This document shows, piece by piece, positions 1 through 64,000 of a DNA stretch of 64,000 nucleotides. The number at the start of each line of letters is the position of its first letter. The stretch's first letter is position 1. The DNA lies in the NCBI GenBank assembly GCA_021158245.1, contig JAGGVB010000195.1, forward strand, positions 265 through 64,264, in the 5' to 3' direction. Source of the stretch: a bacterium (GTDB lineage: Bacteria > Zhuqueibacterota > QNDG01). The notes below the pieces were generated by a model. The model was not told the DNA's origin. It saw nothing but the letters and a program-made list of their open reading frames with translations, and made no database searches. The translations under genes were made by a program, and so were the position numbers.

Positions 1-357
1 GATTCTGATGAAAAAAGCGACGGTTTCAGCAGAGAAGCTGGTTATAGTGCAATGAAAAAACTTTTAATGCTTGGGGAAGAAAGGCCTACTGCTGTATTCG
101 TTTCAAGCGATATTCAGGCAGTCGGTGCAATGAAGGCCATACGTGAACATAAATTAACAGTTCCTGATGATATAGCTATAATCGGATTTGATGATATAGA
201 ATTTTCCGAGGCCATTGGATTAAGCACAATGAAACAGCCCATGTTTGAGATGGGGAAAATGGCTGTTGAAATACTTCTGCAGAGAATATCCGGACAAATA
301 TCCGGTGTTTTTCATAAAAAATTTATACCTGAACTTATAATTCGAGATACATGCTGA
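1..357 (+). CDS. LacI-family transcriptional regulator, C-terminal part (5' end outside window)
   Basis: Frame is open from base 1 (DSDEKSDGFSREAGYSAMKK); contains PTAVFVSSD..A.GAM, VPDDIAIIGFDD and LSTMKQP motifs of the LacI sugar-binding domain. Confidence 0.9.
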   Translation, partial: DSDEKSDGFSREAGYSAMKKLLMLGEERPTAVFVSSDIQAVGAMKAIREHKLTVPDDIAIIGFDDIEFSEAIGLSTMKQPMFEMGKMAVEILLQRISGQISGVFHKKFIPELIIRDTC

Positions 358-401
358 AGTAATTAATTTAAAATTTATTGCATTAAACAGGGGTATGACT
401 A

Positions 402-3400
402 ATGAAAAAAAGATATGCGTTGCTTTTTTCATCCCTTCTTTCGATTCTGATTATTTTAACATCTACCCACTATTTAATTGCCGGAACAACCGGCAAAGTA
501 AGAGGAATAATTACTGACGGGACAACGGGACAGCCTTTGATCGGCGCAAATATTATACTGGAAAATACCTTTCTCGGCGCAGCAGCTAATTTAAAGGGAG
601 AGTACTATATAATTAATGTACCGCCGGGAATTTATACTATCCGTGCAACTATGATGGGCTATAAATCTCTTAGAATACAAAATGTCAGGGTTTCGGTTGA
701 CTTGACTACTACAATAAATATTTCTATGAATCCTGCAGTAGTTGAAACAGGGAAAAGCGTTACTATTGTAGCAAAGAGAGAAATGGTTGTAAAAGATTTA
801 ACCGCTTCCACGGCTGTTGTTGATGCAGCTGCAATGAGGTCTCTTCCAATCTCTGAGGTTTCAGAAGCTGTTCAACTGCAGGCAGGAATTGTTCGTGATG
901 CAGGAGGCGGGCTTCATGTACGCGGGGGCAGGAGCGGAGAAGTAAGTTACTGGATAGACGGAGTTCCCGTAACAGATGTTTATGACGGCAGTTCTGTGGT
1001 TGAAGTAAATAAAGACATGGTTCAGGAACTGCAGGTTGTAAGCGGAGCCTTTAATGCCGAATATGGGCAGGCGATGTCAGGTATAGTTAATATAACAACT
1101 AAACAGGGAAATAATAAATTCGGAGGCTCTTTCACTTCTTATATTGGCGATCACATTAGCAGTCATGAATCAATATTCATGGGTATTAACGATATTAATC
1201 CCCTTGCTCTGAAAAATATCGAAGCAAGTATCCACGGCCCGATTGTCAAAGATAAAATATTTTTCTATGTGAATGCACGTTCATACAGATCAGACGGATG
1301 GCTTTATGGTAAACGCAAATACAATCCGGAAGCTTCAACAATTGCAATGCAGGGGATCAATGGTGACTGGCTGGAAGAAAACGCCCCTGACTATTTTGCC
1401 TCCAGTAAAGTTACAGACCCCGTGAATAATCTTCGTGGTTTCCAGTATATTTTGGGTACTAACAGGCAAATTGATTCTCTTGTCACATGGCAGATGCTGC
1501 CGGACTCCAAAAGAACTGTTCCTGACAGTTTCTACACTTATTACAACATGCTTAGAAATAATCATAAAAACGGTAAAGGCGACGGAGCCTATGTACCCAT
1601 GAACTGGAATAAAAAATTCTATGCACAGGCAAAATTGATTTACAGAATTACTCCGTCTTTGCGGTTAACGTATAATTTTATATATGATAATGTCCGATAC
1701 AATGACTATGAGAGAGATTTTCTGCTTAATCCTGACGGCGCAACAAGTAAATTCCGTGTCGGAGAAACACATATTGTGCAGTTGGTCCATACAATAAGCA
1801 ACAGGACATTTTACAAAATAGCTTTCTCTCATTATACAAAAGGATTTAAAAGGTATCTCTACGAAGACATGCATGACCCCGGATATGTTCATCCTGATTT
1901 TTCTCTGCAGCAGGCTTATTCATTTAAAACAGGAGGAACATCTAATACTAATTTCCAAAGAGAAACAGGAACATCTGTTCTCAAAGGAGATCTGACAAGC
2001 CAGATTACTAATACGCACCAGATAAAAACAGGTGTTGAATACAGGGTGTATAAAGTATCTCAACAGGATATCTCTTTAAGGCCCTCTGTTAATCAGTCTC
2101 AGATAGACCTTGTTTTTGACAACCCGTATATAAAGACACGCGTAATGCCTGACAGTACAATTTATTCAAGCAGATATGTTCATCATCCAAAAGCTATATC
2201 CGCTTATATTCAGGATAAGATGGAATTTAAAGATATGATTGTAAATATCGGTGTCAGATTCGACTATTTTTCTCCTGACGGAGTTGTACTTAATGATGAA
2301 AGCGATCCGACTATTACAAATCCTATACGTGCTGAAAACAGATATCACGATTGGGGAAGTGACGGAGTGCCCAACACTCACGATGCTGACGGTACGGAAG
2401 GCAACGGAATATGGGATGCAGGAGAACCTGCAGTCACTATCTCAGAGAGGGAAAATTATTGGTACGGCAGAGCAAAAAGCAAGTTTCAGGTTAGTCCCCG
2501 TATAGGCTTTTCATTCCCTATTACCGAAGGGGGAGTTATCCATTTTTCCTACGGCCACTTTTTCCAGGTACCAAGGTTTGAGCTGCTTTATCAGAACCCT
2601 GATTTTGAGCTCGGATCAGGAACGGGTAATGTAGGAATTATAGGCAATGCAGACCTTGAGCCGGAGCAGACCATCAGCGGAGAGCTGGGGATTCAGCAGA
2701 TGCTGAGTGATGATATAGCTTTATCCTTAACCGGTTATTTTCGCGATGTGAGGAACCTTACAGGAACAAGGGCTAAGGAGATAGTACTTTTCGGAGGAGC
2801 TGCAAAGTACAGTAAATTCATCAACAGTGATTTCGGATTTATCAGAGGTATTGTTGTGGCTCTTGATAAAAGATTCTCAAATAAGTTCAGTGCGTCAGTT
2901 GATTATACCATGCAGATTGCAAAAGGCACTAATTCAGATCCTGATCAGGCACGGAATGCGCTTGCAGGCGGAACCCTTCCTGAAGTTCAGCTTACTTCTT
3001 TAAACTGGGATCAGAAACATACTGTTAATGCATCTTTTTCATACAGTGATAAGAACTGGGGTTTCAGCCTTCTCGGGCAGTGGGGAAGCGGATTTCCATA
3101 CACACCGAGAGCTACTACAGACATATCCACCCTTCTTACAAACAGCGAGAGAAAACCGGGAACGTACAATGTTGATTTAAGGGCTTACAGGGATTTCAAA
3201 ATAGGATCAGGTAAATTGACTCTGTTTATGAGAGTTTTCAATCTGTTTGATACTTTAAATGAGCTTAATGTATACAATGATACAGGCCGCGCAGGATTTA
3301 CTACAGATGAATTAACAGCAGCATCAACCAATCCTTCGCAGTATATAAATTCTCTTAATCAATGGTTTACAAATGCAGCATTTTATTCTCAGCCGAGAAG

Positions 3401-3431
3401 AGTTGAGATAGGGTTTACATATTCTTTTTAG
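402..3431 (+). CDS. TonB-dependent receptor (carboxypeptidase-regulatory-like N-domain, plug, barrel)
   Basis: Signal peptide; GKVRGIITD..TGQPLIGANI; plug LHVRGGRSGEVSYWIDGVPV; GNADLEPEQT; C-terminal Phe (GFTYSF). Confidence 0.92.
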   Translation: MKKRYALLFSSLLSILIILTSTHYLIAGTTGKVRGIITDGTTGQPLIGANIILENTFLGAAANLKGEYYIINVPPGIYTIRATMMGYKSLRIQNVRVSVDLTTTINISMNPAVVETGKSVTIVAKREMVVKDLTASTAVVDAAAMRSLPISEVSEAVQLQAGIVRDAGGGLHVRGGRSGEVSYWIDGVPVTDVYDGSSVVEVNKDMVQELQVVSGAFNAEYGQAMSGIVNITTKQGNNKFGGSFTSYIGDHISSHESIFMGINDINPLALKNIEASIHGPIVKDKIFFYVNARSYRSDGWLYGKRKYNPEASTIAMQGINGDWLEENAPDYFASSKVTDPVNNLRGFQYILGTNRQIDSLVTWQMLPDSKRTVPDSFYTYYNMLRNNHKNGKGDGAYVPMNWNKKFYAQAKLIYRITPSLRLTYNFIYDNVRYNDYERDFLLNPDGATSKFRVGETHIVQLVHTISNRTFYKIAFSHYTKGFKRYLYEDMHDPGYVHPDFSLQQAYSFKTGGTSNTNFQRETGTSVLKGDLTSQITNTHQIKTGVEYRVYKVSQQDISLRPSVNQSQIDLVFDNPYIKTRVMPDSTIYSSRYVHHPKAISAYIQDKMEFKDMIVNIGVRFDYFSPDGVVLNDESDPTITNPIRAENRYHDWGSDGVPNTHDADGTEGNGIWDAGEPAVTISERENYWYGRAKSKFQVSPRIGFSFPITEGGVIHFSYGHFFQVPRFELLYQNPDFELGSGTGNVGIIGNADLEPEQTISGELGIQQMLSDDIALSLTGYFRDVRNLTGTRAKEIVLFGGAAKYSKFINSDFGFIRGIVVALDKRFSNKFSASVDYTMQIAKGTNSDPDQARNALAGGTLPEVQLTSLNWDQKHTVNASFSYSDKNWGFSLLGQWGSGFPYTPRATTDISTLLTNSERKPGTYNVDLRAYRDFKIGSGKLTLFMRVFNLFDTLNELNVYNDTGRAGFTTDELTAASTNPSQYINSLNQWFTNAAFYSQPRRVEIGFTYSF

Positions 3432-3446
3432 TACGGAGTTTATATA

Positions 3447-6400
3447 ATGAATAAAATATTAAACAGAACCATTATTGTACTCTTGTTACTCTCTTTCAGT
3501 TCGATATTTGCCCAAAGCGGGAGGCAATACAGGCGTTCTTCAGTAATGCGCGGGAATTTGGTGAAGACTGTATTTGGTAACTGGGGAGTAATCGGACAGC
3601 CTGCCGAGAAAGGCGACAGAGGGGCCTGGATTTATGACAACGACGGCTACATAGGAGACGTAAGCCCTTTGGTTGGTGCTGAAGTTGTTTCACAGGATAA
3701 GACATTCCACTCTGTTGTTGTATGCCCCGTTGACAGGCCGACAAAACAGCATGAGTTGTCGCCATCGGGGCAGTATTGGGGATTTGAACCTGTTGCAGGA
3801 TATATCAATGAAGGGAAAGAAGGCGTTTCGCTTTTCAGTGATCCTGCTTCATGGCCGAGTCTTTGGCCTGATAAAATGAACGATCCTGAAGATGCAGGCT
3901 GGCCGGGTTCATGGAATGGCTTTTTCGGAAAAACTACAACAGCATCTGAAGAGTGTTATTTTGTAATGGATGACAATAACGATCAGGAATTTAATTATTC
4001 TGAAAATAATAAATGGCATGTGGCATTTAAGCCTGATGCGGCTGATCCGTCCAGAAATGGATTGGGGCTCGTTGTAAAAGTCCGTGCGATGCAGTGGTCG
4101 GATTTTTTGGCTCAGGATTGTATTTTCTGGCTTTATGAAATAACAAACACAAGTACAACAGATTACAGTAAAGTTGTTTTCGGTATGCTTGTAGGCACAT
4201 ATGTGGGAGTAACATCTACTGAAAATTACAATGAATATGATGACGACTATTCATTTTTTGATGTTCAGAATGATTTGACTTTTACTGCAGATTATGATGA
4301 CAACTGCAGCAGAAATCCGCGCTGGGTTGGAGATGTTGGAGTCGTAGGTTATGCATTTCTCGAAAGTCCAGGCAATCCTTACGACGGAATAGACAATGAC
4401 CATGACTCTGACAGCAATCCTTATATACACGGCACAGGCCCGTTTTTCTCTGAGGATGATTTTAAGAGCAGTGTAATCATGCCTGGTGACAAAGTTGTTC
4501 TTATTGACGATAACTACAACAGAACAGTAGTGGAAGTGCCAAACTATGATACTACTTTTGTAACAAGAGGTACAACAACAGGCCAGCATGCAGCAATTAG
4601 TATAGTACCGGGGGAGACTGAACTTGCTGAAGGTAATGTGATTTTTAAGGACGGGAAGCAATCCATTAATCCCAATGCCTACGATGGAATAGATAATGAT
4701 CTTGACGGACTGATAGATGAAAATTATTATCTTCATTACAGGCAGATCAGGAAGGATCAAAAAGGGCATACTCTGATTGATATATTGAGCCCTGTACGCC
4801 ACAAGGACTATATCAATGGAATAGGTGTGAATGATCCCTTGATTGATGAAAGACGCGATGACGGTATTGACAATGATGGTGACTGGAACTCCGAGTATGA
4901 CGATGTGGGAGCAGACGGGATTATGGGTACAAACGACAGGGGAGAAGGAGACGGTATCCCCACTCCCGGAGAGCCCAATTTTGATCAGACGGATGTTGAT
5001 GAATCAGATCAGATCGGCCTTACAAGTTTTGAATATTTTACTCCGTCAAATGATTTTTCAATGGCTGATGATGAGGATTTATGGAAACGTCTTTCTCCCG
5101 GGCATTTTGAAGTACCTGAATCAATAGTTAACAATAAACCTCAGCGGGGTGAGGACGGAGACTTTTTTTACGGCTCAGGATACTTTCCTCTCAGGGCAGG
5201 AGAGACTCAGCGGTTTTCTCTTGCACTTGTTTACGGTGATGGCGGCGGGCCTGATATGGATATTACTGATTTAATGAACAATAGAAAAACAGTTCAGAAA
5301 ATATACGATAGTGATTATAGATTCCCGCCTGCCCCGGATAAACCGAAACTGAAGATTGTACCCGGAGATGGGAAGGTAACTCTTTACTGGGACAGAAAAT
5401 CCGAAGAATCTTATGATCCTGTTTTGCATGAATATGATTTTGAGGGTTACAAAATATACAAAGCTACTGACCATAATTTCAATGAAGTATTTGATGTAAC
5501 AGATGCAAGCGGTACTAAAATATCGTACAAACCTCTTGCCCAGTTTGATGTAAAAGATGAGTATGAGGGGTATTTCAGAGCAGGTGAAGATTTATTCCAG
5601 CAGAGCAAAGGAGCATCTTTTTATCTTGGTGAAAACAGCGGTTTAAAGCACAGTTTCGTTGATACTGATGTTGAAAACGGGAGACGGTATTTCTATGCTG
5701 TTGTGTCTTATGACAGAGGAAATGAAGAAACAAATATTTTCCCCAAAGAGTGTGACAAACGAATTGATGTCCTGCCCTCAGGAGAAGTAAAAACATTTCA
5801 GAATACAGCTGTTGTTATTCCAAATGCACCTGTAATTGGTTATAAACCTCCTGACGGCAGTGTTAAAATAAATTCAGATAATATCATCGGCACAGGATCT
5901 GTTTATTATAAGGTTGTTGATGAAGAAGCTTTGACGGGGCATAAATACAGAATTGAATTTTTTGATACTTCGGATGACGGAATTGACAATAATGATAATT
6001 GGGATCAGACTAAAGACGACGTGGGAACGGACGGTATTCCAAATTCAAATGACACAGACGATACCGAAAATAATGGTTTACCTGATTCAGGAGAGCCCAA
6101 TCTGGATTATTTCGATGCAGCCGAATACTTTGTACCAATTACCACATCTTATTCAGTTCGCGATTTGACCGGATTAACAGAGTTGTTTTACAGCAAGGAC
6201 ACTCTTTATGTAAGGCTGGCTCATAAACATTTAATAAAAAGTTCTGTAAAAGTTACAAATCAGAACGGTGAGGATGTCCCTGATAGTAAATTAAATATTG
6301 ATTATGTGAATGGAAAAATACGCGGCAAAAATAACGGTGATTTACTTTATGGAGAAAGCTATTCTATTACTTACCAATACTACCCTGTATACAGAAGCCT

Positions 6401-7301
6401 GTATATGGAAAAGAGCCCATATGCAGGGGAAACAAAGGATACATATAACTTCGATGGAATTTTCCTCTCTTTCCAGAATGAGTGGAATGTTATACTTGAT
6501 ACTTTAGCATCAGAATGGAGTACTCCGAACAAAGGCTATAATTTTACGGTAAATATAATTGATACATATTTCGGTTCAGAACATTTGCTTGGGTTAAGAC
6601 ATCCTTCCGATTATCAGATTATTTTTAATGATGCAATTGTAGATACTTCTCTTGAAATGACAAAGTATTTTGTAAAACCGATTCCGGTTAATTTCCGCAT
6701 CTGGAATAAGACTGACCGGAAGTTTATTGATTTTATCTATAATGATACTGACAGAAATCAGGTTCTTTCTCCTTATGATGAACTGATATTTGTAGAGGGA
6801 TATGAACCTGGTAAGACATTTTTTACATGGGATATATTTTTTACAAGCCTCACTGATACTACATACTCCTTTGGTACAGGAGATACCTTAACTATCAAAA
6901 TAAAAAAACCGTTCAGAGCCGGAGATATTTTTGAATTCAGTACTGAAACACCGAGTATTGATAATTCAGTTGCATCCAGTCAAATGGATGAGATAAAAGT
7001 CGTACCCAATCCTTATGTTTCTGCAACTGCCCATGAACTGCCTTTACCGCCTGCAATAACCAGCGGGCGCGGTGAAAGAAAAATAGATTTTATACATCTT
7101 CCTGTGAATTCAAAGGTCCATATATTCACTGCAATGGGTGAGCATGTAATTACTCTTGAACAGGACGGTTCAATGTTTAACGGCACTTTATCCTGGAATC
7201 TTAAAACAAAAGAGAATCTTGATGTTGCTTCAGGTATTTATTTTTACGTTGTAGAATCTCCTGCAGGAGTTAAGCGCGGGAAATTGGGAATAATTAAATA
7301 A
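3447..7301 (+). CDS. Large secreted protein with acidic DGIDND/GEP repeats, FN3-like segment and T9SS-like C-terminal domain
   Basis: SPI-type signal; repeated YDGIDND motifs; PPAPDKPKLKIVPGDGKVTLYWD; C-terminus IKVVPNPY...WNLKTKENLDVASGIYFYVVE. Confidence 0.8.
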   Translation: MNKILNRTIIVLLLLSFSSIFAQSGRQYRRSSVMRGNLVKTVFGNWGVIGQPAEKGDRGAWIYDNDGYIGDVSPLVGAEVVSQDKTFHSVVVCPVDRPTKQHELSPSGQYWGFEPVAGYINEGKEGVSLFSDPASWPSLWPDKMNDPEDAGWPGSWNGFFGKTTTASEECYFVMDDNNDQEFNYSENNKWHVAFKPDAADPSRNGLGLVVKVRAMQWSDFLAQDCIFWLYEITNTSTTDYSKVVFGMLVGTYVGVTSTENYNEYDDDYSFFDVQNDLTFTADYDDNCSRNPRWVGDVGVVGYAFLESPGNPYDGIDNDHDSDSNPYIHGTGPFFSEDDFKSSVIMPGDKVVLIDDNYNRTVVEVPNYDTTFVTRGTTTGQHAAISIVPGETELAEGNVIFKDGKQSINPNAYDGIDNDLDGLIDENYYLHYRQIRKDQKGHTLIDILSPVRHKDYINGIGVNDPLIDERRDDGIDNDGDWNSEYDDVGADGIMGTNDRGEGDGIPTPGEPNFDQTDVDESDQIGLTSFEYFTPSNDFSMADDEDLWKRLSPGHFEVPESIVNNKPQRGEDGDFFYGSGYFPLRAGETQRFSLALVYGDGGGPDMDITDLMNNRKTVQKIYDSDYRFPPAPDKPKLKIVPGDGKVTLYWDRKSEESYDPVLHEYDFEGYKIYKATDHNFNEVFDVTDASGTKISYKPLAQFDVKDEYEGYFRAGEDLFQQSKGASFYLGENSGLKHSFVDTDVENGRRYFYAVVSYDRGNEETNIFPKECDKRIDVLPSGEVKTFQNTAVVIPNAPVIGYKPPDGSVKINSDNIIGTGSVYYKVVDEEALTGHKYRIEFFDTSDDGIDNNDNWDQTKDDVGTDGIPNSNDTDDTENNGLPDSGEPNLDYFDAAEYFVPITTSYSVRDLTGLTELFYSKDTLYVRLAHKHLIKSSVKVTNQNGEDVPDSKLNIDYVNGKIRGKNNGDLLYGESYSITYQYYPVYRSLYMEKSPYAGETKDTYNFDGIFLSFQNEWNVILDTLASEWSTPNKGYNFTVNIIDTYFGSEHLLGLRHPSDYQIIFNDAIVDTSLEMTKYFVKPIPVNFRIWNKTDRKFIDFIYNDTDRNQVLSPYDELIFVEGYEPGKTFFTWDIFFTSLTDTTYSFGTGDTLTIKIKKPFRAGDIFEFSTETPSIDNSVASSQMDEIKVVPNPYVSATAHELPLPPAITSGRGERKIDFIHLPVNSKVHIFTAMGEHVITLEQDGSMFNGTLSWNLKTKENLDVASGIYFYVVESPAGVKRGKLGIIK

Positions 7302-7331
7302 TCGGTTATGTCAGATAACCCGGAGATATCC

Positions 7332-8360
7332 ATGCAAAATAAGATAAAAAAAATAACTTTCTTGCTTGTGATTCTGGCCGGAAGCCTTGCAGTGCAGAAA
7401 ATTGAAGCACAGTCAAAAGTGGGTACTTCATCAGCAGCGTTTCTTGGGATTGGAATTGGTTCACGTGCTGCTGCAATGGGAGGCGCTTTTACAGCATTAG
7501 CAAATGATGCATCTGCTTTGTATTATAATCCGGGCGGTATTGCGAGGATGGGAAAATCCCAGTTTGTTTTTTCTCATACTAACTGGATTGTTGATACAAA
7601 TCTGAACTGGATTGGCCTGGTAATTAAACTTGACAATTCCAATGCTGTCGGTTTGAGTATTACACAGCTTGATTACGGCCAGGAGGAAGTGACAAATGTT
7701 TATCATCCTGAGGGAACAGGTGAGATGTGGACAGCAAAAGACCTTGTTCTTGCTCTTTCATACAGCCGTTTGCTGACTGACAGATTTTCAATAGGCGGCA
7801 GTGCAAAATACATTCAGCAAAAACTCTGGAATGAATCGGCATCAGCATTCGCCATTGATGTAGGGCTGCTTTTTATTACTGATTTTAAGGACATGAAGAT
7901 AGGCATGAGTATTTCAAATTTTGGTAATGATATGCGAATGCAGGGAAAGGATCTTTTAAAGAGAATTGATATTGATCCTGATCATTTGGGAGATAACGAA
8001 ACCATTGTAGGGAATCTGAAAACCAATTCATGGCCTCTTCCCCTGTTTTTCCGCGTAGGCGTATCAATGGATGTTGTCAAAATCGCAAGGAACAAAATTA
8101 CATTAGCAGCAGATGCGTTCCGTCCAAGCAATAACTCCGGAAGTGTTAATGTCGGCGGAGAGTTTTCGTTTAATAATATGTTTTTCCTGAGAGGCGGGTA
8201 TAAATCTTTGTTTATGAAAAAAACAGAAGAGGGGTTTACAGCAGGTATTGGAGTAAATGTCCCTATGTCCGGCGGATATACATGGTGCGTTGATTATACT
8301 TATATGGATTTTGGAGTTTTTGAAAATATAAAAATGATTTCAGCATCAGTAAAATTTTAA
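7332..8360 (+). CDS. PorV/PorQ-family (FadL-like) outer-membrane beta-barrel
   Basis: GTSSAAFLGIGIGSRAAAMGGAFTALANDASALYYNPGG hallmark N-terminus; ends in Phe; ATG 7332 follows GGAG (ORF track starts at 7308). Confidence 0.85.
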   Translation: MQNKIKKITFLLVILAGSLAVQKIEAQSKVGTSSAAFLGIGIGSRAAAMGGAFTALANDASALYYNPGGIARMGKSQFVFSHTNWIVDTNLNWIGLVIKLDNSNAVGLSITQLDYGQEEVTNVYHPEGTGEMWTAKDLVLALSYSRLLTDRFSIGGSAKYIQQKLWNESASAFAIDVGLLFITDFKDMKIGMSISNFGNDMRMQGKDLLKRIDIDPDHLGDNETIVGNLKTNSWPLPLFFRVGVSMDVVKIARNKITLAADAFRPSNNSGSVNVGGEFSFNNMFFLRGGYKSLFMKKTEEGFTAGIGVNVPMSGGYTWCVDYTYMDFGVFENIKMISASVKF

Positions 8361-8446
8361 GGTTTTTTCAGGAGGGAGGTGAGAAATTCAAATTAATACG
8401 TGGTTTATATGAAAACAGGGGAATTTGACAATTTAGGAGGTAGGAA

Positions 8447-10504
8447 ATGAAAAGATTTACTCTTTTGGCAGTTTTAGTCTTACTGCTTGCAGTTGCTGCT
8501 CTTAATGCACAAACCGTGAATGTTACTTTTCTGGTAAATACAGCAGCCGTACCAGATACATTAGGTCCGAATTCTGTTGTACAATTAAGAGGAAGCGGCG
8601 GAGATTTAACATGGGATGGCGGCTCAGCGATTTTTCTCCATAATGTCGGGGGAGATTACTGGCAGGGTACGTATGCTTTTCCTGCGAACACAACAATTGA
8701 ATACAAATTCTATACTAACGCGGAACATGATACTGTATATGCGGGAGCAGGATGGGAGCATCAAGGCTGGGAAGGCGATCTGGCAGGAGGTAATCGTCAA
8801 TTAGTACTTGGTGGTGTTGACACTACATTAGACCTCCAGTTTGTAAATGGCTGGAAGCAGGGAGCAACACAGTTCGAAGCGCCTTATGAAACAAATGATA
8901 CTACTGCTGTCGTATATGTTCGAGTAAATATGCAGGGATGGGATGATTTTAATCCGAATACTCAGGTAATAGGATTACGAGGATCAAATACAAGTGATTG
9001 GGGAGAAACCGGGGATATTTCCTGGGGTACCACATATCCGTTAACAAGAGAAACAAATCATGTTAATGGCGGCAGCCAGAGATATTCAGGAGGCTATTTT
9101 TACTCAGGAGCTGTTCATGTGCCCAATACATATATTGGAGGAAGTATTCAATACAAAGTAGTTGTTCACAATGCAGGTGCTGATTTGAGCGAGGACTGGG
9201 GAAATATGGTGTATAACTCGGATCATCAGGATGTTGTGCGTGTCAGTGCAGATGATACGACTGCTCACTGGTTCTGGTTTGATGATCATAAACCAATTAT
9301 AGTGAATCATCAGGATACTGTAATTGTTAATTTCCAGGCAGATATGAGCAAAGCAATTACAAACCGCGGATTTGCTTACGGCGATACAATTGAAGTCAGG
9401 TCCGGTTACTTTGGAACAGCGTCAGCGGTTAGTATTAAACAAATGGTACGCCAGGGATTTACAAATATTTATGCTGCAACTGATACAATTATTAGTTCAG
9501 TCGGGTCTGACCTGGATTATCAGTATTATCTGATTAAGAACGGTATTGAATACAGAGAGGTTTATTATAACTTCTACTATGCAGGACAGACTACAGGTGA
9601 GGCAGAAAGAAGAGCTGCTGATATAAGTTCAAAATCTCTGACAGTACAGGATATTTCCGATAGTCAGACAGACCTGCACAGAATGCCGCTTTTCAGAAAC
9701 ACTCAGACTTTAAGCCAGGACGTACTTGTTACATTTACATGCGATGTGCGGCCTGCTATTTATCAGCTCAAAGCCGGTGCTACTCTTGATGATATTCAGG
9801 GAAACCTTGATATATCAGACCCGGATTCTGTAATGATCCTTGGAGCTGCTATCAACGGCCCTGCAAGCGGCGGCTGGGGGACATGGGGCCCCGGCCTTAT
9901 GTCAGATGCAGCTCATCAGATGTTTGATGACGGCACTAATGGCGATGCTGTTGCCGGGGATAGTATTTTTACTCTCCAGATTCAATTCTACAAAGATAGC
10001 ACAAATAATGTCATAGGCCAGGAATTCAAGTTTGGAATCGGCGGCGGTGATAATGAAGGCGGTAAAGGCGGATACGGAAATAATCATATTGAAAATATTG
10101 ACGATACTCAGAATACCTATACCATTGCTTCGCAGTTCGGAAGCATTAATCCTGCCTTCTACAGTGCATGGGATTATGATAATCAGGGCCCGTCAACTGG
10201 TGTTGAAGAAGATGGAATAGTGCCGTATGTTTTCTCTCTGCAGAACAACTATCCTAATCCGTTCAATCCCGAAACAACAATAAGATATACTTTGGGATCA
10301 GCGGAAAAGGTTAATCTTGCTGTTTACGACATGCTGGGGCGCAAGATTGCTACATTAGTCAATGCAAACCAGAAAGCAGGAGCATATACAGTTCGCTGGA
10401 CAGGTAAAGATGATGCAGGAAGGAGTGCAAGTTCAGGAATGTATATATACCGCATTGAAGCAGGAAGCTTCAAAGTTTCGCACAAGATGGTATTGATGAA
10501 ATAG
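8447..10504 (+). CDS. Non-catalytic T9SS-sorted protein with tandem CBM20-like domains (putative glucan-binding protein)
   Basis: Domain 1 has CBM20-like W..A..L....YW...IEYKF...WE....NR; four repeated V.V.F..D/N domain starts; FDDGTNGDAVAGDSIFT motif; CTD LQNNYPNPFNPETTIRY...SSGMYIYRI. Confidence 0.75.
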   Translation: MKRFTLLAVLVLLLAVAALNAQTVNVTFLVNTAAVPDTLGPNSVVQLRGSGGDLTWDGGSAIFLHNVGGDYWQGTYAFPANTTIEYKFYTNAEHDTVYAGAGWEHQGWEGDLAGGNRQLVLGGVDTTLDLQFVNGWKQGATQFEAPYETNDTTAVVYVRVNMQGWDDFNPNTQVIGLRGSNTSDWGETGDISWGTTYPLTRETNHVNGGSQRYSGGYFYSGAVHVPNTYIGGSIQYKVVVHNAGADLSEDWGNMVYNSDHQDVVRVSADDTTAHWFWFDDHKPIIVNHQDTVIVNFQADMSKAITNRGFAYGDTIEVRSGYFGTASAVSIKQMVRQGFTNIYAATDTIISSVGSDLDYQYYLIKNGIEYREVYYNFYYAGQTTGEAERRAADISSKSLTVQDISDSQTDLHRMPLFRNTQTLSQDVLVTFTCDVRPAIYQLKAGATLDDIQGNLDISDPDSVMILGAAINGPASGGWGTWGPGLMSDAAHQMFDDGTNGDAVAGDSIFTLQIQFYKDSTNNVIGQEFKFGIGGGDNEGGKGGYGNNHIENIDDTQNTYTIASQFGSINPAFYSAWDYDNQGPSTGVEEDGIVPYVFSLQNNYPNPFNPETTIRYTLGSAEKVNLAVYDMLGRKIATLVNANQKAGAYTVRWTGKDDAGRSASSGMYIYRIEAGSFKVSHKMVLMK

Positions 10505-10545
10505 GCTGGATTTAATTATTCGCTTAAATTAAAATCCGATCAGAT

Positions 10546-10580
10546 AACAGGGGAGGGATGAAATTCTCTCCCCTGTTTTA
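10546..10580 (+). terminator. Intrinsic terminator-like hairpin inside the glucan locus
   Basis: AACAGGGGAGGGA-TGAAAT-TCTCTCCCCTGTT followed by TT. Confidence 0.75.
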
Positions 10581-10620
10581 AAAAGGCAGAGAATAATAAT
10601 CCAGGAAGGTAAAAATAGTT

Positions 10621-13600
10621 TTGATAAAAGCAGTGAAAAAAACAATAATCAGGGTTTATATTTTCCTTTTGATTATTCTGAATACACCTGTTTTTTCTCA
10701 GAATAGCGTATCAGTTACATTCTGCTGTTATCCTTCAGGAGAAAACGTTGTAAGAGCATTCGTTCCTGGTACTTTTAACAACTGGGGGCCTAATTCAAAC
10801 GGACGGATTTATCTGGGATCGCTATCACAGATGACCTTTATAGATTCGCTGTGCCTTTATGTCAAAAAACAAGATCTTACGGAAGGGAGTACTTACGAAT
10901 ACAAGTTTTACGAACACTACAATGATTCGGGAACAGATTATGCATGGATTACTGATCCTCTTAATCCTGGAAAGAATTCTTCTAATTACAATAATTCAGT
11001 ACTCCATATAAAAAAAGGTTTTATTTTTGAGATTGCACCGGGGAACGGTTCAATTATTAATGATTCCCGGCCTGTTTTCAGTGCAAGTCTGTGTATTGAT
11101 GCAAAGGATTCCATTCTTACTAACCAGTCGGAAATCTTCATTGATAATGTGTTTTACGGGAATGTTGATGATATCTTTATACCTGAGTTATCCATTGTTC
11201 ATTCAAAACTGCCCTATCTTAATAACGGACTGCATTCTGTCAGGATTGAGGTTAAAACCTTAAACGGGTTGTCATTTTGCGATTCAACTGAATTCTCAGT
11301 TAAAGCAGGAGGTGTGTATTTTGTAACTCCGGATATCGACAGTCTTCTTGCTCCTGTCTATAATGTAAGATGGAAAGTTGAAACATCCCAAAAAGCAGTA
11401 AAGAAAATTACGTTCAATCAAATCGGCCGGTACCCGATTAATTTTACACCAAAATCTTCAGGACTGTATGAATATGCGATAACAGCATCGCATGGAAGAA
11501 ATCAATATCAAGTGATTGTGGAAGACACTGCTGGGGCCATATCATATTCAGATACTTTAAATCTGGTTTATCCTGTTTCAAAAAAACCGGCAGCGAGAAT
11601 AGATTTTGAGCTTCAGGGGGATGATATCTTGCTAAATGGCATCTGTGAGTATCATTACGGACAAAAATTGTCATATATCTGGAAGAATCAGGATACAAAT
11701 TCTCTTGTTATTGAAGAAGCTGAGTCTTGTACAACGCGCACCGTACGAATTCCAAAACCGGTTTTACCGGGAGATTATTCATTTAAGCTGACAATTTACG
11801 ATGAAAATGGTGATTCGGGTTCTGCTGTAAATTTTTTTACTGTGAACCGTGATTCAACTGTTACTTTTCCTGATTATGCTGCTGTTCCTCAATGGGTAAG
11901 AGATACGCGTATTTATTCATTGTTTTTTAAATCTTTTACTGCTGAAGCTACGATTGCAGCAGCAACACAAAAGCTTGATTATATAAAAGATATGGGATTT
12001 AATGTTATTTGGGTACTGCCTGTCATGGATGTTGAGGGAGAAATTGACAGAAATACAAATATAGGGTATAATATAATTAATTTATATAAAATAGAGCCGT
12101 CTTACGGAACCTCAGAAGATTTCAGGCAATTTGTAAAAGAGGCGCACAGAAGAGGTCTTAGGGTCATTCTTGATGTTACACCTAATCATGTCAGCCGTTC
12201 ACATCCTATTGCCCTTGATGTACGTTCAAAAGGTATTTACAGCAGATATTATGACTTTTTTCAGCACAAAATTATCCCGCATAATGATAACGGCCTGGGC
12301 CAGACAGTATCTCAGGACGGCATTGTTTATTATACGGGATTTTCAAGTGCACTCTTAAACTGGAACTGGTCAGATGATGAAGCCCGCAAGTACATGCTGG
12401 ATGTTTATACATATTGGCTGCAGGAGTACAACATAGACGGTTTCAGGTTTGACGTTTATTGGGGGCCTCACAGGCGTTACGGAAGAGAAGATTTTGATAT
12501 CCATTTGAGGGAAGCTTTGCGAAAGCAAAAAGCCGACATTTTCCTCCTCGGAGAGACCTCAGGTACCGGAGAAGGTACAGAGGCTCAGTATGCTGATAAG
12601 GGAGGAGGAATAGACGCTGCGTATGACTGGGTATTCAGCGGAACAGTTGCGTCATTCCCGTCTGTAGTATCTTTGGATGGAGTTTTGTATAACAGCGGAT
12701 TCAGGCCCGGGCAAAATTCATATTTTTTAAGATTTCTTGAAAATCATGATGAATTACGTGTGGCATACAGGTACAACAGTATTAACAAAACAATACCCGT
12801 ATCAACAGCCATGTTTCTATCAACCGGAATCCCTATGATCTGGCAGGGGCAGGAAGTGGGAATGGGTTATGAAATGACCGGATCAAAGGAGTATCTTGCA
12901 CGTTCAATCGTACAATGGGATTTATCCGGAAGAGAGAAGATTCTCGTCCATTATCAGAAACTTGCCCAGATAAGAAAACAGTTCCCTGCATTCGGACACC
13001 AGCCTGAAGATACGAATGGTGATAATAAAATTAACAGTGCAGATGAAAATGTTATACCGCGCTTAAGTACCTCGGATTCTAAAGTTTTTGCTTTTGCAAG
13101 GCCGTGGAAAGACAGAAACGGACTCGTTGTAATCAACATGGGCCCTTCCCGGACAGATGTTCAGGTTAACCTGAATCTGGCAAATTGGGCCAAATTTTCA
13201 CATGTATATTCCGGTGATAACAAGTACTTTTTGAATGACTTATACAACAATAATTCAATCATGGAACAGGGGAAAGAACTTGATACACTAAGTGTGAATT
13301 TAGGGCCTTATGATGTTGCTGTATTTACAATCTCCTGTACAAAAGATTCCTTGATTCTGCCTGAAATCAAAACCGGATTTAAACAGGATAATGAAAAACA
13401 TTTACCTGCAGAATTTCAACTTATGCAGAATTTCCCAAATCCCTTTAATGGAGAGACTGCCATCAATTACAATATTGTGTGCAGCGGAGAGGTTGAACTC
13501 TCAATTTTTAACATAAGAGGACAGAGGATAAAAACAATTATTAACAAGCATCAAAACCCTGGTTTTTATTCAGTATCATGGAATGGCAGGGATGACGGCG

Positions 13601-13686
13601 GTTTAAGTGTCAGCAGCGGGATATATTTATGTGTTCTCAGGTTTAATAAAATTATTAATGTTAAGAAATTAATTTTAAGCAGATAA
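10621..13686 (+). CDS. GH13 alpha-amylase-family enzyme with N-terminal CBM48-like domain and T9SS CTD
   Basis: Catalytic motifs DGFRFDV, LLGET, FLENHDE; LDVTPNH; CTD QNFPNPFNGET; TTG start. Confidence 0.9.
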   Translation: MIKAVKKTIIRVYIFLLIILNTPVFSQNSVSVTFCCYPSGENVVRAFVPGTFNNWGPNSNGRIYLGSLSQMTFIDSLCLYVKKQDLTEGSTYEYKFYEHYNDSGTDYAWITDPLNPGKNSSNYNNSVLHIKKGFIFEIAPGNGSIINDSRPVFSASLCIDAKDSILTNQSEIFIDNVFYGNVDDIFIPELSIVHSKLPYLNNGLHSVRIEVKTLNGLSFCDSTEFSVKAGGVYFVTPDIDSLLAPVYNVRWKVETSQKAVKKITFNQIGRYPINFTPKSSGLYEYAITASHGRNQYQVIVEDTAGAISYSDTLNLVYPVSKKPAARIDFELQGDDILLNGICEYHYGQKLSYIWKNQDTNSLVIEEAESCTTRTVRIPKPVLPGDYSFKLTIYDENGDSGSAVNFFTVNRDSTVTFPDYAAVPQWVRDTRIYSLFFKSFTAEATIAAATQKLDYIKDMGFNVIWVLPVMDVEGEIDRNTNIGYNIINLYKIEPSYGTSEDFRQFVKEAHRRGLRVILDVTPNHVSRSHPIALDVRSKGIYSRYYDFFQHKIIPHNDNGLGQTVSQDGIVYYTGFSSALLNWNWSDDEARKYMLDVYTYWLQEYNIDGFRFDVYWGPHRRYGREDFDIHLREALRKQKADIFLLGETSGTGEGTEAQYADKGGGIDAAYDWVFSGTVASFPSVVSLDGVLYNSGFRPGQNSYFLRFLENHDELRVAYRYNSINKTIPVSTAMFLSTGIPMIWQGQEVGMGYEMTGSKEYLARSIVQWDLSGREKILVHYQKLAQIRKQFPAFGHQPEDTNGDNKINSADENVIPRLSTSDSKVFAFARPWKDRNGLVVINMGPSRTDVQVNLNLANWAKFSHVYSGDNKYFLNDLYNNNSIMEQGKELDTLSVNLGPYDVAVFTISCTKDSLILPEIKTGFKQDNEKHLPAEFQLMQNFPNPFNGETAINYNIVCSGEVELSIFNIRGQRIKTIINKHQNPGFYSVSWNGRDDGGLSVSSGIYLCVLRFNKIINVKKLILSR

Positions 13687-16094
13687 TGAAAAGATATACA
13701 CAAATTATTATAATTCTCCTGCTGTGTGCAGGCTCTCTTTTTGGGCAGAATTCATACAGAGCCGGCCATTATCAGGAATATTTTGTAAAAAATAACAGAA
13801 TAATTGTCAAGTTTGATTCTGTTGATATTTCCATATCCTTTTTAAAAGATAATATTTTCAGGTTTGCAATATCCGGGAAAGATGCAGAAAATGAAAGTGT
13901 TTCCGAAGTAGTTTATAAAAATGCGTTACTCCTTGATAGTTTAAAAATTAAATCCTGCCGAAATGCAATTTCCATTTCATATAAAAAAGTAAATTTGAAA
14001 GTAAATACAAATCCTTTGTCAATAAAAGTTGTAAATGAAAAGGGAAATACAATTTTAGAAGGTTTTCAGGAAGAAATGGTTAAAATTTCCGGACAATCCG
14101 TTAGGATAACCTTTAAAATGCAGAAGAACGACCATTTTTACGGTTTCGGAGAAAAGTGTCTGCCTTTTGACCGCAGGGGATACAAGTTCAGAATGTACAA
14201 TACCCAGGTTTATGGCTACAGAAAAGAAACATCGGTAATGAGTATAAATATTCCTTTCTTCATTAATCCTGCAGGTTACGGGCTCTATTTTGATTCCTTT
14301 AAACCGTCATTTTTCGATCTCGGCAATTCTGATAAGGATTGTTTTTACTTCAGCGCTAATGAGAGGAATCTTTCATTTTATATGATTATCGGCAATAGTA
14401 TAAAAAAAATTCTTTCCAATTATACATGGCTGACCGGAAGACAGCCCATGCCGCCCAGATGGGCAATGGGTTACCTACAGTCAAAATACGGGTATAAAAA
14501 CGAAAAAGAGGCCAGGGATATTGTAAATTCATTTATTAAAAAAAGAATACCTTTAAGTGCTTTGATTCTCGATCTGTACTGGTTCGGCGGAATGCAGAAG
14601 ATGGGTGCACTGAATTGGGATGAGAAATTATGGCCTGGATCGAATTCAATGGTAGAGGATTTTCTCTCTTCAGGTGTTAGAACTGTTTTGATAGAAGAAC
14701 CATATGTAAATATTCAATCGACAAATTTTAAGGAGGCCGATTCTTTATCATATTTTGGATTCGATAAATCCGGCTCTGCATTAATTGATTCAACCTGGGC
14801 CGGACAGTGTGCTGTCATTGATATGACAAATCCGAAAGCAGCTGAATGGTGGTGGAAAAAGCACGTCCCTCTTATTAAGACCGGAATTGCCGGATGGTGG
14901 ACGGATTTGGGAGAACCTGAATCAAATCCTCCTGAAATGAATTATTTGAAAGGCAGATCCTGCACGATTAATAATATCTATAATTTAATATGGAGCAGAA
15001 CTCTTTTTAAAGGATATGAATCGGATTTTCCGAACAAACGCGTTTTTATGCTGACAAGATCCGGTTTTGCAGGAATGCAGAGATGGGGCACCTTCCCGTG
15101 GTCAGGCGATGTGGACAGAAGCTTCGGAGGACTTAAGTGCCAGATTCCAATAATGCTTGGAATGGGTATGTCCGGTGTCGGGTTCATGCATTCGGATATC
15201 GGAGGTTATGTGGGAAAACCTGATTCCGAACTCTATGCGAGATGGATAGCGTTTGGTGCATTTTCCCCGATAATGCGTGCACATGGAGTTGAAAAAGGTA
15301 CAGAGCCGTGGTCTTTTGGCGAAGAGACAGAAAAGATTGCGAGAAGATATATTGATATCAGGTATAAACTTAGACCCTACAATTACTCCCTTGCCTACCT
15401 CAACCATATTAAAGGATGGCCTCTTGCAAGGCCTCTGGTTTTCAATTATCCTGATGATGAGAAAGTTTTAAATATGTCCGATGAATATCTGTGGGGTGAT
15501 GATTTCCTTGTTGCTCCTGTACTTGAAAAAGGTGTCAGAACACGCGATGTATATTTCCCTGAGGGAGAATGGATTGATTTCTGGAGCGGCAAAATATTTT
15601 ACGGCAAAAGTACACAAAAAGTAAGCGCTCCTTTGGACAAAATACCTGTATTTATAAGAAACGGCGCAATTATTCCGCAGCTTTACAGCTCTTCTCCAAA
15701 CAAGCAGCTTAACAGAGATACTCTTGTTGTAGATTTTTATCCGAAAGGGTATTCGAAATTTACTCTGTATGAAGATGACTGTGAAACGAATGAATATATG
15801 TCAGGAATGTACGCAACAACATTTTTTTATCTGAAAGAAGAAGTTAATCTTGTAAATGTTTATATAGGGCCTTGTACGGGAACATATTCCAATAAGCCTG
15901 ATATTAGATTATATTTGCTGAAAATACACAATGTTAAAACCAAACCTGTTTTTGTTTCCGTAAACAAAGGAATTATTTCAAAAAAGAACAAAAAATTTGC
16001 AGAAAGATGGATATATAACAGTCCGGATAAAACACTGAAGATATTCATTTCTGCTCATTCTAATAAATCTTACTTTATCAAATACTGCTTGTAA
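13686..16094 (+). CDS. GH31 alpha-glucosidase-family glycoside hydrolase
   Basis: GWWTDLGEPE nucleophile and WSGDV acid/base motifs; LTGRQPMPPRWAMGYLQS; start overlaps upstream stop (TAATG). Confidence 0.92.
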   Translation: MKRYTQIIIILLLCAGSLFGQNSYRAGHYQEYFVKNNRIIVKFDSVDISISFLKDNIFRFAISGKDAENESVSEVVYKNALLLDSLKIKSCRNAISISYKKVNLKVNTNPLSIKVVNEKGNTILEGFQEEMVKISGQSVRITFKMQKNDHFYGFGEKCLPFDRRGYKFRMYNTQVYGYRKETSVMSINIPFFINPAGYGLYFDSFKPSFFDLGNSDKDCFYFSANERNLSFYMIIGNSIKKILSNYTWLTGRQPMPPRWAMGYLQSKYGYKNEKEARDIVNSFIKKRIPLSALILDLYWFGGMQKMGALNWDEKLWPGSNSMVEDFLSSGVRTVLIEEPYVNIQSTNFKEADSLSYFGFDKSGSALIDSTWAGQCAVIDMTNPKAAEWWWKKHVPLIKTGIAGWWTDLGEPESNPPEMNYLKGRSCTINNIYNLIWSRTLFKGYESDFPNKRVFMLTRSGFAGMQRWGTFPWSGDVDRSFGGLKCQIPIMLGMGMSGVGFMHSDIGGYVGKPDSELYARWIAFGAFSPIMRAHGVEKGTEPWSFGEETEKIARRYIDIRYKLRPYNYSLAYLNHIKGWPLARPLVFNYPDDEKVLNMSDEYLWGDDFLVAPVLEKGVRTRDVYFPEGEWIDFWSGKIFYGKSTQKVSAPLDKIPVFIRNGAIIPQLYSSSPNKQLNRDTLVVDFYPKGYSKFTLYEDDCETNEYMSGMYATTFFYLKEEVNLVNVYIGPCTGTYSNKPDIRLYLLKIHNVKTKPVFVSVNKGIISKKNKKFAERWIYNSPDKTLKIFISAHSNKSYFIKYCL

Positions 16095-16117
16095 TAATAA
16101 ACTGGCAAGGAGGAGAC

Positions 16118-18328
16118 ATGGCAATAGTTGATTATCTTATAGTGATAATTTATATAATTGCAATTATTTTTGTCGGCATAATAGTTCAGCGAAAAGCATC
16201 GGCTGGTATTGATTCATATTTCCTCGGCAACAGGCATCTGCCCTGGTGGGCTTTGGGAGCATCAGGCATGGCTTCCAATCTTGATGTGAGCGGAACCATG
16301 ATAAATACTGCATGGATTTTTGCACTCGGCGCAACAGGAATGTTTATTGAGATCAGAGGCGGTGTCACTCTTATAATGGCATTTCTTATGATATTTATGG
16401 GCAAATGGAACCGCAGAGCAAGAGTCATGACTATGGCAGAGTGGATGCGGTTCAGATTCGGGCCCAAAAGGGAAGGGGATGTCGCAAGGCTGGTTTCCGC
16501 TATCTCTATAATTATAGTAACTATTGCAATGGTGACCTATTTTGCAGTAGGCTCAGGTAAATTTATCAGTACATTCCTCGGCATACCTGATATAGGCAGA
16601 ATAGAAGATCCTCTTACTCAGGAAGAGGTAAAATCTCTTGAAAGTTCAATCGAGATTGTGAAAAACAGGACGGATATTTTTCTGTCTGATGTTACTCAGG
16701 CATCTATGGAACTGCCTATGGCAAAATCGATGGAACGGGGAATGCAAAACATTGAATCCGGGTTTTTATCTATAAAAGAACACCCGAATAATATTACAAA
16801 ATTATCGCGATTATCCCTGAAATTAAAAGATCAGTCTAATTTAATAAAATCAATCCGGCGGTCAGATAAATTTACTCAAATAATAAATAAAGAGCCTGAC
16901 GGAGATTTATCTCTGCATTTTAATGACTTGTCAGCTCAATTCCTGAATTTTGAGCAGCAGTTTCAGAATTCGGCCTGTTATTCGATTTTTATTAGGGCAC
17001 AATTTCTTGCTGCTTTTATGATGATATTTCTTGCCATGATTTATACTGTTGCCAGCGGATTGTATGGAGTTGTCTGGACAGATGTTTTCCAGGGGGCGCT
17101 GATTTTCGGAACAATATTCTATATATGTGTTACAACTTTTACAAATTTTAGAGTCCCGGAGAAATTTTTTATCTCAATACCCATGAAAGACGGTACTTTT
17201 CAGGCGCTGTCAACAACGAGAGAGGTGTGGACAAGCATTATACCGTCATTTCAGCTGCATTTTCCTGCTGATTCTGTTTATTCAATTTACAATCTGTTCG
17301 GAATTGCAATTCTTTTCTATTTGATAAAAGTAACTATTGAGGGAAGTGGAGGAACCTCTGGATACATGATTCAGAGGTATTTTGCATCTAAGAGCGACAG
17401 AGAGGCCGGGCTGCTCTCTCTGTTCTGGACATTCCTGCTCTCATTCAGATGGCCGTTTATTGCTTCAATTGCTGTTATGGGTGTTGTTTTCGGCACAACC
17501 AACGGAGTGATTAACGACCCCGAAACAGTGTTGCCTATTGTTATAAATAAACTGGTTCCTGCCGGAGTAAAAGGATTTCTCGTTGCAGGGTTGATTGCAG
17601 CAGCAATGTCGACTTTTGACTCTACGGTTAATGCGGGGGCATCGTACTGGGTCAAGGATATTTATCAGGCATATTTAAACCCGAAAGCATCTGAAAAGAA
17701 ATTAATGCTTCACAGCAGGTGGGCATCAGTTATAATTGTAATTTTCGGACTTATATTCAGCCTGTTCATTAAAAATATTAATGAAATTTGGGGATGGATA
17801 ACAATGAGCATCGGGGCAGGAATGATCATCCCGACTCTTGTTCGCTGGTACTGGTGGAGGCTTAACGGATATGGGTTTGCAATAGGAACTGCTGCAGGAA
17901 TGATAGCTGCAATTATCCAGAGAATTATGTTTCCTCATGTGCCTGAGTATGTTTCGTTTGCTTTTGCCAGCAGTATCTCCTTTGCTGCCATGCTTATAGG
18001 AACATACGCTACCAGGCCGACAGATGACGATGTACTTTTTGAATTCTATAAAACGACCCGTCCGTTTGGGTTTTGGAGAAGTGTTCGTAAAAGATTTCCC
18101 GAATCTTTGCTTGCGAAAATTGATACTGAAAACCGCAGAGATAAACGTGCAATATGGCTTGCAGTTCCGTGGCAGCTTGTAATGTTTCTTATGTGGATAA
18201 CGCTTATTATGAGACAGTGGGTGTACTTTTTTGAACTTCTTGCTGTATTAATTGCCCTTTCAGCCAGTCTCTATTTTATGTGGTTCAGGCATCTCTCAAA
18301 GGAAGTCAAAGTAGAAGCTGAAGTTTAA
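16118..18328 (+). CDS. Sodium:solute symporter (SSS family) with a large soluble insertion
   Basis: SYFLGNRHLPWW, SGLYGVVWTD, QRYFASKS, GLIAAAMSTFDS motifs; hydrophilic segment at about aa 158-292. Confidence 0.9.
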   Translation: MAIVDYLIVIIYIIAIIFVGIIVQRKASAGIDSYFLGNRHLPWWALGASGMASNLDVSGTMINTAWIFALGATGMFIEIRGGVTLIMAFLMIFMGKWNRRARVMTMAEWMRFRFGPKREGDVARLVSAISIIIVTIAMVTYFAVGSGKFISTFLGIPDIGRIEDPLTQEEVKSLESSIEIVKNRTDIFLSDVTQASMELPMAKSMERGMQNIESGFLSIKEHPNNITKLSRLSLKLKDQSNLIKSIRRSDKFTQIINKEPDGDLSLHFNDLSAQFLNFEQQFQNSACYSIFIRAQFLAAFMMIFLAMIYTVASGLYGVVWTDVFQGALIFGTIFYICVTTFTNFRVPEKFFISIPMKDGTFQALSTTREVWTSIIPSFQLHFPADSVYSIYNLFGIAILFYLIKVTIEGSGGTSGYMIQRYFASKSDREAGLLSLFWTFLLSFRWPFIASIAVMGVVFGTTNGVINDPETVLPIVINKLVPAGVKGFLVAGLIAAAMSTFDSTVNAGASYWVKDIYQAYLNPKASEKKLMLHSRWASVIIVIFGLIFSLFIKNINEIWGWITMSIGAGMIIPTLVRWYWWRLNGYGFAIGTAAGMIAAIIQRIMFPHVPEYVSFAFASSISFAAMLIGTYATRPTDDDVLFEFYKTTRPFGFWRSVRKRFPESLLAKIDTENRRDKRAIWLAVPWQLVMFLMWITLIMRQWVYFFELLAVLIALSASLYFMWFRHLSKEVKVEAEV

Positions 18329-18343
18329 TAAATTGAGGAGTTT

Positions 18344-19834
18344 ATGGAAAACAGAAAAAGCGGCCTTCTCCTTCATATAACCTCTCTGCCGTCTAAGTTC
18401 GGCATAGGAGATTTGGGCCCTTCGGCATATAAATTTGTGGATTTCTTAAAAGAGGCAGGCCAGCATTTTTGGCAGATTTTACCTTTAAATCCAACTGACC
18501 TTTATCACGATAATTCACCATACCGCAGTGTTTCGGCATTTGCATTTAACACTCTTTTAATTAGCCCTGAGTTTTTGGTGCACGACGGGCTTGTTGATTC
18601 TGATGATATTAATATCAATATTGATAAAAACAGAATTGATTATAAAAAAGTCACATCCTGGAAGCAGGGGGTTTTTGAGAAAGCATTTTCGAAATTTTCT
18701 TTATTAAAAAATGAAACAGAGTTTGAAGAATTCTGCATTAAAAATCAGTCATGGTTGGAAGATTTTGCTCTTTTTACTGCTTTAAAAGAACATTTTAAGG
18801 GCAAGTCGTGGATTGAATGGCCTGATCCTTTAAAAAACCGCAACAAAGAGATTTTGTCAAAAATGCGTAATGAACTCGGATCAGGAATCATGAAAGTAAA
18901 GTTCCTCCAATATATTTTTTATAAGCAGTGGAACCAGTTAAAGAAATACTGTAATGATAATGGAGTAGAGATAATCGGAGATATCCCGATTTATGTGACA
19001 CTTGACAGTTCAGACGTGTGGACGAATTCCGAGCTTTTTAAACTTGACGAAAATAAAAATCCGATTAAAGTTGCAGGCGTACCGCCTGATTATTTCAGTA
19101 AAACCGGCCAGTTATGGAGTAATCCTGTTTACAGATGGGATATCATGAAAAAAAACAGGTACAAGTGGTGGATTGACAGGGTACGCCACAATGAAAATAT
19201 ATTTGATATATTCAGGATTGACCATTTTAGAGGATTTATTGCCTTTTGGGAAGTTGATGCTAAGGAAGATACGGCAAAGAACGGAACATGGGTTAAGGCT
19301 CCGGCAAAAGATTTTTTTCGTACTCTGACCGCTGAATTGCCCGGGCTAAAGATAATTGCAGAGGATTTAGGATCTATAACTCCTGATGTCGTAGAAATAA
19401 TTGATATTTTTAATTTTCCGGGTATGCGTGTTATACAATTCGCTTTCGGAAAGAATTTTCCGAAGAGTGAGCATTTACCGGATAATGTGATTACAAACTG
19501 TTTATTCTATACAGGAACTCACGATAATAACACTGTTAAGGGCTGGTTTAAAAAAGAGACTGATAAAAAGCAGCGCAGAAGAGTTTCTGAATATGCAGGG
19601 CAAAAAGTTACAAAGAAAAATGTAGCAGATATTATGATAAAACTTGTAATGGATTCAAAAGCAAATATCTGCATTATTCCGGTGCAGGATATTCTTTCAC
19701 TTGATGAAAAAAGCAGGATGAATATTCCTGCAATAAATAGAGGTAATTGGAGATGGAAGCTGAAAGAGGGGCAGTTAGAAAATACCATTGTTGCTCAATT
19801 ATCAAAGATGGTGAAAATTTATCGCAGGAAATAA
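18344..19834 (+). CDS. malQ: 4-alpha-glucanotransferase (GH77)
   Basis: RKSGLLLHITSLPS, GVPPDYFSKTGQLW.NP, RIDHFRGF, IIAEDLG, YTGTHDNNT. Confidence 0.95.
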   Translation: MENRKSGLLLHITSLPSKFGIGDLGPSAYKFVDFLKEAGQHFWQILPLNPTDLYHDNSPYRSVSAFAFNTLLISPEFLVHDGLVDSDDININIDKNRIDYKKVTSWKQGVFEKAFSKFSLLKNETEFEEFCIKNQSWLEDFALFTALKEHFKGKSWIEWPDPLKNRNKEILSKMRNELGSGIMKVKFLQYIFYKQWNQLKKYCNDNGVEIIGDIPIYVTLDSSDVWTNSELFKLDENKNPIKVAGVPPDYFSKTGQLWSNPVYRWDIMKKNRYKWWIDRVRHNENIFDIFRIDHFRGFIAFWEVDAKEDTAKNGTWVKAPAKDFFRTLTAELPGLKIIAEDLGSITPDVVEIIDIFNFPGMRVIQFAFGKNFPKSEHLPDNVITNCLFYTGTHDNNTVKGWFKKETDKKQRRRVSEYAGQKVTKKNVADIMIKLVMDSKANICIIPVQDILSLDEKSRMNIPAINRGNWRWKLKEGQLENTIVAQLSKMVKIYRRK

Positions 19835-20041
19835 AAAATTTGTCTGCTGTTAGGAGATTTTTATAATGCAGGGCAGAATTATTGAATTTATTTTTAAATA
19901 AGTACTGCAAATTTAGCAGGAGGGAAAACGTGTTATATAAAGTACACAGATATTGTAAAATTAACTTGCATTTTACTATGAGAATTTTTATAATATCTGT
20001 CTGCATTAAATCATTCCACCTATCAGAGAGTGGAACAGTTT

Positions 20042-20713
20042 ATGGAAGTTGGAATTGTTATTCCGGCATATAATGCCGAGTCAAATATAAAGAACGTTCT
20101 TTTAAAAATTTTTAAGTACGTAAAGCCGGATAATATTTTTGTAATAGATGACGGATCTGCAGACAGAACATCGGAAATTGCTGATGAATTAAATGTAAAA
20201 TGTATTCGTCACAATACAAATCTCGGTAAAGGAGAAGCTCTTAAAACCGGTTTCAGTGCGGCAGGGAAAACAGGGGTGGATGCGGTTATCACTATTGACA
20301 GTGACGGGCAGCATGACCCTGATAAAATTCCAGAATTTATCAGGATTATGGAGCATAACAATTCGGATATTGTTTTGGGAACAAGATCATTCGGATTATC
20401 AAATATGCCGATTGATCGGATTTTGTCAAACAGGCTAAGCTCTCTTGTCGTATCTCTTGTCTGCGGAAAATGGATTCCTGACAGCCAGTGCGGATACAGA
20501 ATGATCAGGCTGAAAAGCCTTGATGCTCTTTCTCTTACAAGCAGTAATTTTGAACTTGAGAGTGAACTTCTGATTAAAGCTGCACGGCAGAAGAGGAATA
20601 TTACTTTTTGTCCTGTTCCTGTAATTTATAACGGGACAGGCAGTAAAATTAACAGATTAAAAGATACTAAGCGTTTTTGTAAAATGATTATTGGAATTAT
20701 CGGAAAAAGATGA
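20042..20713 (+). CDS. Glycosyltransferase family 2 (DPM-synthase-like)
   Basis: IVIPAYN, VIDDGSADRT, NLGKGEAL, IDSDGQHDP, DSQCGYR; start 20042 preferred over GTG 20030. Confidence 0.9.
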   Translation: MEVGIVIPAYNAESNIKNVLLKIFKYVKPDNIFVIDDGSADRTSEIADELNVKCIRHNTNLGKGEALKTGFSAAGKTGVDAVITIDSDGQHDPDKIPEFIRIMEHNNSDIVLGTRSFGLSNMPIDRILSNRLSSLVVSLVCGKWIPDSQCGYRMIRLKSLDALSLTSSNFELESELLIKAARQKRNITFCPVPVIYNGTGSKINRLKDTKRFCKMIIGIIGKR

Positions 20714-21231
20714 TGCTTGAGAACCTTGTTCATATTTTTAAATCTCTTCCGAAAGAAGCTGTTACCGCATTGATTGCAACTCTTCCGATTTTTGAATTAA
20801 GAGGAGCAATACCCTGGGCACTGTCAGCTCCTCCCATAGGAGGAGGGCTTTCATGGCAGAGTGCGTACCTTTTTGCAGTAATAGGAAATTTTATACCTGT
20901 TATTCCGATTCTTCTGCTCCTTGAACCTGTTGCAAAGGTTGTACGGAAGGTTAAGATAGGGGACAGTTTTTTAAACTGGCTTTTTGCAAGAACAAGAAAA
21001 AAGAGCGGAGTTATTGAAAAGTACGAAGCCCTTGGGCTCATAATATTTGTGGGTATTCCTCTTCCTGTTACAGGAGCGTGGACAGGTGCAATAGCGGCAT
21101 TTATTTTTGGGATTCCTCTTAAGTATTCAATCCCGTGCATTATTGCAGGAATTCTTCTTGCAGGGGTTATTGTTACTCTTGCATCTTTGGGAGTTATAAA
21201 TTTTATCGGTGTTATAGGAAACGGGGCGTAG
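20710..21231 (+). CDS. COG2426 'small multi-drug export' family membrane protein
   Basis: LPIFELRGAIP, GNFIPVIPIL, FVGIPLPVTGAWTG motifs. Confidence 0.88.
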   Translation: MMLENLVHIFKSLPKEAVTALIATLPIFELRGAIPWALSAPPIGGGLSWQSAYLFAVIGNFIPVIPILLLLEPVAKVVRKVKIGDSFLNWLFARTRKKSGVIEKYEALGLIIFVGIPLPVTGAWTGAIAAFIFGIPLKYSIPCIIAGILLAGVIVTLASLGVINFIGVIGNGA

Positions 21232-21296
21232 CGCAGCCCGGTTAGCGCGCATGCTTCGGGAGCATGAGGTCGAGAGTTCAAATCTCTCCGCCCCGA
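21222..21296 (+). tRNA. tRNA-Pro (anticodon CGG), CCA not encoded
   Basis: Cloverleaf: acceptor CGGGGCG/CGCCCCG, D stem GCGC/GCGC, anticodon stem CATGC-TTCGGGA-GCATG, T arm GAGAG-TTCAAAT-CTCTC, discriminator A. Confidence 0.97.
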
Positions 21297-23299
21297 CAAA
21301 AGGGGCCGTCTATTAATGTCGGCCCCTTATTTAAGTATTTATCAAACCACATCAGCATACGGTAAAGAACATCAACCCTGTGCTGTTTTTCTCTGAAACC
21401 GTGATTTTCTCTCGGATACCTTACAAAACGGGTTTCAACTCCGTATCTCTTTAACCCCCTGTAAAACTGGCTGCATTGGGCTATGGGGTCAATAACGTCA
21501 TTTTCTCCGCATAAAATCAAGGTGGGTGTTTTAACGTTTTTAACATAAGTTATGGGAGACATGCGGATAAAATCATCGAGATTCTCGTACGGAGTGCCAA
21601 GATACCAGGTGTCATAAGGATTAATACCAGGTGTTTCTGACCCGTATTCAACTGCAAGATCAATAACAGGCGCTCCTGATACTGCTGCTTTAAACATGTT
21701 TGTCTGTGTTACTGCCCAGGCACTCATGTACCCGCCGTAAGACCATCCGCCGATACCCAGCTTTTCTTTGTCTGCAATGCCTTTAGAAACAATATAGTCA
21801 GTTCCTGCAATAACATCCTTAAAATCTATTCCGCCCCAGTCTTTTTTAATTATCGCCATAAAATCGTACCCGTACCCTGAAGATCCCCGGATATTGGGGC
21901 ACAGTACAACAAAACCCTTTTTAGCCAGAACCTGAGCCCAGGAATCAAGCCTTCTTGCAAAACGCCCGGACGGGCCTCCGTGTACATTTATAACAGCAGG
22001 GTAAGAGTCCTCCTGTTTATATCCAACAGGTTTATAAATAGACGCTTCTATCATTTTTCCGTCAAAACTTTTATATTTTATTATTTCAGGTTCAATCAGA
22101 TTTAGCGTATCCCATGCAGCATTAAAACTACTTATTTTTTTGCACGATTTAAAATCCTCGGAAATATAAATCTCGGAAGCTTCTGTAAAATCACTCCCTG
22201 TAAACAGTAATTTGCCGCCTGAATAACAGAAAGACCTTGATGGATTTGTTTGGGGAGTGCCCATTAATTCGGCTTTACCTTTTACGGAAATTTTATAAAA
22301 AGAGTTTGTAAATCCGTTTTGAACGCTTGCAAGGATATGATTGTTGTCAATCCAGACAAAATTATTAACCTGATGGTCAATTTTATTTATTGTAAGATTT
22401 ACAGGGTTGCATTTTTTAAAGCCCGTAATAAAAATATCATATTCATCAAGGCCGTTGTTTCTTGCACCGAGGAAGGCGATTTTTTTTGTGTCAGGAGATA
22501 TTTTTATATTTGAAAAGGGCCTGGGCGGAGTTATTAACAGCTCCATTTTATTTGTTTTAATATCCAGAATGTAAATGTTGTTTGTTAAAAGTTCCGGAAA
22601 GATGTTTTGAGTCGCTGATATTAATAATTTTTCTTTTCCAGGTATCCATCTGTATTCTGAAATACGCCATTTGCCTGTAATTAAATCTGTTGTCTTTTTG
22701 GTTTTGATTTCAAAAAGTTTCAAAACCGATGGAGTTTCGTCATAATCTTCAACAAAAGCATCGTCTTTAGTATCCTTTTTCTTATCTTCCTTTTTACCTG
22801 TAAGAAAAGCAATGTACTTTCCGTCAGAAGATAATTCAAATGAGCGGATGCTGGTCTTGCTTTTTGTCAGCGGTTCTGCTTCTCCGCGGTTTAATGAAAT
22901 CCGGTAAATCTGTCTTTTATCATTACGGTTGGATAAAAACATAAGTTTTTTGCTGTCAGGTGTCCAGCGTGGCCGGTTATCCGATTTATGTGAACCTGTA
23001 AATCTTTCAGCTTTTTTTAAAGATAAATCATAAAGCCAGATATTGGTTTTTGTTTTGAAATCCTTAACAGGCTCGGAAACAGTAAACGCAATAATTTTTC
23101 TGTCAGGGCTAACCTGAAAATCGTAAATTCTTGCGCTTCTTGTTGATTCCACAAAACGTGTAATTTCCTTTTTTAAATTTACTGCCAAAGAGTCTGCTTT
23201 CTGCGGGAATGCAGAATTTGCAGTAAGAAGTACGGAAATGATAAGCAGAATAAAAACAGTTTTTACATTAGGTGTGCAGGGTGATTTTTTCTTTTGCAT
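21278..23299 (-). CDS. S9 family secreted peptidase (acylaminoacyl/dipeptidyl peptidase)
   Basis: Signal peptide, PD40-type propeller repeats, HGGP, GGWSYGG nucleophile, GENDV and YPRENHGF triad residues. Confidence 0.93.
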   Translation of the reverse strand: MQKKKSPCTPNVKTVFILLIISVLLTANSAFPQKADSLAVNLKKEITRFVESTRSARIYDFQVSPDRKIIAFTVSEPVKDFKTKTNIWLYDLSLKKAERFTGSHKSDNRPRWTPDSKKLMFLSNRNDKRQIYRISLNRGEAEPLTKSKTSIRSFELSSDGKYIAFLTGKKEDKKKDTKDDAFVEDYDETPSVLKLFEIKTKKTTDLITGKWRISEYRWIPGKEKLLISATQNIFPELLTNNIYILDIKTNKMELLITPPRPFSNIKISPDTKKIAFLGARNNGLDEYDIFITGFKKCNPVNLTINKIDHQVNNFVWIDNNHILASVQNGFTNSFYKISVKGKAELMGTPQTNPSRSFCYSGGKLLFTGSDFTEASEIYISEDFKSCKKISSFNAAWDTLNLIEPEIIKYKSFDGKMIEASIYKPVGYKQEDSYPAVINVHGGPSGRFARRLDSWAQVLAKKGFVVLCPNIRGSSGYGYDFMAIIKKDWGGIDFKDVIAGTDYIVSKGIADKEKLGIGGWSYGGYMSAWAVTQTNMFKAAVSGAPVIDLAVEYGSETPGINPYDTWYLGTPYENLDDFIRMSPITYVKNVKTPTLILCGENDVIDPIAQCSQFYRGLKRYGVETRFVRYPRENHGFREKQHRVDVLYRMLMWFDKYLNKGPTLIDGPFCRGGEI
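21300..21328. terminator. Bidirectional terminator between tRNA-Pro and the convergent S9 peptidase
   Basis: AAGGGGCCG-N11-CGGCCCCTT with A-run before and T-rich sequence after. Confidence 0.75.
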
Positions 23300-23594
23300 A
23301 ATTAATACCTCCTTTTGGTGTCATGGGAATTGTAAACAGGGAATGCACCTATTCTGCTTTATGTGTTTTTGTTTCTTTTTAATAAATTCCCGGATATCTT
23401 TATGTAATATAAGAAAATTATTTGTATTTTTGTGGAAAAAGATAATGTAAAAATTCCGTTGATCATTGATTATTATATTAAACCTGTTTACTCAGGCCGG
23501 TTCCCTCCTGTCTGAGAATAGTAAGCTCAGTATTAATTAAACGAATTTATTATTTGTTTCAAATGTTTGTGAAGAATAAATAATAAAAAAATAC

Positions 23595-23623
23595 TTGACA
23601 AATCGTATAATTTTAGTTATTAT
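23595..23623 (+). promoter_or_regulatory. sigma70-type promoter
   Basis: TTGACA-17 bp-TATTAT in the intergenic region upstream of ORF 24006. Confidence 0.6.
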
Positions 23624-24005
23624 GAACAATATTATTTATGCATAATGTTTTAAGGTAGACATCTGCAGGTGTGCAGGACTTACCATCAAAGGAAAAGAGG
23701 TAACATTGGCCATAGTAGGCTGTTTTAATGTTAGCTGAAAATATCAGAAGTTTAAGAAATCCCTGACTTCAAATTCAGTTTGAATTAAAATATAGTGAGT
23801 GGTTAAGATAATGATTTTATTTTCATATTGAAGACATATCTTTTTGTAACTTGGGTAGTATCTTCAATAAATACGAAAGTAATATTTATTATTTCTGTTC
23901 CGATCCGGGAATAAAATATGTAAGGTGTTATTACGGCTGTCGGGCAGATTTACAATAAAATAATTTAGTAATGAGAATCGCAGGAATTAATCACAGGAGG
24001 ATTTT

Positions 24006-25178
24006 ATGTTTTATTTCAGCAGGAGTAAAAAAAATCAGTTTGTCCTAAATGTTGTTATTCTTTTACTGTTTATCTGTCTTCCGCTGCTGAATTGTAATTC
24101 CGGCGGTGATGACAAGGCAAAAAATAAAAATCAGACATCTGCGTTTATTCACAATAAAAAAGACGGGTTGTGGAAAAATAAAAAGAAATTAAACTTTGAA
24201 GAAATATTGTCAATCGGGGACGAACAGGGAGATGATAAGCATGCTTTATACATGCCGGTTGCTATTCAGACGGATGAGGATGGCAATATTTACATTTGTG
24301 ACCGCGGCGATCATGCAGTTAAAGTTTATGATAAGCAGGGTAGGTTTCTTTATAATATTGGTCATAAGGGAATGGGGCAGGGTGAGCTGATTAACCCTTA
24401 TTTGATGGCATTGGCAGGAAACAAGCGTTTGATTGTTGTTGACAGGCAGAGAAATGTTAATTCTTTCAGCTTGTCCGGTAAATTTTTAAACAGTTTCAAG
24501 GTAAAAAAAGGCAGGCCGTACAGCCTGTTTTGTGATGCAGGTAAAATATACATGACATTTGCAATTCTACCTTTTCTTCCCACTGAGGATCAATACAAGA
24601 AAATGGTATTTGTGTATAATTTTAAAGGTGAAGTTGTCAATTCGTTTGGAAAGCCCCATCCAATGGGTGAAGCACCGTCCGGAAAACAATTTTCATCGGG
24701 TTTCATTTGCGGAAATAAAAAGAATCTGGTGCTTGCATGTGAGAGCCTTTATAAGATGGAAATATATAGTACTGAAGGACATCTTGAATCTGTTATTGAT
24801 TGTGAGGCGGATTTTTTCCCGCAGCCGGAATTGGTTTCATTGTCCGTACCTGTAAAAATGATTGCCACCAGATCTGAAAGTAAAGCAGTTAACTTATTTC
24901 CTGACGGCAGGATTTTATTGACAATTCTTGACAGGGGAATTTTATACAAAGAGGAATACAAAAAGAGAGTTCAACCGGGTTCTGTTCCCGAGGGTTTGAA
25001 AATACATTACAGTCTGTTTGATGACTATGGACATTTACTGCAGAATTTTGATGATGATATGGAAAAGCATGGTGTCATTATTTACATAGATTCCGAGGGT
25101 CTTGTCTATACAATAAGCAGTCCTTATCAAGTACCTGTGGTCAGAAAATACCGAATATCTTTTATTCCTGTTTCGTAA
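24006..25178 (+). CDS. 6-bladed beta-propeller (NHL-like) lipoprotein
   Basis: Lipobox-like LLNC; EEILSIGD; PVAIQTDEDGNIYICD; IGHKGMGQGEL. Confidence 0.8.
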   Translation: MFYFSRSKKNQFVLNVVILLLFICLPLLNCNSGGDDKAKNKNQTSAFIHNKKDGLWKNKKKLNFEEILSIGDEQGDDKHALYMPVAIQTDEDGNIYICDRGDHAVKVYDKQGRFLYNIGHKGMGQGELINPYLMALAGNKRLIVVDRQRNVNSFSLSGKFLNSFKVKKGRPYSLFCDAGKIYMTFAILPFLPTEDQYKKMVFVYNFKGEVVNSFGKPHPMGEAPSGKQFSSGFICGNKKNLVLACESLYKMEIYSTEGHLESVIDCEADFFPQPELVSLSVPVKMIATRSESKAVNLFPDGRILLTILDRGILYKEEYKKRVQPGSVPEGLKIHYSLFDDYGHLLQNFDDDMEKHGVIIYIDSEGLVYTISSPYQVPVVRKYRISFIPVS

Positions 25179-25288
25179 CAGTACAGCGCTGAGAAATAAT
25201 TATACAGAAATGTTTATTTGTAAGTGTTTGTAAACCAAAATAATGACTTTGTTAATAAATTTAAAAGTGTAAAACTGTTTAAAAAAAC

Positions 25289-25350
25289 TTGTTTTTTTAT
25301 CTTTATTTTTGTACATTGGATGTATATTAAATGTCAGTACAAATAATAAA
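25289..25350 (+). promoter_or_regulatory. Toxin-antitoxin promoter with overlapping palindromic operator
   Basis: TTGTTT-17-TACATT (25289-25317); inverted repeat TTTATTTTTGTAC...GTACAAATAATAAA (25302-25350) covers the -10 box. Confidence 0.6.
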
Positions 25351-25359
25351 GGTGTAATC

Positions 25360-25620
25360 ATGGCAAGAACAGCAGTAATTCAGGCGCGCATTGACCCGGA
25401 AATAAAGAAAAAAGCACAAAATATTTTTTCAGAATTAAACATTACTATGTCCGAAGCAATTTCTTTATTTCTTACTCAGGTTACTTTAAACAGAGGTATC
25501 CCTTTTGATATACGTATTCCCAACAGATTAACTGCAAGGACCCTGAGTGATTCAGAAACAGGAAAAGAGCTGCATCAGGTTTCCGATGTGAATGAGTTGT
25601 TTAAGGAGCTGGATATTTGA
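25360..25620 (+). CDS. dinJ: RelB/DinJ-family antitoxin
   Basis: MARTAVIQARIDPEIKKKA..IF..L.ITMSEAI.LFL.QV...RGIPFDI; ATG 25360 preferred over track start 25309. Confidence 0.88.
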   Translation: MARTAVIQARIDPEIKKKAQNIFSELNITMSEAISLFLTQVTLNRGIPFDIRIPNRLTARTLSDSETGKELHQVSDVNELFKELDI

Positions 25621-25883
25621 ATATTGTCTATACTACTCAGTTCAAAAAAGATTTTAAGAGAATGAAGAAGCAGAATAGGGATCTTGATAAATTAAGATAT
25701 ATTATTGAGGAACTTGTCAGCGGCAGGAAGCTTGATCGGCAATTTCGTGATCATCAATTATCAGGTATGTGGAATGGGCACAGAGACTGCCACATAGAAA
25801 CAGACTGGATTCTGATTTATCGAATATCTTCCGGAACTTTATACTTAGAGCGTACAGGATCACACTCAGACCTTTTTAAATAG
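25617..25883 (+). CDS. yafQ: YafQ-family (RelE superfamily) mRNA interferase toxin
   Basis: YTTQFKKDFK, RDHQLSG.W.GHRDCHI..DWILIY, RTGSHSDLF; overlaps the antitoxin stop. Confidence 0.92.
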   Translation: MNIVYTTQFKKDFKRMKKQNRDLDKLRYIIEELVSGRKLDRQFRDHQLSGMWNGHRDCHIETDWILIYRISSGTLYLERTGSHSDLFK

Positions 25884-25916
25884 TTTATTCAATTTAATTT
25901 CCATTATGGGGGAAAT

Positions 25917-27183
25917 ATGCGAAATCTCCATTATATTATAATGTTTTTGATTATTTTTTCCTGCAGCAGACAAAAGGATCCCAAAACTTTTCGATCCGAT
26001 AATCATAAGGTTATACAAGCCATTGATTGTTATAACTCGTTTAAAGCGCCGGATAATTGGAATGGAAATTTTGGATTTAAAGACAGTGTGCTAGTTGTCC
26101 ACAATCCGGAACAGGGGCTCTATCATGACTCCGACAGATTATTAGTTGATAAAAGGCCTTTTCTGACAATTGATGAAAATTCCGGACACGCGCTTAGTGC
26201 TCAAATGATTCTGTCTGATTTCCAAGGTAACATTTATGTGTTTTATCAAAAAAACAATTCAAATTACAGCATAATTAAAAAATATGATCCGGCCGGCCGT
26301 TTGCTTGCGGATTTAAATGAAGAGAATGGCCTGGAGAAAATCAGTGACTGGTCGTTTTGGGATGTTGATGAAAAAGATAATCTTTTTGTGTGTGAATACG
26401 GTTATTCCGGTTATCCGTTTCTACGGTTCAATAAAAGGGGAAGTTTGACTGTAAAGGAGTTGATACCGTTCAGAAAGAATTTTCTAATGGGATTCTTCTT
26501 AAGAAATAATAATATTTATTTGTTAACTGATGTCAATATCAGAGACAACAGAGTGATTAAAATTAGTAAAGTATCAGAAGATCTGAAATTTACACGGGAA
26601 TTATACACGAAAACATGTAAGCCCTTAATCAAAGTGCCGATTTTTTCAGGTTCATTAACTTCATTTTACAAACCATATTCAAAACTTAAAAATAAATGGG
26701 CAGTTGATTCTGAAGGTTTGCTCTACATTGCAGATACTTCACAATATCAGATATCTGTTTATAATCAGAACGGAGAACTTGTCAAAGTAATTGACAGGCC
26801 TGATTACAAACCCTTAAAGGTCACAGATATAGATAAACAGGTTTATTATGACAGACAGATTCTTCGGACCGCCTTATGGCAGCGGGATTCCTGATAAAAT
26901 AAAGAGGCGGATAATCAAAGAGTATAAATTCCCTGTTTATAAACCCGGGATCAAGAAGATGATTATTGATAATGAAAATCGTATCTGGGTTTTAACATAC
27001 GAAATCAATGATCAGTATTTTTCAGGAGTGGATATTTTTGACAGACAGGGAATTTTTTTACAGCGTGTATGGATGAGTCTTTTCCCTGAATTTGTCAGGG
27101 ATGATAAAATTTACTGTATCTTTGATGACGGATACGGTGATGCTGTGAGTAAAGTGTATGCCTTTGTAAAGAATGTGCAGTAA
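25917..27183 (+). pseudogene. Second 6-bladed beta-propeller lipoprotein, split by a 4-bp duplication
   Basis: Lipobox IFSC; ORFs 25917-26894 and 26848-27183 join into one ~420-aa frame if one ACAG copy at 26851-26858 is removed (YYDR|FFGPP). Confidence 0.75.
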
Positions 27184-27599
27184 TGTATGTTTTAGATGTT
27201 TTTTAGCGCTGAGAAAATTGTTTAATATAATGAAGTTGCTTTTTCAAGAAATTAGGTTCCTCCGAGAAAGAGTTAGAAAAAAATAGTTGACTTTGATCAA
27301 ATTCCTAATTGCAGCTTATCCTATTTCTTCTTGTATCGTAATTTTTTAAAAATAATGACTAAAAAACGCTGGCTGGCTAAAAAATCTTTTCCGACGATCG
27401 AAAATTGCACATTCTTAAACAGACATTTTGTGAAGTGAATAGAAAAAGCCCAAAACAAAAGATTTTAAAATGCATTTCATATATCGGTTTGAAACCGGCC
27501 ACTTAATGCAGATTGAAATAAAACACAGCAATGTTTCAATGGTCGTAACATATTGATAAAAAACAACATAGCTCTTTCATATAATATTTAAATGAAGTT

Positions 27600-27614
27600 T
27601 GGCAAAGATTTTGC
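27600..27614 (+). promoter_or_regulatory. Candidate sigma54 (-24/-12) promoter
   Basis: TGGCAAA-GATT-TTGC matches TGGCAC-N5-TTGC spacing, 62 bp upstream of ATG 27677. Confidence 0.6.
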
Positions 27615-27676
27615 TGTATATCATCTCGAAATGAAGAAACAATGCAGTCTTATATAAAGTTTGTTCGGAGGATAAA

Positions 27677-29095
27677 ATGCAGAGGAAAGTTAGTATTACG
27701 ATATTTGCCGTGATTTTGAGCATGGCAGCAAATATTTTTGCGCAGGAGAAGACAAGTAAACTTCTACCTGACGAAGTAGGCGGTAGCTTTATAGCAACAC
27801 GCCAGGATCAGACAACAAGAAATGCTCCGGGCCCCGGTGCAGGCCCTGGATTCTCCCTGTATGCAAAGTACAACCTGAACCCAAGGATGTTTTTTACAGT
27901 AGGTGCAGGTTATGTTTCTGCAACTGATAATATTATGAGATTTGATAAGGAAAAAGTGTCTCTCTTTCCAATGGCTGAACTGCGGTTCGGTTATAATATA
28001 ATGTCAGGGAAATTTTCACCATATGTAAATGCCGGAATTATGGGATTCAAATCTGTTTATACAGATAAACTCGCAAATACAACCACAAATATGAGATACG
28101 ATCCAGCATTTACTGGCGGGCTTGGTATGAGTTATAAATTGAATAAGCAGTTATCCCTGAATGCAGGTGGAGATATAGCTTATGCATTTATGAGCACTAC
28201 ATCGGGAAATGTTGGAAAACCTATCTTTTGGATGGCAAAAGCTGGCGTAAGTTATGCACTCGGCAAATCAACGAAGAAAGCCAAAGGCGAAGAGATAGAA
28301 TATCCGGTTGACAATAATGAACTTGCAATTGACGATCTGTTTAAAATGAATTCCGATGACAATACTTCAGGAAAGAAAAAATCAACTGTTAAATCTGGTA
28401 ATAAAAGTGAAGATGATGCCCTTGCACTTCTTTTCGGGGAATCCGAACAATCCGGAAGTGATGTAAATGCAGGAACCTCAACAACTAAATCTGCTGATAA
28501 TTACAATAGTTCTGCAGAGACATCAAATTATTCAAGGCCGAGAAATGCAAATGAACTAATTGCACGGGTTGAGCAGCTTCAGGCTGAAATTGACAGGAAC
28601 AGAAGAGAAGTTGATAACCTGAAAAGTAAAGTATCGGAAAATGAGCGCACACTTGCTCAGGTTTCAGGCAAAGTCGCAGGCCAATATGCAGGTATTGAGC
28701 AAAGCTCAGCTGGCAGAGTAAGTGATAACAGTTTTAAATCCAATTATAAACAGGCTTTGCAATACTTCTATAATAGAAATTACAAAGAGACAATCCGAAT
28801 GATGCGCAGCCTGCTTTCTTCAAATCCGGATAACCGGCTTGCAAGTAATTGTCAGTACTGGATTGGCGAGAGCTTAAATGCTATGGGTGATTATCGCAGT
28901 GCGGTTCAGGCATTTAATTCGGTTTTGTCGTACAGAAAGTCATACAAATTTGATGATGCGCTTTTAATGGCAGGCCTCTGCTCTCTAAAACTTGGTGATA
29001 AAAGCACTGCACGGGAAAGATTCCAGAAACTTGTCAGTAAGTATCCGGATAGTGAATACGCACCAAAAGCCATGAGATATCTTGGCAGATTATAA
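27677..29095 (+). CDS. Outer-membrane beta-barrel fused to coiled coil and CpoB/YbgF-like TPR domain
   Basis: Signal peptide; amphipathic beta strands (FSPYVNAG, GGLGMSYKL, AGVSYALG); heptad segment; SNCQYWIGES...DDALLMAG...LVSKYPDSEYA. Confidence 0.75.
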   Translation: MQRKVSITIFAVILSMAANIFAQEKTSKLLPDEVGGSFIATRQDQTTRNAPGPGAGPGFSLYAKYNLNPRMFFTVGAGYVSATDNIMRFDKEKVSLFPMAELRFGYNIMSGKFSPYVNAGIMGFKSVYTDKLANTTTNMRYDPAFTGGLGMSYKLNKQLSLNAGGDIAYAFMSTTSGNVGKPIFWMAKAGVSYALGKSTKKAKGEEIEYPVDNNELAIDDLFKMNSDDNTSGKKKSTVKSGNKSEDDALALLFGESEQSGSDVNAGTSTTKSADNYNSSAETSNYSRPRNANELIARVEQLQAEIDRNRREVDNLKSKVSENERTLAQVSGKVAGQYAGIEQSSAGRVSDNSFKSNYKQALQYFYNRNYKETIRMMRSLLSSNPDNRLASNCQYWIGESLNAMGDYRSAVQAFNSVLSYRKSYKFDDALLMAGLCSLKLGDKSTARERFQKLVSKYPDSEYAPKAMRYLGRL

Positions 29096-29133
29096 GTAAA
29101 CTCCTTCCTCATTTTCATATAAAGAAGTTACAG

Positions 29134-29165
29134 CCCCCTTCTCCGAAATGGAGGAGGGGGTTTTC
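29134..29165 (+). terminator. Intrinsic terminator
   Basis: CCCCCTTCTCC-GAAAT-GGAGGAGGGGG-TTTT. Confidence 0.8.
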
Positions 29166-29312
29166 GTTAGTTTTTTATCAGCGAATTACACGAATTACGC
29201 AAATTAAATATTGACAACTGACATAATATAGTTAAAAGATATCTTGAAATATGCTTTAATTATTAATATCTTAATGAGCAAAATAAAACAAAATTCAAAA
29301 GGAGTTTCGTTC

Positions 29313-29789
29313 ATGAAGATAGGTATAATTTCGGACAGTCATGATAATCTCCCTGCATTAAAAAAGGCTGTAAGCCTTTTTAATGACATAGAAGCTGATC
29401 TTGTAATACATGCAGGAGATTTCATCTCTCCCTTTGTTTCATTGCCTCTTAACGAGCTCGAAATGGATTTTATCGGTGTATTCGGGAACAATGACGGAGA
29501 TAAATTAAATCTTCAGAAAGCATTAAAAAACAGGATTTTTCGTTCACCTCATATTATTGAGGTTGAAGGAAAAAGAATTGCGATCATGCATGAGCCGGAT
29601 TATCTTGAAAGCCTTGAAAAAAGCGGTGATTTCAGCGCTATCATTTACGGACATACTCATGAAGTAGATATAAGAGGAGATAGAACGCTGATAATTAATC
29701 CCGGTGAGTGCGGAGGCTGGATTAATGGAGAGAGAACTATTGCATTGTGGGATACAATAACAAATGATGTAAATATTTTACGAGTTTAA
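29313..29789 (+). CDS. Metallophosphoesterase (YfcE/MJ0936 family)
   Basis: MKIGIISDSHDN, HAGD, GNND, YGHTH, INPGE; ATG 29313 follows GGAG. Confidence 0.92.
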   Translation: MKIGIISDSHDNLPALKKAVSLFNDIEADLVIHAGDFISPFVSLPLNELEMDFIGVFGNNDGDKLNLQKALKNRIFRSPHIIEVEGKRIAIMHEPDYLESLEKSGDFSAIIYGHTHEVDIRGDRTLIINPGECGGWINGERTIALWDTITNDVNILRV

Positions 29790-29815
29790 TGTAACTATTT
29801 TAAAAATATTTCGTC
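29790..29815 (+). promoter_or_regulatory. Candidate ECF-sigma autoregulatory promoter
   Basis: TGTAAC-16 bp-CGTC immediately upstream of the ECF sigma gene. Confidence 0.6.
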
Positions 29816-29830
29816 TCTAAGATTGAGACC

Positions 29831-30376
29831 ATGAAACAGAGAACATATAAAAATATCTTAAAGAGCCATAAGAACAAGGTTTACAGTTACGCCTTCTATT
29901 TTCTGCACAACCACCAGGATGCAGAAGACGTAACTCAGGAAGTATTTATAAAACTCTGGAATAACAGGGAAAGTGTTGAAAGTAAAAGAATAGTTTCGTG
30001 GCTGATGAGAGTGACCCATAATTACTGTATTGATTTAATAAGACAGAAAAAGGATTCGAGAAGCCAGCAGAAGGTACTTCGTACAATAGATTGGGAAATA
30101 ATGGATAAAATGGAAGGAACAGATAAAAATCCGGAATATTCATACGAGAGACGTGAGACAAAGGGCATACTTTTATCTGCAATTCAAACATTGCCTGACA
30201 ATGTCAAGAGCATGATGCTTATGCACTACTTCCAGGGTTTGAAGTATAATGAGATATCCGAAATGCTGGATGTTAATGAAAACACAGTAAAAGTGACTGT
30301 GCACAGGGGGAGAAAAATATTAAGGGAAGTATTAACAGAAAGATTTCCCGAAAGAGCGAGGCAGTACAATGAATGA
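29831..30376 (+). CDS. ECF RNA polymerase sigma factor
   Basis: DAEDVTQEVFIKLW, SWLMRVTHNYCID, region 4 LKYNEISEML..NENTVKV..HRGR. Confidence 0.92.
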   Translation: MKQRTYKNILKSHKNKVYSYAFYFLHNHQDAEDVTQEVFIKLWNNRESVESKRIVSWLMRVTHNYCIDLIRQKKDSRSQQKVLRTIDWEIMDKMEGTDKNPEYSYERRETKGILLSAIQTLPDNVKSMMLMHYFQGLKYNEISEMLDVNENTVKVTVHRGRKILREVLTERFPERARQYNE

Positions 30377-30926
30377 CAGATGCCTTAAAATAGAAGGGCT
30401 CATTGAGCGTTTTTTTGACGGAGAAACCACAAGAAAAGAAAATCGTGAAATTCAGAGGCATATTAAGGTTTGTGAGAACTGCAGAAAACTTGTTTATCAA
30501 AATCAGGATATAACTGATTTCTTTACAAATCTTCCCGAATTAGAATGCCCTGAAACGGTTTTGGATACAATAAATAATTTCGCTCAAGTTGAAAGAGTTC
30601 CAAAAAGAAAAAAAATAATTGATCTGCATACTTTGTTCAACTGGAAAAGTGCAGTAGTGGGAATCGCTTTTTCAACAGCCATTATTTTTCTTATTGTCAG
30701 GCCTTATTCAAATCAGATGCCTGCAGACAGGCCATATCCTGTGTATAAACAGAAAGATATTGAGAAGGCTAAAATAGAAGCGTTGTGGAGTTTAGGATTT
30801 ATAGGAAATAAAATGAGAAAAAGCGAAATAAAAGCTGTGAAGGAAGTTTTTTATAAGAGTCTCCCTGAAACGATAAAAAAGAGTTTAGAACAATCTGTTC
30901 CAATACTCTTCGGAGGTAAAAAATGA
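30369..30926 (+). CDS. Zinc-binding (ZAS/zf-HC2) anti-sigma factor
   Basis: HIKVCENC (HxxxCxxC), single TM segment, overlaps the sigma gene. Confidence 0.85.
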   Translation: MNDRCLKIEGLIERFFDGETTRKENREIQRHIKVCENCRKLVYQNQDITDFFTNLPELECPETVLDTINNFAQVERVPKRKKIIDLHTLFNWKSAVVGIAFSTAIIFLIVRPYSNQMPADRPYPVYKQKDIEKAKIEALWSLGFIGNKMRKSEIKAVKEVFYKSLPETIKKSLEQSVPILFGGKK

Positions 30927-31480
30927 AAAGGACTGTATTTTTAACCGGACTATTAAGTGTGATATTTATAGTAACCGGATTATTTGCTCAGGATACTGAT
31001 ATAACAAGATTGCCCGGATACATTAATTTGGAAAAGATCAAGATTCCAAAATCGGCATCGGAAATTACTGATATTTCTATCGGCCCCGGTTTGTTAAAAT
31101 TACTTTCCGGTACAAGTTCGGATTCAAGTATGAAAAAAGGGATTTCCGGAATTATGTCAATAAGGGTGAAATCTTTTGAGATAGATGATTCGGAAGCAGG
31201 TAAATTGTTAAAACAGCTTCAGGAAATTATCCGAAAAGTTGAAAAGGATAAATGGGAATCCATAGTCAAAGTTAAAAGCAAGGATGAATTTACAAACATC
31301 AGCGTTAAAATGAATTCGGGAAAACCTGTCGGGCTTTTAATTCTTTCTTACGAAGCCGGAGATAAGGTTACACTTGTTAATGTCTGCGGTAAAGGGATTG
31401 ACCTGAATGCAATAAAAAACATGGGCATGGACCTTGGCGGATATGAAGATAAGCTTGACAGCCTGGATATGAATTTTTAA
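30923..31480 (+). CDS. DUF4252-like exported protein
   Basis: Signal peptide; EITDISIGPGLLK, SIRVKSFE, WESIVKVKSKDE, VTLVNVCG; typical third gene of such ECF operons. Confidence 0.7.
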   Translation: MKRTVFLTGLLSVIFIVTGLFAQDTDITRLPGYINLEKIKIPKSASEITDISIGPGLLKLLSGTSSDSSMKKGISGIMSIRVKSFEIDDSEAGKLLKQLQEIIRKVEKDKWESIVKVKSKDEFTNISVKMNSGKPVGLLILSYEAGDKVTLVNVCGKGIDLNAIKNMGMDLGGYEDKLDSLDMNF

Positions 31481-31505
31481 AAAGTAGTTCGCACATAAAA
31501 TTGTA

Positions 31506-31540
31506 AAACCCTGACAGGGCTTCAAACCCTGCCAGGGCTT
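31506..31540. repeat. REP-like doublet
   Basis: AAACCCTGACAGGGCTT-C-AAACCCTGCCAGGGCTT: two tandem near-palindromic units between convergent genes. Confidence 0.7.
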
Positions 31541-31561
31541 TATTTTAATATAGATGTTAAA

Positions 31562-34178
31562 TCATTTTTTTCTGTCAAAAAATCCTATTGCTCCCGAAAG
31601 AATTATCATAGTTGTGAGGAAACACCTATGAATAATGCACTGCCCAAAGAAGCAAATCCGCGCCAGATTGAGAAAAACAGGGAACCGAATGCTATCATTG
31701 TTGTCAAAGTCGTGAGAAGTATGGCCTTTCCTGTGCTGGCAAATACAGTGTGAATTGAACCTTTGCCTTCAATACTGTAAACTGCATACCTGCAAGGTGC
31801 ATCAGGCCTACCATCCAGATAATTCCTACTGTCAGAGGAAGCATTGCAATTAAGGCATCTCTTACAGAGCGGAAATCAAGCAGCAGCAGAAGGAAAACAA
31901 CAAATACTGTCAAGTATAGTGCATTACGGCCGTCTCTGCCTATTACTTTCATCAGAGTCTGAAAAATAGGAGGCATTCCTGTAACCCGTTTGCTTATAGA
32001 TTTTATATCTTTCACAAAGTTATCCAGAAATACCCTATCTGTCCACATGTTGGAAGCCGGATAAATTGTAATAAGGAACAGAGATGTGTCATTGTTTGCG
32101 TAACGTTCAATAATCTGATCCGGCACCGGCAGGGTTTTAATTGTGATTTCATCAGTAGATGCCATATTGGCCACAGTCTTCTTGAAATAGTGGGCAAATA
32201 CCTGCTGGAATGAAGAAAGATTCCTTGCAGATTTATCAGGATTTTTTAAAATAAACTTGCTGAGATTTGCAATCCTGTTAACAGAAGAAGAATCATCAGG
32301 GCTTCCGGTAAGAAGTGCACATGCTTTATCAACTTTATCCTGTCCGCCAATGTATGCCATATCCTGAAGTTCCAGAACGTTCCAGTTAAGCCTCTCGATT
32401 TCATGGCTCAGGCTTCCAATTTCTGCTTTATTTAATTTTAAATGCACTGTGGAACTTAAAATAGTCTCTTTTATTTTTTTAATTAAAGGAGACCTGCTTT
32501 TCTGTTCTTTTTTTGATGGAATATATTGCGAGATATCTTCGACAAGAGCTACTGTTGGAAGGTTTCTGTATTTTTTAGCAAGCTCTTCACATTTTTCAGG
32601 TGTTTCTGCAAGTACAAGAGCGTAGTCCATTGTGAGATTGAATTTATCAATAACAGTATCCATAAGTGCAATTGACGTAAGCCCCTTAGGCTCCATATGG
32701 AGATAGTTCTGATCAAAAGTTATCTTTCCGGCGGAAAGAAGGAGCAGAATAGTTGCAGCTACTGCTCCGATCAAAGTAAACAGATATTTTTTGCTTAAAA
32801 ATATACTTGTAGCGCCGAGGCTTCTGAAAGTTATGTCCTGTTCTTTAATAATAGCGCCTTTTTTCTCCTTTTTTCTCTCTGATATAACCAGAAAAATCGG
32901 GAGTACCAGGAATGTTTCAACAAGCATGGCAATAAGGCCCAATCCGGTTACAAGCCCCATCTCCTTCATACCCTGGGAAGAACTTATCATCATTGTAAGA
33001 AAGGCAAAAGCAGTAGTAATGCCTCCGGTTATTATTCCCTTGCCGTTTTTATTAAATGTAATCTCAAGAGCTTCATTTATTGATTTACCCTGCCGCCTCC
33101 ATTCTGTAAATCCTGAAATTATGTGTATTGCAAAATCAATTCCCAATCCCACAAGAATGACAGACATCATCTGTGTCATGATGTTGAGTGTTCCAATGAG
33201 AATGCTTGTTAACCCCATTGCCCACAATATTCCGATGAACAGATTTATAACAGCATAGATAGGAGCAAGCCACATTCTGAATGATACCATCAGAATGATG
33301 AGAACGGCAATACCTGCAATAGCAGTTGTATAGTTAGCGCTTTTTTCCCGTAAACCATTTCATCTCTTGCGAGTGGTATTGTGCCTGTAAGCCCTGTATC
33401 AACTCCCGGAAATTTCTTTAAAGATAAATCAACAAGAGATTTAATATTGTCAGTTGCAGAAACAACTTTTTTAATATCAAGTGCAGAAAAGTTGGGTATG
33501 ACATTCAAAATTAATGCTTTTTTATCATAGGAAAGAAAATAGGGATCGCCTATGATAAGATTATCAGCCGTTGATTTTATTTGTGCGGAGGAGATGTGCT
33601 TCCCTGCAGTATTTTTTTCCAAATCCGAAATTAAATCATTGATTCCATAAAGAAAATGAACAGCATTATCTTCCTTTTCTCTTGAGGATATTGACTCTTC
33701 ATTTTCGCTGTATTCTTTTTCCATTGAGTCGTTAATGTGCCTGATCAGAGGCAGAAGATTGGGATTTGTGTAAATGGGCATAAAGTTTTTTAAACTTTTT
33801 TGTTTTATGAGCATAAGGCCGTGATGTTTTAAAAAGTTAGTGTCTGTCTTATAATCAACGCGTTTTACAAAAGAATATGTTTGTTTCCCTGTTGTATCTT
33901 TAAGTGCAAGAAGCCTGGGAGCGAGATAATCTCCAAATGCTTTTACGTTCCCTGAACTACAATTACAATGCTTGAGGCGGATTTGAACTCTTTTAATATT
34001 CGGCTATATTCAATAGTCTGAGGGTCTTTTGCAGGAAGAAGATTTGTCCACTGCATTGAAACTTTAAGCTGAGAGACAAATGCCATGAAAAAAAGTGTAA
34101 TAACAGCAGTAATGAAAATCATACGTTTTGTACCTAAAAATCTAAAATGAAATTTAATACAGAAAAAAGCTTACTCAT
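31562..34178 (-). pseudogene. MMPL/RND-family transporter pseudogene (at least four frame breaks)
   Basis: GLGIDFAIH and STGKAILLTTLTTMIAFGSL motifs in different frames; breaks near 33945, 33343, 31771 and 31620; 5' end uncertain (34122 or 34178). Confidence 0.8.
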
Positions 34179-34293
34179 CGTTATCAATTTTCGATAATTG
34201 TCATTTGTTCTTTGAAATATTGCCATCAAAAAGAGTGGAAAATGTCATTTCATACATCCACACGTTGTTTTATAAGGTTCTATGCGTACTTGT

Positions 34294-35045
34294 CCTGTTG
34301 GAGCGCTCGTTCTTGTATTTTTATTGAGATTTAATTGTATGGTAGCTGAATGTCAAACCTCCTCCATCTCTGTTTAAAGTAAAAGTGTTTGTACACCCTC
34401 AATTCATATTGTCGACCTGTTTTGATTAGTTTGGCAGGGACAAGTATGAACCAATTTCGAAATGTTGCATGCTCTTGTTTGAAAAACTTTTTGACTTTAT
34501 ATCGCATCATCACAGAGAGGTTATAGGCAAGTATATTCAAATTTATATGCGCCACGTTGTCCCAATTTTTTTAATCGGACGCTTATGACATCTTTATTGA
34601 ATTGTTTTTTTGATCCTAATATTGCCATGACTAATGGATCACCTGTAAAATGTGTGATTCCTTTAATACGATTAACCCCTGAAAGGGATGCCAGGATAAC
34701 AGACATGAGAACATGTGCATCCGTGAATTTGGTAGAATTGTAAATGTCTGTCGAGAAAACATCATTGAGTTTTGACCTAATCCAATGTTGTTAAAATACT
34801 TCATGATTGGTGACAAACCTGCATATTGTGTTAACATGGTACCAGTGAATGAATGTTTGATTTTTTTGCTTTTGAATTTTGATTTTTTTTGTTTATTTTT
34901 CTTTATCGGATAGGTGATCCTTTTTTTTATATTTGAAAGTGTCGTAACTTATTAAATATAATATCTTTGGGTCACTTATCCGATGATTCTATTTTAGATT
35001 TTTAGGTTATAATAAAAACGGAGTATTGATTGAGCGTTTAACAGG
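34294..35045 (-). mobile_element. Internally deleted IS1380-family element
   Basis: N-terminal FTGTMLTQYAGL...GVNRIKGITHFTGDPLV joined directly to C-terminal ILAYNL...FRNWFILVPAKLIKTGRQ; imperfect ends CCTGTTGGAGCGCTC / GAGCGTTTAACAGG; no clear target duplication. Confidence 0.7.
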
Positions 35046-35182
35046 CCCTGAAGATAATATATCATTAATTTATTTTAAAAATAACAGACTTTGGGCTTAC
35101 GGAGAGGATTCACTCCTTTTTTATGCTTTTAATATTTAGTTTATTTATGAATTTAATTTATAAAATTTATAATATCATTAAG

Positions 35183-35400
35183 CTACCGCATACAATTACA
35201 CAGAATGCCGGGATGGTATTATCTAATTTTGGGGAAATTATAGAAACAGAACGAATCGTTTGAGATTCGCAACGAGATGAATATGTTATGATGCCCAATC
35301 ATATCCATGCCATAATTGTATTGAAAAAAACAATTGATGGAATGGGTGACGGTTCGCACGTAGAGACGTACGGCCGTGTGTCTCTACGTGCGATCTACAT
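35183..35400 (+). pseudogene. REP-associated tyrosine transposase (RAYT, HUH) remnant
   Basis: YRIQ.HRMPGW.Y, FGEIIETE, SFEIRNE and MPNHIHAII fragments, plus the VETYGRVSL palindrome-encoded segment. Confidence 0.7.
35355..35392. repeat. REP-type palindrome inside the RAYT remnant
   Basis: CGCACGTAGAGAC-GTACGGCCGTGT-GTCTCTACGTGCG, perfect 13-bp arms. Confidence 0.8.
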
Positions 35401-35420
35401 ATTTTCACATTTGTGTCTCC

Positions 35421-35449
35421 TTGATTTTAACCGTAAATTTTACTATATT
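35421..35449 (+). promoter_or_regulatory. Candidate sigma70 promoter for the spoIID-like/prfB/lysS/lol operon
   Basis: TTGATT-17 bp-TATATT. Confidence 0.45.
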
Positions 35450-35508
35450 ATCCGGATTATAGTAAAAGGGGCAGTAATCCAAGGAAAATAAATATTTATC
35501 AAGGGTCT

Positions 35509-37092
35509 ATGGAACAGAGAATATTTAAAAAATATCAAAAAGAGCCTGTTGTTAAAATAAAGGTTGCTCAATTTGGAGATTCAATTGATTTCGATGTAAC
35601 AGGCAAATTTTCCGCAATTGATGATTTCGGGAATGTAATTCTCGACAGTGTTGATTCATCCGCAGGATGGAGGCTAAAGAAGTTTTCATACGAGCCTGCT
35701 ACGTTTGTATTTTCAATTCTTGTATATAAAAGCAAAAATAAAAAGCAGGTTGAGAAAGTATCGGAAGAGCTGCGTATTAAAAATATAGAAACCCAGATCG
35801 ATATCAGGGGCGGTTTGATTACTTTGAATGATAAAGTCATTACTGACAATACACATTATTTTCTTGTAACAGGTACATTTAATTCTTTAAAGGAAGCAAA
35901 GGATTTTCAGAGAGCATATCTCTATAATTTCAACACAGATATCGTAATGGAGAAGATACGCGAGGCGCGGTCTGTAATGGAAATTTTTGATATTGAATAT
36001 CATCATTCGGCAAAATTTATAAATTCCATAAGAATTATTCAGGCAAATAAGAGTGGTGAAATTGTTTTAAAGGGTGTAAAGGTCGGAGAAGGCCATAAAT
36101 GGTCTTTCAGGATGGATAAGATATGTCACGATCCGGTAGTGTTCAGAAACGATAATAACGGTAAATTAATAGCAGTTTCTGAAATAGGCCTGGAAAAGTA
36201 TCTTCGCGGGGTTGTCCCTATGGAGATGCGGCAGGACGCACCTGAAGAAGCATTGAAAAGTCAGGCTGTAGCTTCGAGAGGATATGCAATATCTATGATA
36301 GGTATTGCCCATAACAGGGACTATTTTGATCTCTGCAGTGAACCGCACTGTCAAATTTTCGGAGGAGCCGGACAATGGGATAAAAGAGCTGACAAGGCCA
36401 TAAAAGAAACAGCAGGAGAAGTACTGTATTCAGGATCAAAATTATGTGATTCTTTTTTTACACCGGTTTGCGGCGGTTTTACAAATGACGGAACTTTTAA
36501 AGAGCTTTTTATTCACAATACAAAACTTAAGGGAGAACTTGATACTGTAAATGCACAAAGTAAAGTGTCAGGCCTTGAGCATGAAAGAGATATTTTAGAT
36601 TGGGTAAGTACAGAACCGGATGTTTTTTGTAAAAATGGCAATCAGCAGGGAGAAAAAGTAAGGGTGAATCACGAAGGTAATACCTTCCGCTGGTCAGTTT
36701 CGCTTGACAGGCGTGATATAGAAAAGTCAGTCAGGCGTTTTACGGGGCTTGATACAGGGACTATTTATGATATAATTCCAGTGAAGAGGAACAAATCAGG
36801 ACATGTGTATGTGATTGAGATTATAGGCAGCAGGAAAAATATTATTATGAGCGGTTATAACAAAATATGCAGAATTTTTTCCCGTTCAGGACTGGAAAGC
36901 ACATGCTTTTATGTGGAGAGGGTTCAAGTCTCCAATGGTATTCCGGGTTCTTTTGTTTTTACAGGTGCAGGCGAAGGAGAGGGGATAGGTATGTGCCAGT
37001 CTGGCGCAGTTGAAATGGCCTTACAAGGGCATAATTATAGAGAGATTTTAAAACACTATTTTGGTACGGATACTATAAAAAAATTATATTAA
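35509..37092 (+). CDS. SpoIID/LytB-domain protein with N-terminal SPOR-like region
   Basis: LEKYLRGVVPMEM, EALKSQAVASRGYA, FDLCSEPHCQIFGG, GAGEGEGIGMCQSGA..MA..G.NYREILKHYF. Confidence 0.88.
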   Translation: MEQRIFKKYQKEPVVKIKVAQFGDSIDFDVTGKFSAIDDFGNVILDSVDSSAGWRLKKFSYEPATFVFSILVYKSKNKKQVEKVSEELRIKNIETQIDIRGGLITLNDKVITDNTHYFLVTGTFNSLKEAKDFQRAYLYNFNTDIVMEKIREARSVMEIFDIEYHHSAKFINSIRIIQANKSGEIVLKGVKVGEGHKWSFRMDKICHDPVVFRNDNNGKLIAVSEIGLEKYLRGVVPMEMRQDAPEEALKSQAVASRGYAISMIGIAHNRDYFDLCSEPHCQIFGGAGQWDKRADKAIKETAGEVLYSGSKLCDSFFTPVCGGFTNDGTFKELFIHNTKLKGELDTVNAQSKVSGLEHERDILDWVSTEPDVFCKNGNQQGEKVRVNHEGNTFRWSVSLDRRDIEKSVRRFTGLDTGTIYDIIPVKRNKSGHVYVIEIIGSRKNIIMSGYNKICRIFSRSGLESTCFYVERVQVSNGIPGSFVFTGAGEGEGIGMCQSGAVEMALQGHNYREILKHYFGTDTIKKLY

Positions 37093-37150
37093 CCGTGAAT
37101 TTGAATAACTGGAATAGTGCTTCATTTTGTTTATTTGTTGAGGAGTTTTA

Positions 37151-38246
37151 ATGTACGATGATTTATTAAATAAGATGAAACCTGTTAAGGAGCGGCTTGA
37201 TCAACTTCGGGGGCATCTTTAACTTAGATGATAAAATAAAGAGAATTAATGAATTAGAGCAAGAGAGCTCTGTTGCTGATTTCTGGAACAAGCAGGAAAA
37301 TGCGCAGAATGTATTAAAAGAGTTAAATGAACTGAAAGAGTGGGCTGACAGCTGGAATAAACTGAATGATAAATATGATGAGATGATGCTTTTGCTGGAA
37401 CTTGCAAAAGATGAAAAAGATGATGATACATTCAGCGAAGTTGCACAGGAGATTGACCAGATTGAGGATAATATAGAGCGGCTTGAACTAAGCCAGATGC
37501 TGAGCGGGCCCAATGACTCAAATAATGCAATTATCACAATTCATCCCGGAGCAGGCGGTACAGAATCTCAGGATTGGGCGGAAATGCTTTTCCGCATGTA
37601 CATACGTTTTTGTGAAAGAAGCGGTTATAATGTATCAATAATGGATTTGCAGACTGGAGATGAAGCTGGCATTAAAAGCGCTACTCTTGAAGTTGCAGGA
37701 AAGAACAGTTTCGGATATCTAAAAGCAGAAGCCGGAGTTCACAGGCTTGTGAGGATTTCCCCATTTGATGCCAATAAAAGACGGCATACTTCATTTGCAT
37801 CTGTTTTTGTTTATCCGGAAGTTGCCAATGAAATTGAGATTGACATTAAACCTGCTGATTTAAGAATTGATACTTACAGAGCATCCGGAGCAGGCGGACA
37901 GCATGTTAATAAAACAAGTTCTGCCGTACGGATTACACATCTGCCGACAAATATCGTGGTGCAGTGCCAGAATGAGCGTTCCCAGTTTCAGAATAAAGCA
38001 AATGCAATGAAGATTTTAAAAGCCAGGCTTTATCAGCAGCGGCTGGAAGAAGAGAATAAAAAACTTAAGGAAATTGAGAAAAACAAAAAGGATATTGCCT
38101 GGGGCAGCCAGATACGGTCTTATGTTTTTCATCCTTATACAATGGTTAAAGACCACAGAACAGGAGTGGAAACTTCAAATATTCAGCAGGTAATGGACGG
38201 AGACCTTGAGGCATTTGTCAGAGAATATCTGCTTCAGTTCAGTTAA
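37151..38246 (+). CDS. prfB: Peptide chain release factor 2, with +1 programmed frameshift
   Basis: AGGAG RBS, ATG 37151, 23 codons to CTT TAA C (37217-37223) with internal SD CGGGGG 3 nt upstream; SPF and GGQ motifs in the +1 frame. Confidence 0.95.
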
Positions 38247-38270
38247 AAGAATCAGGAAAGGAGAGTAGTA

Positions 38271-39779
38271 TTGAATCCTCTCAGTTTGCTCAGAAATCAG
38301 AGACTGCAGAAATTAGAAAATCTTCGGGAACAGGGAGTTCTGCCCTATGAATATTCCTATAACCGTACACATACAGCAGAAGAAATTGTTTCTAAATATA
38401 CTGAAGGAATGGATGCATCTGCTGCAGGAAGGATAATGTCATTAAGAAGAATGGGCAAGGCGAGTTTTGCCCATATTATGGATGCATCTGGAAGAGTGCA
38501 GATCTATGTAAAGCAGGATAATGTAGGTGAAGACGGATATAAAATTTTTAAAAATCTTGACCTCGGAGATATTATAGGGGTTAAAGGCCAGGTTTTTAAA
38601 ACCCGTACAGGAGAGATAACACTTCTTGTAAAAGAGCTTAAACTTCTCGCAAAAACATTGAGGCCCCTGCCAATTGTAAAAGAGCAGATAAAAGGTGATG
38701 AAAAAGTAGTATACGATGCTTTTGCAGATAAAGAATTGAGATACAGACAGCGCTATGTTGACCTTATTGTCAATTCCGATGTGGTAAAAGTTTTTAAAGC
38801 ACGTTCAAGAATTGTATCAGAGATGAGGCATTATCTTGAAGAGAGAGGTTATCTTGAAGTTGAAACACCTGTTCTTCAGCCTATATACGGCGGCGCAAAT
38901 GCAAGGCCTTTTGTGACTCATCATAATACACTTGATATGACATTTTATCTGAGAATTGCAGATGAGCTCTATCTCAAGCGTCTGATAGTAGGCGGGTTTG
39001 AGGGCGTTTTCGAGATTTCCAAAGATTTTAGAAACGAAGGCATGGACAGAGATCATAATCCCGAATTTACCATGATGGAACTCTATGTTGCTTATGAAGA
39101 TTATGAATTCATGATGGATCTTGTAGAAGATATGGTGTCTAAAATAAGCACGAAAGTTTTCGGAAGAGATGTTGTAGAAGTGGAGGGCACAAAGATAAAT
39201 CTTAAACCGCCATGGAAACGGATGACTTATTTTGGAGCAATAAAAGAGTATACCGGTTATGACCTTTTTGGAAAAGATATTGAAGAAATTTATAATATAG
39301 CAGAAAAATTAAAAGTTGAAGTTGAAAAAGGTGCTGATAAAGGGAAAATTTATGATGAAATATTCTCTGTGTTTGTAGAACCGAAACTTATTGAACCGAC
39401 AATAATTAAAGATTTTCCTTTGGAAATTTCACCTCTTGCAAAAAAACACAGATCTCTCGAAGGCCTGACCGAAAGGTTTGAAGCATTTGTTCTTGGTAAA
39501 GAACTGTGTAACTCGTTCAGTGAGCTTAATGACCCCATTGACCAGAGAGAAAGGTTTGAAGCTCAAAGCAAACTTAAGGCCGAAGGAGACGAAGAAGCAA
39601 TGGTAATTGATGACGACTATATACGTGCACTTGAGTACGGTATGCCTCCGACAGCAGGACTGGGTATTGGTATTGACAGGCTGGTTATGCTCCTTTCCGG
39701 AGAGCCTTCTATCCGTGATGTGATTCTGTTCCCTCAGATGAGGCCTGAGAATGTTAAATCTACAGAAGGGCAGGAGTAA
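38271..39779 (+). CDS. lysS: Lysyl-tRNA synthetase (class II)
   Basis: [51 protein letters not shown]; TTG start. Confidence 0.97.
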
Positions 39780-39781
39780 AA

Positions 39782-41023
39782 GTGAAAAATGCCTACGAAT
39801 TTTTTGTTGCAAGGCGTTACCTTAAAGCAAGAAGAAAAAGAGGTTTCATCAATATCATAACGTACATTACTATACTCGGTGTAACGATTGGAGTTGCCGC
39901 GCTTATAATTGTACTTTCTGTGATGAACGGATTTGAGCAGGAAGTCAGATCCCGTATAGTGGGTTTTGACGGCCACATAAAACTTCGTACATTCCATTTT
40001 AAAGGTATGGCTGACAGTGATTCTGTCATGAAGAAAATAGCGGATATTTCCGATATAAATGGAATGTCGCCCTATATAGATGATAAAGGAATTTTACGGA
40101 GCGGCGACGGCAGTGACGGGGTTATGGTCCGGGGAGTTGATCCTGAGACATTCGGGAAGGTATCTGAGATTCCGAAAAATATTGTATATGGCGAGATGAA
40201 TCTTAATATGGCTGAAACGAGAGAAGGGCAGAAACTTCCGGGAATAATCATCGGAAGATGGATCGCTGACAGGCTGATGGTTGATATTGGTGACAGAGTG
40301 ATTCTAATCAGCCTTAAAGGCGTGGGCTCAATGTTTCAGGCACCGCCGATTAAACAGTTCGTTGTTACAGGTTTTTTTGAGACAGGAATGTACGAGTTTG
40401 ATAACACATTCGTATATATATCACTTAAATCGGCACAAAAGCTATTTATGATGGGAGATAAGGTTTCAGGTATTGAAATACACCTTGATAACCTGTACCG
40501 TGCAGACAAGGTGGTTAAAGAGATTGAGAACCGCCTGGGATTTCCATATTATCCTCAGACCTGGTATGAGATGCGGAAAACACTGTTTTCATGGATGCAG
40601 CTTGAAAAATATGCTGCGTTTCTGATTCTCTGCCTTATAATACTTGTTGCTGCTTTCAACATTATAAGCACTCTTATAATGGTTGTTATGGAGAAAACAA
40701 GGGAGATCGGCATTCTTAAATCTATGGGTTCATCGTCAAAAAGTATAACGCGTATTTTTCTGTATCAGGGTTTGATTGTAGGTATGATAGGAACCCTGAC
40801 AGGAAGTATTATTGGATACGGATTATGCTGGATTCAGCAGAAATACGAACTGTTTCACCTGCCCGGTGATGTATACATAATTTCAGTACTGCCTGTAAAA
40901 ATGCAGTTTACGGATTTTATTTCAATTGCTTCTGCAGCAGTATTAATCTGCCTTGCAGCAGCGCTTTATCCGGCCAGAAGGGCATCACAGCTTGCGCCTG
41001 TTGATGCTATAAGATATGAATAG
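39782..41023 (+). CDS. lolE: Lipoprotein-releasing ABC transporter permease (LolC/E family)
   Basis: IGVAALIIVLSVMNGFE, FNIISTLIMVVMEKTREIGILKSMG, YPARRASQLAPVDAIRYE. Confidence 0.93.
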   Translation: MKNAYEFFVARRYLKARRKRGFINIITYITILGVTIGVAALIIVLSVMNGFEQEVRSRIVGFDGHIKLRTFHFKGMADSDSVMKKIADISDINGMSPYIDDKGILRSGDGSDGVMVRGVDPETFGKVSEIPKNIVYGEMNLNMAETREGQKLPGIIIGRWIADRLMVDIGDRVILISLKGVGSMFQAPPIKQFVVTGFFETGMYEFDNTFVYISLKSAQKLFMMGDKVSGIEIHLDNLYRADKVVKEIENRLGFPYYPQTWYEMRKTLFSWMQLEKYAAFLILCLIILVAAFNIISTLIMVVMEKTREIGILKSMGSSSKSITRIFLYQGLIVGMIGTLTGSIIGYGLCWIQQKYELFHLPGDVYIISVLPVKMQFTDFISIASAAVLICLAAALYPARRASQLAPVDAIRYE

Positions 41024-41735
41024 GGGTAGAAATTTGAAAAACGAGAGCATACTCTCTGCAAAAAATATATCAAAAAGTTATTTTATGGCGGAGTCCCTTG
41101 AGCTGAAAGTGCTCGAAAGTGTTAATTTGGAAATATACAAGGGGGAGATAGTATCTGTTATAGGAGAATCCGGAGTCGGCAAAAGCACGCTTCTGCATGT
41201 ACTGGGCACTCTTGATAAACCTGAACAGGGAGAACTTTTTCTCAATGATACAGAAGTCTTCGCAATGAATGGTAATGAAATTGACAGTTTCAGGAACAGG
41301 ACAGTCGGGTTTATATTCCAGTTTCATCATCTTCTTCCGGAGTTTAGTGCTCTTGAGAATGTTGCAATGCCCGGGCTTATTGCAAGAATAGATTCGAAAG
41401 AGGTCTATGAAAAAGCTGAAGAGCTTCTTGTAGAAGTCGGACTAAAAGAGAGAATGAAGCATAAACCTTCTGAACTTTCAGGAGGGGAGAAGCAGAGAGT
41501 TGCGTTTGCAAGAGCACTTGTGAATGATCCTGTAATTGTTCTTGCGGATGAGCCTACAGGTAATCTTGATACTGTTAACAGTGCAGTTGTGCGTGAACAG
41601 ATGTGGGAACTTGTAAGACAGAAAAATAAGGCATTTGTTGTTGCAACACACAACAGGAATATTGCAAAATATTCCGACAGAGTTCTTGAAATAAAGAATA
41701 AAGCTGTATTGGAGATAGACAAAGAGTCTGTGTAA
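41016..41735 (+). CDS. lolD: Lipoprotein-releasing ABC transporter ATPase
   Basis: GESGVGKST, GFIFQFHHLLPEFSALENV, LSGGEKQRVA, DEPTGNLD. Confidence 0.93.
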   Translation: MNRGRNLKNESILSAKNISKSYFMAESLELKVLESVNLEIYKGEIVSVIGESGVGKSTLLHVLGTLDKPEQGELFLNDTEVFAMNGNEIDSFRNRTVGFIFQFHHLLPEFSALENVAMPGLIARIDSKEVYEKAEELLVEVGLKERMKHKPSELSGGEKQRVAFARALVNDPVIVLADEPTGNLDTVNSAVVREQMWELVRQKNKAFVVATHNRNIAKYSDRVLEIKNKAVLEIDKESV

Positions 41736-41889
41736 CAGAACAAAAAGGAAGAAAATTGTCCTGGCGTGAAATTTGCAGAAAAATGCTGTGGCCCGTATGA
41801 TTTTAGGATTTGAAACTATGCAAAGGTTCAAAGCGTTTTATTAACAGAGGTATTTAAAAAAAATACGTTTTCTATAGAGGTTATCAAAA

Positions 41890-44328
41890 ATGATAAAAAA
41901 TAATTTTTCTCAAAGGGTACAGGTTGTTCTTCAACTGTCGCGGGAGGAGGCGCTCCGCCTTGGCCACGATTACATTGGCACCGAGCACCTTCTGCTTGGC
42001 GTGATAAGAGAGGGCAGCGGCATTGCCATAGAGATACTTCAGAATATCGGTATTGATCTTGACGAATTAAGAAAAGCAGTGGAAGATGCAGTAAAATCAA
42101 CAGGCGGGACAATAACAATGGGTAACATCCCGTTTACAAAAAGGGCGGAACGTGTCCTTCGTATTGCATCTTCGGAAGCTGAAAAATATAAACAAACGGT
42201 AATAGGAACGGAACATATACTTCTTGCTTTATCAAAGGATACTGACGGAGTAGCTGCAAGCGTACTAACTGATTTCGATGCAAGATACGATGCTATTATT
42301 GAAGAGCTGGAGAATATTTTACGAGGTTCGTCAGCTTCTCAGAAAGATACAAAGAAAAAATCAAAAACACCCGCACTAGACCATTTTGGCCGGGATTTGA
42401 CCGAAATGGCAAAGAAGGATGAACTTGATCCGGTCATAGGCAGGGATATGGAGATACAGCGCGTAGCTCAGATTTTGTCCCGAAGAAAGAAAAATAATCC
42501 TGTTCTCATAGGAGAACCCGGTGTGGGTAAGACAGCTATTGCCGAGGGATTGGCAATGAGAATAGTAGAGAAAAATGTTCCGCGGGTTCTGCATGACAAA
42601 CGTGTGGTAACTCTTGATCTCGGCTCTGTAGTTGCAGGTACAAAGTACAGAGGCCAGTTTGAAGAGCGGATGAAAGCAATTATGAATGAGCTCGTAAAGT
42701 CAAGAGAAATAATACTTTTCATAGATGAGCTTCATACAATTGTAGGTGCTGGAGGAGCTTCGGGTTCCCTCGATGCGTCCAATATGTTCAAGCCTGCTCT
42801 TTCAAGAGGAGAGCTGCAGTGTATAGGTGCTACAACTCTTGATGAGTACAGGCAGTTCATAGAAAAAGACGGCGCACTTGAAAGACGTTTTCAAAAAGTA
42901 ATTGTTGACCCGCCTTCAACAGACGATACTTTAAAAATTCTTTTCGGGTTAAAAGACAGATACGAAAAACATCATCGCGTTGAGTATACCGACGAAGCAT
43001 TGAATACTGCGGTACGTCTTTCGGAACGCTATATTACAGATAAATTCCTGCCGGACAAGGCCATAGACGTTATGGATGAGGCAGGAGCAAAAGTGCATCT
43101 TGCAAATATTAATGTCCCTCAGGAAGTGACAATGCTTGAGGAACGCCTTAAAGTTATAAGAAGAGAAAAGAATAATGTTATACGCAAACAGGAGTTTGAA
43201 AAAGCGGCTGTTCTGCGTGACAGAGAAAAAAAGATTATTAATGAACTGGAAGAGGCAAAGGAAAGATGGGAGAGCGAACTCGGAGAAGTCCTTGCGCAGG
43301 TTACTGAAGAAGATATATCTGAAGTAGTGGCAATGATGACTTCAATTCCTGTATCAAGAGTTGCTCAGTCGGAAACTGAAAAACTTCTTACCATGGCTGA
43401 TGAGATGAAGAAGAGAGTTATAGGCCAGGATGAAGTAATTGATTTGTTGAGCAGAGCGATACAGCGTACGAGAGTAGGCCTTAAAAGCCCTAAAAGGCCC
43501 ATAGGATCCTTCATCTTCCTCGGGCCTACCGGTGTGGGGAAAACATATCTTGCACAGGAACTTGCACGTTACCTTTTTGAAGATGAGAAAGCTTTAATCC
43601 GGATAGATATGTCTGAATTTATGGAAAAATTTGCCGTTTCAAGGATGACAGGCGCGCCTCCGGGATATATCGGATACGAAGAAGGCGGCCAGCTTACTGA
43701 AAAGGTAAGACGTCATCCATACTCTGTTGTGCTTTTAGATGAGATTGAAAAGGCTCATCCCGATGTATTCAATATACTCCTGCAGATTCTGGATGAAGGG
43801 CATCTTACAGACGGATTGGGGAGAAGAGTTGATTTTAGAAATACAATTATGATTATGACGTCAAACCTCGGTTCAAGACGGGTAAATAAAACTCAATTTG
43901 GGTTTAACAGGGATGATAAAGTTGATTATAAAGCAATGAAATCCTCAATACTTGAGGAAACAAAGAGGCTTTTTACTCCGGAATTTTTGAACAGAATTGA
44001 CGATATTGCTGTATTCAGGCCTCTTTCAAAAGAAAGTATAATGAAGATAATAGACCTTTCCCTTGAAGATGTAAAAGAGTCTCTGCGGCTCAAAGATATT
44101 GATTTTACCCTTTCTGAAAAAGCAAAGGAGTGGCTTGCTGATAAAGGATTTGACCCATTGCTCGGCGCAAGGCAGATTAAACGTACAATTCAGAAATATA
44201 TTGAAGATTCACTTGCAGAAGAATTGTTAAAAGGGAAATTCATAGAAGGAAGCCATATTGTCGTAAAACAAAAGAGCGACGGACTGGAATTTATAGATAA
44301 AGAGCTTAAAGATGTAAAGACAAAATAG
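41890..44328 (+). CDS. clpC: ATP-dependent Clp protease ATPase subunit
   Basis: Clp-N repeats, [11 protein letters not shown] coiled coil, [21 protein letters not shown]. Confidence 0.96.
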
Positions 44329-44349
44329 GCTGTGCAGAAGGGGCGAGTG

Positions 44350-45267
44350 ATGGCAAAAAAATTGAATGGTAAAATAGGGAGAAGGGAATTTATTAAAACT
44401 GCTGCCGGGACTGCAGCAGGGCTTTCATTATTTCCCCTGTCGTCGTTTTCAAAATATTCAGATAAACCTTCCATTATCGTTGTAAAGAACGGGTCCCCTG
44501 CAGAGCTTGTCAGGAATGCTGTGGAGAGTCTCGGTGGTATGTCAAAATTTGTCAGCAAGGGCGATATTGTAGTGTTAAAGCCGAATATGTCGTGGGACAG
44601 AGTTCCTGAACAGGCTGCTACAACAAATCCTGAAGTTGTTGCTGAGGTTGTAAAAATGTGTTTTGATGCAGGGGCCAAAAAAGTAAAAATTTTTGATAAT
44701 ACATTAAATGAAGTAAGAAGATGCTACAAAAGAAGCGGTATACAGAAGGCTGCTGAAGAGTTGGGAGCGGATGTCATGTACGTGCGTCCCGGAAAATTTA
44801 AAAAAACATCAATTCCCGATGGAAAGCTTGTTAAGTCGTGGGCGTTGTATGAAGATGCTCTTGATGCTGATGTATTGATAAATATTCCAATTGCAAAGCA
44901 TCACTCGCTTTCCGGCGTTTCTCTCGGTATGAAGAACTATATGGGGTATCTCGGAGGTAACAGAGGCAAGTTTCACAGAGATTTTAATGTTAAAATTACT
45001 GATCTTAATACAAAATTTAAAGCGGATCTTACTATTTTGGATGCATATAGAATGCTTCTGCGAAATGGCCCGAGCGGCGGGAATGTTAAAGACGTTGCAT
45101 TAAAAAAGATAGTTGTTGCAGGAACAGACCCTGTTGCAGTGGACAGCTATGGGGTTAAAATGTTCGGTTTAGACCCTCTGAAAACAGGATTTTTAAAAGA
45201 GGCGGAAGAACGCGGACTGGGGCAAAATAATTTGTCCCGCATAACAGTAAAAACGATATCTCTGTAA
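44350..45267 (+). CDS. Tat-exported DUF362 family protein
   Basis: RREFIK twin-arginine signal; VVLKPNMSWD, TTNPEVV, INIPIAKHH, GMKNYMG, DPVAVD. Confidence 0.88.
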   Translation: MAKKLNGKIGRREFIKTAAGTAAGLSLFPLSSFSKYSDKPSIIVVKNGSPAELVRNAVESLGGMSKFVSKGDIVVLKPNMSWDRVPEQAATTNPEVVAEVVKMCFDAGAKKVKIFDNTLNEVRRCYKRSGIQKAAEELGADVMYVRPGKFKKTSIPDGKLVKSWALYEDALDADVLINIPIAKHHSLSGVSLGMKNYMGYLGGNRGKFHRDFNVKITDLNTKFKADLTILDAYRMLLRNGPSGGNVKDVALKKIVVAGTDPVAVDSYGVKMFGLDPLKTGFLKEAEERGLGQNNLSRITVKTISL

Positions 45268-45305
45268 AAATAGATATTTATAAAATATTTTTAATAAATA
45301 ACTAT

Positions 45306-45477
45306 CCTGCATTATTAAGAAGTATAATGAAAAGGCGGATTCACACTGAAAATGTGCGGAAATGACATGAGTGAAGCATGTCATTTTCGGAAATTTTAAT
45401 CAGGAATCCAGGGCCGGGACAGGTGTTTATTCCTGAATATTCGTTTAAATATGGTTGTGATTCATGAATAATGCAGG
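45306..45477. mobile_element. 172-bp MITE with 11-bp terminal inverted repeats and 4-bp target duplication
   Basis: CCTGCATTATT (45306-16) / AATAATGCAGG (45467-77), flanked by CTAT at 45302-05 and 45478-81; no ORF; internal hairpins. Confidence 0.8.
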
Positions 45478-45501
45478 CTATATAATTCAGGGGTCTCATA
45501 T

Positions 45502-47019
45502 ATGAGAACTGCCCGTCGTATTTCTCAGATGTTTTTTTTACTCCTTTTTTTTGGGCTTTTTTTGTGGGCTACTTATCCTTTAAAGCGATTCATTCCTGTA
45601 GATATATTCTTTCGGTTTGATCCTCTTGTTTCTATAACTGCATCTCTTGCTGCAAGAAGTTTTATCTTGAAGTTACTGCCGGGGCTGCTGCTGCTGACAG
45701 TTTCTATCTTTCTCGGAAGATTTTTCTGCGGCTGGATTTGCCCTTTGGGATTCATTATAGATATTTTTAACAAGCTTTTCCCAAAAAAGAACACTGAAAA
45801 GACCGGTTCTGATTTCAAGTGGATAAAGTATTTTATTTTTCTTGCCTTATTTACAGGTGCTCTGTTTTCAATACAGGTAACAGGCCTCTTTGATCCGTTC
45901 TCAATACTTACGCGATCTACGACTCTGTTTTTGTATCCTTTATTCGTAATTACAACGGAGGGCATATTTAATGCTCTTGTAAGTGTTCAATTTCTTGAAG
46001 ACCATGTTTATCAGTTATGGGATGTATTAACAGGCTCGGTGCTTCCGGCATCTCAGCAGATCTTTAAAGGGTCCGGATTAATAGCTCTTATTTTTATAAT
46101 TATTGTATCTTCCGCTGTTTTCCAGCGTCGTTTCTGGTGCAGAAATATTTGCCCTCTCGGAGCTTTGTACGGGTTGTTCTCAAAATTCAGAATATACAAA
46201 AGGAATGTATCGGATAAATGCACAGCCTGCGGTATGTGCCGAACAGAATGCAGGATGGATGCAATATCTGAGGATTATCTGTCAACAAATAATTCAGAAT
46301 GCATATCATGCATGGATTGTGTAGAAGTGTGCCCGGTTGATGCTGTCAAATTTTCCTTTTCCAAAATAGAAGTAAATAAATCAAAAGATGTTGATTTGAA
46401 CAGAAGAAGAATTCTTGCAGCAGGCCTTACAGGAATTGTTGGTTCTGTAATTGTAAAAAATGCCGTATCAAAACCATCGGTCAAAGGCAGTGTTGTAAGG
46501 CCGCCGGGGTCAGTGGAAGAATCAAAATTTCTGGACCTCTGCATTAGATGCGGTGAGTGTGTAAGAGTTTGTTCCACATCAGGGGCAGGTCTGCAGCATG
46601 CGCTGACTGAAAGCGGTTTTCAGGGAATCTGGACGCCTGTACTTTTTCCTGAAACAGGTTACTGCGAATATAACTGCAACCTTTGCGGAGAAGTATGCCC
46701 TACAGGAGCAATCAAATTTTTACCGATCAAAGAGAGGCAGCAGATTAAAATGGGCACTGCTCATTTTGACAAGACAAGATGTATCCCGTGGTATTATGGT
46801 GAGGACTGCATGGTATGTGAAGAACACTGTCCTCTTCCTGATAAAGCAATTAAGTTCCGTAAAACAGATGTAGTGACAATTGACGGTAAAAAAGCAGAGG
46901 TAAATTTACCCTATGTAATAGAGGATTTATGCATAGGATGCGGAATATGCGTAAACAGATGCCCTCTTGAGGGTAAAAAAGGTATTTTTCTTACTAATGC
47001 TGATGAACAGCGTTTATAA
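45502..47019 (+). CDS. Membrane 4Fe-4S binding protein (NapH/MauN-like plus ferredoxin domains)
   Basis: GRFFCGWICPLG, RFWCRNICPLG, several CxxCxxCxxxCP motifs, VVRPPGS. Confidence 0.9.
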   Translation: MRTARRISQMFFLLLFFGLFLWATYPLKRFIPVDIFFRFDPLVSITASLAARSFILKLLPGLLLLTVSIFLGRFFCGWICPLGFIIDIFNKLFPKKNTEKTGSDFKWIKYFIFLALFTGALFSIQVTGLFDPFSILTRSTTLFLYPLFVITTEGIFNALVSVQFLEDHVYQLWDVLTGSVLPASQQIFKGSGLIALIFIIIVSSAVFQRRFWCRNICPLGALYGLFSKFRIYKRNVSDKCTACGMCRTECRMDAISEDYLSTNNSECISCMDCVEVCPVDAVKFSFSKIEVNKSKDVDLNRRRILAAGLTGIVGSVIVKNAVSKPSVKGSVVRPPGSVEESKFLDLCIRCGECVRVCSTSGAGLQHALTESGFQGIWTPVLFPETGYCEYNCNLCGEVCPTGAIKFLPIKERQQIKMGTAHFDKTRCIPWYYGEDCMVCEEHCPLPDKAIKFRKTDVVTIDGKKAEVNLPYVIEDLCIGCGICVNRCPLEGKKGIFLTNADEQRL

Positions 47020-47040
47020 TCTAAATAAAGGGAGGAAGAT

Positions 47041-47628
47041 ATGCGTAAAAGAGTAATGGTAGTAGTCCTTGGTGTTGTTTTAGTATCATTATCTTTTTCA
47101 ACACAGGCTTTTGCACAACTCGGCATAAGAAAGGGAATCAAACTGGGTTACACTTCCGCAACGCTTGCAGGTGACGGAATAACTGTAAGTGTTGATCCGT
47201 TAAAAAATTTGACAGGAGGAGTGTGCCTTGAGTTTAATATGCTGATATTTTCTCTTGAAGGAGATGTCTTGTATGAGAAACGGGGTGCGGATTTCGGTGC
47301 AGACGGAAAAAAGGAGATAACATACATATCTATACCTCTGCTTGTTAAGAAAAAGTTTCTGCCGATGCTTGTACATCCATATATTATGGGAGGCTCTGAA
47401 TTTAATTATCTGATTTCAGCAAAGAAAAAAGGTGTTGATATTAAAGAAAATTTGAATTCTCAGGATATGTGCCTTACCTTCGGAGCAGGTATTGAGTTTT
47501 CATTCCTTGGTAAAAGTGCATTCGGTGAATTCCGTTACAGCTACGGATTGAATAACCTTGCAAAAGATTCCTCTCTTCCTTCTGAGCGGAATCGTGCAAG
47601 TCATATAATGGTAGGGATTCTATTCTAA
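47041..47628 (+). CDS. Outer-membrane beta-barrel (porin family) protein
   Basis: Signal peptide; GIKLG, YISIPLLVK, EFRYSYGLNN; terminal Phe. Confidence 0.8.
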   Translation: MRKRVMVVVLGVVLVSLSFSTQAFAQLGIRKGIKLGYTSATLAGDGITVSVDPLKNLTGGVCLEFNMLIFSLEGDVLYEKRGADFGADGKKEITYISIPLLVKKKFLPMLVHPYIMGGSEFNYLISAKKKGVDIKENLNSQDMCLTFGAGIEFSFLGKSAFGEFRYSYGLNNLAKDSSLPSERNRASHIMVGILF

Positions 47629-47637
47629 GGATTATTA

Positions 47638-48462
47638 ATGAATGTTAAAGATTTTACAACCAGGTTTTTGGTTGCGCTTTTTGGGATACCGGTAATATTT
47701 ATTGCAGCACTCATCGGAAAAGAGGTTTTTTTAATTTTTGTTGATATTGTTATGCTTGCTGCACTTGTTGAGTTTTATTTAATGGTTAAAAACATAGGTG
47801 TTTTCCCGCAAACAGCAGGGGGAGTTATATTCCTCCTGCTGTCAAGCCTTGATATATATTTTTATCATGGCAGAAGCCTGTTATTACTTTTAATTTTTTT
47901 TATTATTCTTACACTTCTATCCGAGCTTCTTAGTAATAATATTAACAAAGCTGAAAATGCAGCGTGGACAATAACAGGTGCAGTTTATGTCGGCCTTCTT
48001 ATGTTCTTTTTGCAGTTGAGAGATATCCCCGAACATTTTAATATTCCATACATTACAGGAGGAAAAATAATAATAGTTATTTTCTCCATAATATGGACAT
48101 GTGATACTGCAGCTTATATATTCGGCTCATCATTTGGGAAACATAAACTTGCTTCAAAGATAAGCCCTAAAAAAACCGTTGAGGGAGCTGTCGCAGGACT
48201 TATAACCGGTACAGGAATGACAATACTTCTGGGATATTTATTACTTCCTGAATTGATATTAATAAATTATATTATTATCGGAATTATAATCGGGATATTC
48301 GGACAGTTAAGTGATCTGGTTGAATCAATGTTTAAGCGCGCAGCAGGTGTTAAAGATTCGTCTAATTTGCTTCCAGGTCATGGCGGTATGCTTGATAGAT
48401 TTGATAACCCTATTCTATCTGTTCCTGTTATTTATGCTTATTTAATGTTGTTTGTTTTTTAA
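47638..48462 (+). CDS. cdsA: Phosphatidate cytidylyltransferase
   Basis: WTCDTAAYIFG, KISPKKTVEG, SMFKRAAGVKDSSNLLPGHGGMLDRFD. Confidence 0.95.
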   Translation: MNVKDFTTRFLVALFGIPVIFIAALIGKEVFLIFVDIVMLAALVEFYLMVKNIGVFPQTAGGVIFLLLSSLDIYFYHGRSLLLLLIFFIILTLLSELLSNNINKAENAAWTITGAVYVGLLMFFLQLRDIPEHFNIPYITGGKIIIVIFSIIWTCDTAAYIFGSSFGKHKLASKISPKKTVEGAVAGLITGTGMTILLGYLLLPELILINYIIIGIIIGIFGQLSDLVESMFKRAAGVKDSSNLLPGHGGMLDRFDNPILSVPVIYAYLMLFVF

Positions 48463-48625
48463 TTTTATTTAGGAAAATTAATTTCTATGACTTTTTCCGT
48501 ATGTGGTTTCTATAAAAACAAGCAAAGTGCCCTTTATGAATATATTTAATAGTTCCTGATTTTATTTACTAAATACTTGACAATTTTAACTTTAATTTAT
48601 ACGTTTAGAAATATAACAGCCTATT

Positions 48626-48785
48626 TTGTAAAATATGTTACAATATTGAAAAAAATTCCGGTTGGGTTACGGAAGATTTTGCCGGTTGACATATTTGTTA
48701 CAATTTTGATATAAATTCGATATCACCGTAACCCATGTAATAACAATGATATATGGCTTATTTGATGTTTTGGTATGTTAGTTGC
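48626..48785 (+). promoter_or_regulatory. Candidate sigma54 promoter with two upstream palindromic activator sites
   Basis: TGGTATG-TTAG-TTGC at 48771-85; TTGTAA-N6-TTACAA at 48626-43 and TTGACA-N6-TTACAA at 48686-703. Confidence 0.6.
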
Positions 48786-48839
48786 TTTTGTAAACAATGA
48801 CGGAATCTTATATGGGGACATAGAATTAAGGAAAAATTT

Positions 48840-49523
48840 ATGAAATCACAAATTATTGTTTTCCTTGAGCATGAAACAAGCAGCTGGCATGATCTTGAAA
48901 AATCTTTTCAGGAACATAATTTTATTGTCATACATGCAGACAATTTTAAGGAAGTTATACGCCTTATTGAAAATGATAAACCTGATGCAGTAATAATTGA
49001 CTGGAAGCACGGGAGGGGAATTGTGCAGTCCATTATAAAACAGGTAAATGTGTTCAATAAAAATAGTGTTCTTGTTGTACGTGCATTGAATCTAAGTTAT
49101 AATGATCAAATTTCTTTGCTTGAACAAGGCATAGATGAATGTTTTGATGAATCTTTAAACGGGGATCTTGTTGTTGCCAAGATATCCGCATTGATGAGAA
49201 GAGTGAGTTTTGTTAAAGAAGAGCCCAGAACTCTCAGAGCAAAGGATGTTATTATAAACCTTGACACGCAGCAGGTAATCAAGGGTAACAGGAAGATTGA
49301 ACTTACATTTACACAGTTTAAAATCCTGTATCTTCTCGCCTCCAAACGTGATTATGTTTTTACAAGAGACGAAATTCTCACAAAAGTCTGGGGTGAGAAT
49401 TCTTATGTTACTGACCGTACTGTAGACGTTCACGTAAAAAGGCTTCGGGAAAAACTCGGTGAAAGAAATAAATCATCGGATTACATACAGACCATACACG
49501 GCCTTGGATACAGGTTTGCATAA
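48840..49523 (+). CDS. OmpR/PhoB-type regulator with degenerate receiver domain
   Basis: wHTH: LTFTQFKILYLL, VFTRDEIL..VWG, DRTVDVHVKRLREKL, TIHGLGYRF. Confidence 0.88.
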   Translation: MKSQIIVFLEHETSSWHDLEKSFQEHNFIVIHADNFKEVIRLIENDKPDAVIIDWKHGRGIVQSIIKQVNVFNKNSVLVVRALNLSYNDQISLLEQGIDECFDESLNGDLVVAKISALMRRVSFVKEEPRTLRAKDVIINLDTQQVIKGNRKIELTFTQFKILYLLASKRDYVFTRDEILTKVWGENSYVTDRTVDVHVKRLREKLGERNKSSDYIQTIHGLGYRFA

Positions 49524-49558
49524 TATTAAAAAATGATACTGAGAGATAAACTGATAAA

Positions 49559-50329
49559 ATGAAACGTCAGGAAAAAATTGATTTTTCAATAGCAGGAGAG
49601 GTAAGAACTTCCGGTTTTTCGGAAGGTTCAATTTTTCTGCGAACAGTATTCAATAAAACCAATTCAAAGAAAAATACTGCTTCAGTACAAATTCAGAAAT
49701 ATTTGAAAAGAGTAACTGATATTGTCGGTGCAGTGATGCTGCTTATAATCACTATGCCCCTGTTCGCAGTAATTAGTGCAGTCATTAAAATGAGTTCCAA
49801 AGGCGGAATATTTTACAAACAGAAACGTGTCGGTTATAAAGAAAATATATTTATAATCTATAAATTTCGAACAATGCAGCAGACAGATCAGAATGAAAAA
49901 GATCACCAAAAATATGTGCGCTACCTTCTTAAAGAAGGAGTTAACTCTAAAAAAAATGCTGAGTTTGTTTCATTATATATTGAATACATTGAGAGTCATA
50001 TAACACCTGTCGGACGGTTTTTAAGAGCAACAAGCCTTGATGAGATTCCTCAGCTTTTTAATATACTAAAAGGGGATATGAGTTTTGTAGGGCCAAGGCC
50101 TCATCCTGTGTATGAAGTTGCCGAATATAAAAAATGGTACAGAAGAAGGTTGAAAGTAAAACCGGGGCTGACAGGGTGGTCAAAACTAAGAATCAGAATG
50201 GCACCGGAAAACTATGAGGAATCAATTCTTTTAGATCTCTGGTATGTAAAAAACTGGAACATTTTACTTGATTTGAGAATTGTGTTTCTTACGTTTCCTC
50301 TTGTTCTTTTTATGAAGGATGCCCATTAA
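49559..50329 (+). CDS. Priming sugar transferase (bacterial sugar transferase family)
   Basis: LKRVTDI, FYKQKRVG, YKFRTM, TSLDEIPQLFNILKGDMSFVGPRP, VKPGLTG. Confidence 0.92.
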   Translation: MKRQEKIDFSIAGEVRTSGFSEGSIFLRTVFNKTNSKKNTASVQIQKYLKRVTDIVGAVMLLIITMPLFAVISAVIKMSSKGGIFYKQKRVGYKENIFIIYKFRTMQQTDQNEKDHQKYVRYLLKEGVNSKKNAEFVSLYIEYIESHITPVGRFLRATSLDEIPQLFNILKGDMSFVGPRPHPVYEVAEYKKWYRRRLKVKPGLTGWSKLRIRMAPENYEESILLDLWYVKNWNILLDLRIVFLTFPLVLFMKDAH

Positions 50330-50348
50330 TGTAATTAAGGGGAGTATA

Positions 50349-51353
50349 ATGAGATTTAGAAATAGAAGAGTACTTGTCACAGGTGGAGCAGGATTTGTCG
50401 GGTCAAGATTAGTCGACAGAATAGTTGAAGAGGGCGGAAAGGTGATTGTACTTGACGATCTTTTTACCGGCAGAAAAGAGAATATCAGCCATATTAAAGA
50501 GGTTGAGTTTATTCATAATTCTGTCACTGATTTTGATATTGTTTCAAAACTTGTAAAAAGATCGGATTTGGTTTTCAATCTTGCAGTCAGAAATATAATT
50601 GTATCTACTGCATCTCCTCAACTTGACTTTCAGGTAAATACAGGCGGTATTTTTAATGTACTCCTTGCTGCAAAGAGCCACAGTGTGGAGAGAGTTATTT
50701 ACACTTCCTCTGTGTCAGTCTATGGTAATCCTCATTATCTTCCAATAAATGAAGATGACAGGCTCTACACTCTCAATCCCTATGCTGCAAGCAAGCAATC
50801 CGGTGAAAATTACTGCAATGCTTTTTATGAGACGTATGGTATCTCCACTACAATTCTCAGATTCTCAAATGTATATGGAATAAATCAGATGCCTCAGAAT
50901 CCGTACTGCGGAGTTATATCTAGATTCTTCAGCAGGATTATGAATGGGCAGCCGTCTCTGATTCACGGTGACGGGCTGCAGACGAGAGATTTTACATATG
51001 TGGATGATGCTGTGGAAGCAACGATAAGAGCTGCTGTAAGCCCTAAAGCAGAAGGGCAGATTTTTAACGTAGGGACAGGATTTGAGACGAGTATAAATGA
51101 CCTTGCAGAAAAGATATCTGAAATTGTAGGAGTCCCCCACAATCCGGTCTATGTGGATAAACGTGATATTGACAATATACGCAGAAGAGTTGTAAATATT
51201 GAAAAGATAAGACGTATTCTCAAATGGATTCCGACCGTAACGCTTCATAAAGGGCTTGAGAATACTTTTGAATGGCTTGATTCTACCAATGATTTAAAGG
51301 CGCACAAAAAAACGGCAATGAGAGTTACTTTATCAAATAATTTTACTGCATAG
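50349..51353 (+). CDS. NAD-dependent epimerase/dehydratase
   Basis: VTGGAGFVG, YAASK, RFSNVYG, GDGLQTRDFTYVDD; ATG 50349 follows GGGGAG. Confidence 0.92.
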   Translation: MRFRNRRVLVTGGAGFVGSRLVDRIVEEGGKVIVLDDLFTGRKENISHIKEVEFIHNSVTDFDIVSKLVKRSDLVFNLAVRNIIVSTASPQLDFQVNTGGIFNVLLAAKSHSVERVIYTSSVSVYGNPHYLPINEDDRLYTLNPYAASKQSGENYCNAFYETYGISTTILRFSNVYGINQMPQNPYCGVISRFFSRIMNGQPSLIHGDGLQTRDFTYVDDAVEATIRAAVSPKAEGQIFNVGTGFETSINDLAEKISEIVGVPHNPVYVDKRDIDNIRRRVVNIEKIRRILKWIPTVTLHKGLENTFEWLDSTNDLKAHKKTAMRVTLSNNFTA

Positions 51354-51367
51354 GTGTTTGGCTGAAC

Positions 51368-52672
51368 ATGAATTCTTTGGTACTGAATCTGAAAAGAATA
51401 AAGACACGCTCTGCCGGGTCTTTGATAAAGAGAATTTATTCTATTGAAAGAAGGTATGGTTTTAATAAAAAGAGGTTTAAATCTTATCTTGTTAATTTTA
51501 TTAAAATGACTTCTTCAATGGATATTACGCCTTGTTTCCCTGTGCCGGGTGCTGTAATTTCAAGGAATATGGATTTTTTTAGAGAGATGAATAACCTGGG
51601 GGCGGATTTTGCAGCTCATGGATTTGTACATATTGATTATTCTCTTGTCACCGACGAAGAATTTAAAAGGCATCTGACTGAGATTAAAGAAGTATTTGGA
51701 AGAGCAGGAATTGAGTGCAGAGGTTTTAGGTTCCCGTTTTTCAGAAAGAAGAAGGGATATAAAACCGCTTTGATGAATGCAGGCTTTGATTGGGACAGCA
51801 GTGAGGTGGTTTCGTTTCCGATAAATGATGGGTTTTCTAAAAAATCAAAAATGAAAAATTATTACAAAATAAGAGAGACCTACGAACCTTTTGAATACGG
51901 AAAAATCAGGCAGACCCCTGATTTTGACGGGACACTTGTTGAAATTCCGGCTTCAATTCCGGATGATGATATCTTAGTTGAACGCTTTGGAATGAAATCA
52001 GAAGATCCGCGCTGGAGTATCTGGCCGGAAATGCTGAATAAAACAAAAAATGACGGAGGGCTTCTTGTTGTACAGGCACACCCTGAACGCTACAATGAGT
52101 TCAGTATTCCGCTTAAAAATCTGATAGAAGAAGCGAAAAGCTGTAATGATATCTGGATTACTTCCATGAATAATCTGTCGGATTGGTGGACAGAGAGAAG
52201 CGGATTTAAAGTATCTGTAAAAAAGGAGGGGGAATTAAAATACAGGGTAAATGTTAAAGGAAGCCAGAAACTAACTGTTCTTGTGAAAAATGTGATAAAG
52301 AAAAAAGAAGATGATTTGCAGTATTCTGAATACAGCAAAATAAAAGAGAGGTCGTTTGTTATTGACTGTATTAAGAAGCCGGTAATAGGCATTTCCCGTT
52401 CAGCAGGCAAGGAGATAAAAAGATTCCTTACAAATGAAGGCTTTGTATGGGAAGAAGCTGAAGAAGGGTCAAATTTCAGCCTTTTTATAAAAGGGGACAG
52501 AGAGCTCGGAGAGAGGTTAAAGCTTAAGGTTTTAAATGATATTGAAAAATGTCCATACCAGTTAATTAGAATATGGAGATGGCCTGGAAATAAAAAGTCA
52601 GCTTTTATATTAACCGGTGACATTGACGGTGTAACTCAGTGGGATATATGGATGAGAAATTATGGAAAATGA
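51368..52672 (+). CDS. Polysaccharide deacetylase-like protein (apparent circular permutation)
   Basis: AAHGFVH metal motif, GFRFPF, WDSS, QAHPE; LTGDID strand lies at the C-terminus. Confidence 0.7.
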   Translation: MNSLVLNLKRIKTRSAGSLIKRIYSIERRYGFNKKRFKSYLVNFIKMTSSMDITPCFPVPGAVISRNMDFFREMNNLGADFAAHGFVHIDYSLVTDEEFKRHLTEIKEVFGRAGIECRGFRFPFFRKKKGYKTALMNAGFDWDSSEVVSFPINDGFSKKSKMKNYYKIRETYEPFEYGKIRQTPDFDGTLVEIPASIPDDDILVERFGMKSEDPRWSIWPEMLNKTKNDGGLLVVQAHPERYNEFSIPLKNLIEEAKSCNDIWITSMNNLSDWWTERSGFKVSVKKEGELKYRVNVKGSQKLTVLVKNVIKKKEDDLQYSEYSKIKERSFVIDCIKKPVIGISRSAGKEIKRFLTNEGFVWEEAEEGSNFSLFIKGDRELGERLKLKVLNDIEKCPYQLIRIWRWPGNKKSAFILTGDIDGVTQWDIWMRNYGK

Positions 52673-54932
52673 AAACAGCAGGACAATTGAGATAGGTGAT
52701 CTGTTCAAACCCATAAAGCGTAATATTGGTATAATAATTATATTTTTTGTTACAATTGTGGGAACAGTTATATTCTTTACTGTTACAGCAGAAAAAGTAT
52801 ACGAAGCATCTGCAGTTCTTTCAATTCAGGAAGCAGTACGAACCCAGAATCAGCTTGTAGAAGTGCCTTCTGTGCTATATCAAAAGTATATTGTTCAAAA
52901 TCAGGTGGCAGTGCTTGAAAGCAGGTCTTTAGCCGGCAGAGTTATTAAAGACCTTATGAATTCGGAATACAGTGACTCTCTTAAAATTCTCGGAAGAATC
53001 AAGAACCGAAGTGCATCAGCGTTTTTCAGAAAAATTTTTAATAAAAGGGCGGGAAAGAGCAGGAAGAATAGCCTGCCGAGTTTTGATAAAAAAATAAGCC
53101 GCTTCAGGAAAGCAACAACTGTTTCTTATGGGCAGGAAACGAATATTATCAAATTAAAAGCGCGTTCAAACGTTCCATGGGAAGCAGCCTTTATTGTAAA
53201 TACGTGGTTAAAAGCGTATCAGGATTATAATAGATCGGATACAAAGGATGAAGTAACACAAACCAGAAATTTTCTCGAGAAGAAATTAAAAGAATATGAA
53301 CGGAAACTTACGCAGTCAGAACAGTCTCTTGCAAAGTATCAGAGAAAAAATAAGGTAGTTTCACTGCCTGATGAATCGAAACAGATTGTAACACAATTGG
53401 CAAATTTCCAATCATCATACAATTCCACAATTACTGAGCTTCAATCTATTAAACAAAAACTTGCATATCTTAACAGCCAGCTTGATGAGAGCAAAAAGAA
53501 CCTTGTTAAAGATATGGCAAATATTTCCAACCCCGTTCTCGGCGAGCTTCAGAAGGATATGGCTGAACTTGTTTCAAAAAGAGCAGCTTTTGAGGCACAA
53601 TTGATAGGTGCAGGTATTGAGCCTTCAACAAATTCAAAAATGAAAGAGATGGACAGCAGGATACAGGGAATAAGGCGGAGAATTATAAAAGAGACAAAAA
53701 AGCTTGTTGAAAACGGGCTTAATAATATGAACCCTCTTGGTAAATCGGAAAACTTGATCACAAAAATTCTGGAGCTTGAGACAGATTATAAGGCCCTGAG
53801 TGCAAAAGCATCATCACAGAAAAAGATAGTGGATACTTATACAGCACAGCTTGAGATGCTGCCCGATAAGAAGCTGCAGCTTGCTAAACTGGAACGTAAT
53901 GTACAGGTAAATAACAAAATTTATTTCATGCTTCGTGAAAAAGCAGAGGAAGCAAGAATAAGGCAGGCCGGGCAGATAAGCATTGCACGTATTGTTGATT
54001 TGGCAAATCCTCCATCCAAACCAGTTAGCCCAAGGCCCATGCTGAATCTGTTTTTTAGTATATTCTTCAGCCTGCTTCTCGGAATTGGCGTTGCATATGC
54101 CAGGGAATATTTCGAAGATTCAGTGAAAGGCCCTGATGATGCAGAGTACCTTGGCATGAAAGTAATCGGAACAATCCCTGTGGCAAAATCAGATAAAAGA
54201 AAATTATTGAGGAAAAAGAAAAACAGGGAATGGGGGATTACACGGGCGAGACAGATTCTTCCCTATTTTCTAATACAACAGGACAGTTATTCTCCTATTG
54301 CCGAATCTTACAAATCTCTGCGCACAAAACTATTTGCTGTTGAAGGAGAAAAAAGGCGTACAATCTTATTAACAAGCCCGGGTCCGGCTGAAGGAAAATC
54401 TACAACTGTGGCAAATCTTGCAATTACGGTTGCTCAAAAAGGTGTTAAAACCCTCCTTGTTGACAGTGATCTTCGGCGGCCTGTTCTTGATATACTGTTT
54501 ATGGGATCTCATAAAAGGCTTGGCCTGGCAAATTATCTTAAAGGTGAGGAGAGCATACAAAAATTAGTCAGGCCTACAACTGTCAGAGGGCTTGATCTTA
54601 TGCCTGCAAGTATGTCAGTTAAAGATGCTGCAGAGCTTTTAAGTTCAAGAAATATGGTGAAATTTATACATGCAGCTCAAAATATGTATGATATGGTTAT
54701 TTTTGACAGCCCTCCGATTCTGCCTGTGAGTGACGCTACCATTCTGTCATCTCTGGTAGACGGAATTATCCTTGTGATGAGGGCTCATAGAACTACTAGA
54801 GATTCAGTAAAGGAATCACTGTCAATTCTGAACAGTGTAGGGGCAAATATCCTCGGCGGCATTATTACCGGAACCGAGAGGAGAAAATATTACAAATATC
54901 ACGGTTACTATAATGGGCCGCATACAAAATAG
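52662..54932 (+). CDS. wzc: Wzc/GumC polysaccharide co-polymerase tyrosine kinase
   Basis: Two TM segments around a coiled-coil periplasmic region; GPAEGKST, DSDLRRP, DSPP; C-terminal Tyr cluster YYKYHGYY. Confidence 0.92.
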   Translation: MENENSRTIEIGDLFKPIKRNIGIIIIFFVTIVGTVIFFTVTAEKVYEASAVLSIQEAVRTQNQLVEVPSVLYQKYIVQNQVAVLESRSLAGRVIKDLMNSEYSDSLKILGRIKNRSASAFFRKIFNKRAGKSRKNSLPSFDKKISRFRKATTVSYGQETNIIKLKARSNVPWEAAFIVNTWLKAYQDYNRSDTKDEVTQTRNFLEKKLKEYERKLTQSEQSLAKYQRKNKVVSLPDESKQIVTQLANFQSSYNSTITELQSIKQKLAYLNSQLDESKKNLVKDMANISNPVLGELQKDMAELVSKRAAFEAQLIGAGIEPSTNSKMKEMDSRIQGIRRRIIKETKKLVENGLNNMNPLGKSENLITKILELETDYKALSAKASSQKKIVDTYTAQLEMLPDKKLQLAKLERNVQVNNKIYFMLREKAEEARIRQAGQISIARIVDLANPPSKPVSPRPMLNLFFSIFFSLLLGIGVAYAREYFEDSVKGPDDAEYLGMKVIGTIPVAKSDKRKLLRKKKNREWGITRARQILPYFLIQQDSYSPIAESYKSLRTKLFAVEGEKRRTILLTSPGPAEGKSTTVANLAITVAQKGVKTLLVDSDLRRPVLDILFMGSHKRLGLANYLKGEESIQKLVRPTTVRGLDLMPASMSVKDAAELLSSRNMVKFIHAAQNMYDMVIFDSPPILPVSDATILSSLVDGIILVMRAHRTTRDSVKESLSILNSVGANILGGIITGTERRKYYKYHGYYNGPHTK

Positions 54933-54957
54933 ATCAGTTAAGGAGTCAGAATATAAA

Positions 54958-56121
54958 ATGGGCCCGGGAGCAATTGTCATTGGAGGACATTTTCAGGGGC
55001 TGGGTGCTGTTCGTGCGTTGGCACGTCAGGGTATAGATGTAGTTGTTATTGATAAGGAACACTGCATATCACGCTTTTCGCGTTACTGCAGTAGATTTTA
55101 CAAGAGCCCGGATGTACTTGATCATAAAAAAATTTATAAATTTCTTGAATCTCTGTCAAATATTAAAGGAATGAAGGGAAGAGTGATTTTCCCGACTGAT
55201 GATGAAACAGTGCATTTCCTTTCAACATATCATACCAGGCTTTCTGATAAATATAGATTAATAACTCCTGATTGGACTATAGTTAAAAATGTCTATAATA
55301 AAAAACTTAGTTATAAGCTTGCATCAAAACTGGATATACCGATACCAGCAAGCTTCTTCCCCGGAAATTTTGAAGAACTTGGTAATCATAACCTGAGATA
55401 TCCGGTAATTATTAAACCTGCGGTTATGAGGCCATTTTTCAAAGTAACAGGTAAGAAAGTTTTTAAGGCTGTCAATGAATCGGAATTAAGGAAAGCCTAC
55501 AAACTTGCAGCAACGATAATTGATCCTGAAGAAATAATAATTCAAGAGCAGATTCCAGAACCGGGGAAGAACCTCTATTCATACTGCCCTGTAATGGACA
55601 GGGGCAGAGTGCTTGCATCAATAACCGCACAGCGCCTTCGCCAGCACCCAATGGATTTCGGCAGAGCTACAACTTTTGCTGAAACAAAAATCGTCAAAGA
55701 ACTGGAGCCCTATGCTGTTAGATTTTTGAAAGCTATAGATTACAGCGGGTTAGCAGAAGTAGAGTTTATATATGATATCAGAGATAATGCATACAAGTTT
55801 CTCGAAGTTAATCCGAGGATATGGGGCTGGCATTCCATTGCTTCAGGTGCAGGGGTTAATCTTCCATACCTTGCTTATAAGCAGGCATTAGGGCGTTATG
55901 TAAGAGCTCATCAATTTAAAACAGGTATAAAATGGTTCAGAGTTATAACTGATGTACCGGTCGGCGCAGTAGAGATAATAAAAGGGAATATGACAGTAAA
56001 AGATTTTATTAATTCATACAGAGGTAGAAAGGAGTTTGCGGTTTTTTCATGGAATGACCCAATACCTTTTTTCGGAGAATTATTGCTTTTACCTTATCTT
56101 TATAAAGTACGGGGGTTCTAA
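54958..56121 (+). CDS. ATP-grasp (carboxylate-amine ligase, D-aspartate-ligase-like) protein
   Basis: GLGAVRALARQG, FPTDDE, YPVIIKP, IQEQIP, RQHPMDFG, EVEF, LEVNPR. Confidence 0.85.
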   Translation: MGPGAIVIGGHFQGLGAVRALARQGIDVVVIDKEHCISRFSRYCSRFYKSPDVLDHKKIYKFLESLSNIKGMKGRVIFPTDDETVHFLSTYHTRLSDKYRLITPDWTIVKNVYNKKLSYKLASKLDIPIPASFFPGNFEELGNHNLRYPVIIKPAVMRPFFKVTGKKVFKAVNESELRKAYKLAATIIDPEEIIIQEQIPEPGKNLYSYCPVMDRGRVLASITAQRLRQHPMDFGRATTFAETKIVKELEPYAVRFLKAIDYSGLAEVEFIYDIRDNAYKFLEVNPRIWGWHSIASGAGVNLPYLAYKQALGRYVRAHQFKTGIKWFRVITDVPVGAVEIIKGNMTVKDFINSYRGRKEFAVFSWNDPIPFFGELLLLPYLYKVRGF

Positions 56122-56122
56122 A

Positions 56123-56926
56123 ATGATTTTTTTACCAATTATTTTCAATATATTTATTTCAATGCTTGTTCTCAGTTTACTATCGATAAAATTGAATATT
56201 GTCAGGCCTGTTGTAATGAGAACAGCAGGTGTAATCGCTGTATTATCATCATTAAGCGCACAGGTAATATACACGGCTCTGTCTGGATTGTCGATTTTAT
56301 ATCTGATTCTACTGGCGATTGTAATATCTTTGGGTATCTCTTTTCTGATAATTATGTTAATGTTTTTCAGAGACCCTGAACGGAATATTCCTATAGAAAA
56401 GGGATTTATCCTTTCCCCTGCAGATGGTACTGTACGCTATGTAAAAGAAATTAAAGAGGGCGAAATTGCTTTTTCAGAAAAAAAAGGGAAAAAATTTCCG
56501 TTAAAGGAAATCACGCATACGGATATTATTAATAACGGTGCTTATGTAGTAGGCATTGAGATGAGTATAATTGATGTTCATGTAAACAGAGCGCCAATTG
56601 CGGGAACTTTGAATCTTATTCACAGTTCTCCCGGGAAATATTTATCTCTTAGGAATATTGATTCGGTTCTTGAAAATGAAAGAGTAACCACTCTTTTTAC
56701 TGGAAAAGATATATCCATTGGTGTTGTGCAGATCGCATCACGTATTGTAAGAAGAATTGTTGTTTACAAAAAATTACATGACAAACTTTCTGCAGGTGAA
56801 AGATTCGGAAGAATTACATTCGGGTCTCAGGTTGATGTTATTATTCCTGATGCTGCAGGCTTGAAGATTAATGTAAAACAGGGTGATTTTGTAAAAGCAG
56901 GTACAAGTGTAATAGCCCAATATTAG
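56123..56926 (+). CDS. psd: Phosphatidylserine decarboxylase-like pyruvoyl enzyme with N-terminal TM segments
   Basis: FFRDPER, SPADG, DVHVNRAP, ENER, VQIASRIVRRI, FGSQVD self-cleavage site. Confidence 0.85.
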   Translation: MIFLPIIFNIFISMLVLSLLSIKLNIVRPVVMRTAGVIAVLSSLSAQVIYTALSGLSILYLILLAIVISLGISFLIIMLMFFRDPERNIPIEKGFILSPADGTVRYVKEIKEGEIAFSEKKGKKFPLKEITHTDIINNGAYVVGIEMSIIDVHVNRAPIAGTLNLIHSSPGKYLSLRNIDSVLENERVTTLFTGKDISIGVVQIASRIVRRIVVYKKLHDKLSAGERFGRITFGSQVDVIIPDAAGLKINVKQGDFVKAGTSVIAQY

Positions 56927-56955
56927 TGCTGAATAAGAAAATCGGGAATTTGTGT

Positions 56956-57720
56956 ATGTCAAAAGAATTAAAAACAGTTATCCTTGCTTATCCGGATAAT
57001 CCGGTAGGGAGTAAATTTATTTCAACATTCATTAAAGGAAATATTTCTGTTTCAGCGGTTATTGTAGAAGAATCAGCAAGATCCTCACTTTTGAAGAGAT
57101 TTAATGACAAGATAAAAAAGGATGGTTTTGCAGGTGCGGTTAAGAGAATAATTGAAGTATTTATTCTTAAATTAATGAAAAAAAGAATTGTTGATTATGT
57201 TGAGAGAGCAGAAATACCTCTTTATTTTGTAAATAAATTTAACAGCACGGAATGTGAAGTGCTTTTAGATGAATTAGGCCCTGATTTGATCATAATTGCT
57301 TCGGCACCAATTTTAAAACCCGAAATATTTTCAAAAGCATCAATAGGATGCATTAACGCTCACCCTGGATGGCTGCCGAGGTATAGGGGTATTGGGGCAA
57401 ACGCATATGCACTTCTTAACGGGGATAAACCCGGGATAACAGTGCATTTCATTGATAAGGGAATTGATACAGGCAGTATAATTATCAGAGAAACGATAAA
57501 CATTAATAAAGGCGATACAATTGCAAGGATTAATGACAGAGCTGTTGCGAGAGGAGCAGAACTGGTTACTCAGGTTATAAAAGATATAAAAGAGGGCAGA
57601 TTGAAAATGTCCGAGATTGATGAACCTGCCGGCCCTGTCTATAAAGCAATGCCGTATAGTCTTGCAAAACAAGTCAATAGGTCACTACGTTCTCAGGGAG
57701 CTAAAAAAAATGGTATATAA
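56956..57720 (+). CDS. Formyltransferase-family protein
   Basis: INAHPGWLPRYRG, TVHFIDKGIDTGSII. Confidence 0.85.
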   Translation: MSKELKTVILAYPDNPVGSKFISTFIKGNISVSAVIVEESARSSLLKRFNDKIKKDGFAGAVKRIIEVFILKLMKKRIVDYVERAEIPLYFVNKFNSTECEVLLDELGPDLIIIASAPILKPEIFSKASIGCINAHPGWLPRYRGIGANAYALLNGDKPGITVHFIDKGIDTGSIIIRETININKGDTIARINDRAVARGAELVTQVIKDIKEGRLKMSEIDEPAGPVYKAMPYSLAKQVNRSLRSQGAKKNGI

Positions 57721-59167
57721 CCGCGTTCTTCTTGTAAGCCCGCCATCTTCAAGCTATCTTGGTGCTGCACGTCCGCCTCAGAATTTGGGATTTCTGGCAC
57801 GTGCATTAATGGATAATGGAATCTGCTATGATGTCCTTGATATGAGGCTTGGTTACTCGTTCAGACATCTTAAGAAAAAAATAGATAAGTTTAAACCTGA
57901 CCTTATAGGTGTGACTCTGGTATCACTTGAATATATTAAATCTTATGACCTTATCAGCAGAATTAAAGAATATGTGCCTGATGTGCCCATAGTAGCAGGA
58001 GGGCCTCATGTTACAGTAGTAAAGAATAAGGTTCTTGAGGAATGCAGGGAAATTGATTACGGAGCAGTGAATGAAGGTGAAGATATCCTTGTAGAACTTT
58101 GTAAAGGTGTTGTCGGTGTTCAAAACATTGCCGGACTTCTCCACAGGGTAGAGGATGAAGTTGTATACAACGGGCCACGGCATTATACTGATGACCTTGA
58201 TGTAATATCGTGGCCCACGTATGAAAAATTTGAATTAAAAAAGTATATAAAAGAGGTGCCTATTAATTCCAGCAGAGGCTGTCCGTATCAGTGTGTTTTT
58301 TGCCCTAACAAAATAATAAGCAAAAGATTCCGGAAACGGAGTGCTTTGAATGTTGTTGACGAAGTAGAATATTGGTATAATAAAGGATATAGAGTATTTA
58401 ATTTTGATGATGATAATTTTACTCTTGATAATCAGCGTGTTTTTGATATTTGTGACGAAATAGAAAAAAGAAATATTGTCAATGCAGAATTTCGATGTTC
58501 AAATGGGATAAGAGCAGACAGGATTACACGTGAACTCCTTGAGAGGATGAAAGAAGTCGGTTTTAATTATATAGCTTTCGGAGTAGACGGCGGCAATAAT
58601 AAAATGCTCAGGATTAATAAAAAAGGTGAAACCATTGAGCAGATAGAAGAAGCGATTAAGAATGCCTGTGAGCTTGATTATGATGTGAAAATATTTGTAA
58701 TTACAGGGATGCCGCAGGAAACAATTGAAGATGTTGAAGATTCCTTCCGAATTGTTCAGAAGTATCCGATAAAAAGGGTCATACTTAATAACCCGATTCC
58801 ATATCCCGGAACCGAACTTTACGAGACTGTGAAGGCGAACAACTGGTTTATTAAACAGCCGGAAGAGTATTTGAATTACGTTACGGAAAATGAGGACATA
58901 CCTGTTTTTGAAACACCTGAAATGTCAAGGGAAGCAAGGCAGAAACTTTTAAAGAGGTGCAGAAGAATAGAGAAACAGGTAACACAAAGAGCAGTTGAAC
59001 GGATGTATGCTCAATATGGAATTTTGGCAAAGCTCGGCGGGTATATTTTTGCATCGCGATTTATGGAGAGAATGTTTTTTCAGAATATTGCATTCCGCAG
59101 GATAATCGAACACATAAGATACAGACGGCTTTTAACAAAGATGGAAGCAATGGAAAGGGCTGCATGA
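57710..59167 (+). CDS. Cobalamin-binding radical SAM protein
   Basis: GGPHVT B12-domain motif; SSRGCPYQCVFC (CxxxCxxC); DDNF; PYPGTELY. Confidence 0.9.
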   Translation: MVYNRVLLVSPPSSSYLGAARPPQNLGFLARALMDNGICYDVLDMRLGYSFRHLKKKIDKFKPDLIGVTLVSLEYIKSYDLISRIKEYVPDVPIVAGGPHVTVVKNKVLEECREIDYGAVNEGEDILVELCKGVVGVQNIAGLLHRVEDEVVYNGPRHYTDDLDVISWPTYEKFELKKYIKEVPINSSRGCPYQCVFCPNKIISKRFRKRSALNVVDEVEYWYNKGYRVFNFDDDNFTLDNQRVFDICDEIEKRNIVNAEFRCSNGIRADRITRELLERMKEVGFNYIAFGVDGGNNKMLRINKKGETIEQIEEAIKNACELDYDVKIFVITGMPQETIEDVEDSFRIVQKYPIKRVILNNPIPYPGTELYETVKANNWFIKQPEEYLNYVTENEDIPVFETPEMSREARQKLLKRCRRIEKQVTQRAVERMYAQYGILAKLGGYIFASRFMERMFFQNIAFRRIIEHIRYRRLLTKMEAMERAA

Positions 59168-60324
59168 AAGTATGTATGATTTCATATTCGGTTTATGAAT
59201 ATGATAACAGAGTCCACCGTTACGGAGAGGCTTTAATTAAGGCAGGTGTTGAACTTGATGTTATCTGCCTGTCTCCCAATTCACAAAGAAGAAAGATAGC
59301 ATACGGGACAGGTGTACATTATCATATTGGGAGCCGTTCATTTACAGAGAAAGGCCCGGTTTCGTACCTGTTAAATTTCATTAAATTTTTCAGTAAAAGT
59401 TTTTTTATGGTTTCATGGTTATATCTGAAGAAAAAATATGATGTTGTACATTATCACAATATTCCGGATTTCGGAGTATTTGCTGCAATTATACCAAAAA
59501 TATTCGGCGCAAAGGTTTTACTTGATATCCATGATATTGTCCCTGAATTTTATATGTGGAAATTTAACCTTGCAGAGAATCATCCCATTGTCAGGTTTCT
59601 GAAATTTGTAGAGAGGCTTTCATGCAGTTTTGCAGATCATGTGATTACGGGAACGCATCTGTGGCGGGAAAAACTTGTAAAAAGGTCTGTTAATAGAAAA
59701 AAGTGTTCTGTTATCATGAATTCTCCTTATCCTCCTCTTTTTGATAAAGCGAAAAATATTAAAAATAAAAACAGACGGTTTACGATGATCTATCCGGGCT
59801 CACTGAACGAACATTTCGGAGTTGATATTGCAGTAAGAGGAGTTGCTTTAATAAGAGAAAAAATTCCGGATGTACTTCTTATAATTTACGGAAGGGGCAG
59901 GCAGGAAGCAATGCTGAAAAAAATTGTTTCAGAGTTGGATATTGCAGATAATGTGCAGTTTAACCAGCCTGTGCCAAGAGAAAAAATTCCGGAGATCATT
60001 GCAGAGTCAGATATAGGTATAGTACCAAAAAGAGGCGGGCCTTTTGCAGATGAGGCGCTGAGCTCCAAACTACTGGAGTTTGTATACATGAATAAACCTG
60101 TTGTTGTTTCAAAAACAACAATTGCTGAGTATTATTTTAATGATTCGATTGTAAGGTTCTTTACACCTGAGAATGTTAAAGCATTCGCAAGCTGTGTTGT
60201 GGATTTGTATCAAAATCCGGCAGAGATGAAAAAACTGTCTGAGAATTGTAAGAAATTTAACGAAACTCATTCATGGGAAATGTATGAGACGGAGTATTTT
60301 AAAATTTTAAATCGGAAGCTATAA
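59164..60324 (+). CDS. Glycosyltransferase family 4
   Basis: YDNRV, HNIPD, DIHD..PE, SSKLLEF (E-x7-E region). Confidence 0.9.
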   Translation: MKVCMISYSVYEYDNRVHRYGEALIKAGVELDVICLSPNSQRRKIAYGTGVHYHIGSRSFTEKGPVSYLLNFIKFFSKSFFMVSWLYLKKKYDVVHYHNIPDFGVFAAIIPKIFGAKVLLDIHDIVPEFYMWKFNLAENHPIVRFLKFVERLSCSFADHVITGTHLWREKLVKRSVNRKKCSVIMNSPYPPLFDKAKNIKNKNRRFTMIYPGSLNEHFGVDIAVRGVALIREKIPDVLLIIYGRGRQEAMLKKIVSELDIADNVQFNQPVPREKIPEIIAESDIGIVPKRGGPFADEALSSKLLEFVYMNKPVVVSKTTIAEYYFNDSIVRFFTPENVKAFASCVVDLYQNPAEMKKLSENCKKFNETHSWEMYETEYFKILNRKL

Positions 60325-61349
60325 TGCAGATAGCTATATTAAAAAAAGAGCAGGATGTTTTATGGAAAGAGTATATTGAGAAAAATCCGGAAACAACATT
60401 CTTTCATAAAATAGAGTGGAGAGATTTAGTTGTAGACCTTTTTGGATTTACTCCATATTATCTTATTGCAACAGATGGTAATGTTTTCAAAGGCGTCCTT
60501 CCGCTTTTTTTGACTCCGCATGGACTTTTCCAGAAGAAGATGGTTTCTGTCCCTTTTGCTGTTGCAGGCGGTGTATGCGGAGATGACCGGGAAACCGAAA
60601 AAGCTCTTATAAAAAAGGCCATTGAACTGACAAAATCTAAGGGAGCTGATTTTCTTGAGCTTCGAAATTTTAATCACAAGCCCGGCAATTTGACACAGAG
60701 TTCTCCATATTTTACATTTATGCTTAAATTGCCGGATGATTCTGAAATTATATGGAAATCCATGCATAATGAGATGCGCAGATGTGTACGAAGAAGCAGA
60801 GAATACGGTATTACCCTGGATTTGGACAATAAAGACATAAAAGGATTTTATTCGATTTATGCAGGGGCACACAGGTTTCTCGGAACGCCTCCTGCAGGTT
60901 TTAAGTGGATATATGAAGTATTTTCCAGATTTCCGGAAAACCACAGAATAGCAAATGCATATATAGACGGGAAAGTAATTGCAACAATACTTGTCAGAGA
61001 GTATAAGGATACTATTGGTGCTGTATTCGGCCATGTTATCCGGGATTACAGGAACATGTATCCTCTGTATCTTCTTTATTGGAGTCTTATTGAAGAAGGA
61101 TGTAAAAAAGGGTTTAAAAAATTTGATTTTGGCAGAAGTATTGAAGAGAGCGGTACTTTTAAGTTTAAAAAAAGATGGGGTGCAGAACCGCATAAACTGA
61201 ACTACCAATACTATAAGTCAAATAATAAAAAGGTCGCGGATACAAGTCAATCCGGTACTGCAAGAAAGAAGTTCGCAGCTGTCTGGAAAAGGCTGCCCCT
61301 TGTTATTGTAAATAAACTTGGGCCGGTTATTAGAGGATATTATCCTTAA
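60324..61349 (+). CDS. FemAB-related GNAT protein
   Basis: TFFHKIEW, GVLPLF, MVSVPFAVAGG, LELRN, FDFGRS..ESGTFKFKKRWGAEP. Confidence 0.88.
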   Translation: MQIAILKKEQDVLWKEYIEKNPETTFFHKIEWRDLVVDLFGFTPYYLIATDGNVFKGVLPLFLTPHGLFQKKMVSVPFAVAGGVCGDDRETEKALIKKAIELTKSKGADFLELRNFNHKPGNLTQSSPYFTFMLKLPDDSEIIWKSMHNEMRRCVRRSREYGITLDLDNKDIKGFYSIYAGAHRFLGTPPAGFKWIYEVFSRFPENHRIANAYIDGKVIATILVREYKDTIGAVFGHVIRDYRNMYPLYLLYWSLIEEGCKKGFKKFDFGRSIEESGTFKFKKRWGAEPHKLNYQYYKSNNKKVADTSQSGTARKKFAAVWKRLPLVIVNKLGPVIRGYYP

Positions 61350-61367
61350 ATCAGGGAGAATATTCAG

Positions 61368-61856
61368 ATGGTTTCAAAATATTCATCTGTTAAACACATT
61401 TACCGTGAGGTACTGCATCTTATCCGAAGGCATGCCATAGGTAATTCTGTGAGAGTAAAATTACTGAAAATGGCTGGTGCCAATGTAGGTAAAAATGTTT
61501 ATATCGGCCAGGAGATGATAGTGTTTGATTCCGGACGTACAGAGCTTCTGACTATAGGAGATAATGTGGGCATAGCACCGTGCTGCATTATTCTCATTCA
61601 CACAGCACCGGGAACTCCCCTTCACGATACAATTTATCCTGTTCAGAGAAAGCCTGTTATAATCGAAGAAGGAGTGTGGATCGGCGCCAGGGTAACAATC
61701 CTCGGTGGAGTGAAAATAGGGAAGAATTCGGCAGTGGCAGCAGGTTCTGTTGTAACAAAAAATGTTCCTCCTTACACTTTAGTGGGAGGTGTCCCTGCTG
61801 TTACTATCAGAAAATTTACAAAACCCGGGCCTGAAGAATCGGGAAAAATTGAATGA
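61368..61856 (+). CDS. Hexapeptide-repeat acyltransferase
   Basis: IGDNVGIAP, IEEGVWIGARVTILGGVKIG..SAVAAGSVVTKNVPP..LVGGVPA. Confidence 0.9.
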   Translation: MVSKYSSVKHIYREVLHLIRRHAIGNSVRVKLLKMAGANVGKNVYIGQEMIVFDSGRTELLTIGDNVGIAPCCIILIHTAPGTPLHDTIYPVQRKPVIIEEGVWIGARVTILGGVKIGKNSAVAAGSVVTKNVPPYTLVGGVPAVTIRKFTKPGPEESGKIE

Positions 61857-62743
61857 AACATCAAGTACCGGTATGTATAACATGCGATATCGATCCTACA
61901 CCTGAAGCAGGCATTCAGGAGAAGATTAAAGCTGTTGAAAAGAGTGTAAATTTATTCAGTGAGTTCGGCATTAAATCTACGTTTTTCTGGGTTGCAAATG
62001 TAGCCGAAGAGTATAAATCTGTATTTAATAAACTTCTGAAGTCCGGCCATGAAATCGGGTGCCATGGGTTGAATCACGGCATGGAAGAAGAGTATTCAAC
62101 AATGGAAGAGAAGACGCAGAGAGATATGCTCTCTCAGGCAACAACAAAACTAAAGAAAATTACAGGCCAGGAGATCAAATCATTTAGAGGCCCGAGAGTA
62201 AAAACTTCGGAAATCACGCAGAAAATACTTGTGGAACTGGGATACAATGTAGATTCATCAGTCTGTTCACAACGTGTGGATTTTATAAGTTCCAATCTTA
62301 TAAATCCGGGCTGGATAAAAGCGCCGAGGCTTCCGTATCATCCGCATAAAAATAGTGCATTTAAAAAAGGGGAAGTACCCATACTTGTTGTTCCTGTTTC
62401 GGCTATTGTAATTCCCTTTATTTCAGGCTCTCTTTATACATTCGGCTTAAACTGGATGAAGGTGCTATTCAACTCTTTGTATGAAGAGTCGTTAATTACC
62501 GGAAAGCCTATAGTCTACCTTCTTCATCCAGCTGAATTTGCAAGAAAAGAAAAACCGGCAAGAAGAAAATTCTCAGTAAAGGTTGAGGGCTTTAAATTCA
62601 GAAGGTCATCTGTAATTTTTGAACAGAACATTAATAAACGGTATGAACTCAACAGAAAGTTATTTGAGTTTATGGCATTCCATAAAGGTATACGCTTTAT
62701 GACAACAGATCAATTCTCAGGAGGCTATGTTCATAAAAAATAG
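61853..62743 (+). CDS. Polysaccharide deacetylase family protein
   Basis: CITCDID, KSTFF, HEIGCHGLNH, SFRGP, VDSS, YLLHPAEF. Confidence 0.88.
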   Translation: MKHQVPVCITCDIDPTPEAGIQEKIKAVEKSVNLFSEFGIKSTFFWVANVAEEYKSVFNKLLKSGHEIGCHGLNHGMEEEYSTMEEKTQRDMLSQATTKLKKITGQEIKSFRGPRVKTSEITQKILVELGYNVDSSVCSQRVDFISSNLINPGWIKAPRLPYHPHKNSAFKKGEVPILVVPVSAIVIPFISGSLYTFGLNWMKVLFNSLYEESLITGKPIVYLLHPAEFARKEKPARRKFSVKVEGFKFRRSSVIFEQNINKRYELNRKLFEFMAFHKGIRFMTTDQFSGGYVHKK

Positions 62744-64000
62744 TGAAAATTTTATCGGAAGGCTGGGCCGGCTATCGCTTTACGGAATAACAGGCATTAT
62801 GCTGGGGATAATACTTTCTTCAGCTTTACTTGGTTATATCCCGCAGTTTACAGCAGGTCTTGCTTTTATGTTTGCTATAATTCCAATGATAGTAACCTGG
62901 CATTCCCATGCAAAGAAAGCTTTTGTTGCTCTCTTAATATTATCAATGGCACTTGTAATTGACAGAACTTTCAGCCTCCATCCGGAACATATGGAAGGAG
63001 CTAAAGGGTTTGTTTTGTCCATGCATGATATTGCACTATTGTTTGCACTTTTTGTATCTTTCTTTGAATCCATTCTTAAAAAAGATTTAAAAGTAATGTT
63101 TTTCCCAAGATATACACTGCCTCTTTTGGGAGTTGTTTTAATGTCAATACTTTCCATGAGCAAGGCTGTGGCAGTGAATTTCTCTTTTTATGAGCTTATT
63201 GAAATATTAAAGGCAATTTTTGTTTTTCTGTACATTGCAAACTACACTTACAAAGAAGAAAACTATAAATTTGTCATTACGTTTGTAATGATTGGGCTTG
63301 GTATAGAGATAATGTTTGTAATTATCGAAATTATTTCCGGTTCTCTGCATATTCCATTTCTTGCCACAAGAATGAATGAAGCTGCAGACGGTATCCGGCA
63401 GCAAGAGTATTACAGGGCAGGAGGTACTCTCGGAGGCGCCAACGGACTTGCATGGTACCTTGATTTTGTACTTCCCATAGCCTTGGCATTAACGTTTTAT
63501 AAAATAAAGAGTTTCCCGAGAATTTTAAGCTTTATTCTCACAGGAGGGGGGATTATAGCTCTTATTGCTACCTTTTCAAGGGGCGGCTGGGTAGGATTTA
63601 TTGTCGGCGGGTTTATGGTCTGGTATTTCTATATTCGTAATGCGGGCATTTTAAAAAAAATATTTTCAGTACTGACTTTTTTACTGATAATAGTTATGGC
63701 TGTAACTTTGATAGCTGGTACGGCAAATCCGATAAAAGAAAGATTAAGTGAAAATGACAAGGGCTCAGCCTATGTAAGAATTCCGCTTATGGTTGTCGCA
63801 TTGTCAATGATAAAGGCAAATCCTATAATTGGCGTAGGCCTTAATAATTATACTTTTGTCCATCAGAATTACGATTACGGAGTAGATAAAATTACAAGTT
63901 ACTATCCGGTACCTGTCCACAATTTTTTTCTGCAGCTTACCGGAGAAGTAGGAATCCCTGGGCTTCTGTTTTTCCTTTTATTTATAATTACTGTTTTTTA
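62727..64000 (+). CDS. O-antigen ligase/Wzy-family membrane protein (3' end outside window; absent from ORF track)
   Basis: Frame from ATG 62727, hydrophobic; RAGGTLGGANGLA, TFSRGGW, NPIIGVGLNNY, PVHNFFLQLTGEVGIPG. Confidence 0.88.
   Translation, partial: MFIKNSENFIGRLGRLSLYGITGIMLGIILSSALLGYIPQFTAGLAFMFAIIPMIVTWHSHAKKAFVALLILSMALVIDRTFSLHPEHMEGAKGFVLSMHDIALLFALFVSFFESILKKDLKVMFFPRYTLPLLGVVLMSILSMSKAVAVNFSFYELIEILKAIFVFLYIANYTYKEENYKFVITFVMIGLGIEIMFVIIEIISGSLHIPFLATRMNEAADGIRQQEYYRAGGTLGGANGLAWYLDFVLPIALALTFYKIKSFPRILSFILTGGGIIALIATFSRGGWVGFIVGGFMVWYFYIRNAGILKKIFSVLTFLLIIVMAVTLIAGTANPIKERLSENDKGSAYVRIPLMVVALSMIKANPIIGVGLNNYTFVHQNYDYGVDKITSYYPVPVHNFFLQLTGEVGIPGLLFFLLFIITVF

Follow-up and report, generated by a model that had tools for sequence, protein, structure and literature searches.

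On balance, and with guarded confidence, we favor the reading that a LacI-regulated locus of a hydrothermal-vent KSB1-type bacterium utilizes alpha-glucans through a four-gene core, in which a giant secreted protein, held by its own outer-membrane barrel, aids a TonB-dependent receptor (TBDR) in glycan capture or handover. The locus occupies positions 402 to 19834 of the window, the 64,000-nucleotide stretch of DNA that was analyzed, with the end of the LacI gene lying ahead of it from position 1. ORF calling and family scans place all nine genes co-oriented on the + strand and reproduce the gene block of the first-pass annotation, each gene where it had been put. The TBDR and giant genes are separated by 15 nt, and the giant and barrel genes by 6 nt. 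The features are as follows:

1–357, + strand: LacI-family regulator, C-terminal part, its gene truncated where the window begins (Peripla_BP_3, 86.5 bits)
402–3431, + strand: TBDR, 1009 aa (CarboxypepD_reg, residues 33–116; Plug, 130–227; OMP_b-brl_4 barrel)
2349–2429, + strand: acidic insert of the receptor (D.G.DG...GEP, residues 650–676), resembling two modules of the giant
3447–7301, + strand: the giant, a secreted protein of 1284 aa from a large family without a name; its only family matches are sub-threshold ones to C-terminal domain (CTD) models
3513–5321, + strand: N-terminal all-beta domain of the giant, residues 23–625, with DGIDND-type acidic loops
5322–6986, + strand: FN3-like domain (residues 626–790), then variable beta-sandwich domains (791–1180)
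6987–7298, + strand: family-specific CTD of the giant, type-A-like with a conserved insertion of ~16 residues
about 7050–7097, + strand: the CTD insertion, PAITSGRGERKIDFIH, which type-A CTDs lack in the alignment
7308–8360, + strand: PorV/PorQ-family outer-membrane barrel, 350 aa, a dedicated paralogue (NF033709)
8447–10504, + strand: CBM20 protein, 685 aa, lacking a catalytic domain and ending in a canonical type-A T9SS CTD
10550–10571, + strand: terminator-like hairpin 3′ of the four-gene core, after the CBM20 gene (a consensus match only)
10621–13686, + strand: a 1021-aa enzyme of the GH13 alpha-amylase family that carries a PKD-like domain and ends in a type-A-like CTD
13686–16094, + strand: GH31 alpha-glucosidase with a signal peptide (Glyco_hydro_31_2nd, 301.5 bits)
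16118–18328, + strand: SSS sodium:solute symporter, 736 aa (SSF, 112.8 bits, in two stretches)
18344–19834, + strand: GH77 4-alpha-glucanotransferase, MalQ (Glyco_hydro_77, 593.4 bits; NF011080, 676 bits)

The proposed substrate class (starch, glycogen or maltodextrin) is supported, as the GH13, GH31, GH77 and CBM20 families are all matched above their thresholds. Together with the LacI-family regulator, also above threshold, they provide the co-localized CAZymes and regulator that characterize a PUL. The CBM20 protein scores 26 bits against CBM_20 (cut-off 23.3) and 44.7 bits against TIGR04183, and its domains make it a candidate surface glycan-binding protein. The GH13 protein, a candidate surface amylase, scores 151.2 bits against Alpha-amylase, 32.5 bits against FlgD_ig and 22.1 bits against Por_Secre_tail, and its C-terminus aligns with type-A CTDs.

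The absence of SusD in cis, noted at first reading, is confirmed, as none of the nine locus proteins matches the SusD family at E ≤ 0.01. The family was likewise not found among the 20 largest of the remaining ORFs in the 64-kb window, nor among the 25 commonest families of 262 proteins that flank related loci. The receptor itself has no match to the SusC/RagA model TIGR04056 in an NCBIfam scan, which returned only weak siderophore-receptor and plug matches. We therefore rejected a SusC/SusD-type PUL, which would pair a TIGR04056 receptor with an adjoining SusD/RagB lipoprotein gene. The receptor scores 38.2 bits against Plug (cut-off 23.9) and 56.6 bits against OMP_b-brl_4 (cut-off 30), and in an alignment its segment KSVTIVA pairs with TMVVTA, an N-terminal segment of CirA that we take to be the TonB box of that protein. 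With a plug, a beta-barrel and a TonB box recognizable in its sequence, it classifies as a TBDR. The TBDRs of the trios (TBDR, giant and barrel) form their own group, at 34–40% identity in four of the five trios sampled and 49% in one orthologue, L081, compared with 24–28% for the other TBDRs of the same loci, whose genes are not followed by a giant gene.

The trio had been put forward as a unit, and a neighborhood survey of 80 orthologous genome loci representing five or more phyla (KSB1, Ignavibacteriota, Marinimicrobia, Fidelibacterota, Cloacimonetes) bears this out: the TBDR gene lies directly upstream of the giant gene in 65/65 and the barrel gene directly downstream in 68/68. The same survey enlarges the core, as the CBM20 protein comes next after the trio in 50/51 orthologous loci; the core is really four genes, not three. 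Median gaps in the orthologous loci are 0 and 6.5 nt, 4-nt overlaps are frequent, and in many of them a LacI gene lies immediately 5′ of the TBDR gene. Across 80 divergent metagenome loci, the TBDR gene is upstream in 54/57 and the barrel gene downstream in 54/59, while two loci have the order TBDR–barrel–giant. The trio is also kept in nine sampled relatives with the family-specific CTD, 32–62% identical to the window's giant. The three proteins have diversified together (distance matrices of 62 trios, Mantel r 0.92, 0.83 and 0.85, p 0.001), with partial correlations of 0.66, 0.73 and 0.51 when the CBM20 neighbor is controlled for; the TBDR–giant pair gives the strongest distance correlation (r 0.92, partial 0.66). 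Flanking genes encode chiefly alpha-glucan enzymes, and a minority of loci have GH10, GH130, GH2 or GDSL-lipase/FG-GAP contexts. The description of an alternative PUL architecture is thus only moderately supported.

Three seawater metatranscriptomes contain RNA contigs that span the TBDR/giant and giant/barrel junctions of a Marinimicrobia locus (L044), and one seawater RNA contig spans its barrel/CBM20 gap. These are unstranded assembled contigs of an orthologue, in which DNA carry-over is possible; with that proviso, they support co-transcription of the trio in situ in the marine orthologue.

The giant belongs to a family of more than 3345 homologues, every one annotated as ‘hypothetical’, that fall into 1694 clusters at 50% identity; no sequence relative was found in the PDB. 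As first described, its signal peptide is cleavable and contains no Cys (MNKILNRTIIVLLLLSFSSIFA/QSG). The N-terminal domain was modeled with a pLDDT of 78 and a pTM of 0.83, and a Foldseek search of the PDB returned nothing at E ≤ 1e-3 (best E 5e-3, TM ~0.2). Its mean identity to 77 orthologues is 64.9%, its ~600 residues carry many invariant Asp, Glu and Trp, and its DGIDND-type acidic loops probably bind Ca. Residues 626–1180 were modeled with a pLDDT of 85.5 and match FN3/Ig chains in fold; orthologue identity is 60% in the FN3-like domain and 40% (39.7%) in the variable beta-sandwich region. S-layer, adhesin and PorZ structures are among the fold matches of the giant's C-terminal half.

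The tail of the giant is distinctive. It scores 17.5 bits against TIGR04183 (cut-off 23), which with PF18962 defines type A, and its motifs line up one by one with those of the neighboring genes' type-A tails, save for the insertion of ~16 residues. It does not classify as type B: the tail by itself scores 25.4 bits against CHU_C (PF13585) and the whole giant 19.2 (cut-off 27), and TIGR04131 is not among the giant's NCBIfam matches. Orthologue identity of the CTD is 64.5%, similar to the core of the giant, versus 39.7% for the giant's middle and 41.8% for the neighbor's type-A CTD. A low-confidence stretch of the model (residues 1192–1207) overlaps the start of the insertion, yet its identity across orthologues is 68%. 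The insertion-bearing CTD is kept in 8/8 paralogues and is present in 92/111 full-length family representatives. Members with a plain type-A tail have no adjoining barrel gene (3/3 sampled), and neither of the two with a readable upstream side has a TBDR gene there; the core domain is thus able to function in the absence of a receptor.

The barrel had been called PorV-like, which is correct at the level of the family and not of its named members. It scores 209.9 bits against NF033709 (cut-off 90), placing it in the PorV/PorQ family, and 31.6 bits against Pfam PorV (cut-off 27). It falls below the equivalog cut-offs for PorV (NF033710, 84.5 of 250 bits), PorQ (NF033711, 92 of 220) and PorV2 (NF052325, 71.7 of 325), and its sole PDB relative is Flavobacterium johnsoniae PorV (6h3i_F, E 1.6e-6). 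Pairs such as PorQ–PorZ and PorV–PorU are precedents for the anchoring of CTD proteins on barrels, as are the PorP/type-B pairs (PMC9143113). The earlier proposal that a dedicated PorV paralogue holds the giant is indirectly supported by these precedents and by a conserved family-specific CTD insertion that occurs only beside the barrel gene. From these comparisons the giant appears to be anchored on the dedicated barrel, a conclusion that is well supported, if indirectly. The organism probably has a working T9SS, to which two lines of evidence point indirectly: the locus contains two proteins with canonical type-A tails, and 48 of the 262 proteins flanking related loci carry Por_Secre_tail.

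We propose the following mechanism. The CBM20 and GH13 proteins, with their ordinary type-A tails, would leave the cell by type IX secretion and then bind and cut glucan at the surface. The giant would be exported likewise, its type-A-like tail with the insertion being retained rather than removed, and the tail would dock non-covalently on the barrel encoded by the adjoining gene, in the manner of PorZ with PorQ and PorU with PorV. The barrel-held giant would then sit beside or over the receptor, in physical contact with it, and act as a lid or an aid to oligosaccharide capture or handover, filling the place of the SusD lipoprotein in Bacteroidota. Oligosaccharides would pass through the receptor at the expense of TonB energy and be trimmed by periplasmic GH31; the SSS transporter would import the sugars, and GH77 would reshuffle maltodextrins in the cytoplasm.

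The same genes could be read differently. The giant and barrel may be a self-contained surface pair, an adhesin, spacer or S-layer-like structure anchored as PorZ is on PorQ, that is merely co-expressed with a receptor acting alone, like many non-Bacteroidota glycan TBDRs, and has neither receptor contact nor a role in transport. The type-A-tailed family members without a nearby TBDR agree with this, as do the generic FN3/Ig chain of the giant's C-terminal half, with its S-layer, adhesin and PorZ matches, and those trios whose neighbors are FG-GAP/T9SS proteins and GDSL lipases in place of glycoside hydrolases. We nevertheless consider it unlikely, because the TBDR gene keeps its place directly upstream in both locus sets, often with overlapping stop and start codons, because the TBDR–giant distance correlation is the highest of all pairs, and because trio TBDRs stand apart from the other TBDRs in the same loci.

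Two further readings give the giant or the receptor another activity. Cross-phylum identity of 65% is far above that of typical glycan-binding lids, so the giant may have another activity; it could be an enzyme of an undescribed family, tethered beside the importer and acting on the polymer at the surface. The invariant Asp, Glu and Trp residues of its unusually conserved N-terminal 600 residues would fit, and the weak fold matches all fall on beta-sandwich domains, from glycoside phosphorylases, GH116, a GH174 fucanase and polysaccharide lyases. However, these matches have E > 1e-3 and TM ~0.2, several involve domains without catalytic function, no catalytic family of Pfam or NCBIfam matched the giant, and the same core lies beside unrelated enzymes (GH13, GH10, GH130, lipases), which a general accessory fits better; we regard an enzyme as rather improbable. 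Least credible of all is that the receptor exports the giant across the outer membrane, after which the barrel holds it. In Myxococcus xanthus, the Oar protein exports the protease PopC and has a CarboxypepD_reg N-terminal extension, a plug, a barrel and a TonB box (PMC6434023), an architecture that the locus receptor shares, and the receptor is always encoded directly 5′ of the giant. The importer SusC, however, has this architecture too (PMC6434023). The giant's tail is homologous to T9SS sorting domains and its neighbors' tails are canonical, so that a secretion route already exists, and type-A-tailed members are apparently exported without an adjoining TBDR. The LacI regulator, glycoside hydrolases and SSS importer indicate a catabolic uptake context, whereas the cargo that Oar exports is a protease, and no giant or barrel gene has been described beside it.

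A barrel-held giant assisting the receptor would both resemble and depart from known systems. Like the Bacteroides thetaiotaomicron Sus and other SusCD/RagAB PULs, the locus is regulated and combines a CarboxypepD_reg TBDR, a surface GH13, a non-catalytic surface protein that binds starch, an alpha-glucosidase in the periplasm and a transporter in the inner membrane, and a surface partner is encoded directly 3′ of the receptor gene. Unlike them, it has no SusD-family protein and no SusC/RagA match; the partner is 1284 residues long and all-beta, carrying a signal peptide and a T9SS-like tail, in place of a helical lipoprotein of ~550 residues; a PorV/PorQ-family barrel is an obligatory third gene; and its surface proteins use T9SS tails, not lipid anchors. 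In BtuB–BtuG of Bacteroides and TbpA–TbpB of Neisseria, a TBDR also has a neighbor-encoded surface capture protein, but those partners are lipoproteins, whereas the giant would reach the surface through T9SS and be retained there by a separate barrel. The Porphyromonas gingivalis PorQ–PorZ and PorV–PorU pairs of the T9SS attachment complex likewise join a PorV/PorQ-family barrel to a surface protein whose CTD is kept for docking; the giant–barrel pair differs in its barrel's equivalog scores, in lying in nutrient-utilization loci with a TBDR, and in not being part of the secretion machinery itself. PG1035–PorP and SprB–SprF similarly pair a large surface protein, bearing a non-standard sorting domain, with its own adjoining barrel as surface holder (PMC9143113), though here the barrel is PorV/PorQ, the tail is type-A-like with an insertion and just under the CHU_C threshold, and a TBDR belongs to the unit.

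We found no published description of the TBDR–giant–barrel trio, which is strictly conserved across several little-studied phyla. More tentatively, it is possible that much of the FCB superphylum outside classical Bacteroidia (KSB1, Ignavibacteriota, Marinimicrobia/SAR406, Fidelibacterota, Cloacimonetes) builds its TonB-dependent importers in a third way, beside SusD-type lipoprotein lids and TbpB-type lipoprotein co-receptors: with a surface partner of ~1000–1600 residues and a new fold, the three proteins forming one stable outer-membrane machine. Two or more diverged copies of the giant–barrel pair can lie next to each other on one contig. In a regex scan, the acidic insert of the window's receptor was found in nine of 56 orthologous receptors, all KSB1-type, and is thus clade-specific.

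The block at 1-19834 contains genes that are all co-oriented on the + strand. The ORF list and the Pfam and NCBIfam scans bear out the order LacI-TBDR-giant-barrel-CBM20-GH13-GH31-SSS-GH77 proposed in the first-pass annotation, where TBDR is a TonB-dependent receptor and the giant is a 1284-aa secreted protein. The receptor, the giant and the barrel together constitute the trio, and the trio and the CBM20 protein constitute the four-gene core.

Features of the window locus (coordinates, strand, description)
1-357, +, LacI-family regulator, 3′ part
402-3431, +, TonB-dependent receptor, 1009 aa, with CarboxypepD_reg extension, plug and barrel
3447-7301, +, giant, 1284 aa, with sub-threshold matches at the C-terminus only and otherwise no family
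7308-8360, +, PorV/PorQ-family barrel, 350 aa (NF033709, 209.9 bits, cut-off 90)
8447-10504, +, CBM20 protein, 685 aa, with a canonical type-A T9SS tail
10550-10571, terminator-like hairpin, 3′ of the CBM20 gene
10621-13686, +, GH13 with a tail
13686-16094, +, GH31
16118-18328, +, SSS transporter
18344-19834, +, GH77

The same scans found no SusD-family match among the locus proteins, as had been claimed from the sequence, and the receptor does not match their SusC/RagA model. All exported proteins of the locus carry signal peptides, and the giant's has no cysteine, again as first described. In an alignment with CirA, the receptor's KSVTIVA region pairs with the N-terminal TMVVTA segment, which we take to be CirA's TonB box. 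The barrel scores below the specific models for PorV (84.5 bits, cut-off 250), PorQ (92, cut-off 220) and PorV2 (71.7, cut-off 325), and the one solved structure related to it is that of Flavobacterium PorV (6h3i, E 1.6e-6); judged by sequence, it is a distinct PorV/PorQ-family paralogue. Outside the locus, the 20 largest ORFs of the window serve housekeeping and exopolysaccharide synthesis and include no SusD or T9SS family. Region 50319-63998 is an exopolysaccharide- or capsule-type cluster that encodes an epimerase, a Wzz/GNVR tyrosine-kinase-type chain-length regulator, an ATP-grasp protein, a B12-binding radical SAM enzyme, a GT4 glycosyltransferase and a FemAB-like acetyltransferase. The window sequence was traced to hydrothermal-vent metagenomes; among genomes, a KSB1 MAG (L046) is closest to it, at 90% identity. 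Two details concern single genes: the Pfam match of the SSS transporter is divided into two stretches, the best covering 298-593 of 736 aa, and the GH31 signal peptide (13686-13760) contains a cysteine (MKRYTQIIIILLLCAGS...). Instead of a plain signal peptide, this GH31 leader could be of the lipoprotein type, with an atypical lipobox.

The giant's family is very large: a large protein collection contains more than 3,345 homologues, all annotated 'hypothetical', of which the best 120 are 53-91% identical over their full length. An exhaustive search of cluster representatives yielded 1,694 clusters at E<=1e-3 (~1,700 at 50% identity), of which 417 pass E<=1e-30, and located the conserved core in approximately the first 830 residues, followed by a variable region. 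Of the first 600 candidate stretches of a genome scan (one genome per species), 571 encode a relative, as do 597 of 600 in a metagenome scan. The 80 best genome loci come from KSB1, Ignavibacteriota, Neomarinimicrobiota, Fidelibacterota and Cloacimonetes MAGs. Counting only loci whose contig reaches far enough, the receptor lies directly upstream of the giant in 65/65 cases, a PorV-like barrel directly downstream in 68/68 and a CBM20 protein next after the barrel in 50/51, with median intergenic gaps of 0 and 6.5 nt and frequent 4-nt overlaps. Divergent clades, sampled in 80 further metagenome loci, have the receptor upstream in 54/57 and the barrel downstream in 54/59. Two exceptions, which share one gene set (L113, L118), have the order receptor-barrel-giant, followed by the CBM20 protein and GH13, and the three genes are together even when their order is permuted; two others have unrecognised 322-345-aa ORFs at or near the usual barrel position. 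Because the synteny holds in both genome loci and divergent metagenome loci, the trio is conserved as a unit, on which the first-pass annotation had staked its proposal.

Some genomes contain two diverged copies of the module side by side (L093:1-3759, minus strand, and 7215-15503; L054:20144-23897; L075:2-2985), and in the latter two loci the second copy adjoins the alpha-glucan copy. In one complete genome (CP070758.1; L081:6796-9978), the trio receptor is called as two ORFs of 639 and 313 aa, and a Logan contig with an identical giant (L082) encodes one intact receptor of 1060 aa; the split is either a frameshift or an assembly error.

The three proteins have also diversified together. In four of five sampled trios, the receptor is 34-40% identical to its window counterpart, the giant 32-42% and the barrel 38-48%; the corresponding figures for the fifth, the L081 orthologue, are 49, 62 and 51%. 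Non-trio TBDRs in the same loci are 24-28% identical to the window receptor, and no giant gene follows them. Across 62 trios, distance matrices agree closely (Mantel r of 0.92 for receptor-giant, 0.83 for giant-barrel and 0.85 for receptor-barrel, each p 0.001), an agreement that is partly due to shared ancestry. Controlling for the CBM20 neighbour, the partial correlations in these trios are 0.66, 0.73 and 0.51, respectively. Judged by these distances, paralogous sets have evidently not exchanged partners with one another.

The tail of the giant (residues 1181-1284) provides a candidate link to the barrel. Over these last 104 residues, the giant can be aligned to the type-A tails that end the CBM20 and GH13 proteins (PNPY..., GIYFY..., K..IIK), from which it differs by an extra ~16-residue insertion, PAITSGRGERKIDFIH, at residues ~1202-1217. 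Mean identity to 77 orthologues is 64.5% for the tail, 64.9% for the core domain and 39.7% for the giant's middle region; the type-A tail of the neighbouring CBM20 protein averages 41.8% in the same comparison. All eight paralogues tested retain the tail (38-57% identity), although their preceding region is unalignable. Residues 1192-1207, which reach the start of the insertion, are the sole low-confidence stretch in the model of the giant's C-terminal half and are 68% identical across orthologues, the pattern expected of a segment that folds only on a partner.

Among 111 full-length family representatives, 92 have this special tail and ~14 an ordinary type-A tail. The trio is kept in nine sampled special-tail relatives that are 32-62% identical to the window giant. 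All three type-A-tailed members with retrievable context (L088:1822-4674, L094:212-3541, L095:10001-13318) have no adjacent barrel gene; the special tail and the dedicated barrel thus occur together. L088 and L095 also have no receptor upstream, and the upstream side of L094 is cut. The L088 member has only the first ~290 core residues in common with the family. PorZ-PorQ and PorU-PorV are precedents for anchoring on such barrels. Others are PG1035-PorP and SprB-SprF, in which a C-terminal domain is barrel-anchored (PMC9143113). Our data fit a non-covalent anchoring of the uncleaved giant tail on its barrel, with the insertion as a concrete candidate docking determinant.

In structure prediction, the giant's N-terminal half (residues 23-640; pLDDT 78, pTM 0.83) is modelled as all-beta with long acidic loops bearing DGIDND motifs, and Foldseek found no PDB match for it at E<=1e-3; the weak best fold matches (TM ~0.2) are beta-sandwich domains of GH94, GH149, GH116 and some lyases. 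The C-terminal half (pLDDT 85.5) is modelled as an FN3 domain, then beta-sandwiches and then the tail, and PorZ is among its structural matches. A profile search of the PDB found no sequence relatives of the giant. An acidic D.G.DG...GEP module is common to the receptor (residues 650-676; window 2349-2429) and the giant (485-510 and 857-884; 4899-4976 and 6015-6098). We rejected it as a general receptor-giant contact element and leave it outside the general mechanism, because among receptors only those of the KSB1-type clade carry the insert (9/56 orthologous receptors).

The window's own vent sequence was not found in RNA runs, and we used a Marinimicrobia orthologue (L044) instead, which was detected in 22 seawater metatranscriptome runs. 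RNA contigs that match this locus at 92-100% identity are spread along it. The receptor/giant and giant/barrel junctions are each spanned in three runs, and a single contig bridges the barrel/CBM20 gap; the RNA contigs are assembled and unstranded, and DNA carry-over is possible. They indicate that the four-gene core is expressed in the ocean, where it is probably co-transcribed.

We read the locus as a TonB-dependent nutrient-uptake locus with a putative surface partner. In the mechanism that we favour, by a modest measure, the type-A-tailed CBM20 protein and GH13 would bind and cut glucan at the surface; the giant would be exported and held beside the receptor, on its private barrel, by the uncleaved insertion-bearing tail, and there aid capture or hand-over in SusD's place; oligosaccharides would be imported through the receptor; and GH31, SSS and GH77 would complete the pathway. 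The weakest step, which we infer, is contact between giant and receptor, and with it the role of receptor's lid suggested in the first-pass annotation. The existence of stand-alone giant-family members would suit a self-contained surface pair of giant and barrel, merely co-expressed with the receptor, but the invariant adjacency and the receptor-giant distance correlation, the strongest of the three, make this unlikely.

Extreme conservation of the giant's core could instead mark an enzyme of a new family; it has no catalytic family match, and we consider this quite improbable. An Oar-like exporter role for the receptor has the least to recommend it and is very improbable: the domain architecture is appropriate, but is also that of SusC (PMC6434023), the giant has a T9SS-type tail and the locus context is catabolic. 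If the three proteins do form one complex, type IX secretion would be linked to TonB-dependent import, PorV/PorQ-type barrels would gain a role outside the secretion machine, and a very large 'hypothetical' protein family would acquire a function.

SusC/SusD pairs are the paradigm of glycan uptake in Bacteroidota and the marker by which PULs are found in genomes and metagenomes. Trio loci are invisible to SusD-based PUL prediction. The trio is widespread and unannotated, is transcribed in seawater, and occurs in lineages important for carbon turnover in sediments, wastewater and the dark ocean. Open-access full texts yielded no published description of it, an absence that does not prove that none exists. 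The Melioribacter roseus genome paper labels Mros0761-0759 'SusC, SusD, SusE', in a starch operon beside GH13 and GH31 genes (PMC3534657), and these may be a trio named by position; its supplements do not list them. A second homologue search, aimed at a cultured organism, returned MAG proteins only.

Genomic contexts point to the likely substrate. The 80 orthologous loci have LacI, GH13, SSS and GH77 as neighbours. Among divergent trios, one adjoins two GH10 enzymes, CBM9 and SSS (L091), another a GH13 with CBM48 (L092), and three a GDSL lipase and FG-GAP/T9SS proteins (L087, L089, L093).

Families among 262 flanking proteins from 55 divergent metagenome loci
Por_Secre_tail (type-A tails), 48/262
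GH13, 23/262
PPIC-type rotamases, 18/262
LacI, 17/262
GDSL lipases, 17/262
CBM20, 15/262
CBM48, 13/262
GH130, 6/262
GH2, 2/262

The 25 families found most often among these flanking proteins include no SusD family. We had expected widely varied CAZymes around divergent trios, and the tally is instead dominated by alpha-glucan genes, with GH130 and GH2 fewer. The tally and the individual contexts together make the module mainly, not solely, an alpha-glucan device. The alpha-glucan substrate first proposed for the window locus stands. A general alternative PUL architecture is plausible, but the evidence for it is narrower than that for the synteny. GDSL-type lipases, some fused to TPR repeats, and T9SS-tailed FG-GAP proteins recur beside trios that have no nearby glycoside hydrolase, which hints at a non-glycan substrate for some module copies. 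A ~575-aa PPIC-type rotamase, perhaps a SurA-like periplasmic chaperone, also recurs beside divergent trios (L096-L175) and lies directly upstream of the receptor at L092:5342-7069; it might serve the module as a folding factor of its own.

Follow-up and report, generated by a model that had tools for sequence, protein, structure and literature searches.

An acidic, putatively calcium-binding module in a TonB-dependent receptor and its secreted partner from an alpha-glucan utilization locus

SusC/SusD pairs of Bacteroidota combine a TonB-dependent receptor with a surface partner in glycan (starch) utilization loci. BtuB, another TonB-dependent receptor, has acidic extracellular loops that are ordered by the binding of Ca2+, the Ca sites being formed by Asp residues from different loops. 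Thrombospondin type 3 repeats (PF02412) bind Ca through acidic units arranged in tandem; these exist in a short and a long version, adopt a non-regular, ion-dependent extracellular structure, and are stapled by disulfides. Ca2+-binding loops of the DxDxDG type evolve with ease and are present in numerous unrelated extracellular folds (Rigden, Woodhead, Wong, and Galperin, 2011; PMC3123361).

The acidic module described here resembles the Dx[DN]xDG loops in consisting of short Asp/Asn/Gly-rich units with regular spacing, in occupying loops of folds that are unrelated and for the most part extracellular, and in being readily gained, lost, and multiplied (PMC3123361). Dx[DN]xDG logic fits the short forms DLNGNGxQDxGE and DNDGDGRID as well as the partner segment DNDLDGLIDE, whereas the long module, with its DxGxDG core and GEP cap, fails the strict motif. 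Furthermore, a Dx[DN]xDG loop is a single loop of 6 to 12 residues, whereas the module is a cassette of 25 to 33 residues that occurs in two subtypes. It differs from TSP_3 (PF02412) in being Cys-free and in its consensus, with no Pfam match at an E value of ≤10, and from EF-hands and dockerins, to which no Pfam match was obtained either, in being coil in AF2 models save for one helix of 3 to 4 residues near each segment (DSSP). For the receptor copy and its putative Ca binding, BtuB provides the best functional analogy; however, the loops of the two receptors have no sequence relation, and here the acidic residues belong to one contiguous cassette. The gene trio of this locus is similar to a SusC/SusD pair in joining a TonB-dependent receptor to a surface partner. 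In contrast to a SusD lipoprotein, this partner (1284 aa) has a signal peptide and ends in a T9SS-like domain, and it comes with a PorV-like barrel of its own.

The locus and its three proteins

The window, i.e., the whole stretch of 64,000 nucleotides that was analyzed, contains the following three genes:

402..3431, + strand: TonB-dependent receptor, 1009 aa, with a CarboxypepD_reg N-domain, a plug, and a 22-strand barrel (PF13715, PF07715, PF25183)
3447..7301, + strand: secreted partner protein, 1284 aa, of no annotated family; carries a signal peptide and, C-terminally, a divergent T9SS-like domain
7308..8360, + strand: PorV/PorQ-family outer-membrane barrel, third gene of the trio (NF033709, 209.9 bits; cut-off, 90)

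The order receptor, partner, PorV-like barrel was kept in 80 of 80 related loci wherever the contig was long enough. The trio sits in an alpha-glucan utilization locus and, like its close orthologues, is surrounded by genes for alpha-amylase, pullulanase, GH97, and CBM20 proteins. None of the four proteins encoded within positions 402 to 10504 (receptor, partner, PorV-like barrel, and a CBM20 protein) gave a SusD/RagB match in Pfam and NCBIfam. Literature searches returned no published description of either the trio or the module; the receptors mentioned in the Caldithrix genome paper are BtuB and thiamine ones only. An antisense open reading frame (4251-4802) was rejected as a real gene, being the opposite strand of the acidic repeat region.

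The first protein has the plug domain and the 22-strand barrel of a TonB-dependent receptor. In its AF2 model (pLDDT 78), long loops alternate with short turns between the 22 barrel strands, and Foldseek aligned it with the solved TonB-dependent receptors PqqU, PirA, FepA, and BtuB at E values of about 1e-29. The matches included PDB entry 1NQG, a BtuB structure with Ca2+ according to the entry title. The module lies in a 69-residue loop (residues 625-693; coil, pLDDT 70-84 by AF2 and DSSP) between strands 613-624 and 694-706, flanked by 4-residue turns, and is itself modeled as coil with a pLDDT of about 80. Counting strands in the AF2 model, which is not a membrane-embedded one, this would be extracellular loop 6.

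The partner protein has 4877 homologues, and every source-named one is labeled hypothetical. Its AF2 model (pLDDT 79.5) is rich in beta-sandwiches. Foldseek matched this model only to generic Fn3/Ig arrays with a TMq of less than 0.1 and thus offered no functional clue, and a PDB sequence search with its profile yielded no meaningful match. At the C terminus, both Por_Secre_tail (17.5 bits; cut-off, 23) and CHU_C (19.2 bits; cut-off, 27) scored below their cut-offs. The C-terminal sorting domain of P0274, a distant module-bearing paralogue, passes with 31.5 bits.

Three module copies and their relationship

The module copies and the neighboring acidic segments are located as follows:

2349..2429, + strand: long-form acidic module, receptor residues 650-676 (translation, DWGSDGVPNTHDADGTEGNGIWDAGEP)
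4383..4421, + strand: first DGIDND acidic loop of the partner, AF2 pLDDT <50 (DGIDNDHDSDSNP)
4683..4724, + strand: DNDLDG-containing loop of the partner, with DNDLDG at residues 416-421 (DGIDNDLDGLIDEN)
4857..4898, + strand: leader before the site-1 module (DDGIDNDGDWNSEY)
4899..4976, + strand: partner site-1 module, GADGxxGTxDxGEGDGxPTxGEP subtype, coil, pLDDT 65-69 (DDVGADGIMGTNDRGEGDGIPTPGEP)
5973..6014, + strand: leader before the site-2 module (DDGIDNNDNWDQTK)
6015..6098, + strand: partner site-2 module, GSDGxxNTxDxDGTEGNGxPDxGEP subtype, coil, pLDDT 60-71 (DDVGTDGIPNSNDTDDTENNGLPDSGEP)

A preliminary description of this DNA had reported the same acidic module in a receptor loop and twice in the partner. 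Its positions were correct, and the similarity is beyond chance. BLASTP of the receptor against the partner with compositional adjustment aligned exactly these segments (E values of 2e-7 and 1e-3), and shuffling gave 0.00015 occurrences of the module pattern per receptor and 0.0016 per partner, compared with one and two observed, respectively. The motif DDGIDN.D.W, said to precede both partner copies, was found in the translation as DDGIDNDGDW and DDGIDNNDNW. The leading H quoted for the receptor copy lies one codon upstream of position 2349. Scanned in all six frames, the window contained these three copies only; in homologues encoded by other genomes, each of the three sites is conserved. 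Both partner modules are located in long, non-regular coil excursions of approximately 60 to 77 residues in the AF2 model. DGIDNDGD, from the first acidic loop of the partner, is present in nearly all of 71 aligned sequences.

The module consensus reads DDvGxDGxxxTxDx(D)G(T)EG[DN]GxP[DT]xGEPNxD. Neither Pfam (E ≤ 10) nor NCBIfam (E ≤ 1) contained families that matched the module segments, EF-hand, TSP_3, and dockerin included, and nothing meaningful was found among PDB sequences for the module profile or the tandem array of P0244. As a specific and conserved signature, the module is missing from current domain and structure databases; its profile could enter such domain databases and be of use in annotation. 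An RTX beta-roll was rejected on account of the absent GGxGxD nonapeptide periodicity.

Judged by its sequence, the module appears as a variable-copy cassette of EF-hand-like or DxDxDG-like units. Single-unit forms read DLNGNGxQDxGE or DGIDNDGDGxID (DLNGNGIQDPGEP is an example of a short form), the long form in this window comprises two units, and a many-unit tandem form occurs in one 1403-aa receptor of another genome. A receptor other than the one in this window bears, in another loop, an array of such units extending over about 400 aa. Receptor loop 6 exists in three states: long (39 aa), short (25 aa), and absent (10 aa). Most lineages carry one DLNGNGxQDxGE unit in this loop, and five Ignavibacteria-type loci are without any. 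The long form is that of the KSB1 clade and is conserved in the closest relatives, more distant homologues having a form shorter by 14 residues; it arose as an expansion by 14 residues within the KSB1-type clade. In the partner family, site 1 is near-universal, and site 2 is long, intermediate, short, or absent depending on the lineage, at fixed alignment positions.

Over 25 core residues with identical spacing, the long receptor form is 63% identical to partner site 2, compared with 68 to 70% within subtypes and 45% to the site-1 subtype. Because the long receptor form shares its subtype with partner site 2, the two probably have a common origin, through an old duplication or transfer. In loci L003, L023, L061, and L055/56/59, the site-1 and site-2 subtypes change places. 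That the copies arose independently as Asp/Gly-rich Ca loops, with chemical constraint as the source of their likeness, is improbable. Dx[DN]xDG-type motifs have been argued to be multiply convergent, eased by the single-nucleotide interchange of Asp and Gly (PMC3123361), and the segments are indeed short and compositionally biased (14 to 27% Asp). However, both the shared spacing with an identity nearly at the within-subtype level and the composition-adjusted E value of 2e-7 argue against convergence. The existence of a separate site-1 subtype does likewise, since it indicates that chemistry does not dictate one sequence. In addition, a 33-column module profile searched against 1.84 billion (1.84e9) representative proteins gave 261 matches only; the pattern is therefore a specific one, as opposed to low-complexity acidic sequence in general. 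The explanation that we favor, and as a whole consider reasonably probable, is that all three copies descend from one unannotated module, which lacks Cys, is rich in Asp and Gly, measures about 25 to 33 residues, and has a Ca2+-chelating, loop-stiffening role.

Distribution beyond the locus

Components of the trio made up more than half of the best 150 of the 261 profile matches. Among the module hosts are not only partner-like proteins, receptors, and PorV-like barrels but also PKD giants, pseudopilin-like proteins, an OmpA-type barrel, an SdrD_B protein, and a NosD/beta-helix protein. The PorV-like barrel of this genome (7308..8360) has no acidic module; in one PorV/PorQ barrel, the module is inserted between the two halves of its HMM. 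P0387, a PorV-like protein with a module, is encoded on a 1.5-kb contig. Both receptor and partner have modules in a second, very divergent trio, and the module also occurs in trios of other gene context, neighbored by glycine-cleavage genes and a BNR protein. One partner-like module protein is solitary, with neither a receptor nor a PorV gene in its vicinity, and another module-bearing partner adjoins a receptor whose loop 6 is without the unit.

That the module is a portable insertion in two unrelated folds, as proposed earlier, agrees with these results. It resides in a barrel loop and in a beta-sandwich-rich protein and is long, short, or absent at the same alignment positions, and its portability is supported because the profile matches span many kinds of surface protein. 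The module would be a clear example of Ca-loop units that expand, contract, and move among unrelated surface proteins. Its presence flags surface-exposed loops in an outer-membrane uptake family that is very large and unannotated and is composed of receptor, giant protein, and PorV-like barrel, and it offers testable handles on the external face of the receptor. Such uptake systems occur in KSB1, Marinimicrobia, Ignavibacteria, Calditrichota, and related phyla, abundant in sediments and in the ocean.

Putative calcium binding and the receptor-partner relationship

The residue pattern of the module makes Ca2+ binding plausible. In the short form DLNGNGxQDxGE, the ligand spacing is EF-hand-like. 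In Dx[DN]xDG loops, Ca2+ is ligated by residues 1, 3, and 5, by the backbone at position 7, and by a distal acid. Long modules read DxGxDG and have Gly at ligand position 3; a strict Dx[DN]xDG regular expression found no match in the receptor and, in the partner, only DNDLDG, outside all three modules. We propose that acidic side chains and backbone carbonyls would chelate Ca2+ from the medium, and that the bound Ca2+ would stiffen otherwise floppy surface loops, as do the ions held by the extracellular loops of BtuB.

The preliminary description had further suggested a Ca-bridged contact between receptor and partner. In a broader version, the modules of receptor loop 6, of the partner, and of some PorV-like barrels would form a docking latch, joining a surface complex via shared or bridging Ca2+. 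The adjacency of the genes in 80/80 loci where the contig allows, the prevalence of trio components among the best 150 profile matches, the second trio with modules in both proteins, and the site-2 subtype of the receptor copy are all in line with such a complex. The same applies to the five Ignavibacteria-type loci without the loop-6 unit, in which an intact partner site 2 is also missing (absent in four, degenerate in L078), although this co-absence may represent one phylogenetic event. Nevertheless, we regard the latch as unlikely. A long receptor form coincided with a long site 2 in 11 loci, as opposed to 5 long/short and 18 short/long loci, and the covariation of receptor and site-2 modules within genomes was not significant at the amino acid level (0.540 versus 0.526; P = 0.10). 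A nucleotide-level signal (P = 6e-4) was located in third codon positions and was attributed to shared codon usage. Since the long forms do not covary and no within-genome covariation was observed, the specific Ca-bridged contact gains no support. The solitary partner-like protein, the partner beside a receptor without the loop-6 unit, and the unrelated proteins that also carry the module point in the same direction.

Module exchange within the locus, the other possibility raised in the preliminary description, is borne out in part. The receptor copy is of the site-2 subtype and the subtypes swap between sites 1 and 2 elsewhere, but recent exchange between receptor and partner was not seen, and the within-genome comparison of amino acids detected no ongoing exchange.

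Calcium-mediated recognition of sugars is established for C-type lectins and CBM36. By analogy, Ca2+ bound to the module could coordinate alpha-glucan hydroxyls, making the module a substrate-binding device common to loop and partner, and the alpha-amylase, pullulanase, GH97, and CBM20 genes around the trio and its close orthologues would suit this function. We consider it improbable, however, as the module is also found in trios of other context, in pseudopilin-like proteins, and in PKD giants, many starch-context orthologues do without site 2 and the long receptor form, and a conserved aromatic platform is not evident. A bolder proposal, to which we attach a low probability, is that the cassettes on loop 6, on the partner, and on some PorV-like barrels serve as the Ca2+ "Velcro" of a SusD-less uptake machine, cross-linked mutually or to anionic LPS. 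If this were true, ambient calcium would govern how the receptor-partner-PorV complex assembles or how its lid moves. Control of assembly or substrate capture by calcium would, in turn, bear on polysaccharide uptake by these uncultured heterotrophs.

With regard to the favored loop-stiffening role, a purely structural function leaves the enrichment of the module in all three components of the trio unexplained. In three marine loci, a Cys pair stands in place of the acidic loop-6 unit, which is consistent with a structural stapling role.

Module copies in the window and their host proteins

Translation confirmed the three acidic, Asp/Gly-rich peptides of the preliminary description, apart from the leading His quoted for the receptor copy, whose codon immediately precedes 2349. 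As described, the two partner copies are preceded by DDGIDNDGDW and DDGIDNNDNW, respectively. The features are as follows.

2349-2429, module copy 1, aa 650-676 of the 1009-aa receptor ORF (402-3431)
4899-4976, module copy 2 (partner site 1), aa 485-510 of the 1284-aa partner ORF (3447-7301)
6015-6098, module copy 3 (partner site 2), aa 857-884 of the same partner ORF
7308-8360, PorV/PorQ-family barrel, next gene after the partner (210 bits; cut-off, 90)

No fourth copy was found by a six-frame scan of the 64-kb window. BLASTP with compositional adjustment aligned exactly the module segments of copies 1 and 3 (E=2e-7) and matched copy 1 to copy 2 with E=1e-3. The module pattern occurred 1.5e-4 times per shuffled receptor and 1.6e-3 times per shuffled partner, compared with one and two observed occurrences, respectively. 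The likeness among the three copies is not compositional noise. Opposite the partner's acidic DGIDND region, a 183-aa antisense ORF (4251-4802, minus strand) most likely arises as an artifact of the repetitive GAT/GAC-rich coding.

The CarboxypepD_reg, Plug, and OMP_b-brl_4 domains of ORF 402-3431 identify it as a TonB-dependent receptor. Its AF2 model (pLDDT 78; E~1e-29 against solved receptors) contains 22 barrel strands, with long loops alternating strictly with turns of 2 to 5 residues. The module is located within a loop of 69 residues (625-693) that joins strand 11 (613-624) to strand 12 (694-706); this loop has a 4-residue turn on either side and is modeled as coil with a pLDDT of 70-84. 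Judging by canonical receptor topology and strand counting, this would be extracellular loop 6. The partner has a signal peptide, T9SS C-terminal-domain matches that remain below threshold, and no Pfam family. Its beta-rich AF2 model (pLDDT 79.5) places both modules inside coil excursions of approximately 60 to 77 residues (pLDDT 60-71). Foldseek with this model returned only Fn3/Ig arrays, and a PDB sequence search with the partner yielded no relative. Downstream of the PorV/PorQ barrel, CBM20 and GH13-like T9SS proteins are encoded.

Distribution of the module and of the receptor-partner-barrel trio

The partner belongs to a very large family, with 4877 matches, none of them named; most come from MAGs that carry the label KSB1, Marinimicrobia, or Gemmatimonadota. 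A species-level genome scan detected a partner relative in 392 species across KSB1, Marinimicrobia, Ignavibacteria, Calditrichota, and Fidelibacterota. The order receptor, partner, PorV-like barrel was kept in 80/80 fetched loci (L001-L080), wherever the contig was long enough. Close orthologues whose neighborhood was read are surrounded by alpha-amylase, pullulanase, GH97, and CBM20 genes. This SusD-less trio around the module is a larger story than the module itself.

A module profile (33 columns, 113 copies) was searched against 1.84 billion representative proteins at E<=1e-3 and matched only 261. The best 150 of these 261 comprised 70 partner-like proteins, 3 receptors, at least 5 PorV-like or OmpA-type barrels, and approximately 15 proteins of about 400 aa with pseudopilin-like N-termini; PKD giants and single proteins of the NosD/beta-helix, SdrD_B, and fn3 types were among the rest. 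The module is a genuine, specific cassette that is portable, varies in copy number, and occupies loops predicted as coil in surface proteins. The proposal of a portable insertion common to unrelated folds was thus borne out by receptors, partner-like proteins, PorV-like and OmpA-type barrels, PKD giants, a beta-helix protein, and others. The module is enriched in trio components; it is also present in unrelated proteins and in partner-like proteins without a module-bearing receptor.

Among the partner-like matches is a distant family whose members measure about 990 aa, share 26-31% identity with the partner, have a C-terminal domain of the canonical T9SS type A, and carry one module at approximately residues 330-370. 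P0244 (L085:6172-10383), a marine-metagenome TonB-dependent receptor of 1403 aa, carries, in a loop other than loop 6, a tandem-unit insertion of approximately 400 residues consisting of many FxDxNGNGxFDxGEP units with two long modules interspersed. It is the first member of a divergent trio, the others being a module-bearing partner of 856 aa and a PorV-like barrel.

PorV/PorQ-family barrels of other lineages and an OmpA-type barrel carry the module in a loop (P0272, P0341, P0375, P0387, and P0265). P0272 passes the PorV/PorQ model, and its module falls between two HMM stretches. The pseudopilin-like family of about 400 aa (P0309, P0346, P0352, P0354, P0362, P0370, P0373, and P0378), which matched no Pfam family, has a site-1-type module around residues 90-120; P0309 shows a weak N-terminal match to Verru_Chthon cassette protein A.

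Length states, subtypes, and a proposed docking role

Partner site 1 carries the near-universal block DDGIDNDGDWNxxxDDVGADGxxxTxDxGEGDGxPTxGEPNFDxTDVDES. KSB1 and some Marinimicrobia have a long site 2, which elsewhere is intermediate or a single loop, e.g., DGIDNDGDGRIDAAD; it is missing from Ignavibacteria-type loci, except for a degenerate 26-residue remnant in L078. Receptor loop 6 has 39 residues and the long module in the KSB1-type clade, 25 residues and one unit (HDLNGNGxQDxGEP) in most lineages, and 10 residues without the unit in five Ignavibacteria-type loci. In the receptor, the long form therefore derives from a single EF-hand-like unit that expanded by 14 residues.

Two subtypes were distinguished, GADGxxGTxDxGEGDGxPTxGEP at site 1 (23 residues) and GSDGxxNTxDxDGTEGNGxPDxGEP at site 2 (25 residues), with core identities of 68-70% within a subtype. 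The receptor module falls within the site-2 subtype (mean core identity, 63% to site 2 and 45% to site 1). A site-1-type copy occupies site 2 in L003, L023, and L061, and a site-2-type copy occupies site 1 in L055, L056, and L059. In L003, the site-2 module is almost a duplicate of the one at site 1 (L003:8615-8707 and L003:9731-9823, GMDGIPNTGDTGEGDGVPTPGEP versus GMDGIPNTDDTGEGDGVPTPGEP). These swaps likely reflect intragenic gene conversion. Of the module exchange suggested for this locus, exchange between partner sites is favored by subtype swaps in other genomes, whereas ongoing receptor-partner exchange left no sign (identity of 0.540 within and 0.526 between genomes, p=0.10). The nucleotide-level within-genome excess falls in third codon positions, and shared codon usage accounts for it.

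It had also been suggested that the modules dock the receptor to the partner through bridging Ca2+. The evidence makes this unlikely. Long forms of the receptor and of partner site 2 show no co-variation (the states are long/long in 11 loci, long/short in 5, short/long in 18, and short/short in 16), and no receptor-partner module covariation was found within genomes. Pairing is also dispensable: the module-bearing P0274 of the 990-aa family (L087:6001-8982) lacks a neighboring receptor or PorV gene, and another module-bearing partner-like protein adjoins a receptor without any unit.

Putative calcium binding and loop rigidification

Loops of BtuB become ordered upon Ca2+ binding. These Ca-ordered loops (1NQG) offer an analogue for a putative Ca-dependent rigidification of the receptor loop, and exposed surface loops made rigid by Ca2+ would be the most economical mechanism for the module. 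The module is predicted to bind Ca2+ because its short form has EF-hand-like ligand spacing (D1, N3, N5, G6, D9, and E12), because it is strongly acidic (14-27% Asp, almost no Lys/Arg), and because acidic loops of this type are known Ca2+ binders in extracellular proteins (PMC3123361). It would work like DxDxDG loops and TSP3 repeats, yet it falls outside both. It has no strict DxDxDG-type motif, no Cys, and, in the AF2 models, no flanking helices. It matched nothing in Pfam and NCBIfam, and a module-profile search of PDB sequences found no solved structure containing it. Given this likeness in kind and these differences, the module would be a variant of the acidic Ca-loop type, itself undescribed in Pfam, NCBIfam, and PDB sequences.

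In three marine, Marinimicrobia-type loci (L055, L056, and L059), the acidic unit of receptor loop 6 is replaced by CSNFDGYCGDNE, with a Cys pair where loop 6 of other lineages has Ca-ligand-like Asp/Asn. This replacement suggests that loop 6 needs some kind of staple.

Follow-up and report, generated by a model that had tools for sequence, protein, structure and literature searches.

A prfB frameshift site with UAA in place of UGA in an uncultured bacterial lineage, and the UGA, UAA and in-frame forms of the gene in its close relatives

The release factor 2 (RF2) gene prfB of an uncultured bacterium was analysed in a stretch of DNA of 64,000 nt (the window, meaning the whole stretch at its full length) together with the corresponding loci of related genomes and metagenomes. 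At the frameshift site of this prfB, UAA stands in place of UGA; the substitution was confirmed and is real. A UAA prfB site as such is a known, documented minority variant, and what is new here is local only: among four related lineages, one has UGA, two have UAA and one is without the frameshift. The site is likely a functional programmed +1 frameshift site for RF2, in which one G-to-A substitution would have turned the UGA stop into UAA.

The prfB cassette, its product and its genome context

Direct reading of positions 37208–37223 gave C GGGGG CAT CTT TAA C, with C at 37208, GGGGG at 37209–37213, CAT at 37214–37216 and the CUU-U slippery run (CTT T, 37217–37220) directly 5′ of the stop. 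The in-frame stop is TAA (37220–37222) and not the RF2-specific UGA of the canonical form; the +1 frame from 37221 begins NLDDK and is open up to 38246. The anatomy described in the initial annotation (Shine–Dalgarno-like element (SD), 3-nt spacer, CUU, UAA, C and a +1 frame starting N-L-D-D-K) proved exact, by sequence and by translation. A full frameshift motif with a TAA premature stop, CTTTAAC, is present in the window and in two further sequences, L114 and L115, which are described below. The spacing GGGGG/GGAGG-NNN-CTT is identical in the prfB sites of relatives, and the window site lies in register with their CTT TGA C and so is no chance motif. Coordinates of all features, and the cassettes of the four lineages, are collected in the table.

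Table. Features of the prfB region (window positions unless a contig is named) and frameshift cassettes of the four related lineages
Feature	Position	Strand	Basis or remark
SpoIID/LytB-domain protein gene, upstream neighbour	35509..37092	+	synteny marker common to all four lineages
Ribosome-binding site GAGGAG, 5 nt 5′ of the prfB ORF0 ATG (37151)	37140..37145	+	read from sequence
prfB ORF0, 23 codons plus TAA stop: MYDDLLNKMKPVKERLDQLRGHL, then stop	37151..37222	+	translation; protein conserved in L115, L116 and L117
Internal Shine–Dalgarno-like GGGGG, spacer CAT (3 nt) to the CUU shift codon	37209..37213	+	sequence
Slippery-stop heptamer CTT TAA C: P-site shift codon CUU 37217-37219, in-frame stop UAA 37220-37222, weak +4 context C 37223	37217..37223	+	
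prfB +1 frame, from AAC (Asn) 37221 to stop 38244-38246	37221..38246	+	RF2 residues 24-364
SPF tripeptide of RF2	37758-37766	+	translation
GGQ of RF2	37893-37901	+	translation
lysS (lysine--tRNA ligase), downstream neighbour	38271..39779	+	NF001756, 697 bits; usual prfB-lysS arrangement
Cassette of L117-L121 (five contigs, five samples)			CTA AGG GGG CAT CTT TGA C ATT GAT GCC AGA; UGA, frameshift
Cassette of the window			CTT CGG GGG CAT CTT TAA C TTA GAT GAT AAA; UAA, frameshift
Cassette of L115			CTC AGG GGG CAT CTT TAA C TTA GAT GAT AAG; UAA, frameshift
Cassette of G001 (same genus) and L116			CTT AAA GAA CAT CTT AAT CTG GAT GAT AAA; one frame, no frameshift
In-frame prfB of G001 (L031, L032)	G001:C367:2984-3550 and G001:C165		
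In-frame prfB of L116	L116:912-2006		

The joined product of ORF0 and the +1 frame is 364 aa long, a full-length RF2. In a profile search it matched the NCBIfam prfB model TIGR00020 with 546 bits (cut-off 370) in a single stretch, residues 10–360 to profile positions 2–352, spanning the junction, and RF1 (prfA) models scored far lower on it, under their cut-offs. The protein has the efficient form YRASGAGGQ, which we take to be the Ala-246 type, and its nearest named homologues are RF2 proteins of Calditrichota.

The genome assembly comprises 3.21 Mb in 233 contigs with 38.4% GC and contains one prfB and one prfA (G000:C55:2962-3957; NF001859, 505 bits, cut-off 400). The stops of 1,529 long ORFs are TAA (54%), TGA (27%) and TAG (19%); with TGA at more than a quarter of these ends, RF2 is needed. 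Of the tetranucleotide stop contexts, TAAC and TGAC are the least frequent genome-wide, C following only 10% of TAA stops. The comparison with genome stop-codon usage proposed at the outset was thereby run, and all three stops are in normal use. RF1 and RF2 both recognise UAA, a point of the initial annotation that is established knowledge, and the genome encodes the two factors. Absence of RF1, which would leave UAA specific for RF2, was ruled out by the presence of prfA and the share of TAG. Stop reassignment was likewise ruled out, since each of the three stops terminates long ORFs and neither a suppressor tRNA nor a tRNA-Trp with anticodon UCA was found in the genome with ARAGORN, the only tRNA-Trp anticodon being CCA. 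Given a prfA gene, TAG in use and no reassigned stop, both release factors are needed and the UAA of this cassette is not RF2-specific.

The slipping tRNA in E. coli is tRNA-Leu(GAG). One tRNA-Leu(GAG) was detected in the genome with ARAGORN; its anticodon can pair with CUU and, after a slip, with UUU. In total, 41 tRNAs were detected in the assembly (G000). The 3′ end of 16S rRNA, sought for its anti-SD, was not found by motif search of the 233 contigs, and this metagenome-assembled genome (MAG) probably lacks the rRNA operon.

Occurrence of UAA-type sites and the four-lineage series

UAA-type sites had been catalogued before. Prince, Lin & Feaga (mBio 2025; PMC12421855; preprint 10.1101/2024.09.24.614795) surveyed 12,751 genomes and found the prfB frameshift motif in 8,164 of them; the stop of these frameshifting genes is TGA in 98.6% and TAA (CTTTAA) in 1.4%, and TAG does not occur. 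They include TAA sites in the motif and report them from multiple phyla, kept among strains and not broadly fixed in clades (PMC12421855). In their view TAA is poorly tolerated, yet still responsive to RF2, which is the main reader of UAA in most bacteria (PMC12421855). Baranov et al. 2002, as cited by Prince et al. (PMC12421855), had a single exception to UGA among 87 sequences. The novelty implied by the initial annotation is therefore not upheld: beside the catalogued 1.4% and the single exception of 2002, at least 39 more species were found here. The window extends the 1.4% class by one lineage, which belongs to an uncultured phylum that has been sampled poorly.

For the search, CTNMGGRGGYATCTTTAAC was scanned against one genome per GTDB species and 80 matches were listed; among these 80 loci, at least 39 further species have genuine prfB TAA sites. 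The taxa with genuine TAA sites among the matches listed include Acetobacter and Gluconobacter (with Gluconobacter oxydans and Acetobacter pasteurianus), Bartonella spp., Magnetococcales and Moraxellaceae, as well as Aquabacterium, Thiospirillum, Legionella, Agrobacterium vitis and Williamhamiltonella. Fixation of TAA across the whole genera Acetobacter and Gluconobacter, to which their many matches pointed, was considered and is ruled out by an Acetobacteraceae sample in which the 30 closest prfB loci comprise 27 with TGA, 2 with TAA and 1 in-frame; the distribution is sporadic, as in the literature. Within these two genera, CTT TAA C TGG GAT is found in many species and CTT TGA C TGG GAT in close congeners, in an otherwise identical cassette (L128, L131, L134, L141, L142, L149, L155, L169, L174, L182, L183, L185, L195 and L198-L200 compared with L244-L271). 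Such a mixture points to repeated G/A flips at one position within two genera. One Acetobacteraceae genome of 2.0 Mb (L264; G158:C1:685614-686672) carries an in-frame prfB, CTT AGG CGC CAT TTG GAC TGG, in which the Asp codon GAC is kept and the SD is partly eroded. The frameshift appears to have been lost here recently and from a UGA state, for which retention of GAC would be expected.

Closer to the window, about 110 prfB loci were tabulated, composed of 30 loci in genomes of the same order or phylum and about 80 metagenomic loci with an identity of 60% or less to the window RF2, among the matches listed. Every other site found in this set is CTT TGA, mostly followed by C, so that the window is the sole TAA among the matches listed; about 27 of the loci have no site by the criteria of the script, some of these having CTT TGA and merely no SD-like match. 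In one genome of the same order (L012; G017:C2:101383-102414, minus strand), prfB has the canonical CTT TGA C; 270 codons past the shift site, an additional in-frame stop, TAA, takes the place of the conserved Tyr of ...ARLYQQ... (SRL*QKK), for which a nonsense mutation, a MAG error or some other cause is conceivable.

Exact-protein look-ups brought out four related lineages with identical SpoIID-prfB-lysS synteny. The first is that of the window itself, to which the Logan assembly of SRR14000038 (L114) is 100% identical across 4046 nt. The second is represented by L115, a JGI contig of a different sample, with the same synteny and AGGGGG CAT CTT TAA C TTA GAT GAT AAG. Window and L115 share 83.7% nucleotide identity in prfB (about 16% divergence) and 89% amino acid identity in RF2, and TAA has been retained in L115 across this distance. 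Between their ORF0 sequences, 8 codon changes are synonymous and 1 is non-synonymous; frame 0 is therefore translated and subject to purifying selection. The check on prfB across the lineage that had been proposed was thus carried out; TAA is present in the window and L115 (and in the identical L114), and the other lineages have TGA or an in-frame gene.

In the lineage of G001 and L116, prfB is in-frame. Apart from the window's own species, G001 is the sole member of this genus that the genome collection contains; its prfB is split across two contigs with an exact overlap of 72 nt. Relative to the window, the CTTT run of G001 and L116 is shorter by one T and the SD is gone (AGGGGG/CGGGGG to AAAGAA), and the Asn codon is AAT where the TAA lineages read AAC. 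The junction peptide N-L-D-D-K is common to the in-frame lineage and the TAA pair; the TGA lineage and the outgroups have D-I-D/E. In a maximum-likelihood tree built on RF2 and LysS (and SpoIID), the four lineages form one clade (100/100) nested among TGA-bearing members of the order. Within it the window pairs with L115 (100/100), the in-frame lineage groups with this TAA pair at 90/62–72, and the TGA lineage is basal. The two alternative branching orders of the three sub-lineages gave AU p = 0.18 and 0.21, and neither was rejected. Genomes without the frameshift have a higher TGA usage according to Prince et al. (PMC12421855); in the in-frame sister no raised usage was seen (TGA at 25% of stops among 116 long ORFs, against 27% in the window's genome; p = 0.26), and a change in RF2 demand is not visible in this measure.

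Predicted function of the UAA site and alternative explanations

By the G-to-A change that replaced UGA with UAA, the first +1 codon would also have turned from GAC (Asp) into AAC (Asn). At the UAA, translation would be terminated by RF2 and, here, also by RF1. Instead of termination, pairing of GGGGG with the anti-SD 3 nt upstream would help tRNA-Leu(GAG) to slip from CUU to UUU, and full-length RF2 would be made. The release factors would compete with this slip; negative feedback by RF2 would be kept, with a sensor that is no longer specific for RF2. Frameshifting, RF2 feedback, cross-talk with RF1 and an efficiency lower than that of UGA-C are what we infer. Feedback by RF2 should persist if RF2 is the main reader of UAA, as Prince et al. 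hold for most bacteria (PMC12421855), and the efficient YRASGAGGQ form of the protein is a further reason to expect it. The efficiency of frameshifting at UAA-C is probably below that at UGA-C, by analogy with E. coli, in which altering any element of the site, stop identity included, lowers frameshifting according to the work cited by Prince et al. (PMC12421855); as far as that citation goes, the mutagenesis agrees with the initial suggestion that the efficiency at UAA probably differs. Repression of RF2 synthesis by RF1 through the UAA site is plausible. The response of RF2 synthesis to the total release-factor pool, put forward in the initial annotation, may hold, and the argument of Prince et al. 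on the main UAA reader counsels against giving it much weight (PMC12421855).

The main live alternative is that UAA is functionally neutral, that is, that RF2 performs nearly all termination at UAA, that the influence of RF1 is not meaningful and that the change is a tolerated transition in a genome of 38% GC. This would fit with the argument of Prince et al. on the main UAA reader, with the RASGAGGQ form of the window RF2, and with the persistence of TAA over 16% nucleotide divergence and in many species of Acetobacteraceae. Against it, TAA makes up only the small, never broadly fixed minority of sites catalogued in PMC12421855, which suggests a cost; TAG at 19% of stops implies that RF1 must be reasonably abundant; and a changed stop identity lowers frameshifting in E. 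coli, in the work as cited there. Neutrality is considered rather unlikely, and a functional frameshift site with a sensor no longer specific for RF2 is the preferred reading.

Protein databases list the window RF2 as a 349-aa protein starting from TTG 37197 (MINFGGIF...; P0001, P0002). Positions 37187–37199 of the window comprise AAGGAG (37187–37192), 4 nt (CGGC) and this TTG in the +1 frame. With such a signal ahead of the TTG, gene callers give the 349-aa form, and both the N-terminus encoded by ORF0 and the recoding event are missed; in practice, gene-caller annotation omits the ORF0 N-terminus of this RF2. The same AAGGAG and the database entry of exactly 349 aa (P0001) could be taken to mean that RF2 starts at the TTG, that there is no frameshifting and that ORF0 is a separate leader peptide. 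This is highly improbable: AAGGAG constitutes Lys-Glu codons of ORF0 and is unconserved (AAAGAG in L115, AAAAAA in L117), ORF0 matches the RF2 N-terminus and continues into the RF2 body without a frame change in G001 and L116, and the whole SD-N3-CTT-stop-C cassette is kept.

A sequencing or assembly error, with TGA as the true codon, would be conceivable in a MAG of 233 contigs and is effectively excluded by the identical Logan assembly, by the same TAA in the diverged contig L115 from a different sample and by the Asn codon AAT at the matching position of the in-frame sister lineage. Decay of prfB to a pseudogene, to which the non-canonical stop and the remodelled region in the sister lineage might point, is scarcely credible for an intact +1 ORF that has all motifs, is better conserved in protein than in nucleotide sequence relative to L115, and is the sole prfB of a genome in which 27% of long ORFs end in TGA.

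Evolutionary reading and comparison with known systems

The functional reading can be extended to an order of events among the four lineages, for which the chances appear close to even: UGA-C would be ancestral, the G-to-A change would have occurred before the split between the UAA pair and the in-frame lineage, and the latter would then have lost one T and the SD, with autoregulation abolished. The basis is four lineages and one moderately supported node. A T deletion from CTT-TAA-C would give CTT-AAT in frame, and the SD would have eroded afterwards. Sharing of N-L-D-D-K with the TAA pair is a pointer, independent of the tree, to a UAA origin of the in-frame lineage; the Asn of that lineage could also have arisen independently.

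A more tentative proposal, to which we give somewhat less than an even chance, is that UAA constitutes a weakened and short-lived RF2 sensor, repressible by RF1 and lowered in frameshifting, and that in this genus autoregulation was lost directly from this state. Lim et al. (Mol Biol Evol 2026; PMC13245932) found that weakened prfB frameshifting was compensated by 1-nt deletions, either of a T ahead of the stop or of a G within the SD, and that these deletions abolished autoregulation; the series of the four lineages agrees with their model. If the proposal is true, the four lineages would be a natural snapshot of this route of a compromised frameshift followed by a compensatory 1-nt deletion, and it would account for TAA sites staying rare and scattered. 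In Acetobacter and Gluconobacter, TAA occurs among TGA congeners with no sign of loss, which indicates that TAA is not necessarily a step to loss. The UGA, UAA and in-frame cassettes provide a natural set for two questions: does UAA make RF2 autoregulation weaker or cross-wired, and does a weakened UAA sensor drive repeated frameshift loss across bacteria?

Compared with the canonical E. coli prfB (AGG GGG UAU CUU UGA C; Craigen & Caskey, Baranov et al. 2002), the window gene has the same ORF0 of about 23–25 codons, an internal SD 3 nt 5′ of CUU, the CUU-U run, a stop followed by C, a +1 frame that encodes the rest of RF2, and lysS downstream. It differs in its stop, UAA (RF1 and RF2) as opposed to the RF2-specific UGA, and in its first +1 codon, AAC (Asn) as opposed to GAC (Asp). 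With the CTTTAA class of Prince et al. (PMC12421855) it shares an identical TAA-C cassette and a sporadic distribution limited to small species groups; it differs from that class in belonging to another phylum, as an uncultured lineage of the FCB group, and in a clade in which TGA, TAA and in-frame states all occur within four close lineages. In the in-frame genes of G001 and L116, one T fewer joins the frames of ORF0 and the RF2 body, an event of the kind found in the Pseudomonas fluorescens SBW25 suppressors of Lim et al. (PMC13245932). In contrast to those suppressors, the event in G001 and L116 is natural and inferred, not observed, the SD is wholly eroded (AAAGAA), and the background appears to have been UAA where that of the suppressors was an engineered CUA mutation.

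Follow-up and report, generated by a model that had tools for sequence, protein, structure and literature searches.

The locus

The window analysed here, a stretch of 64,000 nucleotides of bacterial DNA, contains a gene of the DUF362 family with a Tat-signal-like N-terminus (PF04015, E = 3.9e-53) that is followed on the same strand by a gene for a NapH/NapG-like membrane poly-ferredoxin with several 4Fe-4S motifs (TIGR02163, E = 2.6e-29; PF00037/PF12801). The profile matches agree with the assignment of both genes in a preliminary description of this DNA. Between the two genes lies a 172-bp sequence that is bounded by terminal inverted repeats (TIRs) and flanked by a direct repeat of CTAT. The features of the locus are as follows.

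44332-45267, plus strand: DUF362 gene, the upstream partner
45302-45305: left copy of the target-site duplication, CTAT, identical to 45478-45481
45306-45477, plus strand: non-autonomous element (MITE) of 172 bp that belongs, as a diverged copy, to the repeat denoted family A, delineated from the sequence, the genome copies and their alignment
45306-45316, plus strand: left TIR, CCTGCATTATT
45337-45409: degenerate double-hairpin core (inverted repeat I1 and family alignment), which contains the hairpin at 45360-45386
45360-45386: first internal hairpin, AAATGACATG-N7-CATGTCATTT, read from the sequence
45400-45436: second internal hairpin, TCAGGAAT-N21-ATTCCTGA (repeat pair I7), part of the minimum-free-energy fold
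45460-45477, minus strand: right TIR, CCTGCATTATTCATGAAT when read inward
45478-45481: right copy of the target-site duplication, CTAT, read from the sequence
45502-47019, plus strand: membrane poly-ferredoxin (Fe-S) gene, the downstream partner

The inverted termini are perfect over 11 bp, with the right copy, AATAATGCAGG, at 45467-45477, as seen both by reading the sequence and in a repeat search (pair I2). The same search also reveals an imperfect palindrome of greater extent, each arm being 33 nt long (45337-45369 and 45377-45409), and the word TATAAT occurs at 45323-45328 and 45481-45486. The 11-bp TIRs, the CTAT duplication, the two hairpins and the two TATAAT words are all located where the preliminary description had placed them. 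The terminal 11-mer, with at most one mismatch, is found 9 times in the window, compared to 2.0 +/- 1.3 times in shuffled sequences, and none of the 100 shuffles reaches 9. The predicted folding energies of the element are -55.5 and -42.5 kcal/mol on the two strands (z = -5.2 and -5.5 against shuffles); such strong folding is expected because the element is a palindromic repeat. There is no transposase gene within the 172 bp, which contain only mechanical minus-strand open reading frames of 52 and 63 codons that extend beyond the element, so that the element has no credible coding capacity. A comparison of the element with the Rfam covariance models yields a best hit with E = 0.2 and 15.9 bits (the gathering score being 100), and the sibling and relative loci have no match in Rfam either.

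A diverged repeat family in the same genome

The preliminary description had suggested a search for further copies with other flanking tetranucleotides, and several such copies were found at unrelated loci of the assembly (3.2 Mb, 233 contigs). Five of these, on other contigs, are detected with E <= 1e-8, and further copies that are weaker or incomplete emerge with blastn and nhmmer, so that the strong matches and the partial copies together occupy seven contigs. In total, 6-8 diverged copies of family A are present at unrelated sites, 70-81% identical to the copy in the window. They are located on the following contigs (C).

C67:12509-12692, family A copy
C202:~765-938, family A copy
C168:~25309-25430, family A copy
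C177:3527-3661, family A copy
C140:~82654-82766, family A copy
C97, family A copy, right end only
C117:43755, family A copy, left end only

The alignment of the copies gives a consensus of about 180 nt with a TIR longer than the 11 bp seen in the window copy. In order, the consensus comprises the left end CTTGCATTATTCACAAATTTAAG, hairpin 1 (GGATTCC..GGAATGAC), a G-rich linker, hairpin 2 (GTCATTCCTGA..TCAGGAATCC) and the right arm (..GGTTGTGATTCATGAATAATGCAGG). Relative to the other family members, the left end of the 172-bp copy lacks 9 nt (TCACAAATT) just inside the TIR, and both hairpins are degenerate in this copy. The flanks of the copies are YTAR-like, namely, CTAT/CTAT, TTAG/TTAA, CTAA/TTAA, CTAA/CTGA, -/TTAG and -/CTAG (a dash denotes a missing side). 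Several siblings have an imperfect duplication (3 of 4 positions) or a degenerate left end, and the flanks of the older copies are decayed.

The same assembly contains a second small family with ends of the same type, IS1380-like as detailed below. One copy, C38:1294-1433, is 140 bp long and has a perfect duplication (CTAA|CCTGGATTATTCATA...TATGAATTATTCAGG|CTAA), and the second copy, C37:2541-2670, adjoins TTAG at a contig end. A loose genome-wide search for TIR pairs produced 302 pairs, compared to 92 in the reversed control, but these are mostly chance pairs and are left out of the counts given here. Taken together, the multiple diverged copies, the TIRs, the YTAR-type 4-bp flanks, the lack of coding capacity and the absence of the element from orthologous junctions (see below) identify it as a MITE, as originally proposed.

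IS1380-family elements with the same ends

Members of the IS1380 family are characterized by 5'-CC termini and a duplication of 4-5 bp. The element in the window has 5'-CC termini and a 4-bp duplication, and on this basis the preliminary description had guessed at a mobiliser of the IS1380 type. The guess is now supported by four intact IS1380-family elements, all of them 1.6-1.8 kb long with the same termini, perfect 4-bp duplications and a transposase gene. All four score above the cut-off of 180 bits for the IS1380 transposase profile NF033539; the first three in the list below have 17-18-bp ends (CCTGNATWATTCATAAA) and one transposase open reading frame each, of 453-481 aa and 376-401 bits.

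L228, from the same order: 1655 bp; ctag/CCTGCATTATTCATAAAA...TTTTATGAATAATGCAGG/ctag; 460 aa; 390 bits
L227, from the only other genome of the same genus: 1621 bp; ends CCTGAATAATTCATAAA; duplication CTAA; 453 aa; 401 bits
L226: 1790 bp; CCTGGATTATTCATAAA; duplication ATAT; 376 bits
L169, from a Bacteroidales MAG: 1696 bp; ttag/CCTGAATTATTCATAAA...TTTATGAATTAATCAGG/ttag; 359 bits

The terminus carried by the intact element of the same order is CCTGCATTATTCATAAA. Compared with the TIR of L228, CCTGCATTATTCATAAAA, the window element agrees at 16 of 18 positions at its right end, including all of the first 14, and at 14 of 18 at its left end. A 17-nt terminus pattern occurs 6 times in the genome that contains the window, 9 times in the same-genus genome, and 5 and 17 times in two genomes of the same order, with zero occurrences in the reversed control in all four; in the same-genus genome the IS is both multi-copy and intact. 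In the literature, ISEfa26 of the IS1380 family is described with this terminus (IRL CCTGAATAATTCATAATTTTTCAAAA, IRR CCTGAATAATTCATACCTTTTATAAA, with the repeats beginning CCTGAATAATTCATA; PMC13417996), and therefore this type of terminus is an established IS1380 feature. Accordingly, the autonomous IS with the same ends that the preliminary description had recommended looking for exists in the same order and in the same genus, and the genome itself contributes end relics only. The element is clearly neither a single-copy sequence nor one for which no IS with the same termini exists.

A tblastn search of the 233 contigs with the four IS1380 transposases detects no intact cognate transposase in the assembly. 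The relics comprise a left end at C95:3398-3456, with the flank CTAG, and a right end at C224:175-261 (within 119-265), with the flank CTAA. The former shares 95% identity with the initial 59 nt of the IS in the same-genus genome, beyond which the similarity is lost, and the latter is 91% identical to the last 87 nt of that IS. Judging from these sequences, the lineage evidently once hosted the cognate IS. Past the left-end relic (C95:3394-3599), there is unrelated sequence and the start of a new open reading frame (MSEYKKLTHT...) that runs off the contig.

Another IS1380-like gene of the assembly, at C92:1-1187, was considered as the partner and rejected. This gene is frameshifted and truncated where the contig begins, represents another subgroup and is not bounded by matching ends; its N-terminal part matches NF033539 with E = 3.6e-14 (also PF13701), the downstream sequence shows only a vague resemblance to the terminus (...TGAATTTATGTGTAGG), and tblastn reveals no relation to the cognate transposases.

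Elsewhere in the window, the sequence at 19840-19872 (...GGAGATTTTTATAATGCAGG/GCAG) resembles a solitary right end of the IS1380 type (cf. TTTTATGAATAATGCAGG). A left-end word with one mismatch lies 205 bp upstream of it, inside a coding sequence, probably by chance.

The insertion site and the downstream gene

The gene pair that contains the element is conserved. In all 19 relatives of the same order that possess the locus, the DUF362 orthologue (56-67% identical) is located next to the Fe-S gene in the same orientation. In 15 of them, 6-25 nt separate the coding regions, and the remaining four have spacings of 51, 111, 240 and 721 nt; the corresponding distance in the window is 237 nt. Among seven related loci from metagenomes (up to 80% protein identity), the two genes are adjacent in six, separated by 21-24, about 95 or 293 nt; in the seventh case, the contig (L204) breaks off roughly 117 nt beyond the DUF362 stop codon and does not reach the Fe-S gene. 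The element is absent from the junction in the 19 relatives of the order and in six of the seven metagenome loci, the closest of which is about 80% identical at the protein level. This distribution suggests insertion rather than ancestral presence. No empty site was found in the same species or genus; the only same-genus genome does not have the DUF362/Fe-S locus, and an exact-protein look-up returned no record.

Enlarged spacers with unrelated content are present at L190 (genome G011, 240 nt), L194 (genome G005, 721 nt) and L205 (metagenome, 293 nt), one of which includes a small open reading frame. The junction of the two genes may repeatedly tolerate insertions.

When the element and one CTAT (176 bp in total) are removed, a 58-nt AT-rich spacer is restored (...AATAAATAACTAT/ATAATTCAGGGGTCTCATATATG), in which ...AATAAATAACTAT joins ATAATTCAGGGG. 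The TATAAT at the right junction remains in this spacer and is, therefore, ancestral sequence. Hence, of the statement in the preliminary description that a second TATAAT marks the right junction, the position (45481) stands, but the word is not made by the element; it belongs to the pre-insertion spacer (...AACTAT|ATAATTCAGG...). The 20 nt proximal to the Fe-S gene, including AGGGG, and the gene start are outside the element and intact.

Other bacterial MITEs are known to affect the transcripts of neighboring genes, and the present element could, in principle, have been co-opted, either as a promoter of the Fe-S gene or as an attenuator or terminator of read-through into it, so that the two genes would now be expressed separately; the preliminary description had likewise suggested that it could uncouple or re-drive the downstream gene. 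The addition of 176 bp to a spacer of about 58 nt (now 234 nt) in an otherwise tightly packed pair, the AT-rich -10-like words and the very stable fold (-55.5 kcal/mol) are compatible with such a role. However, a consensus scan finds 3 promoter-like sites, compared to 2.1 +/- 1.5 in shuffles, and no terminator-like sites in the element; furthermore, the junction TATAAT is older than the insertion, and the ribosome-binding region of the Fe-S gene was left intact outside the element. Co-option is therefore an unlikely, although conceivable, outcome, and a measurable change in the expression of the Fe-S gene is to be expected only with low probability. By default, the insertion would be neutral or nearly so, beyond placing a stable hairpin in what is probably a bicistronic mRNA. 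The element shows no sign of a special function.

The double-hairpin module

The interior of the element is a lineage-specific double-hairpin module that is not derived from the IS. The consensus of the core is GGATTCCnn..nnGGAATGAC, a linker, and GTCATTCCTGA..TCAGGAATCC. In other families of the order (L014-L035, e.g., L016:~1430-1650), the core GGATTCCCGC..GCGGGAATGAC..GTCATTCCTGA..TCAGGAATCC is located within elements that end in ATCCGTTGTGCATAATT... and ...AATTATGCACAACGGAT. Because the same core is found inside differing terminal repeats, it represents one module common to MITE-like families with unrelated ends.

In the genome that contains the window, the double hairpin is also part of a far more abundant repeat that is marked by the word CCGGCATCTGAAAAT. 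With up to 2 mismatches, this word occurs 95 times on 58 contigs, compared to 3 times in the reversed control, often as two direct copies 161-192 nt apart that bracket GTCATTCCCGC-N9-GCGGGAATCC AGGGGCGGAGG ... CCTCCaCCCC ... GGATGCCCGC-TTTCG-GCGGGCATGAC (e.g., C43:18298-18463, C198:10191-10358, C203:3836-3998, C211:2971-3136, C230:8241-8402 and C128:98-290). Many copies of this repeat are located at contig ends, and it has no match in Rfam.

These observations raise the possibility that the propagating or functional unit is the internal double hairpin, that is, a REP/BIME/REPIN-like sequence or a structured RNA, and that the outer repeats are incidental. The hairpin pattern GTCATTCC[CT]N9-20[AG]GGAATCC is found 17 times in the genome and never in the reversed control, the stems covary (GC/GC, TC/GA, AA/TT, GA/TC, TGA/TCA), the unit recurs in other families of the order within elements with unrelated ends, and the fold of the element has a z-score of about -5. 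Against this, the outer ends of the element are IS1380 TIRs, and REP-type mobility does not generate the 4-bp duplication that accompanies them. Moreover, the Y1/RAYT transposase (PF01797) has no match in the same genome, whereas 31 of the 33 genomes searched possess one; being nearly ubiquitous in relatives with or without the module, it does not track the module. The hairpins are degenerate in the window copy, and there is no Rfam match. Propagation through the double hairpin itself is accordingly very improbable.

IS5-family transposases

Transposases of the IS5 family classically duplicate YTAR. The YTAR-type 4-bp flanks would thus be compatible with mobilisation of the MITE by an IS5-family enzyme, and a decayed transposase of this family (NF033578, positions 130-169 and 384-418) is located not more than 600 bp beyond the left end of family A at C117:43755. 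Nevertheless, the homology of this relic with a second copy (on C22) stops about 240 bp short of the terminus, which consequently does not bound the relic, no IS5_1 transposase locus is accompanied by the terminus CCTGCATTATTCA in 8 genomes where this terminus occurs, and intact IS1380 elements do possess it, so that a role of IS5, the least probable of the readings considered here, is largely refuted.

The decayed IS5-family relics (NF033578) span C117:44000-44361 and C22:12540-12764. A frameshifted IS5-family gene with DUF772 and DDE regions is located at C5:33059-34335.

The terminus in public genomes

A scan of public genomes, one per species, with the pattern CYTGCATTATTCAYRAAT identifies at least 120 loci; this count proves nothing alone because about 140 chance matches are estimated for a pattern so short, and it is the flanks that carry the evidence. 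Among the matches listed, 73 of the 125 termini abut YTAR and 87 of the 125 abut NTAN; the most common flanks are TTAA (20), TTAG (20), CTAA (18) and CTAG (15). The YTAT class, to which the CTAT of the window element belongs, is minor (7 of 125 termini among the matches listed). When the TIR pairs at most 500 bp apart are considered, again among the matches listed, 37 of 56 have identical 4-bp flanks and 47 of 56 match at three or more of the four positions. The lengths of the small TIR-bounded elements among these matches cluster at 160-175 bp, and their interiors vary by lineage, with the ends alone in common. The hosts among the matches listed include Calditrichota, Marinisomatota, Aminicenantes, KSB1, many Bacteroidota, Zetaproteobacteria, Latescibacterota, Desulfobacterota, Nitrospirota and cyanobacteria.

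These data tentatively suggest a broader scenario, one that is possible although we incline slightly against it. A single IS1380 clade (ends CCTGNATWATTCAYAAA) with a piggyBac-like YTAR/TTAA preference might have repeatedly spawned MITEs across many phyla, each of which would have captured a hairpin module of the host lineage between ends of 14-18 nt; in the order studied here, the module would be the covarying double hairpin, itself an undescribed REP-like repeat. The distribution of the ends, the target logo and the sharing of the module, on which this scenario draws, are directly observed. As they stand, the data connect a widespread class of small TIR elements with IS1380-family transposases, and a clear YTAR target rule with 4-bp duplications emerges from them for this clade. 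None of the papers searched links MITEs to IS1380 or derives them from it.

Origin and age of the element

Altogether, it is highly probable that the sequence at 45306-45477 is a MITE with IS1380-family TIRs that was mobilised in trans, was inserted in a conserved spacer and is now an old fossil. Having no transposase, the element would offer only TIRs as a substrate for an IS1380-family DDE transposase. These TIRs match those of the clade with the ends CCTGNATWATTCAYAAA, which includes ISEfa26. A full-length IS would supply the transposase in trans, and the enzyme would bind both ends and excise or copy the element. Insertion would then occur at a YTAR-like tetranucleotide through a 4-bp staggered cut, which in this case would have yielded the CTAT duplication, the target being the short stretch between the DUF362 and poly-ferredoxin genes, a conserved pair that is probably transcribed as a unit.

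The copy in the window is probably no longer mobilisable, to judge from its sequence and its siblings: the left repeat has lost 9 nt, the copies are 19-30% diverged, and no intact partner IS is present in the assembly. Its present immobility is a matter of likelihood because a MAG built from short reads, here in 233 contigs, may lose repeated IS copies. For annotation, the element explains the unusually long spacer in a conserved redox pair and flags repeats that fragment the assembly.

Comparison with known systems

The closest counterparts are IS1380 elements of the IS1678/ISEfa26 type, with which the element shares the 5'-CC ends and the terminus (CCTGAATAATTCATAATTTTTCAAAA in ISEfa26 compared to CCTGCATTATTCATGAAT at the right and CCTGCATTATT at the left end of the element); the related intact elements described here also have 4-bp duplications. 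Unlike these ISs, which are about 1.6-1.8 kb long, the element measures 172 bp and encodes no transposase, and its interior is unrelated beyond the 11-18-nt ends.

Correia elements of Neisseria, ERIC/IRU and RUP are bacterial MITEs that are co-transcribed with neighboring genes. The present element is similar to them in being small, TIR-bounded, non-coding, multi-copy, located in an operon spacer and endowed with a strong hairpin potential, but it differs in the ends, in the presumed transposase family and in the target (YTAR with a 4-bp duplication here, TA for Correia). With REP/BIME/REPIN sequences, it has in common a core that consists of an inverted pair of palindromic units forming a long hairpin, with covarying stems and dispersal over the genome. 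In contrast to those systems, the genome has no RAYT gene, there is no conserved GTAG-type head, and the pair of units is situated between IS1380 ends with a target duplication.

Among eukaryotic transposons, the comparison concerns piggyBac, which is strict for TTAA, generates a 4-bp duplication and excises precisely. The ends that start with CC and the 4-bp duplication centred on TA are shared, whereas the target in the present case is the looser YTAR, with TTAA, TTAG, CTAA and CTAG nearly equal among the matches listed. This likeness is of some interest because IS1380 is a prokaryotic relative of the TTAA-targeting piggyBac, and IS1380 transposases have been used as the prokaryotic outgroup of piggyBac (PMC10813416). 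Against these known systems, the element in the window is a genuine MITE of the IS1380 type and an ordinary fossil of mobile DNA, of a kind that is already known; its wider interest is modest and lies in the cross-phylum link between IS1380 and MITEs, the YTAR target rule and the shared hairpin module.

Follow-up and report, generated by a model that had tools for sequence, protein, structure and literature searches.

Why should a paralogue of phosphatidylserine decarboxylase (PSD) be encoded among genes for the synthesis of a slime polysaccharide? The question arises from the genome of an uncultured hydrothermal-vent bacterium, in which genes for an ATP-grasp ligase, a PSD-family protein, a formyltransferase and a B12 radical SAM protein form a cassette within an exopolysaccharide gene cluster. 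All four lie on the + strand, are translationally coupled and are located directly 3' of wzc, and inspection of the sequences found the catalytic motifs retained in every case. The initial annotation of the window, the whole stretch of 64,000 nucleotides analyzed here, had described four coupled genes after wzc and, behind them, genes for a GT4 enzyme, a FemAB protein, an acyltransferase, a deacetylase and a ligase/polymerase, an arrangement that we confirmed:

49559..50329, + strand: small polyprenyl-phosphate glycosyl-1-phosphate transferase (Bac_transf) that serves as initiating enzyme (TIGR03025, 250 bits; syntenic in relatives)
50319..51353, + strand: NAD-dependent sugar epimerase/dehydratase (NCBIfam matches of the dTDP-glucose dehydratase, LegB and GalE types; syntenic)
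51368..52672, + strand: CE4-like (NodB-type) deacetylase homologue, 434 aa (weak TIGR03006 match)
52662..54932, + strand: Wzc-type chain-length determinant/tyrosine autokinase (GNVR, Wzz, AAA_31; TIGR01007, 154.7 bits against a cut-off of 108)
54958..56121, + strand: ATP-grasp ligase of an uncharacterised family, core gene 1, 387 aa (Pfam CPSase_L_D2, ATPgrasp_Ter)
56123..56926, + strand: membrane-anchored PSD-family pyruvoyl decarboxylase paralogue, core gene 2, 267 aa (PF02666, 139 bits)
56956..57720, + strand: formyltransferase consisting of the N-terminal domain only, accessory (PF00551, Formyl_trans_N)
57710..59167, + strand: B12-binding radical SAM protein, BchE/HpnJ-like, frequent accessory, 485 aa (PF02310 and PF04055)
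59164..60324, + strand: GT4 glycosyltransferase (Glycos_transf_1, Glyco_transf_4)
60324..61349, + strand: FemAB/VimA-like aminoacyl transferase (TIGR03019, 260.9 bits against a cut-off of 260.35)
61368..61856, + strand: hexapeptide-repeat acyl/acetyltransferase (Hexapep)
61853..62743, + strand: canonical CE4 polysaccharide deacetylase with a VimE-like role (PF01522, 65.5 bits)
62727..64000, + strand: Wzy_C polymerase/ligase, extending beyond the end of the window (PF04932)

The start of the GT4 gene at 59164 overlaps the radical SAM stop codon (ATGA), and past the window the same contig continues with the remainder of the Wzy_C reading frame, followed by genes for a Wzx flippase, a GT2 and a GT4 enzyme. 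The locus is a Wzx/Wzy-dependent exopolysaccharide operon.

The PSD paralogue starts with an ATG at 56123, one base past the ATP-grasp stop codon. It shares the fold family and the N-terminal membrane anchor of the short-type bacterial and archaeal PSDs (PF02666), for which E. coli Psd is the solved reference (6L06/7CNW), and retains the aspartate (D101), the histidine (H153, corresponding to E. coli H144) and the Gly-Ser site at which self-cleavage generates the pyruvoyl group. D101, H153 and G234-S235 are invariant among 73 cassette PSDs, and the protein is predicted to be a self-processing pyruvoyl enzyme. In contrast to the short-type enzymes, the cassette copy has three hydrophobic segments at its N-terminus instead of two and an insert of approximately 17 residues, and the cassette PSDs carry invariant residues of their own: Q236, which directly follows the pyruvoyl serine and replaces an arginine of the housekeeping enzymes, as well as R187, R207 and, within the insert, K120. 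The positive-inside rule and the need of its partners for ATP, formyl-THF and SAM suggest a position at the membrane's cytoplasmic face. To judge from its sequence, which keeps every hallmark of a true PS decarboxylase together with the membrane anchor, the protein may act on a lipid or a phosphoserine-type substrate.

Several lines of evidence separate this protein from phospholipid synthesis. The contig that carries the cassette holds no CDP-alcohol phosphatidyltransferase, so the initial statement that the window lacks pssA holds. A second psd gene directly adjoins pssA on contig C65 of the same genome, and the cassette copy is thus not the only one. This housekeeping PSD passes the NCBIfam cut-offs, whereas the cassette PSD, to which it is 33% identical, fails them, with 165.4 bits for its best equivalog against a cut-off of 183. 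In the phylogenetic tree the pssA-linked PSDs form a single split (SH-aLRT 99) without any cassette PSD, and the two groups never intermix; note that the root of this tree is uncertain and that, under the chosen outgroup, the housekeeping clade sits on a long branch among the cassette sequences. Unlike its short-type relatives, the cassette PSD adjoins or is fused to an ATP-grasp protein and never adjoins pssA, and it is found in genomes devoid of PssA: of 18 carrier genomes, seven have it as their only PSD and lack PssA of either type, and two of these seven are complete chromosomes. In a complete Dehalococcoidales chromosome the sole CDP-alcohol phosphatidyltransferase is PIP-synthase-like. 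These findings bear on the idea of a true second PS decarboxylase that supplies PE locally, for phosphoethanolamine decoration or for a lipid anchor of the polymer, while the ATP-grasp protein does an unrelated tailoring job. The full catalytic set and the membrane anchor would suit such a role, the genome does make PS because pssA is present, and archaeal sorting systems use dedicated PssA/PssD-type paralogues (NCBIfam NF038086 and NF038088, matched here below cut-off). Given the carriers that lack both PssA and another PSD, the constant association with ATP-grasp in place of pssA and a lineage that is distinct and scores under the equivalog cut-offs, we consider it very unlikely.

The ATP-grasp gene is preceded by a ribosome-binding site (AAGGAG, 8 nt 5' of the ATG), and its product scores under every NCBIfam cut-off. 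Its AlphaFold2 model has a pLDDT of 92.4, and comparison with the PDB returned generic ATP-grasp neighbors only and no close characterised relative. The family comprises 3,939 cluster representatives at E<=1e-30 and is found fused to PSD, CE4, FemAB, GT4, GNAT and N-monooxygenase domains, with GT4 in P0223, P0248 and P0138, and with a CE4-like deacetylase in P0188, P0239 and P0229. In the PSD::ATP-grasp fusion proteins the cleavage site GSQVD is preserved, and the pyruvoyl chain would therefore stay tethered to the ligase.

The same gene order recurs in other metagenomes, with PSD identities of 52-78%. Among species-representative genomes, ATP-grasp and PSD genes are adjacent in 57 of 75 loci, with the PSD gene within 7 kb in 7 further loci, and the polysaccharide loci that hold the pair come from at least 14 phyla (14 named). 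All carriers found are uncultured, represented by MAGs. A radical SAM gene accompanies the pair in 37 of 80 loci and a formyltransferase gene in about one seventh, and all four genes are combined in 11 of 80. The arrangement far exceeds what chance would produce. The unit of four that had been proposed thus stands in its ATP-grasp/PSD core and not as an obligate quartet: ATP-grasp and PSD are the conserved core, and formyltransferase and radical SAM are accessories. As the pair recurs in polysaccharide loci, including those of genomes unable to make phosphatidylserine, the cassette PSD most likely decorates a sugar and not a membrane lipid, and does not make phosphatidylethanolamine; the earlier suggestion that it may not act on phospholipid is supported, as is the reading of the genes as a polysaccharide-tailoring cassette. 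The best overall explanation, with a probability of roughly 0.6, is a two-enzyme glycan-tailoring module of ATP-grasp ligase and pyruvoyl decarboxylase that is extended by the formyltransferase and the radical SAM protein. That the ligase/decarboxylase pair tailors glycans and is unrelated to PE synthesis we hold with considerable confidence. Neither the literature nor curated family models yielded a description of PSD-family use in glycan tailoring, and sugar decoration would be a use of this family found nowhere described.

For the formyltransferase, ATG 56956 is a likelier start than GTG 56926, which is possible, and gives a protein of 254 aa that matches the length in relatives. The triad Asn-x-His ... 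Asp is present (CINAHPGWLPRYRG, IDTG), and the nearest solved relatives are Fmt and sugar N-formyltransferases. The radical SAM gene has an AGGGAG ribosome-binding site, starts with ATG 57710 in an 11-nt overlap with the formyltransferase gene and encodes a CX3CX2C motif (CPYQCVFC); its product is under all NCBIfam cut-offs. Any targets named for these two enzymes, both of which are missing from many loci, are guesses.

What, then, is attached to what? The most common third partner of the pair is the family of the 434-aa CE4-like protein, in which the motifs HGxxHxD, GFRxP, PDD and a C-terminal GDxD are conserved across 31 homologues. In 29 of 36 loci the ATP-grasp gene has a member of this family or a related CE4-like gene within 6 kb, and in 31 a gene whose product generates an amine, be it a CE4-like deacetylase or a DegT aminotransferase; neither is nearby in the other 5, and the deacetylase linkage is circumstantial. 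Of 18 genomes, only 2 encode a UDP-sugar 6-dehydrogenase within 10 kb of the cassette, and the link to uronic acids drawn in the initial annotation is accordingly weak. There, a uronic acid was to receive serine in an amide linkage via the serine amino group, and the PSD paralogue was then to decarboxylate the attached serine. Ligase and decarboxylase do stand side by side in the cassette, and uronic acids amidated with amino acids are common among bacterial glycans. PSD-family enzymes, however, work by linking a primary amine of the substrate to their pyruvoyl group as a Schiff base (PMC7952604, PMC11929908); the amine of N-(uronoyl)serine is an amide, and the compound therefore cannot be a PSD substrate. 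Together with the poor uronic acid link this leaves the scheme in its literal form with hardly any credibility. Note that in variants without PSD a proline dehydrogenase or a Lys/Orn-type N-monooxygenase follows, or is fused to, the ATP-grasp protein, and that these partners would likewise need the amino group of the attached residue to be free.

In the reaction sequence that we favor, the 434-aa CE4-like protein would expose a sugar amine, as the DegT aminotransferase would in other lineages. The ATP-grasp ligase would convert an amino acid carboxyl to an acyl phosphate and join it to this amine, leaving the alpha-amino and alpha-carboxyl groups free. The amino acid would be Asp, linked via its beta-carboxyl, or Glu, via its gamma-carboxyl, as in the route of the peptidoglycan ATP-grasp D-aspartate ligase Aslfm, where the side-chain carboxyl is activated and the alpha-amino acid end remains free (PMC2655667). 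The PSD paralogue would then form a Schiff base with the free alpha-amine and remove the alpha-carboxyl, all at the cytoplasmic membrane face, to leave an amine-ended beta-alanyl or 4-aminobutyryl arm on a lipid-linked sugar. The formyltransferase might cap this new primary amine, and the radical SAM protein might methylate an unactivated carbon. A polysaccharide structure bearing a beta-alanyl or 4-aminobutyryl amide that might correspond to the cassette is not known to us, and the specific side-chain-linked Asp/Glu chemistry is put forward tentatively.

A free alpha-amine would also be available if the ATP-grasp ligase activated the C6 carboxyl of a uronate and coupled it with Lys, Orn or diaminobutyrate at the side-chain amine, and the PSD paralogue then removed the alpha-carboxyl, resulting in a cadaverine- or putrescine-type amide that the formyltransferase could cap. 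In Geobacteraceae the pair is surrounded by WbpB/WbpD/WbpE-like genes, the classical substrate of which is a uronic acid, and Lys/Orn-type N-monooxygenase domains are fused to some ATP-grasp family members. We nevertheless regard this as improbable, as dehydrogenase linkage is rare, the proline dehydrogenase variants do not fit and the deacetylase linkage is left unexplained.

Decarboxylation might also come first, as it does for the Campylobacter jejuni capsule; the order of the two steps is not fixed by the fusion proteins. The PSD paralogue would then act on a small soluble substrate, for example turning O-phospho-L-serine or L-serine into ethanolamine phosphate or ethanolamine, with which the ATP-grasp ligase would amidate a glycan carboxylate, either a uronic acid or an installed acidic residue; the ethanolamide end product of the initial annotation is possible by this reverse order. 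Phosphoserine departs least from the PS head group, the exchange of Arg for Gln after the pyruvoyl serine and the invariant R187, R207 and K120 are compatible with altered head-group binding, and PSD-family enzymes for free amino acids are known, such as PsiD (PMC11929908). The glycosyltransferase-fused ATP-grasp domain Cj1438C of Campylobacter jejuni HS:2 amidates GlcA with ethanolamine-P or serinol-P (PMC11800379), and GT4 fusions exist here too. Yet a soluble substrate would not explain three conserved transmembrane segments, the cassette has no conserved phosphatase, UDP-sugar 6-dehydrogenase is linked in the two genomes only, the strong linkage to CE4-like deacetylases or aminotransferases is unaccounted for, and the ATP-grasp protein does not match the TupA-like family to which Cj1438C belongs. 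On balance this order is unlikely.

The preferred module of ligation and subsequent decarboxylation can be compared with known systems. PsiD, the fungal L-tryptophan decarboxylase of the PSD superfamily, acts on a non-lipid amino acid by the same Schiff-base mechanism (PMC11929908), but is a soluble eukaryotic enzyme of secondary metabolism with a free amino acid as substrate and no ligase partner. In amidation of the C. jejuni HS:2 capsule, as proposed here, a decarboxylase (Cj1436) and an ATP-grasp amide ligase (the C-terminal part of Cj1438, glycosyltransferase-fused) decorate a capsule sugar, together with the phosphatase Cj1435 (PMC11800379). The C. jejuni ligase is TupA-like, whereas that of the cassette belongs to another ATP-grasp family, and the cassette decarboxylase is a membrane pyruvoyl enzyme. 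Its C. jejuni counterpart is a soluble PLP enzyme. In the Wbp/Vim linking-sugar pathway of Porphyromonas gingivalis and Tannerella forsythia, the CE4 protein VimE removes an N-acetyl group, VimA, which in P. gingivalis matches the TIGR03019 family, adds Ser or Gly to the amine, and VimF is a GT4 enzyme (PMC7468200). The window likewise holds a TIGR03019 protein, two CE4-like proteins and a GT4 enzyme, but the Vim pathway is devoid of ATP-grasp, PSD-like, formyltransferase and radical SAM proteins, and the cassette locus of WbpA/B/E. Peptidoglycan cross-bridge formation shows the two known ways of attaching an amino acid to the amine of an envelope precursor: by an ATP-grasp ligase or by a Fem aminoacyl-tRNA transferase. 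The cassette locus holds both enzyme types, which in relatives are fused together. The resemblance to Aslfm would be one of reaction type, with a polysaccharide sugar as acceptor instead of the stem-peptide lysine. In peptidoglycan the step that follows attachment of the cross-bridge amino acid is an amidation, whereas here it would be a decarboxylation.

The four genes of the cassette sit within a one-directional Wzx/Wzy-type exopolysaccharide (EPS) operon, which is laid out as follows.

Genes of the exopolysaccharide operon in their order (forward strand)
48840 (start), OmpR-type regulator
49559 (start), small polyprenyl-phosphate sugar-phosphate transferase
50319 (start), NAD-dependent epimerase/dehydratase
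51368-52672, CE4-like protein of 434 aa
52662 (start), Wzc
54958-56121, ATP-grasp ligase (cassette)
56123-56926, PSD paralogue (cassette)
56956-57720, formyltransferase (cassette)
57710-59167, B12 radical SAM enzyme (cassette)
After the cassette to the window end, in this order: GT4, FemAB-like protein, hexapeptide acyltransferase, CE4 deacetylase, Wzy_C
Past the window end on the same contig: Wzx flippase, GT2, GT4

The initial annotation had described four translationally coupled genes directly after wzc in an EPS locus, and the close spacing and the overlaps of these genes, together with their starts and order, confirm this. The ATP-grasp gene starts at ATG 54958 with AAGGAG upstream, and the PSD-like gene begins one base past its stop. 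For the formyltransferase the most probable start is ATG 56956, yielding a protein of 254 aa, a length also found in its relatives. The start of the radical SAM gene at 57710 is preceded by AGGGAG; the gene overlaps that of the formyltransferase by 11 nt, and its own stop is overlapped by the start of the GT4 gene. A cdsA-like gene upstream of the operon (47638-48462) was considered as a lipid branch of the cassette and rejected, since it is the sole CTP_transf_1 gene in the genome and thus the housekeeping cdsA. Its position just upstream of the EPS operon is kept in close relatives only, and this neighborhood is probably coincidental housekeeping synteny. No RNA runs with cassette sequence were found, all matches being DNA runs from hydrothermal-vent metagenomes.

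The PSD paralogue scores 139.1 bits with the PS_Dcarbxylase fold model (PF02666; cut-off 22), over residues 105-293 of the long open reading frame, and it stays below the curated equivalog cut-offs of NCBIfam (best model NF003685, 165.4 bits vs 183). Both the self-cleavage site and the catalytic Asp and His are kept: D101, H153 and G234-S235 are invariant across 73 cassette PSDs, with E. coli D90 and H144 as the counterparts of the first two in an alignment over the beta chain only (PMC7952604), and with the Gly-Ser site equivalent to the E. coli LGST motif as judged by position in the family alignment. Further invariant residues, Y106, K120 (within an insert), R187, S206, R207 and V209, are specific for the clade, and the residue right after the pyruvoyl Ser is a Gln in cassette PSDs and an Arg in housekeeping PSDs. 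Mapping Y137, S166 and V167, which bind phosphate in the E. coli enzyme, onto the cassette PSD was uninformative, because even the short-type housekeeping PSDs have other residues there. The N-terminus of the paralogue holds three hydrophobic segments, and as these are flanked by positively charged residues, the catalytic domain is expected on the cytoplasmic side.

In the formyltransferase the catalytic triad Asn-x-His ... Asp is likewise kept, with CINAHPGWLPRYRG and IDTG aligning with the catalytic residues of Fmt in the Formyl_trans_N domain, and its closest relatives of solved structure are Fmt and the sugar N-formyltransferases, the latter being among the best PDB matches. The radical SAM enzyme is of the class B type, with an N-terminal B12-binding domain (PF02310), a PF04055 domain and the CX3CX2C motif CPYQCVFC. 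None of the four cassette proteins reached a curated NCBIfam cut-off among the best 25 of 30 matches, the subfamily models for the radical SAM enzyme included. Judged by their conserved motifs, the cassette enzymes look active.

The cassette PSD is not the housekeeping PSD. In the window's genome (3.2 Mb, 95% complete), a second PF02666 gene is located on contig C65, directly followed by a CDP-alcohol phosphatidyltransferase above the PssA model cut-off. This enzyme exceeds the NCBIfam cut-off for PSD (199.2 bits vs 183) and shares 33% identity with the cassette PSD. We surveyed 20 genomes with this ATP-grasp family, 18 of which have a PSD paralogue at the ATP-grasp locus. A second PSD adjoining an above-cut-off PssA is present in 10 of these 18 carriers, as it is in the window's own genome, and a psd-pssA pair also occurs in G015, a genome without a cassette PSD. 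Neither a PssA of type II (TIGR00473) or type I (NF006946) nor a second PSD was found in 7 of the 18, among them one complete Dehalococcoidales and one complete Aminicenantes chromosome; sampled genomes of Dehalococcoidia, Aminicenantes, Pirellulaceae and Coriobacteriales have a cassette PSD without PssA. The complete Dehalococcoidales chromosome (G006, locus L130) and genome G020 (locus L132) each encode a sole CDP-alcohol phosphatidyltransferase that resembles phosphatidylinositol-phosphate synthase, slightly below the cut-off (about 140-157 bits vs 170), and neither of them yielded a PgsA- or PssA-type enzyme. A tree of 87 PSDs has a single split (SH-aLRT 99) that unites all 11 pssA-linked enzymes and holds no cassette sequence. 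Note that the root of this tree is uncertain and that a long branch leads to the housekeeping group. The separate psd-pssA pair, the PssA-less carriers and the split in the tree support the earlier suspicion that the cassette PSD may act on something other than phospholipid. A true second lipid PSD is the less likely explanation, being in conflict with the PssA-less carrier genomes.

The ATP-grasp gene and the PSD gene form the stable core of the cassette. All five PSD homologues for which contigs were fetched (about 45-78% identity; KSB1-like, Zhuqueibacterota and Dehalococcoidia) lie directly behind the same ATP-grasp gene. When the ATP-grasp was used in a pattern scan of species-representative genomes, 80 loci emerged, all from metagenome-assembled genomes; 17 named phyla are represented among them, and 23 of the loci have no phylum assigned. 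All carriers found are uncultured. Open reading frames were labeled using the window's proteins, and 75 loci had enough downstream sequence. Of these, 57 have the PSD gene adjacent to the ATP-grasp gene (<300 nt), a further 7 have it within 7 kb, and 11 lack it. The radical SAM gene accompanies the pair in 37/80 loci, and all four genes occur together in 11/80 (KSB1-like or unclassified bacteria and Dehalococcoidia). The co-occurrence of the cassette elsewhere stands for the full set in these 11 loci, and the formyltransferase and radical SAM genes are each absent from many others. These counts, together with proteins in which PSD and ATP-grasp are fused (P0143 and P0184), rule out a chance adjacency. 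In both fusion proteins the membrane segments are retained along with the GSQVD site, and after self-cleavage the pyruvoyl-bearing chain would stay covalently joined to the ligase.

Some loci hold additional genes. An extra conserved open reading frame, absent from the window, lies between the PSD gene and the formyltransferase or radical SAM gene in a Dehalococcoidia locus (L017:8836-9960, 374 aa, no Pfam match) and in a Zhuqueibacterota locus (L015:8852-10192, 446 aa, weak DUF362 match). In a locus of Candidatus Entotheonella, a gene of the Acyl_transf_1 type (malonyl-CoA:ACP transacylase-like; L053:8860-9984) precedes the pair and an open reading frame of 1,436 aa follows it (L053:12035-16342), an arrangement that might be a hybrid in which polyketide or fatty-acyl chemistry also takes part.

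The assignment of the ligase to the ATP-grasp family rests on Pfam matches and on an AlphaFold2 model (pLDDT 92.4) with a three-domain fold and nucleotide-binding motifs. In spite of the confident model, a function could not be derived from the structure, as Foldseek (biotin carboxylases, PurK and RizA, E about 1e-20) and profile searches returned generic ATP-grasp neighbors only. The TupA-like ATP-grasp family (Cj1438C type) was not among its Pfam hits at E<=0.01, and none of the best 25 of 30 NCBIfam matches was named as a D-aspartate ligase (Aslfm/AslA) model. The family is large, with 3,939 cluster representatives at E<=1e-30, and its further fusion partners, namely CE4 deacetylase, FemAB-like proteins (in both orders), GT4, GNAT and Lys/Orn-type N-monooxygenases, place the ligase in sugar rather than lipid chemistry. 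Variants that lack PSD carry a proline dehydrogenase gene after the ATP-grasp gene, or else a Lys/Orn-type flavin N-monooxygenase, which is encoded either by a following gene or in one protein with the ATP-grasp domain (L086:11204-12196, L063:11541-12449, L089:11153-12400; proteins P0155 and P0147). These partners also require a free nitrogen on the attached residue, and the variants suggest a family of glycan modules in which an amino acid is ligated and then modified.

The genes near the cassette speak against uronic acids. Of 36 fully flanked loci, 31 have a gene for a CE4-like protein or a DegT aminotransferase no more than 6 kb from the ATP-grasp gene, but a UDP-sugar 6-dehydrogenase is located within 10 kb of the cassette in only 2 of 18 genomes. 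The Geobacteraceae carry the pair in the middle of a gene set for a 3-amino sugar, with WbpB/WbpD-like genes on one side and WbpE-like genes on the other. The commonest third partner of the pair is the 434-aa CE4-like protein, in which the Asp-rich motif GDiD lies in the last 25 residues and HGxxHxD, GFRxP and PDD come earlier; all four motifs are conserved in 31 homologues, and their order is consistent with a circularly permuted NodB domain.

In PSD-family enzymes the pyruvoyl carbonyl binds the primary amine of the substrate and the adjacent carboxyl is expelled (PMC7952604, PMC11929908). The initial annotation had proposed, as an example, that serine is amidated onto a uronic acid and then decarboxylated, and this order is ruled out on mechanism, because serine joined through its amino group in an amide has no free amine; the linkage to uronic acid genes is rare as well, and a uronate/diamino-acid version of the ligation is less likely. 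On the simplest reading, the ligase would instead acylate a sugar amine with the carboxyl group of an amino acid. For the PSD to act after ligation, this would have to be a side-chain carboxyl, so that the ATP-grasp enzyme would join Asp or Glu to the sugar amine, and decarboxylation by the PSD would leave a beta-alanyl or 4-aminobutyryl arm with a terminal primary amine. The formyltransferase could then cap this amine, and the radical SAM enzyme could methylate an unactivated carbon. Alternatively, the steps might run in reverse, with the PSD decarboxylating phosphoserine or serine and the ligase then amidating a glycan carboxylate to the ethanolamide of the initial annotation, for which the C. 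jejuni capsule provides direct precedent (PMC11800379); we consider this order unlikely, and it leaves both the membrane anchor of the PSD and the linkage to deacetylases unexplained.

Amino-acid tailoring of envelope glycans is already known, but we found neither a paper nor a curated family that describes a PSD-family enzyme paired with ATP-grasp in glycan synthesis: our literature search returned no paper in which PSD is treated together with ATP-grasp and polysaccharide, nor one with PSD, formyltransferase and radical SAM. Automated annotation names cassette genes 'phosphatidylserine decarboxylase', and PSD is commonly treated as a marker of lipid synthesis. If the cassette PSD takes a glycan-bound or small amino-acid substrate, the capacity for PE synthesis is over-called in many uncultured lineages. 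The cassette would then define a new enzymatic route to amine-ended, charge-altering exopolysaccharide decorations, the family comprising about 4,000 sequence clusters from many phyla, and the ligase/decarboxylase pair would be a compact, testable system for the re-targeting of a pyruvoyl lipid enzyme. The cassette is of interest as it is widespread, mis-annotated and readily testable.

Among known systems, the use of a side-chain carboxyl by an ATP-grasp enzyme is found in peptidoglycan, where D-Asp ligase is an alternative to Fem transferases (PMC2655667); the likeness of the cassette ligase to Aslfm/AslA is functional only. In the Wbp/Vim pathway Ser or Gly is placed on a deacetylated sugar amine, which thereafter is the attachment point for T9SS cargo (PMC7468200). 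The Vim part of this pathway is resembled by the window's set of FemAB, canonical CE4 and GT4 proteins, and the FemAB protein reaches TIGR03019, a family also matched by P. gingivalis VimA (PMC7468200). The scanned open reading frames between the response regulator (48840) and the end of the window include no WbpB- or WbpE-like gene. TIGR03019 is PEP-CTERM-associated (260.9 vs 260.35), and the FemAB gene is the sole one to reach such a model among the best 25 of 30 NCBIfam matches. In spite of this match an XrtA/PEP-CTERM exosortase system was rejected, as the 95%-complete genome has no match to exosortase (EpsH/XrtA, PF09721). The genome does encode a PorU-type T9SS sortase (G000 contig C207:10839-14021, 820 bits), and the CTD part of the PorU-type sortase model is matched by more than 40 open reading frames on many contigs, two of them in the window (about 10244-10468 and 13411-13644). 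An amine-ended arm on a surface glycan might accordingly serve as the nucleophile by which sortase-like transpeptidases attach secreted proteins covalently, with PorU as the transpeptidase in this genome and another sorting enzyme in other phyla. We regard this as quite improbable, because the cassette occurs in phyla not known for T9SS and because the formyltransferase would block the amine. If true, it would generalize the Wbp/Vim linking sugar of Porphyromonas and give the PSD family a second, widespread task in cell-surface assembly outside lipid synthesis.
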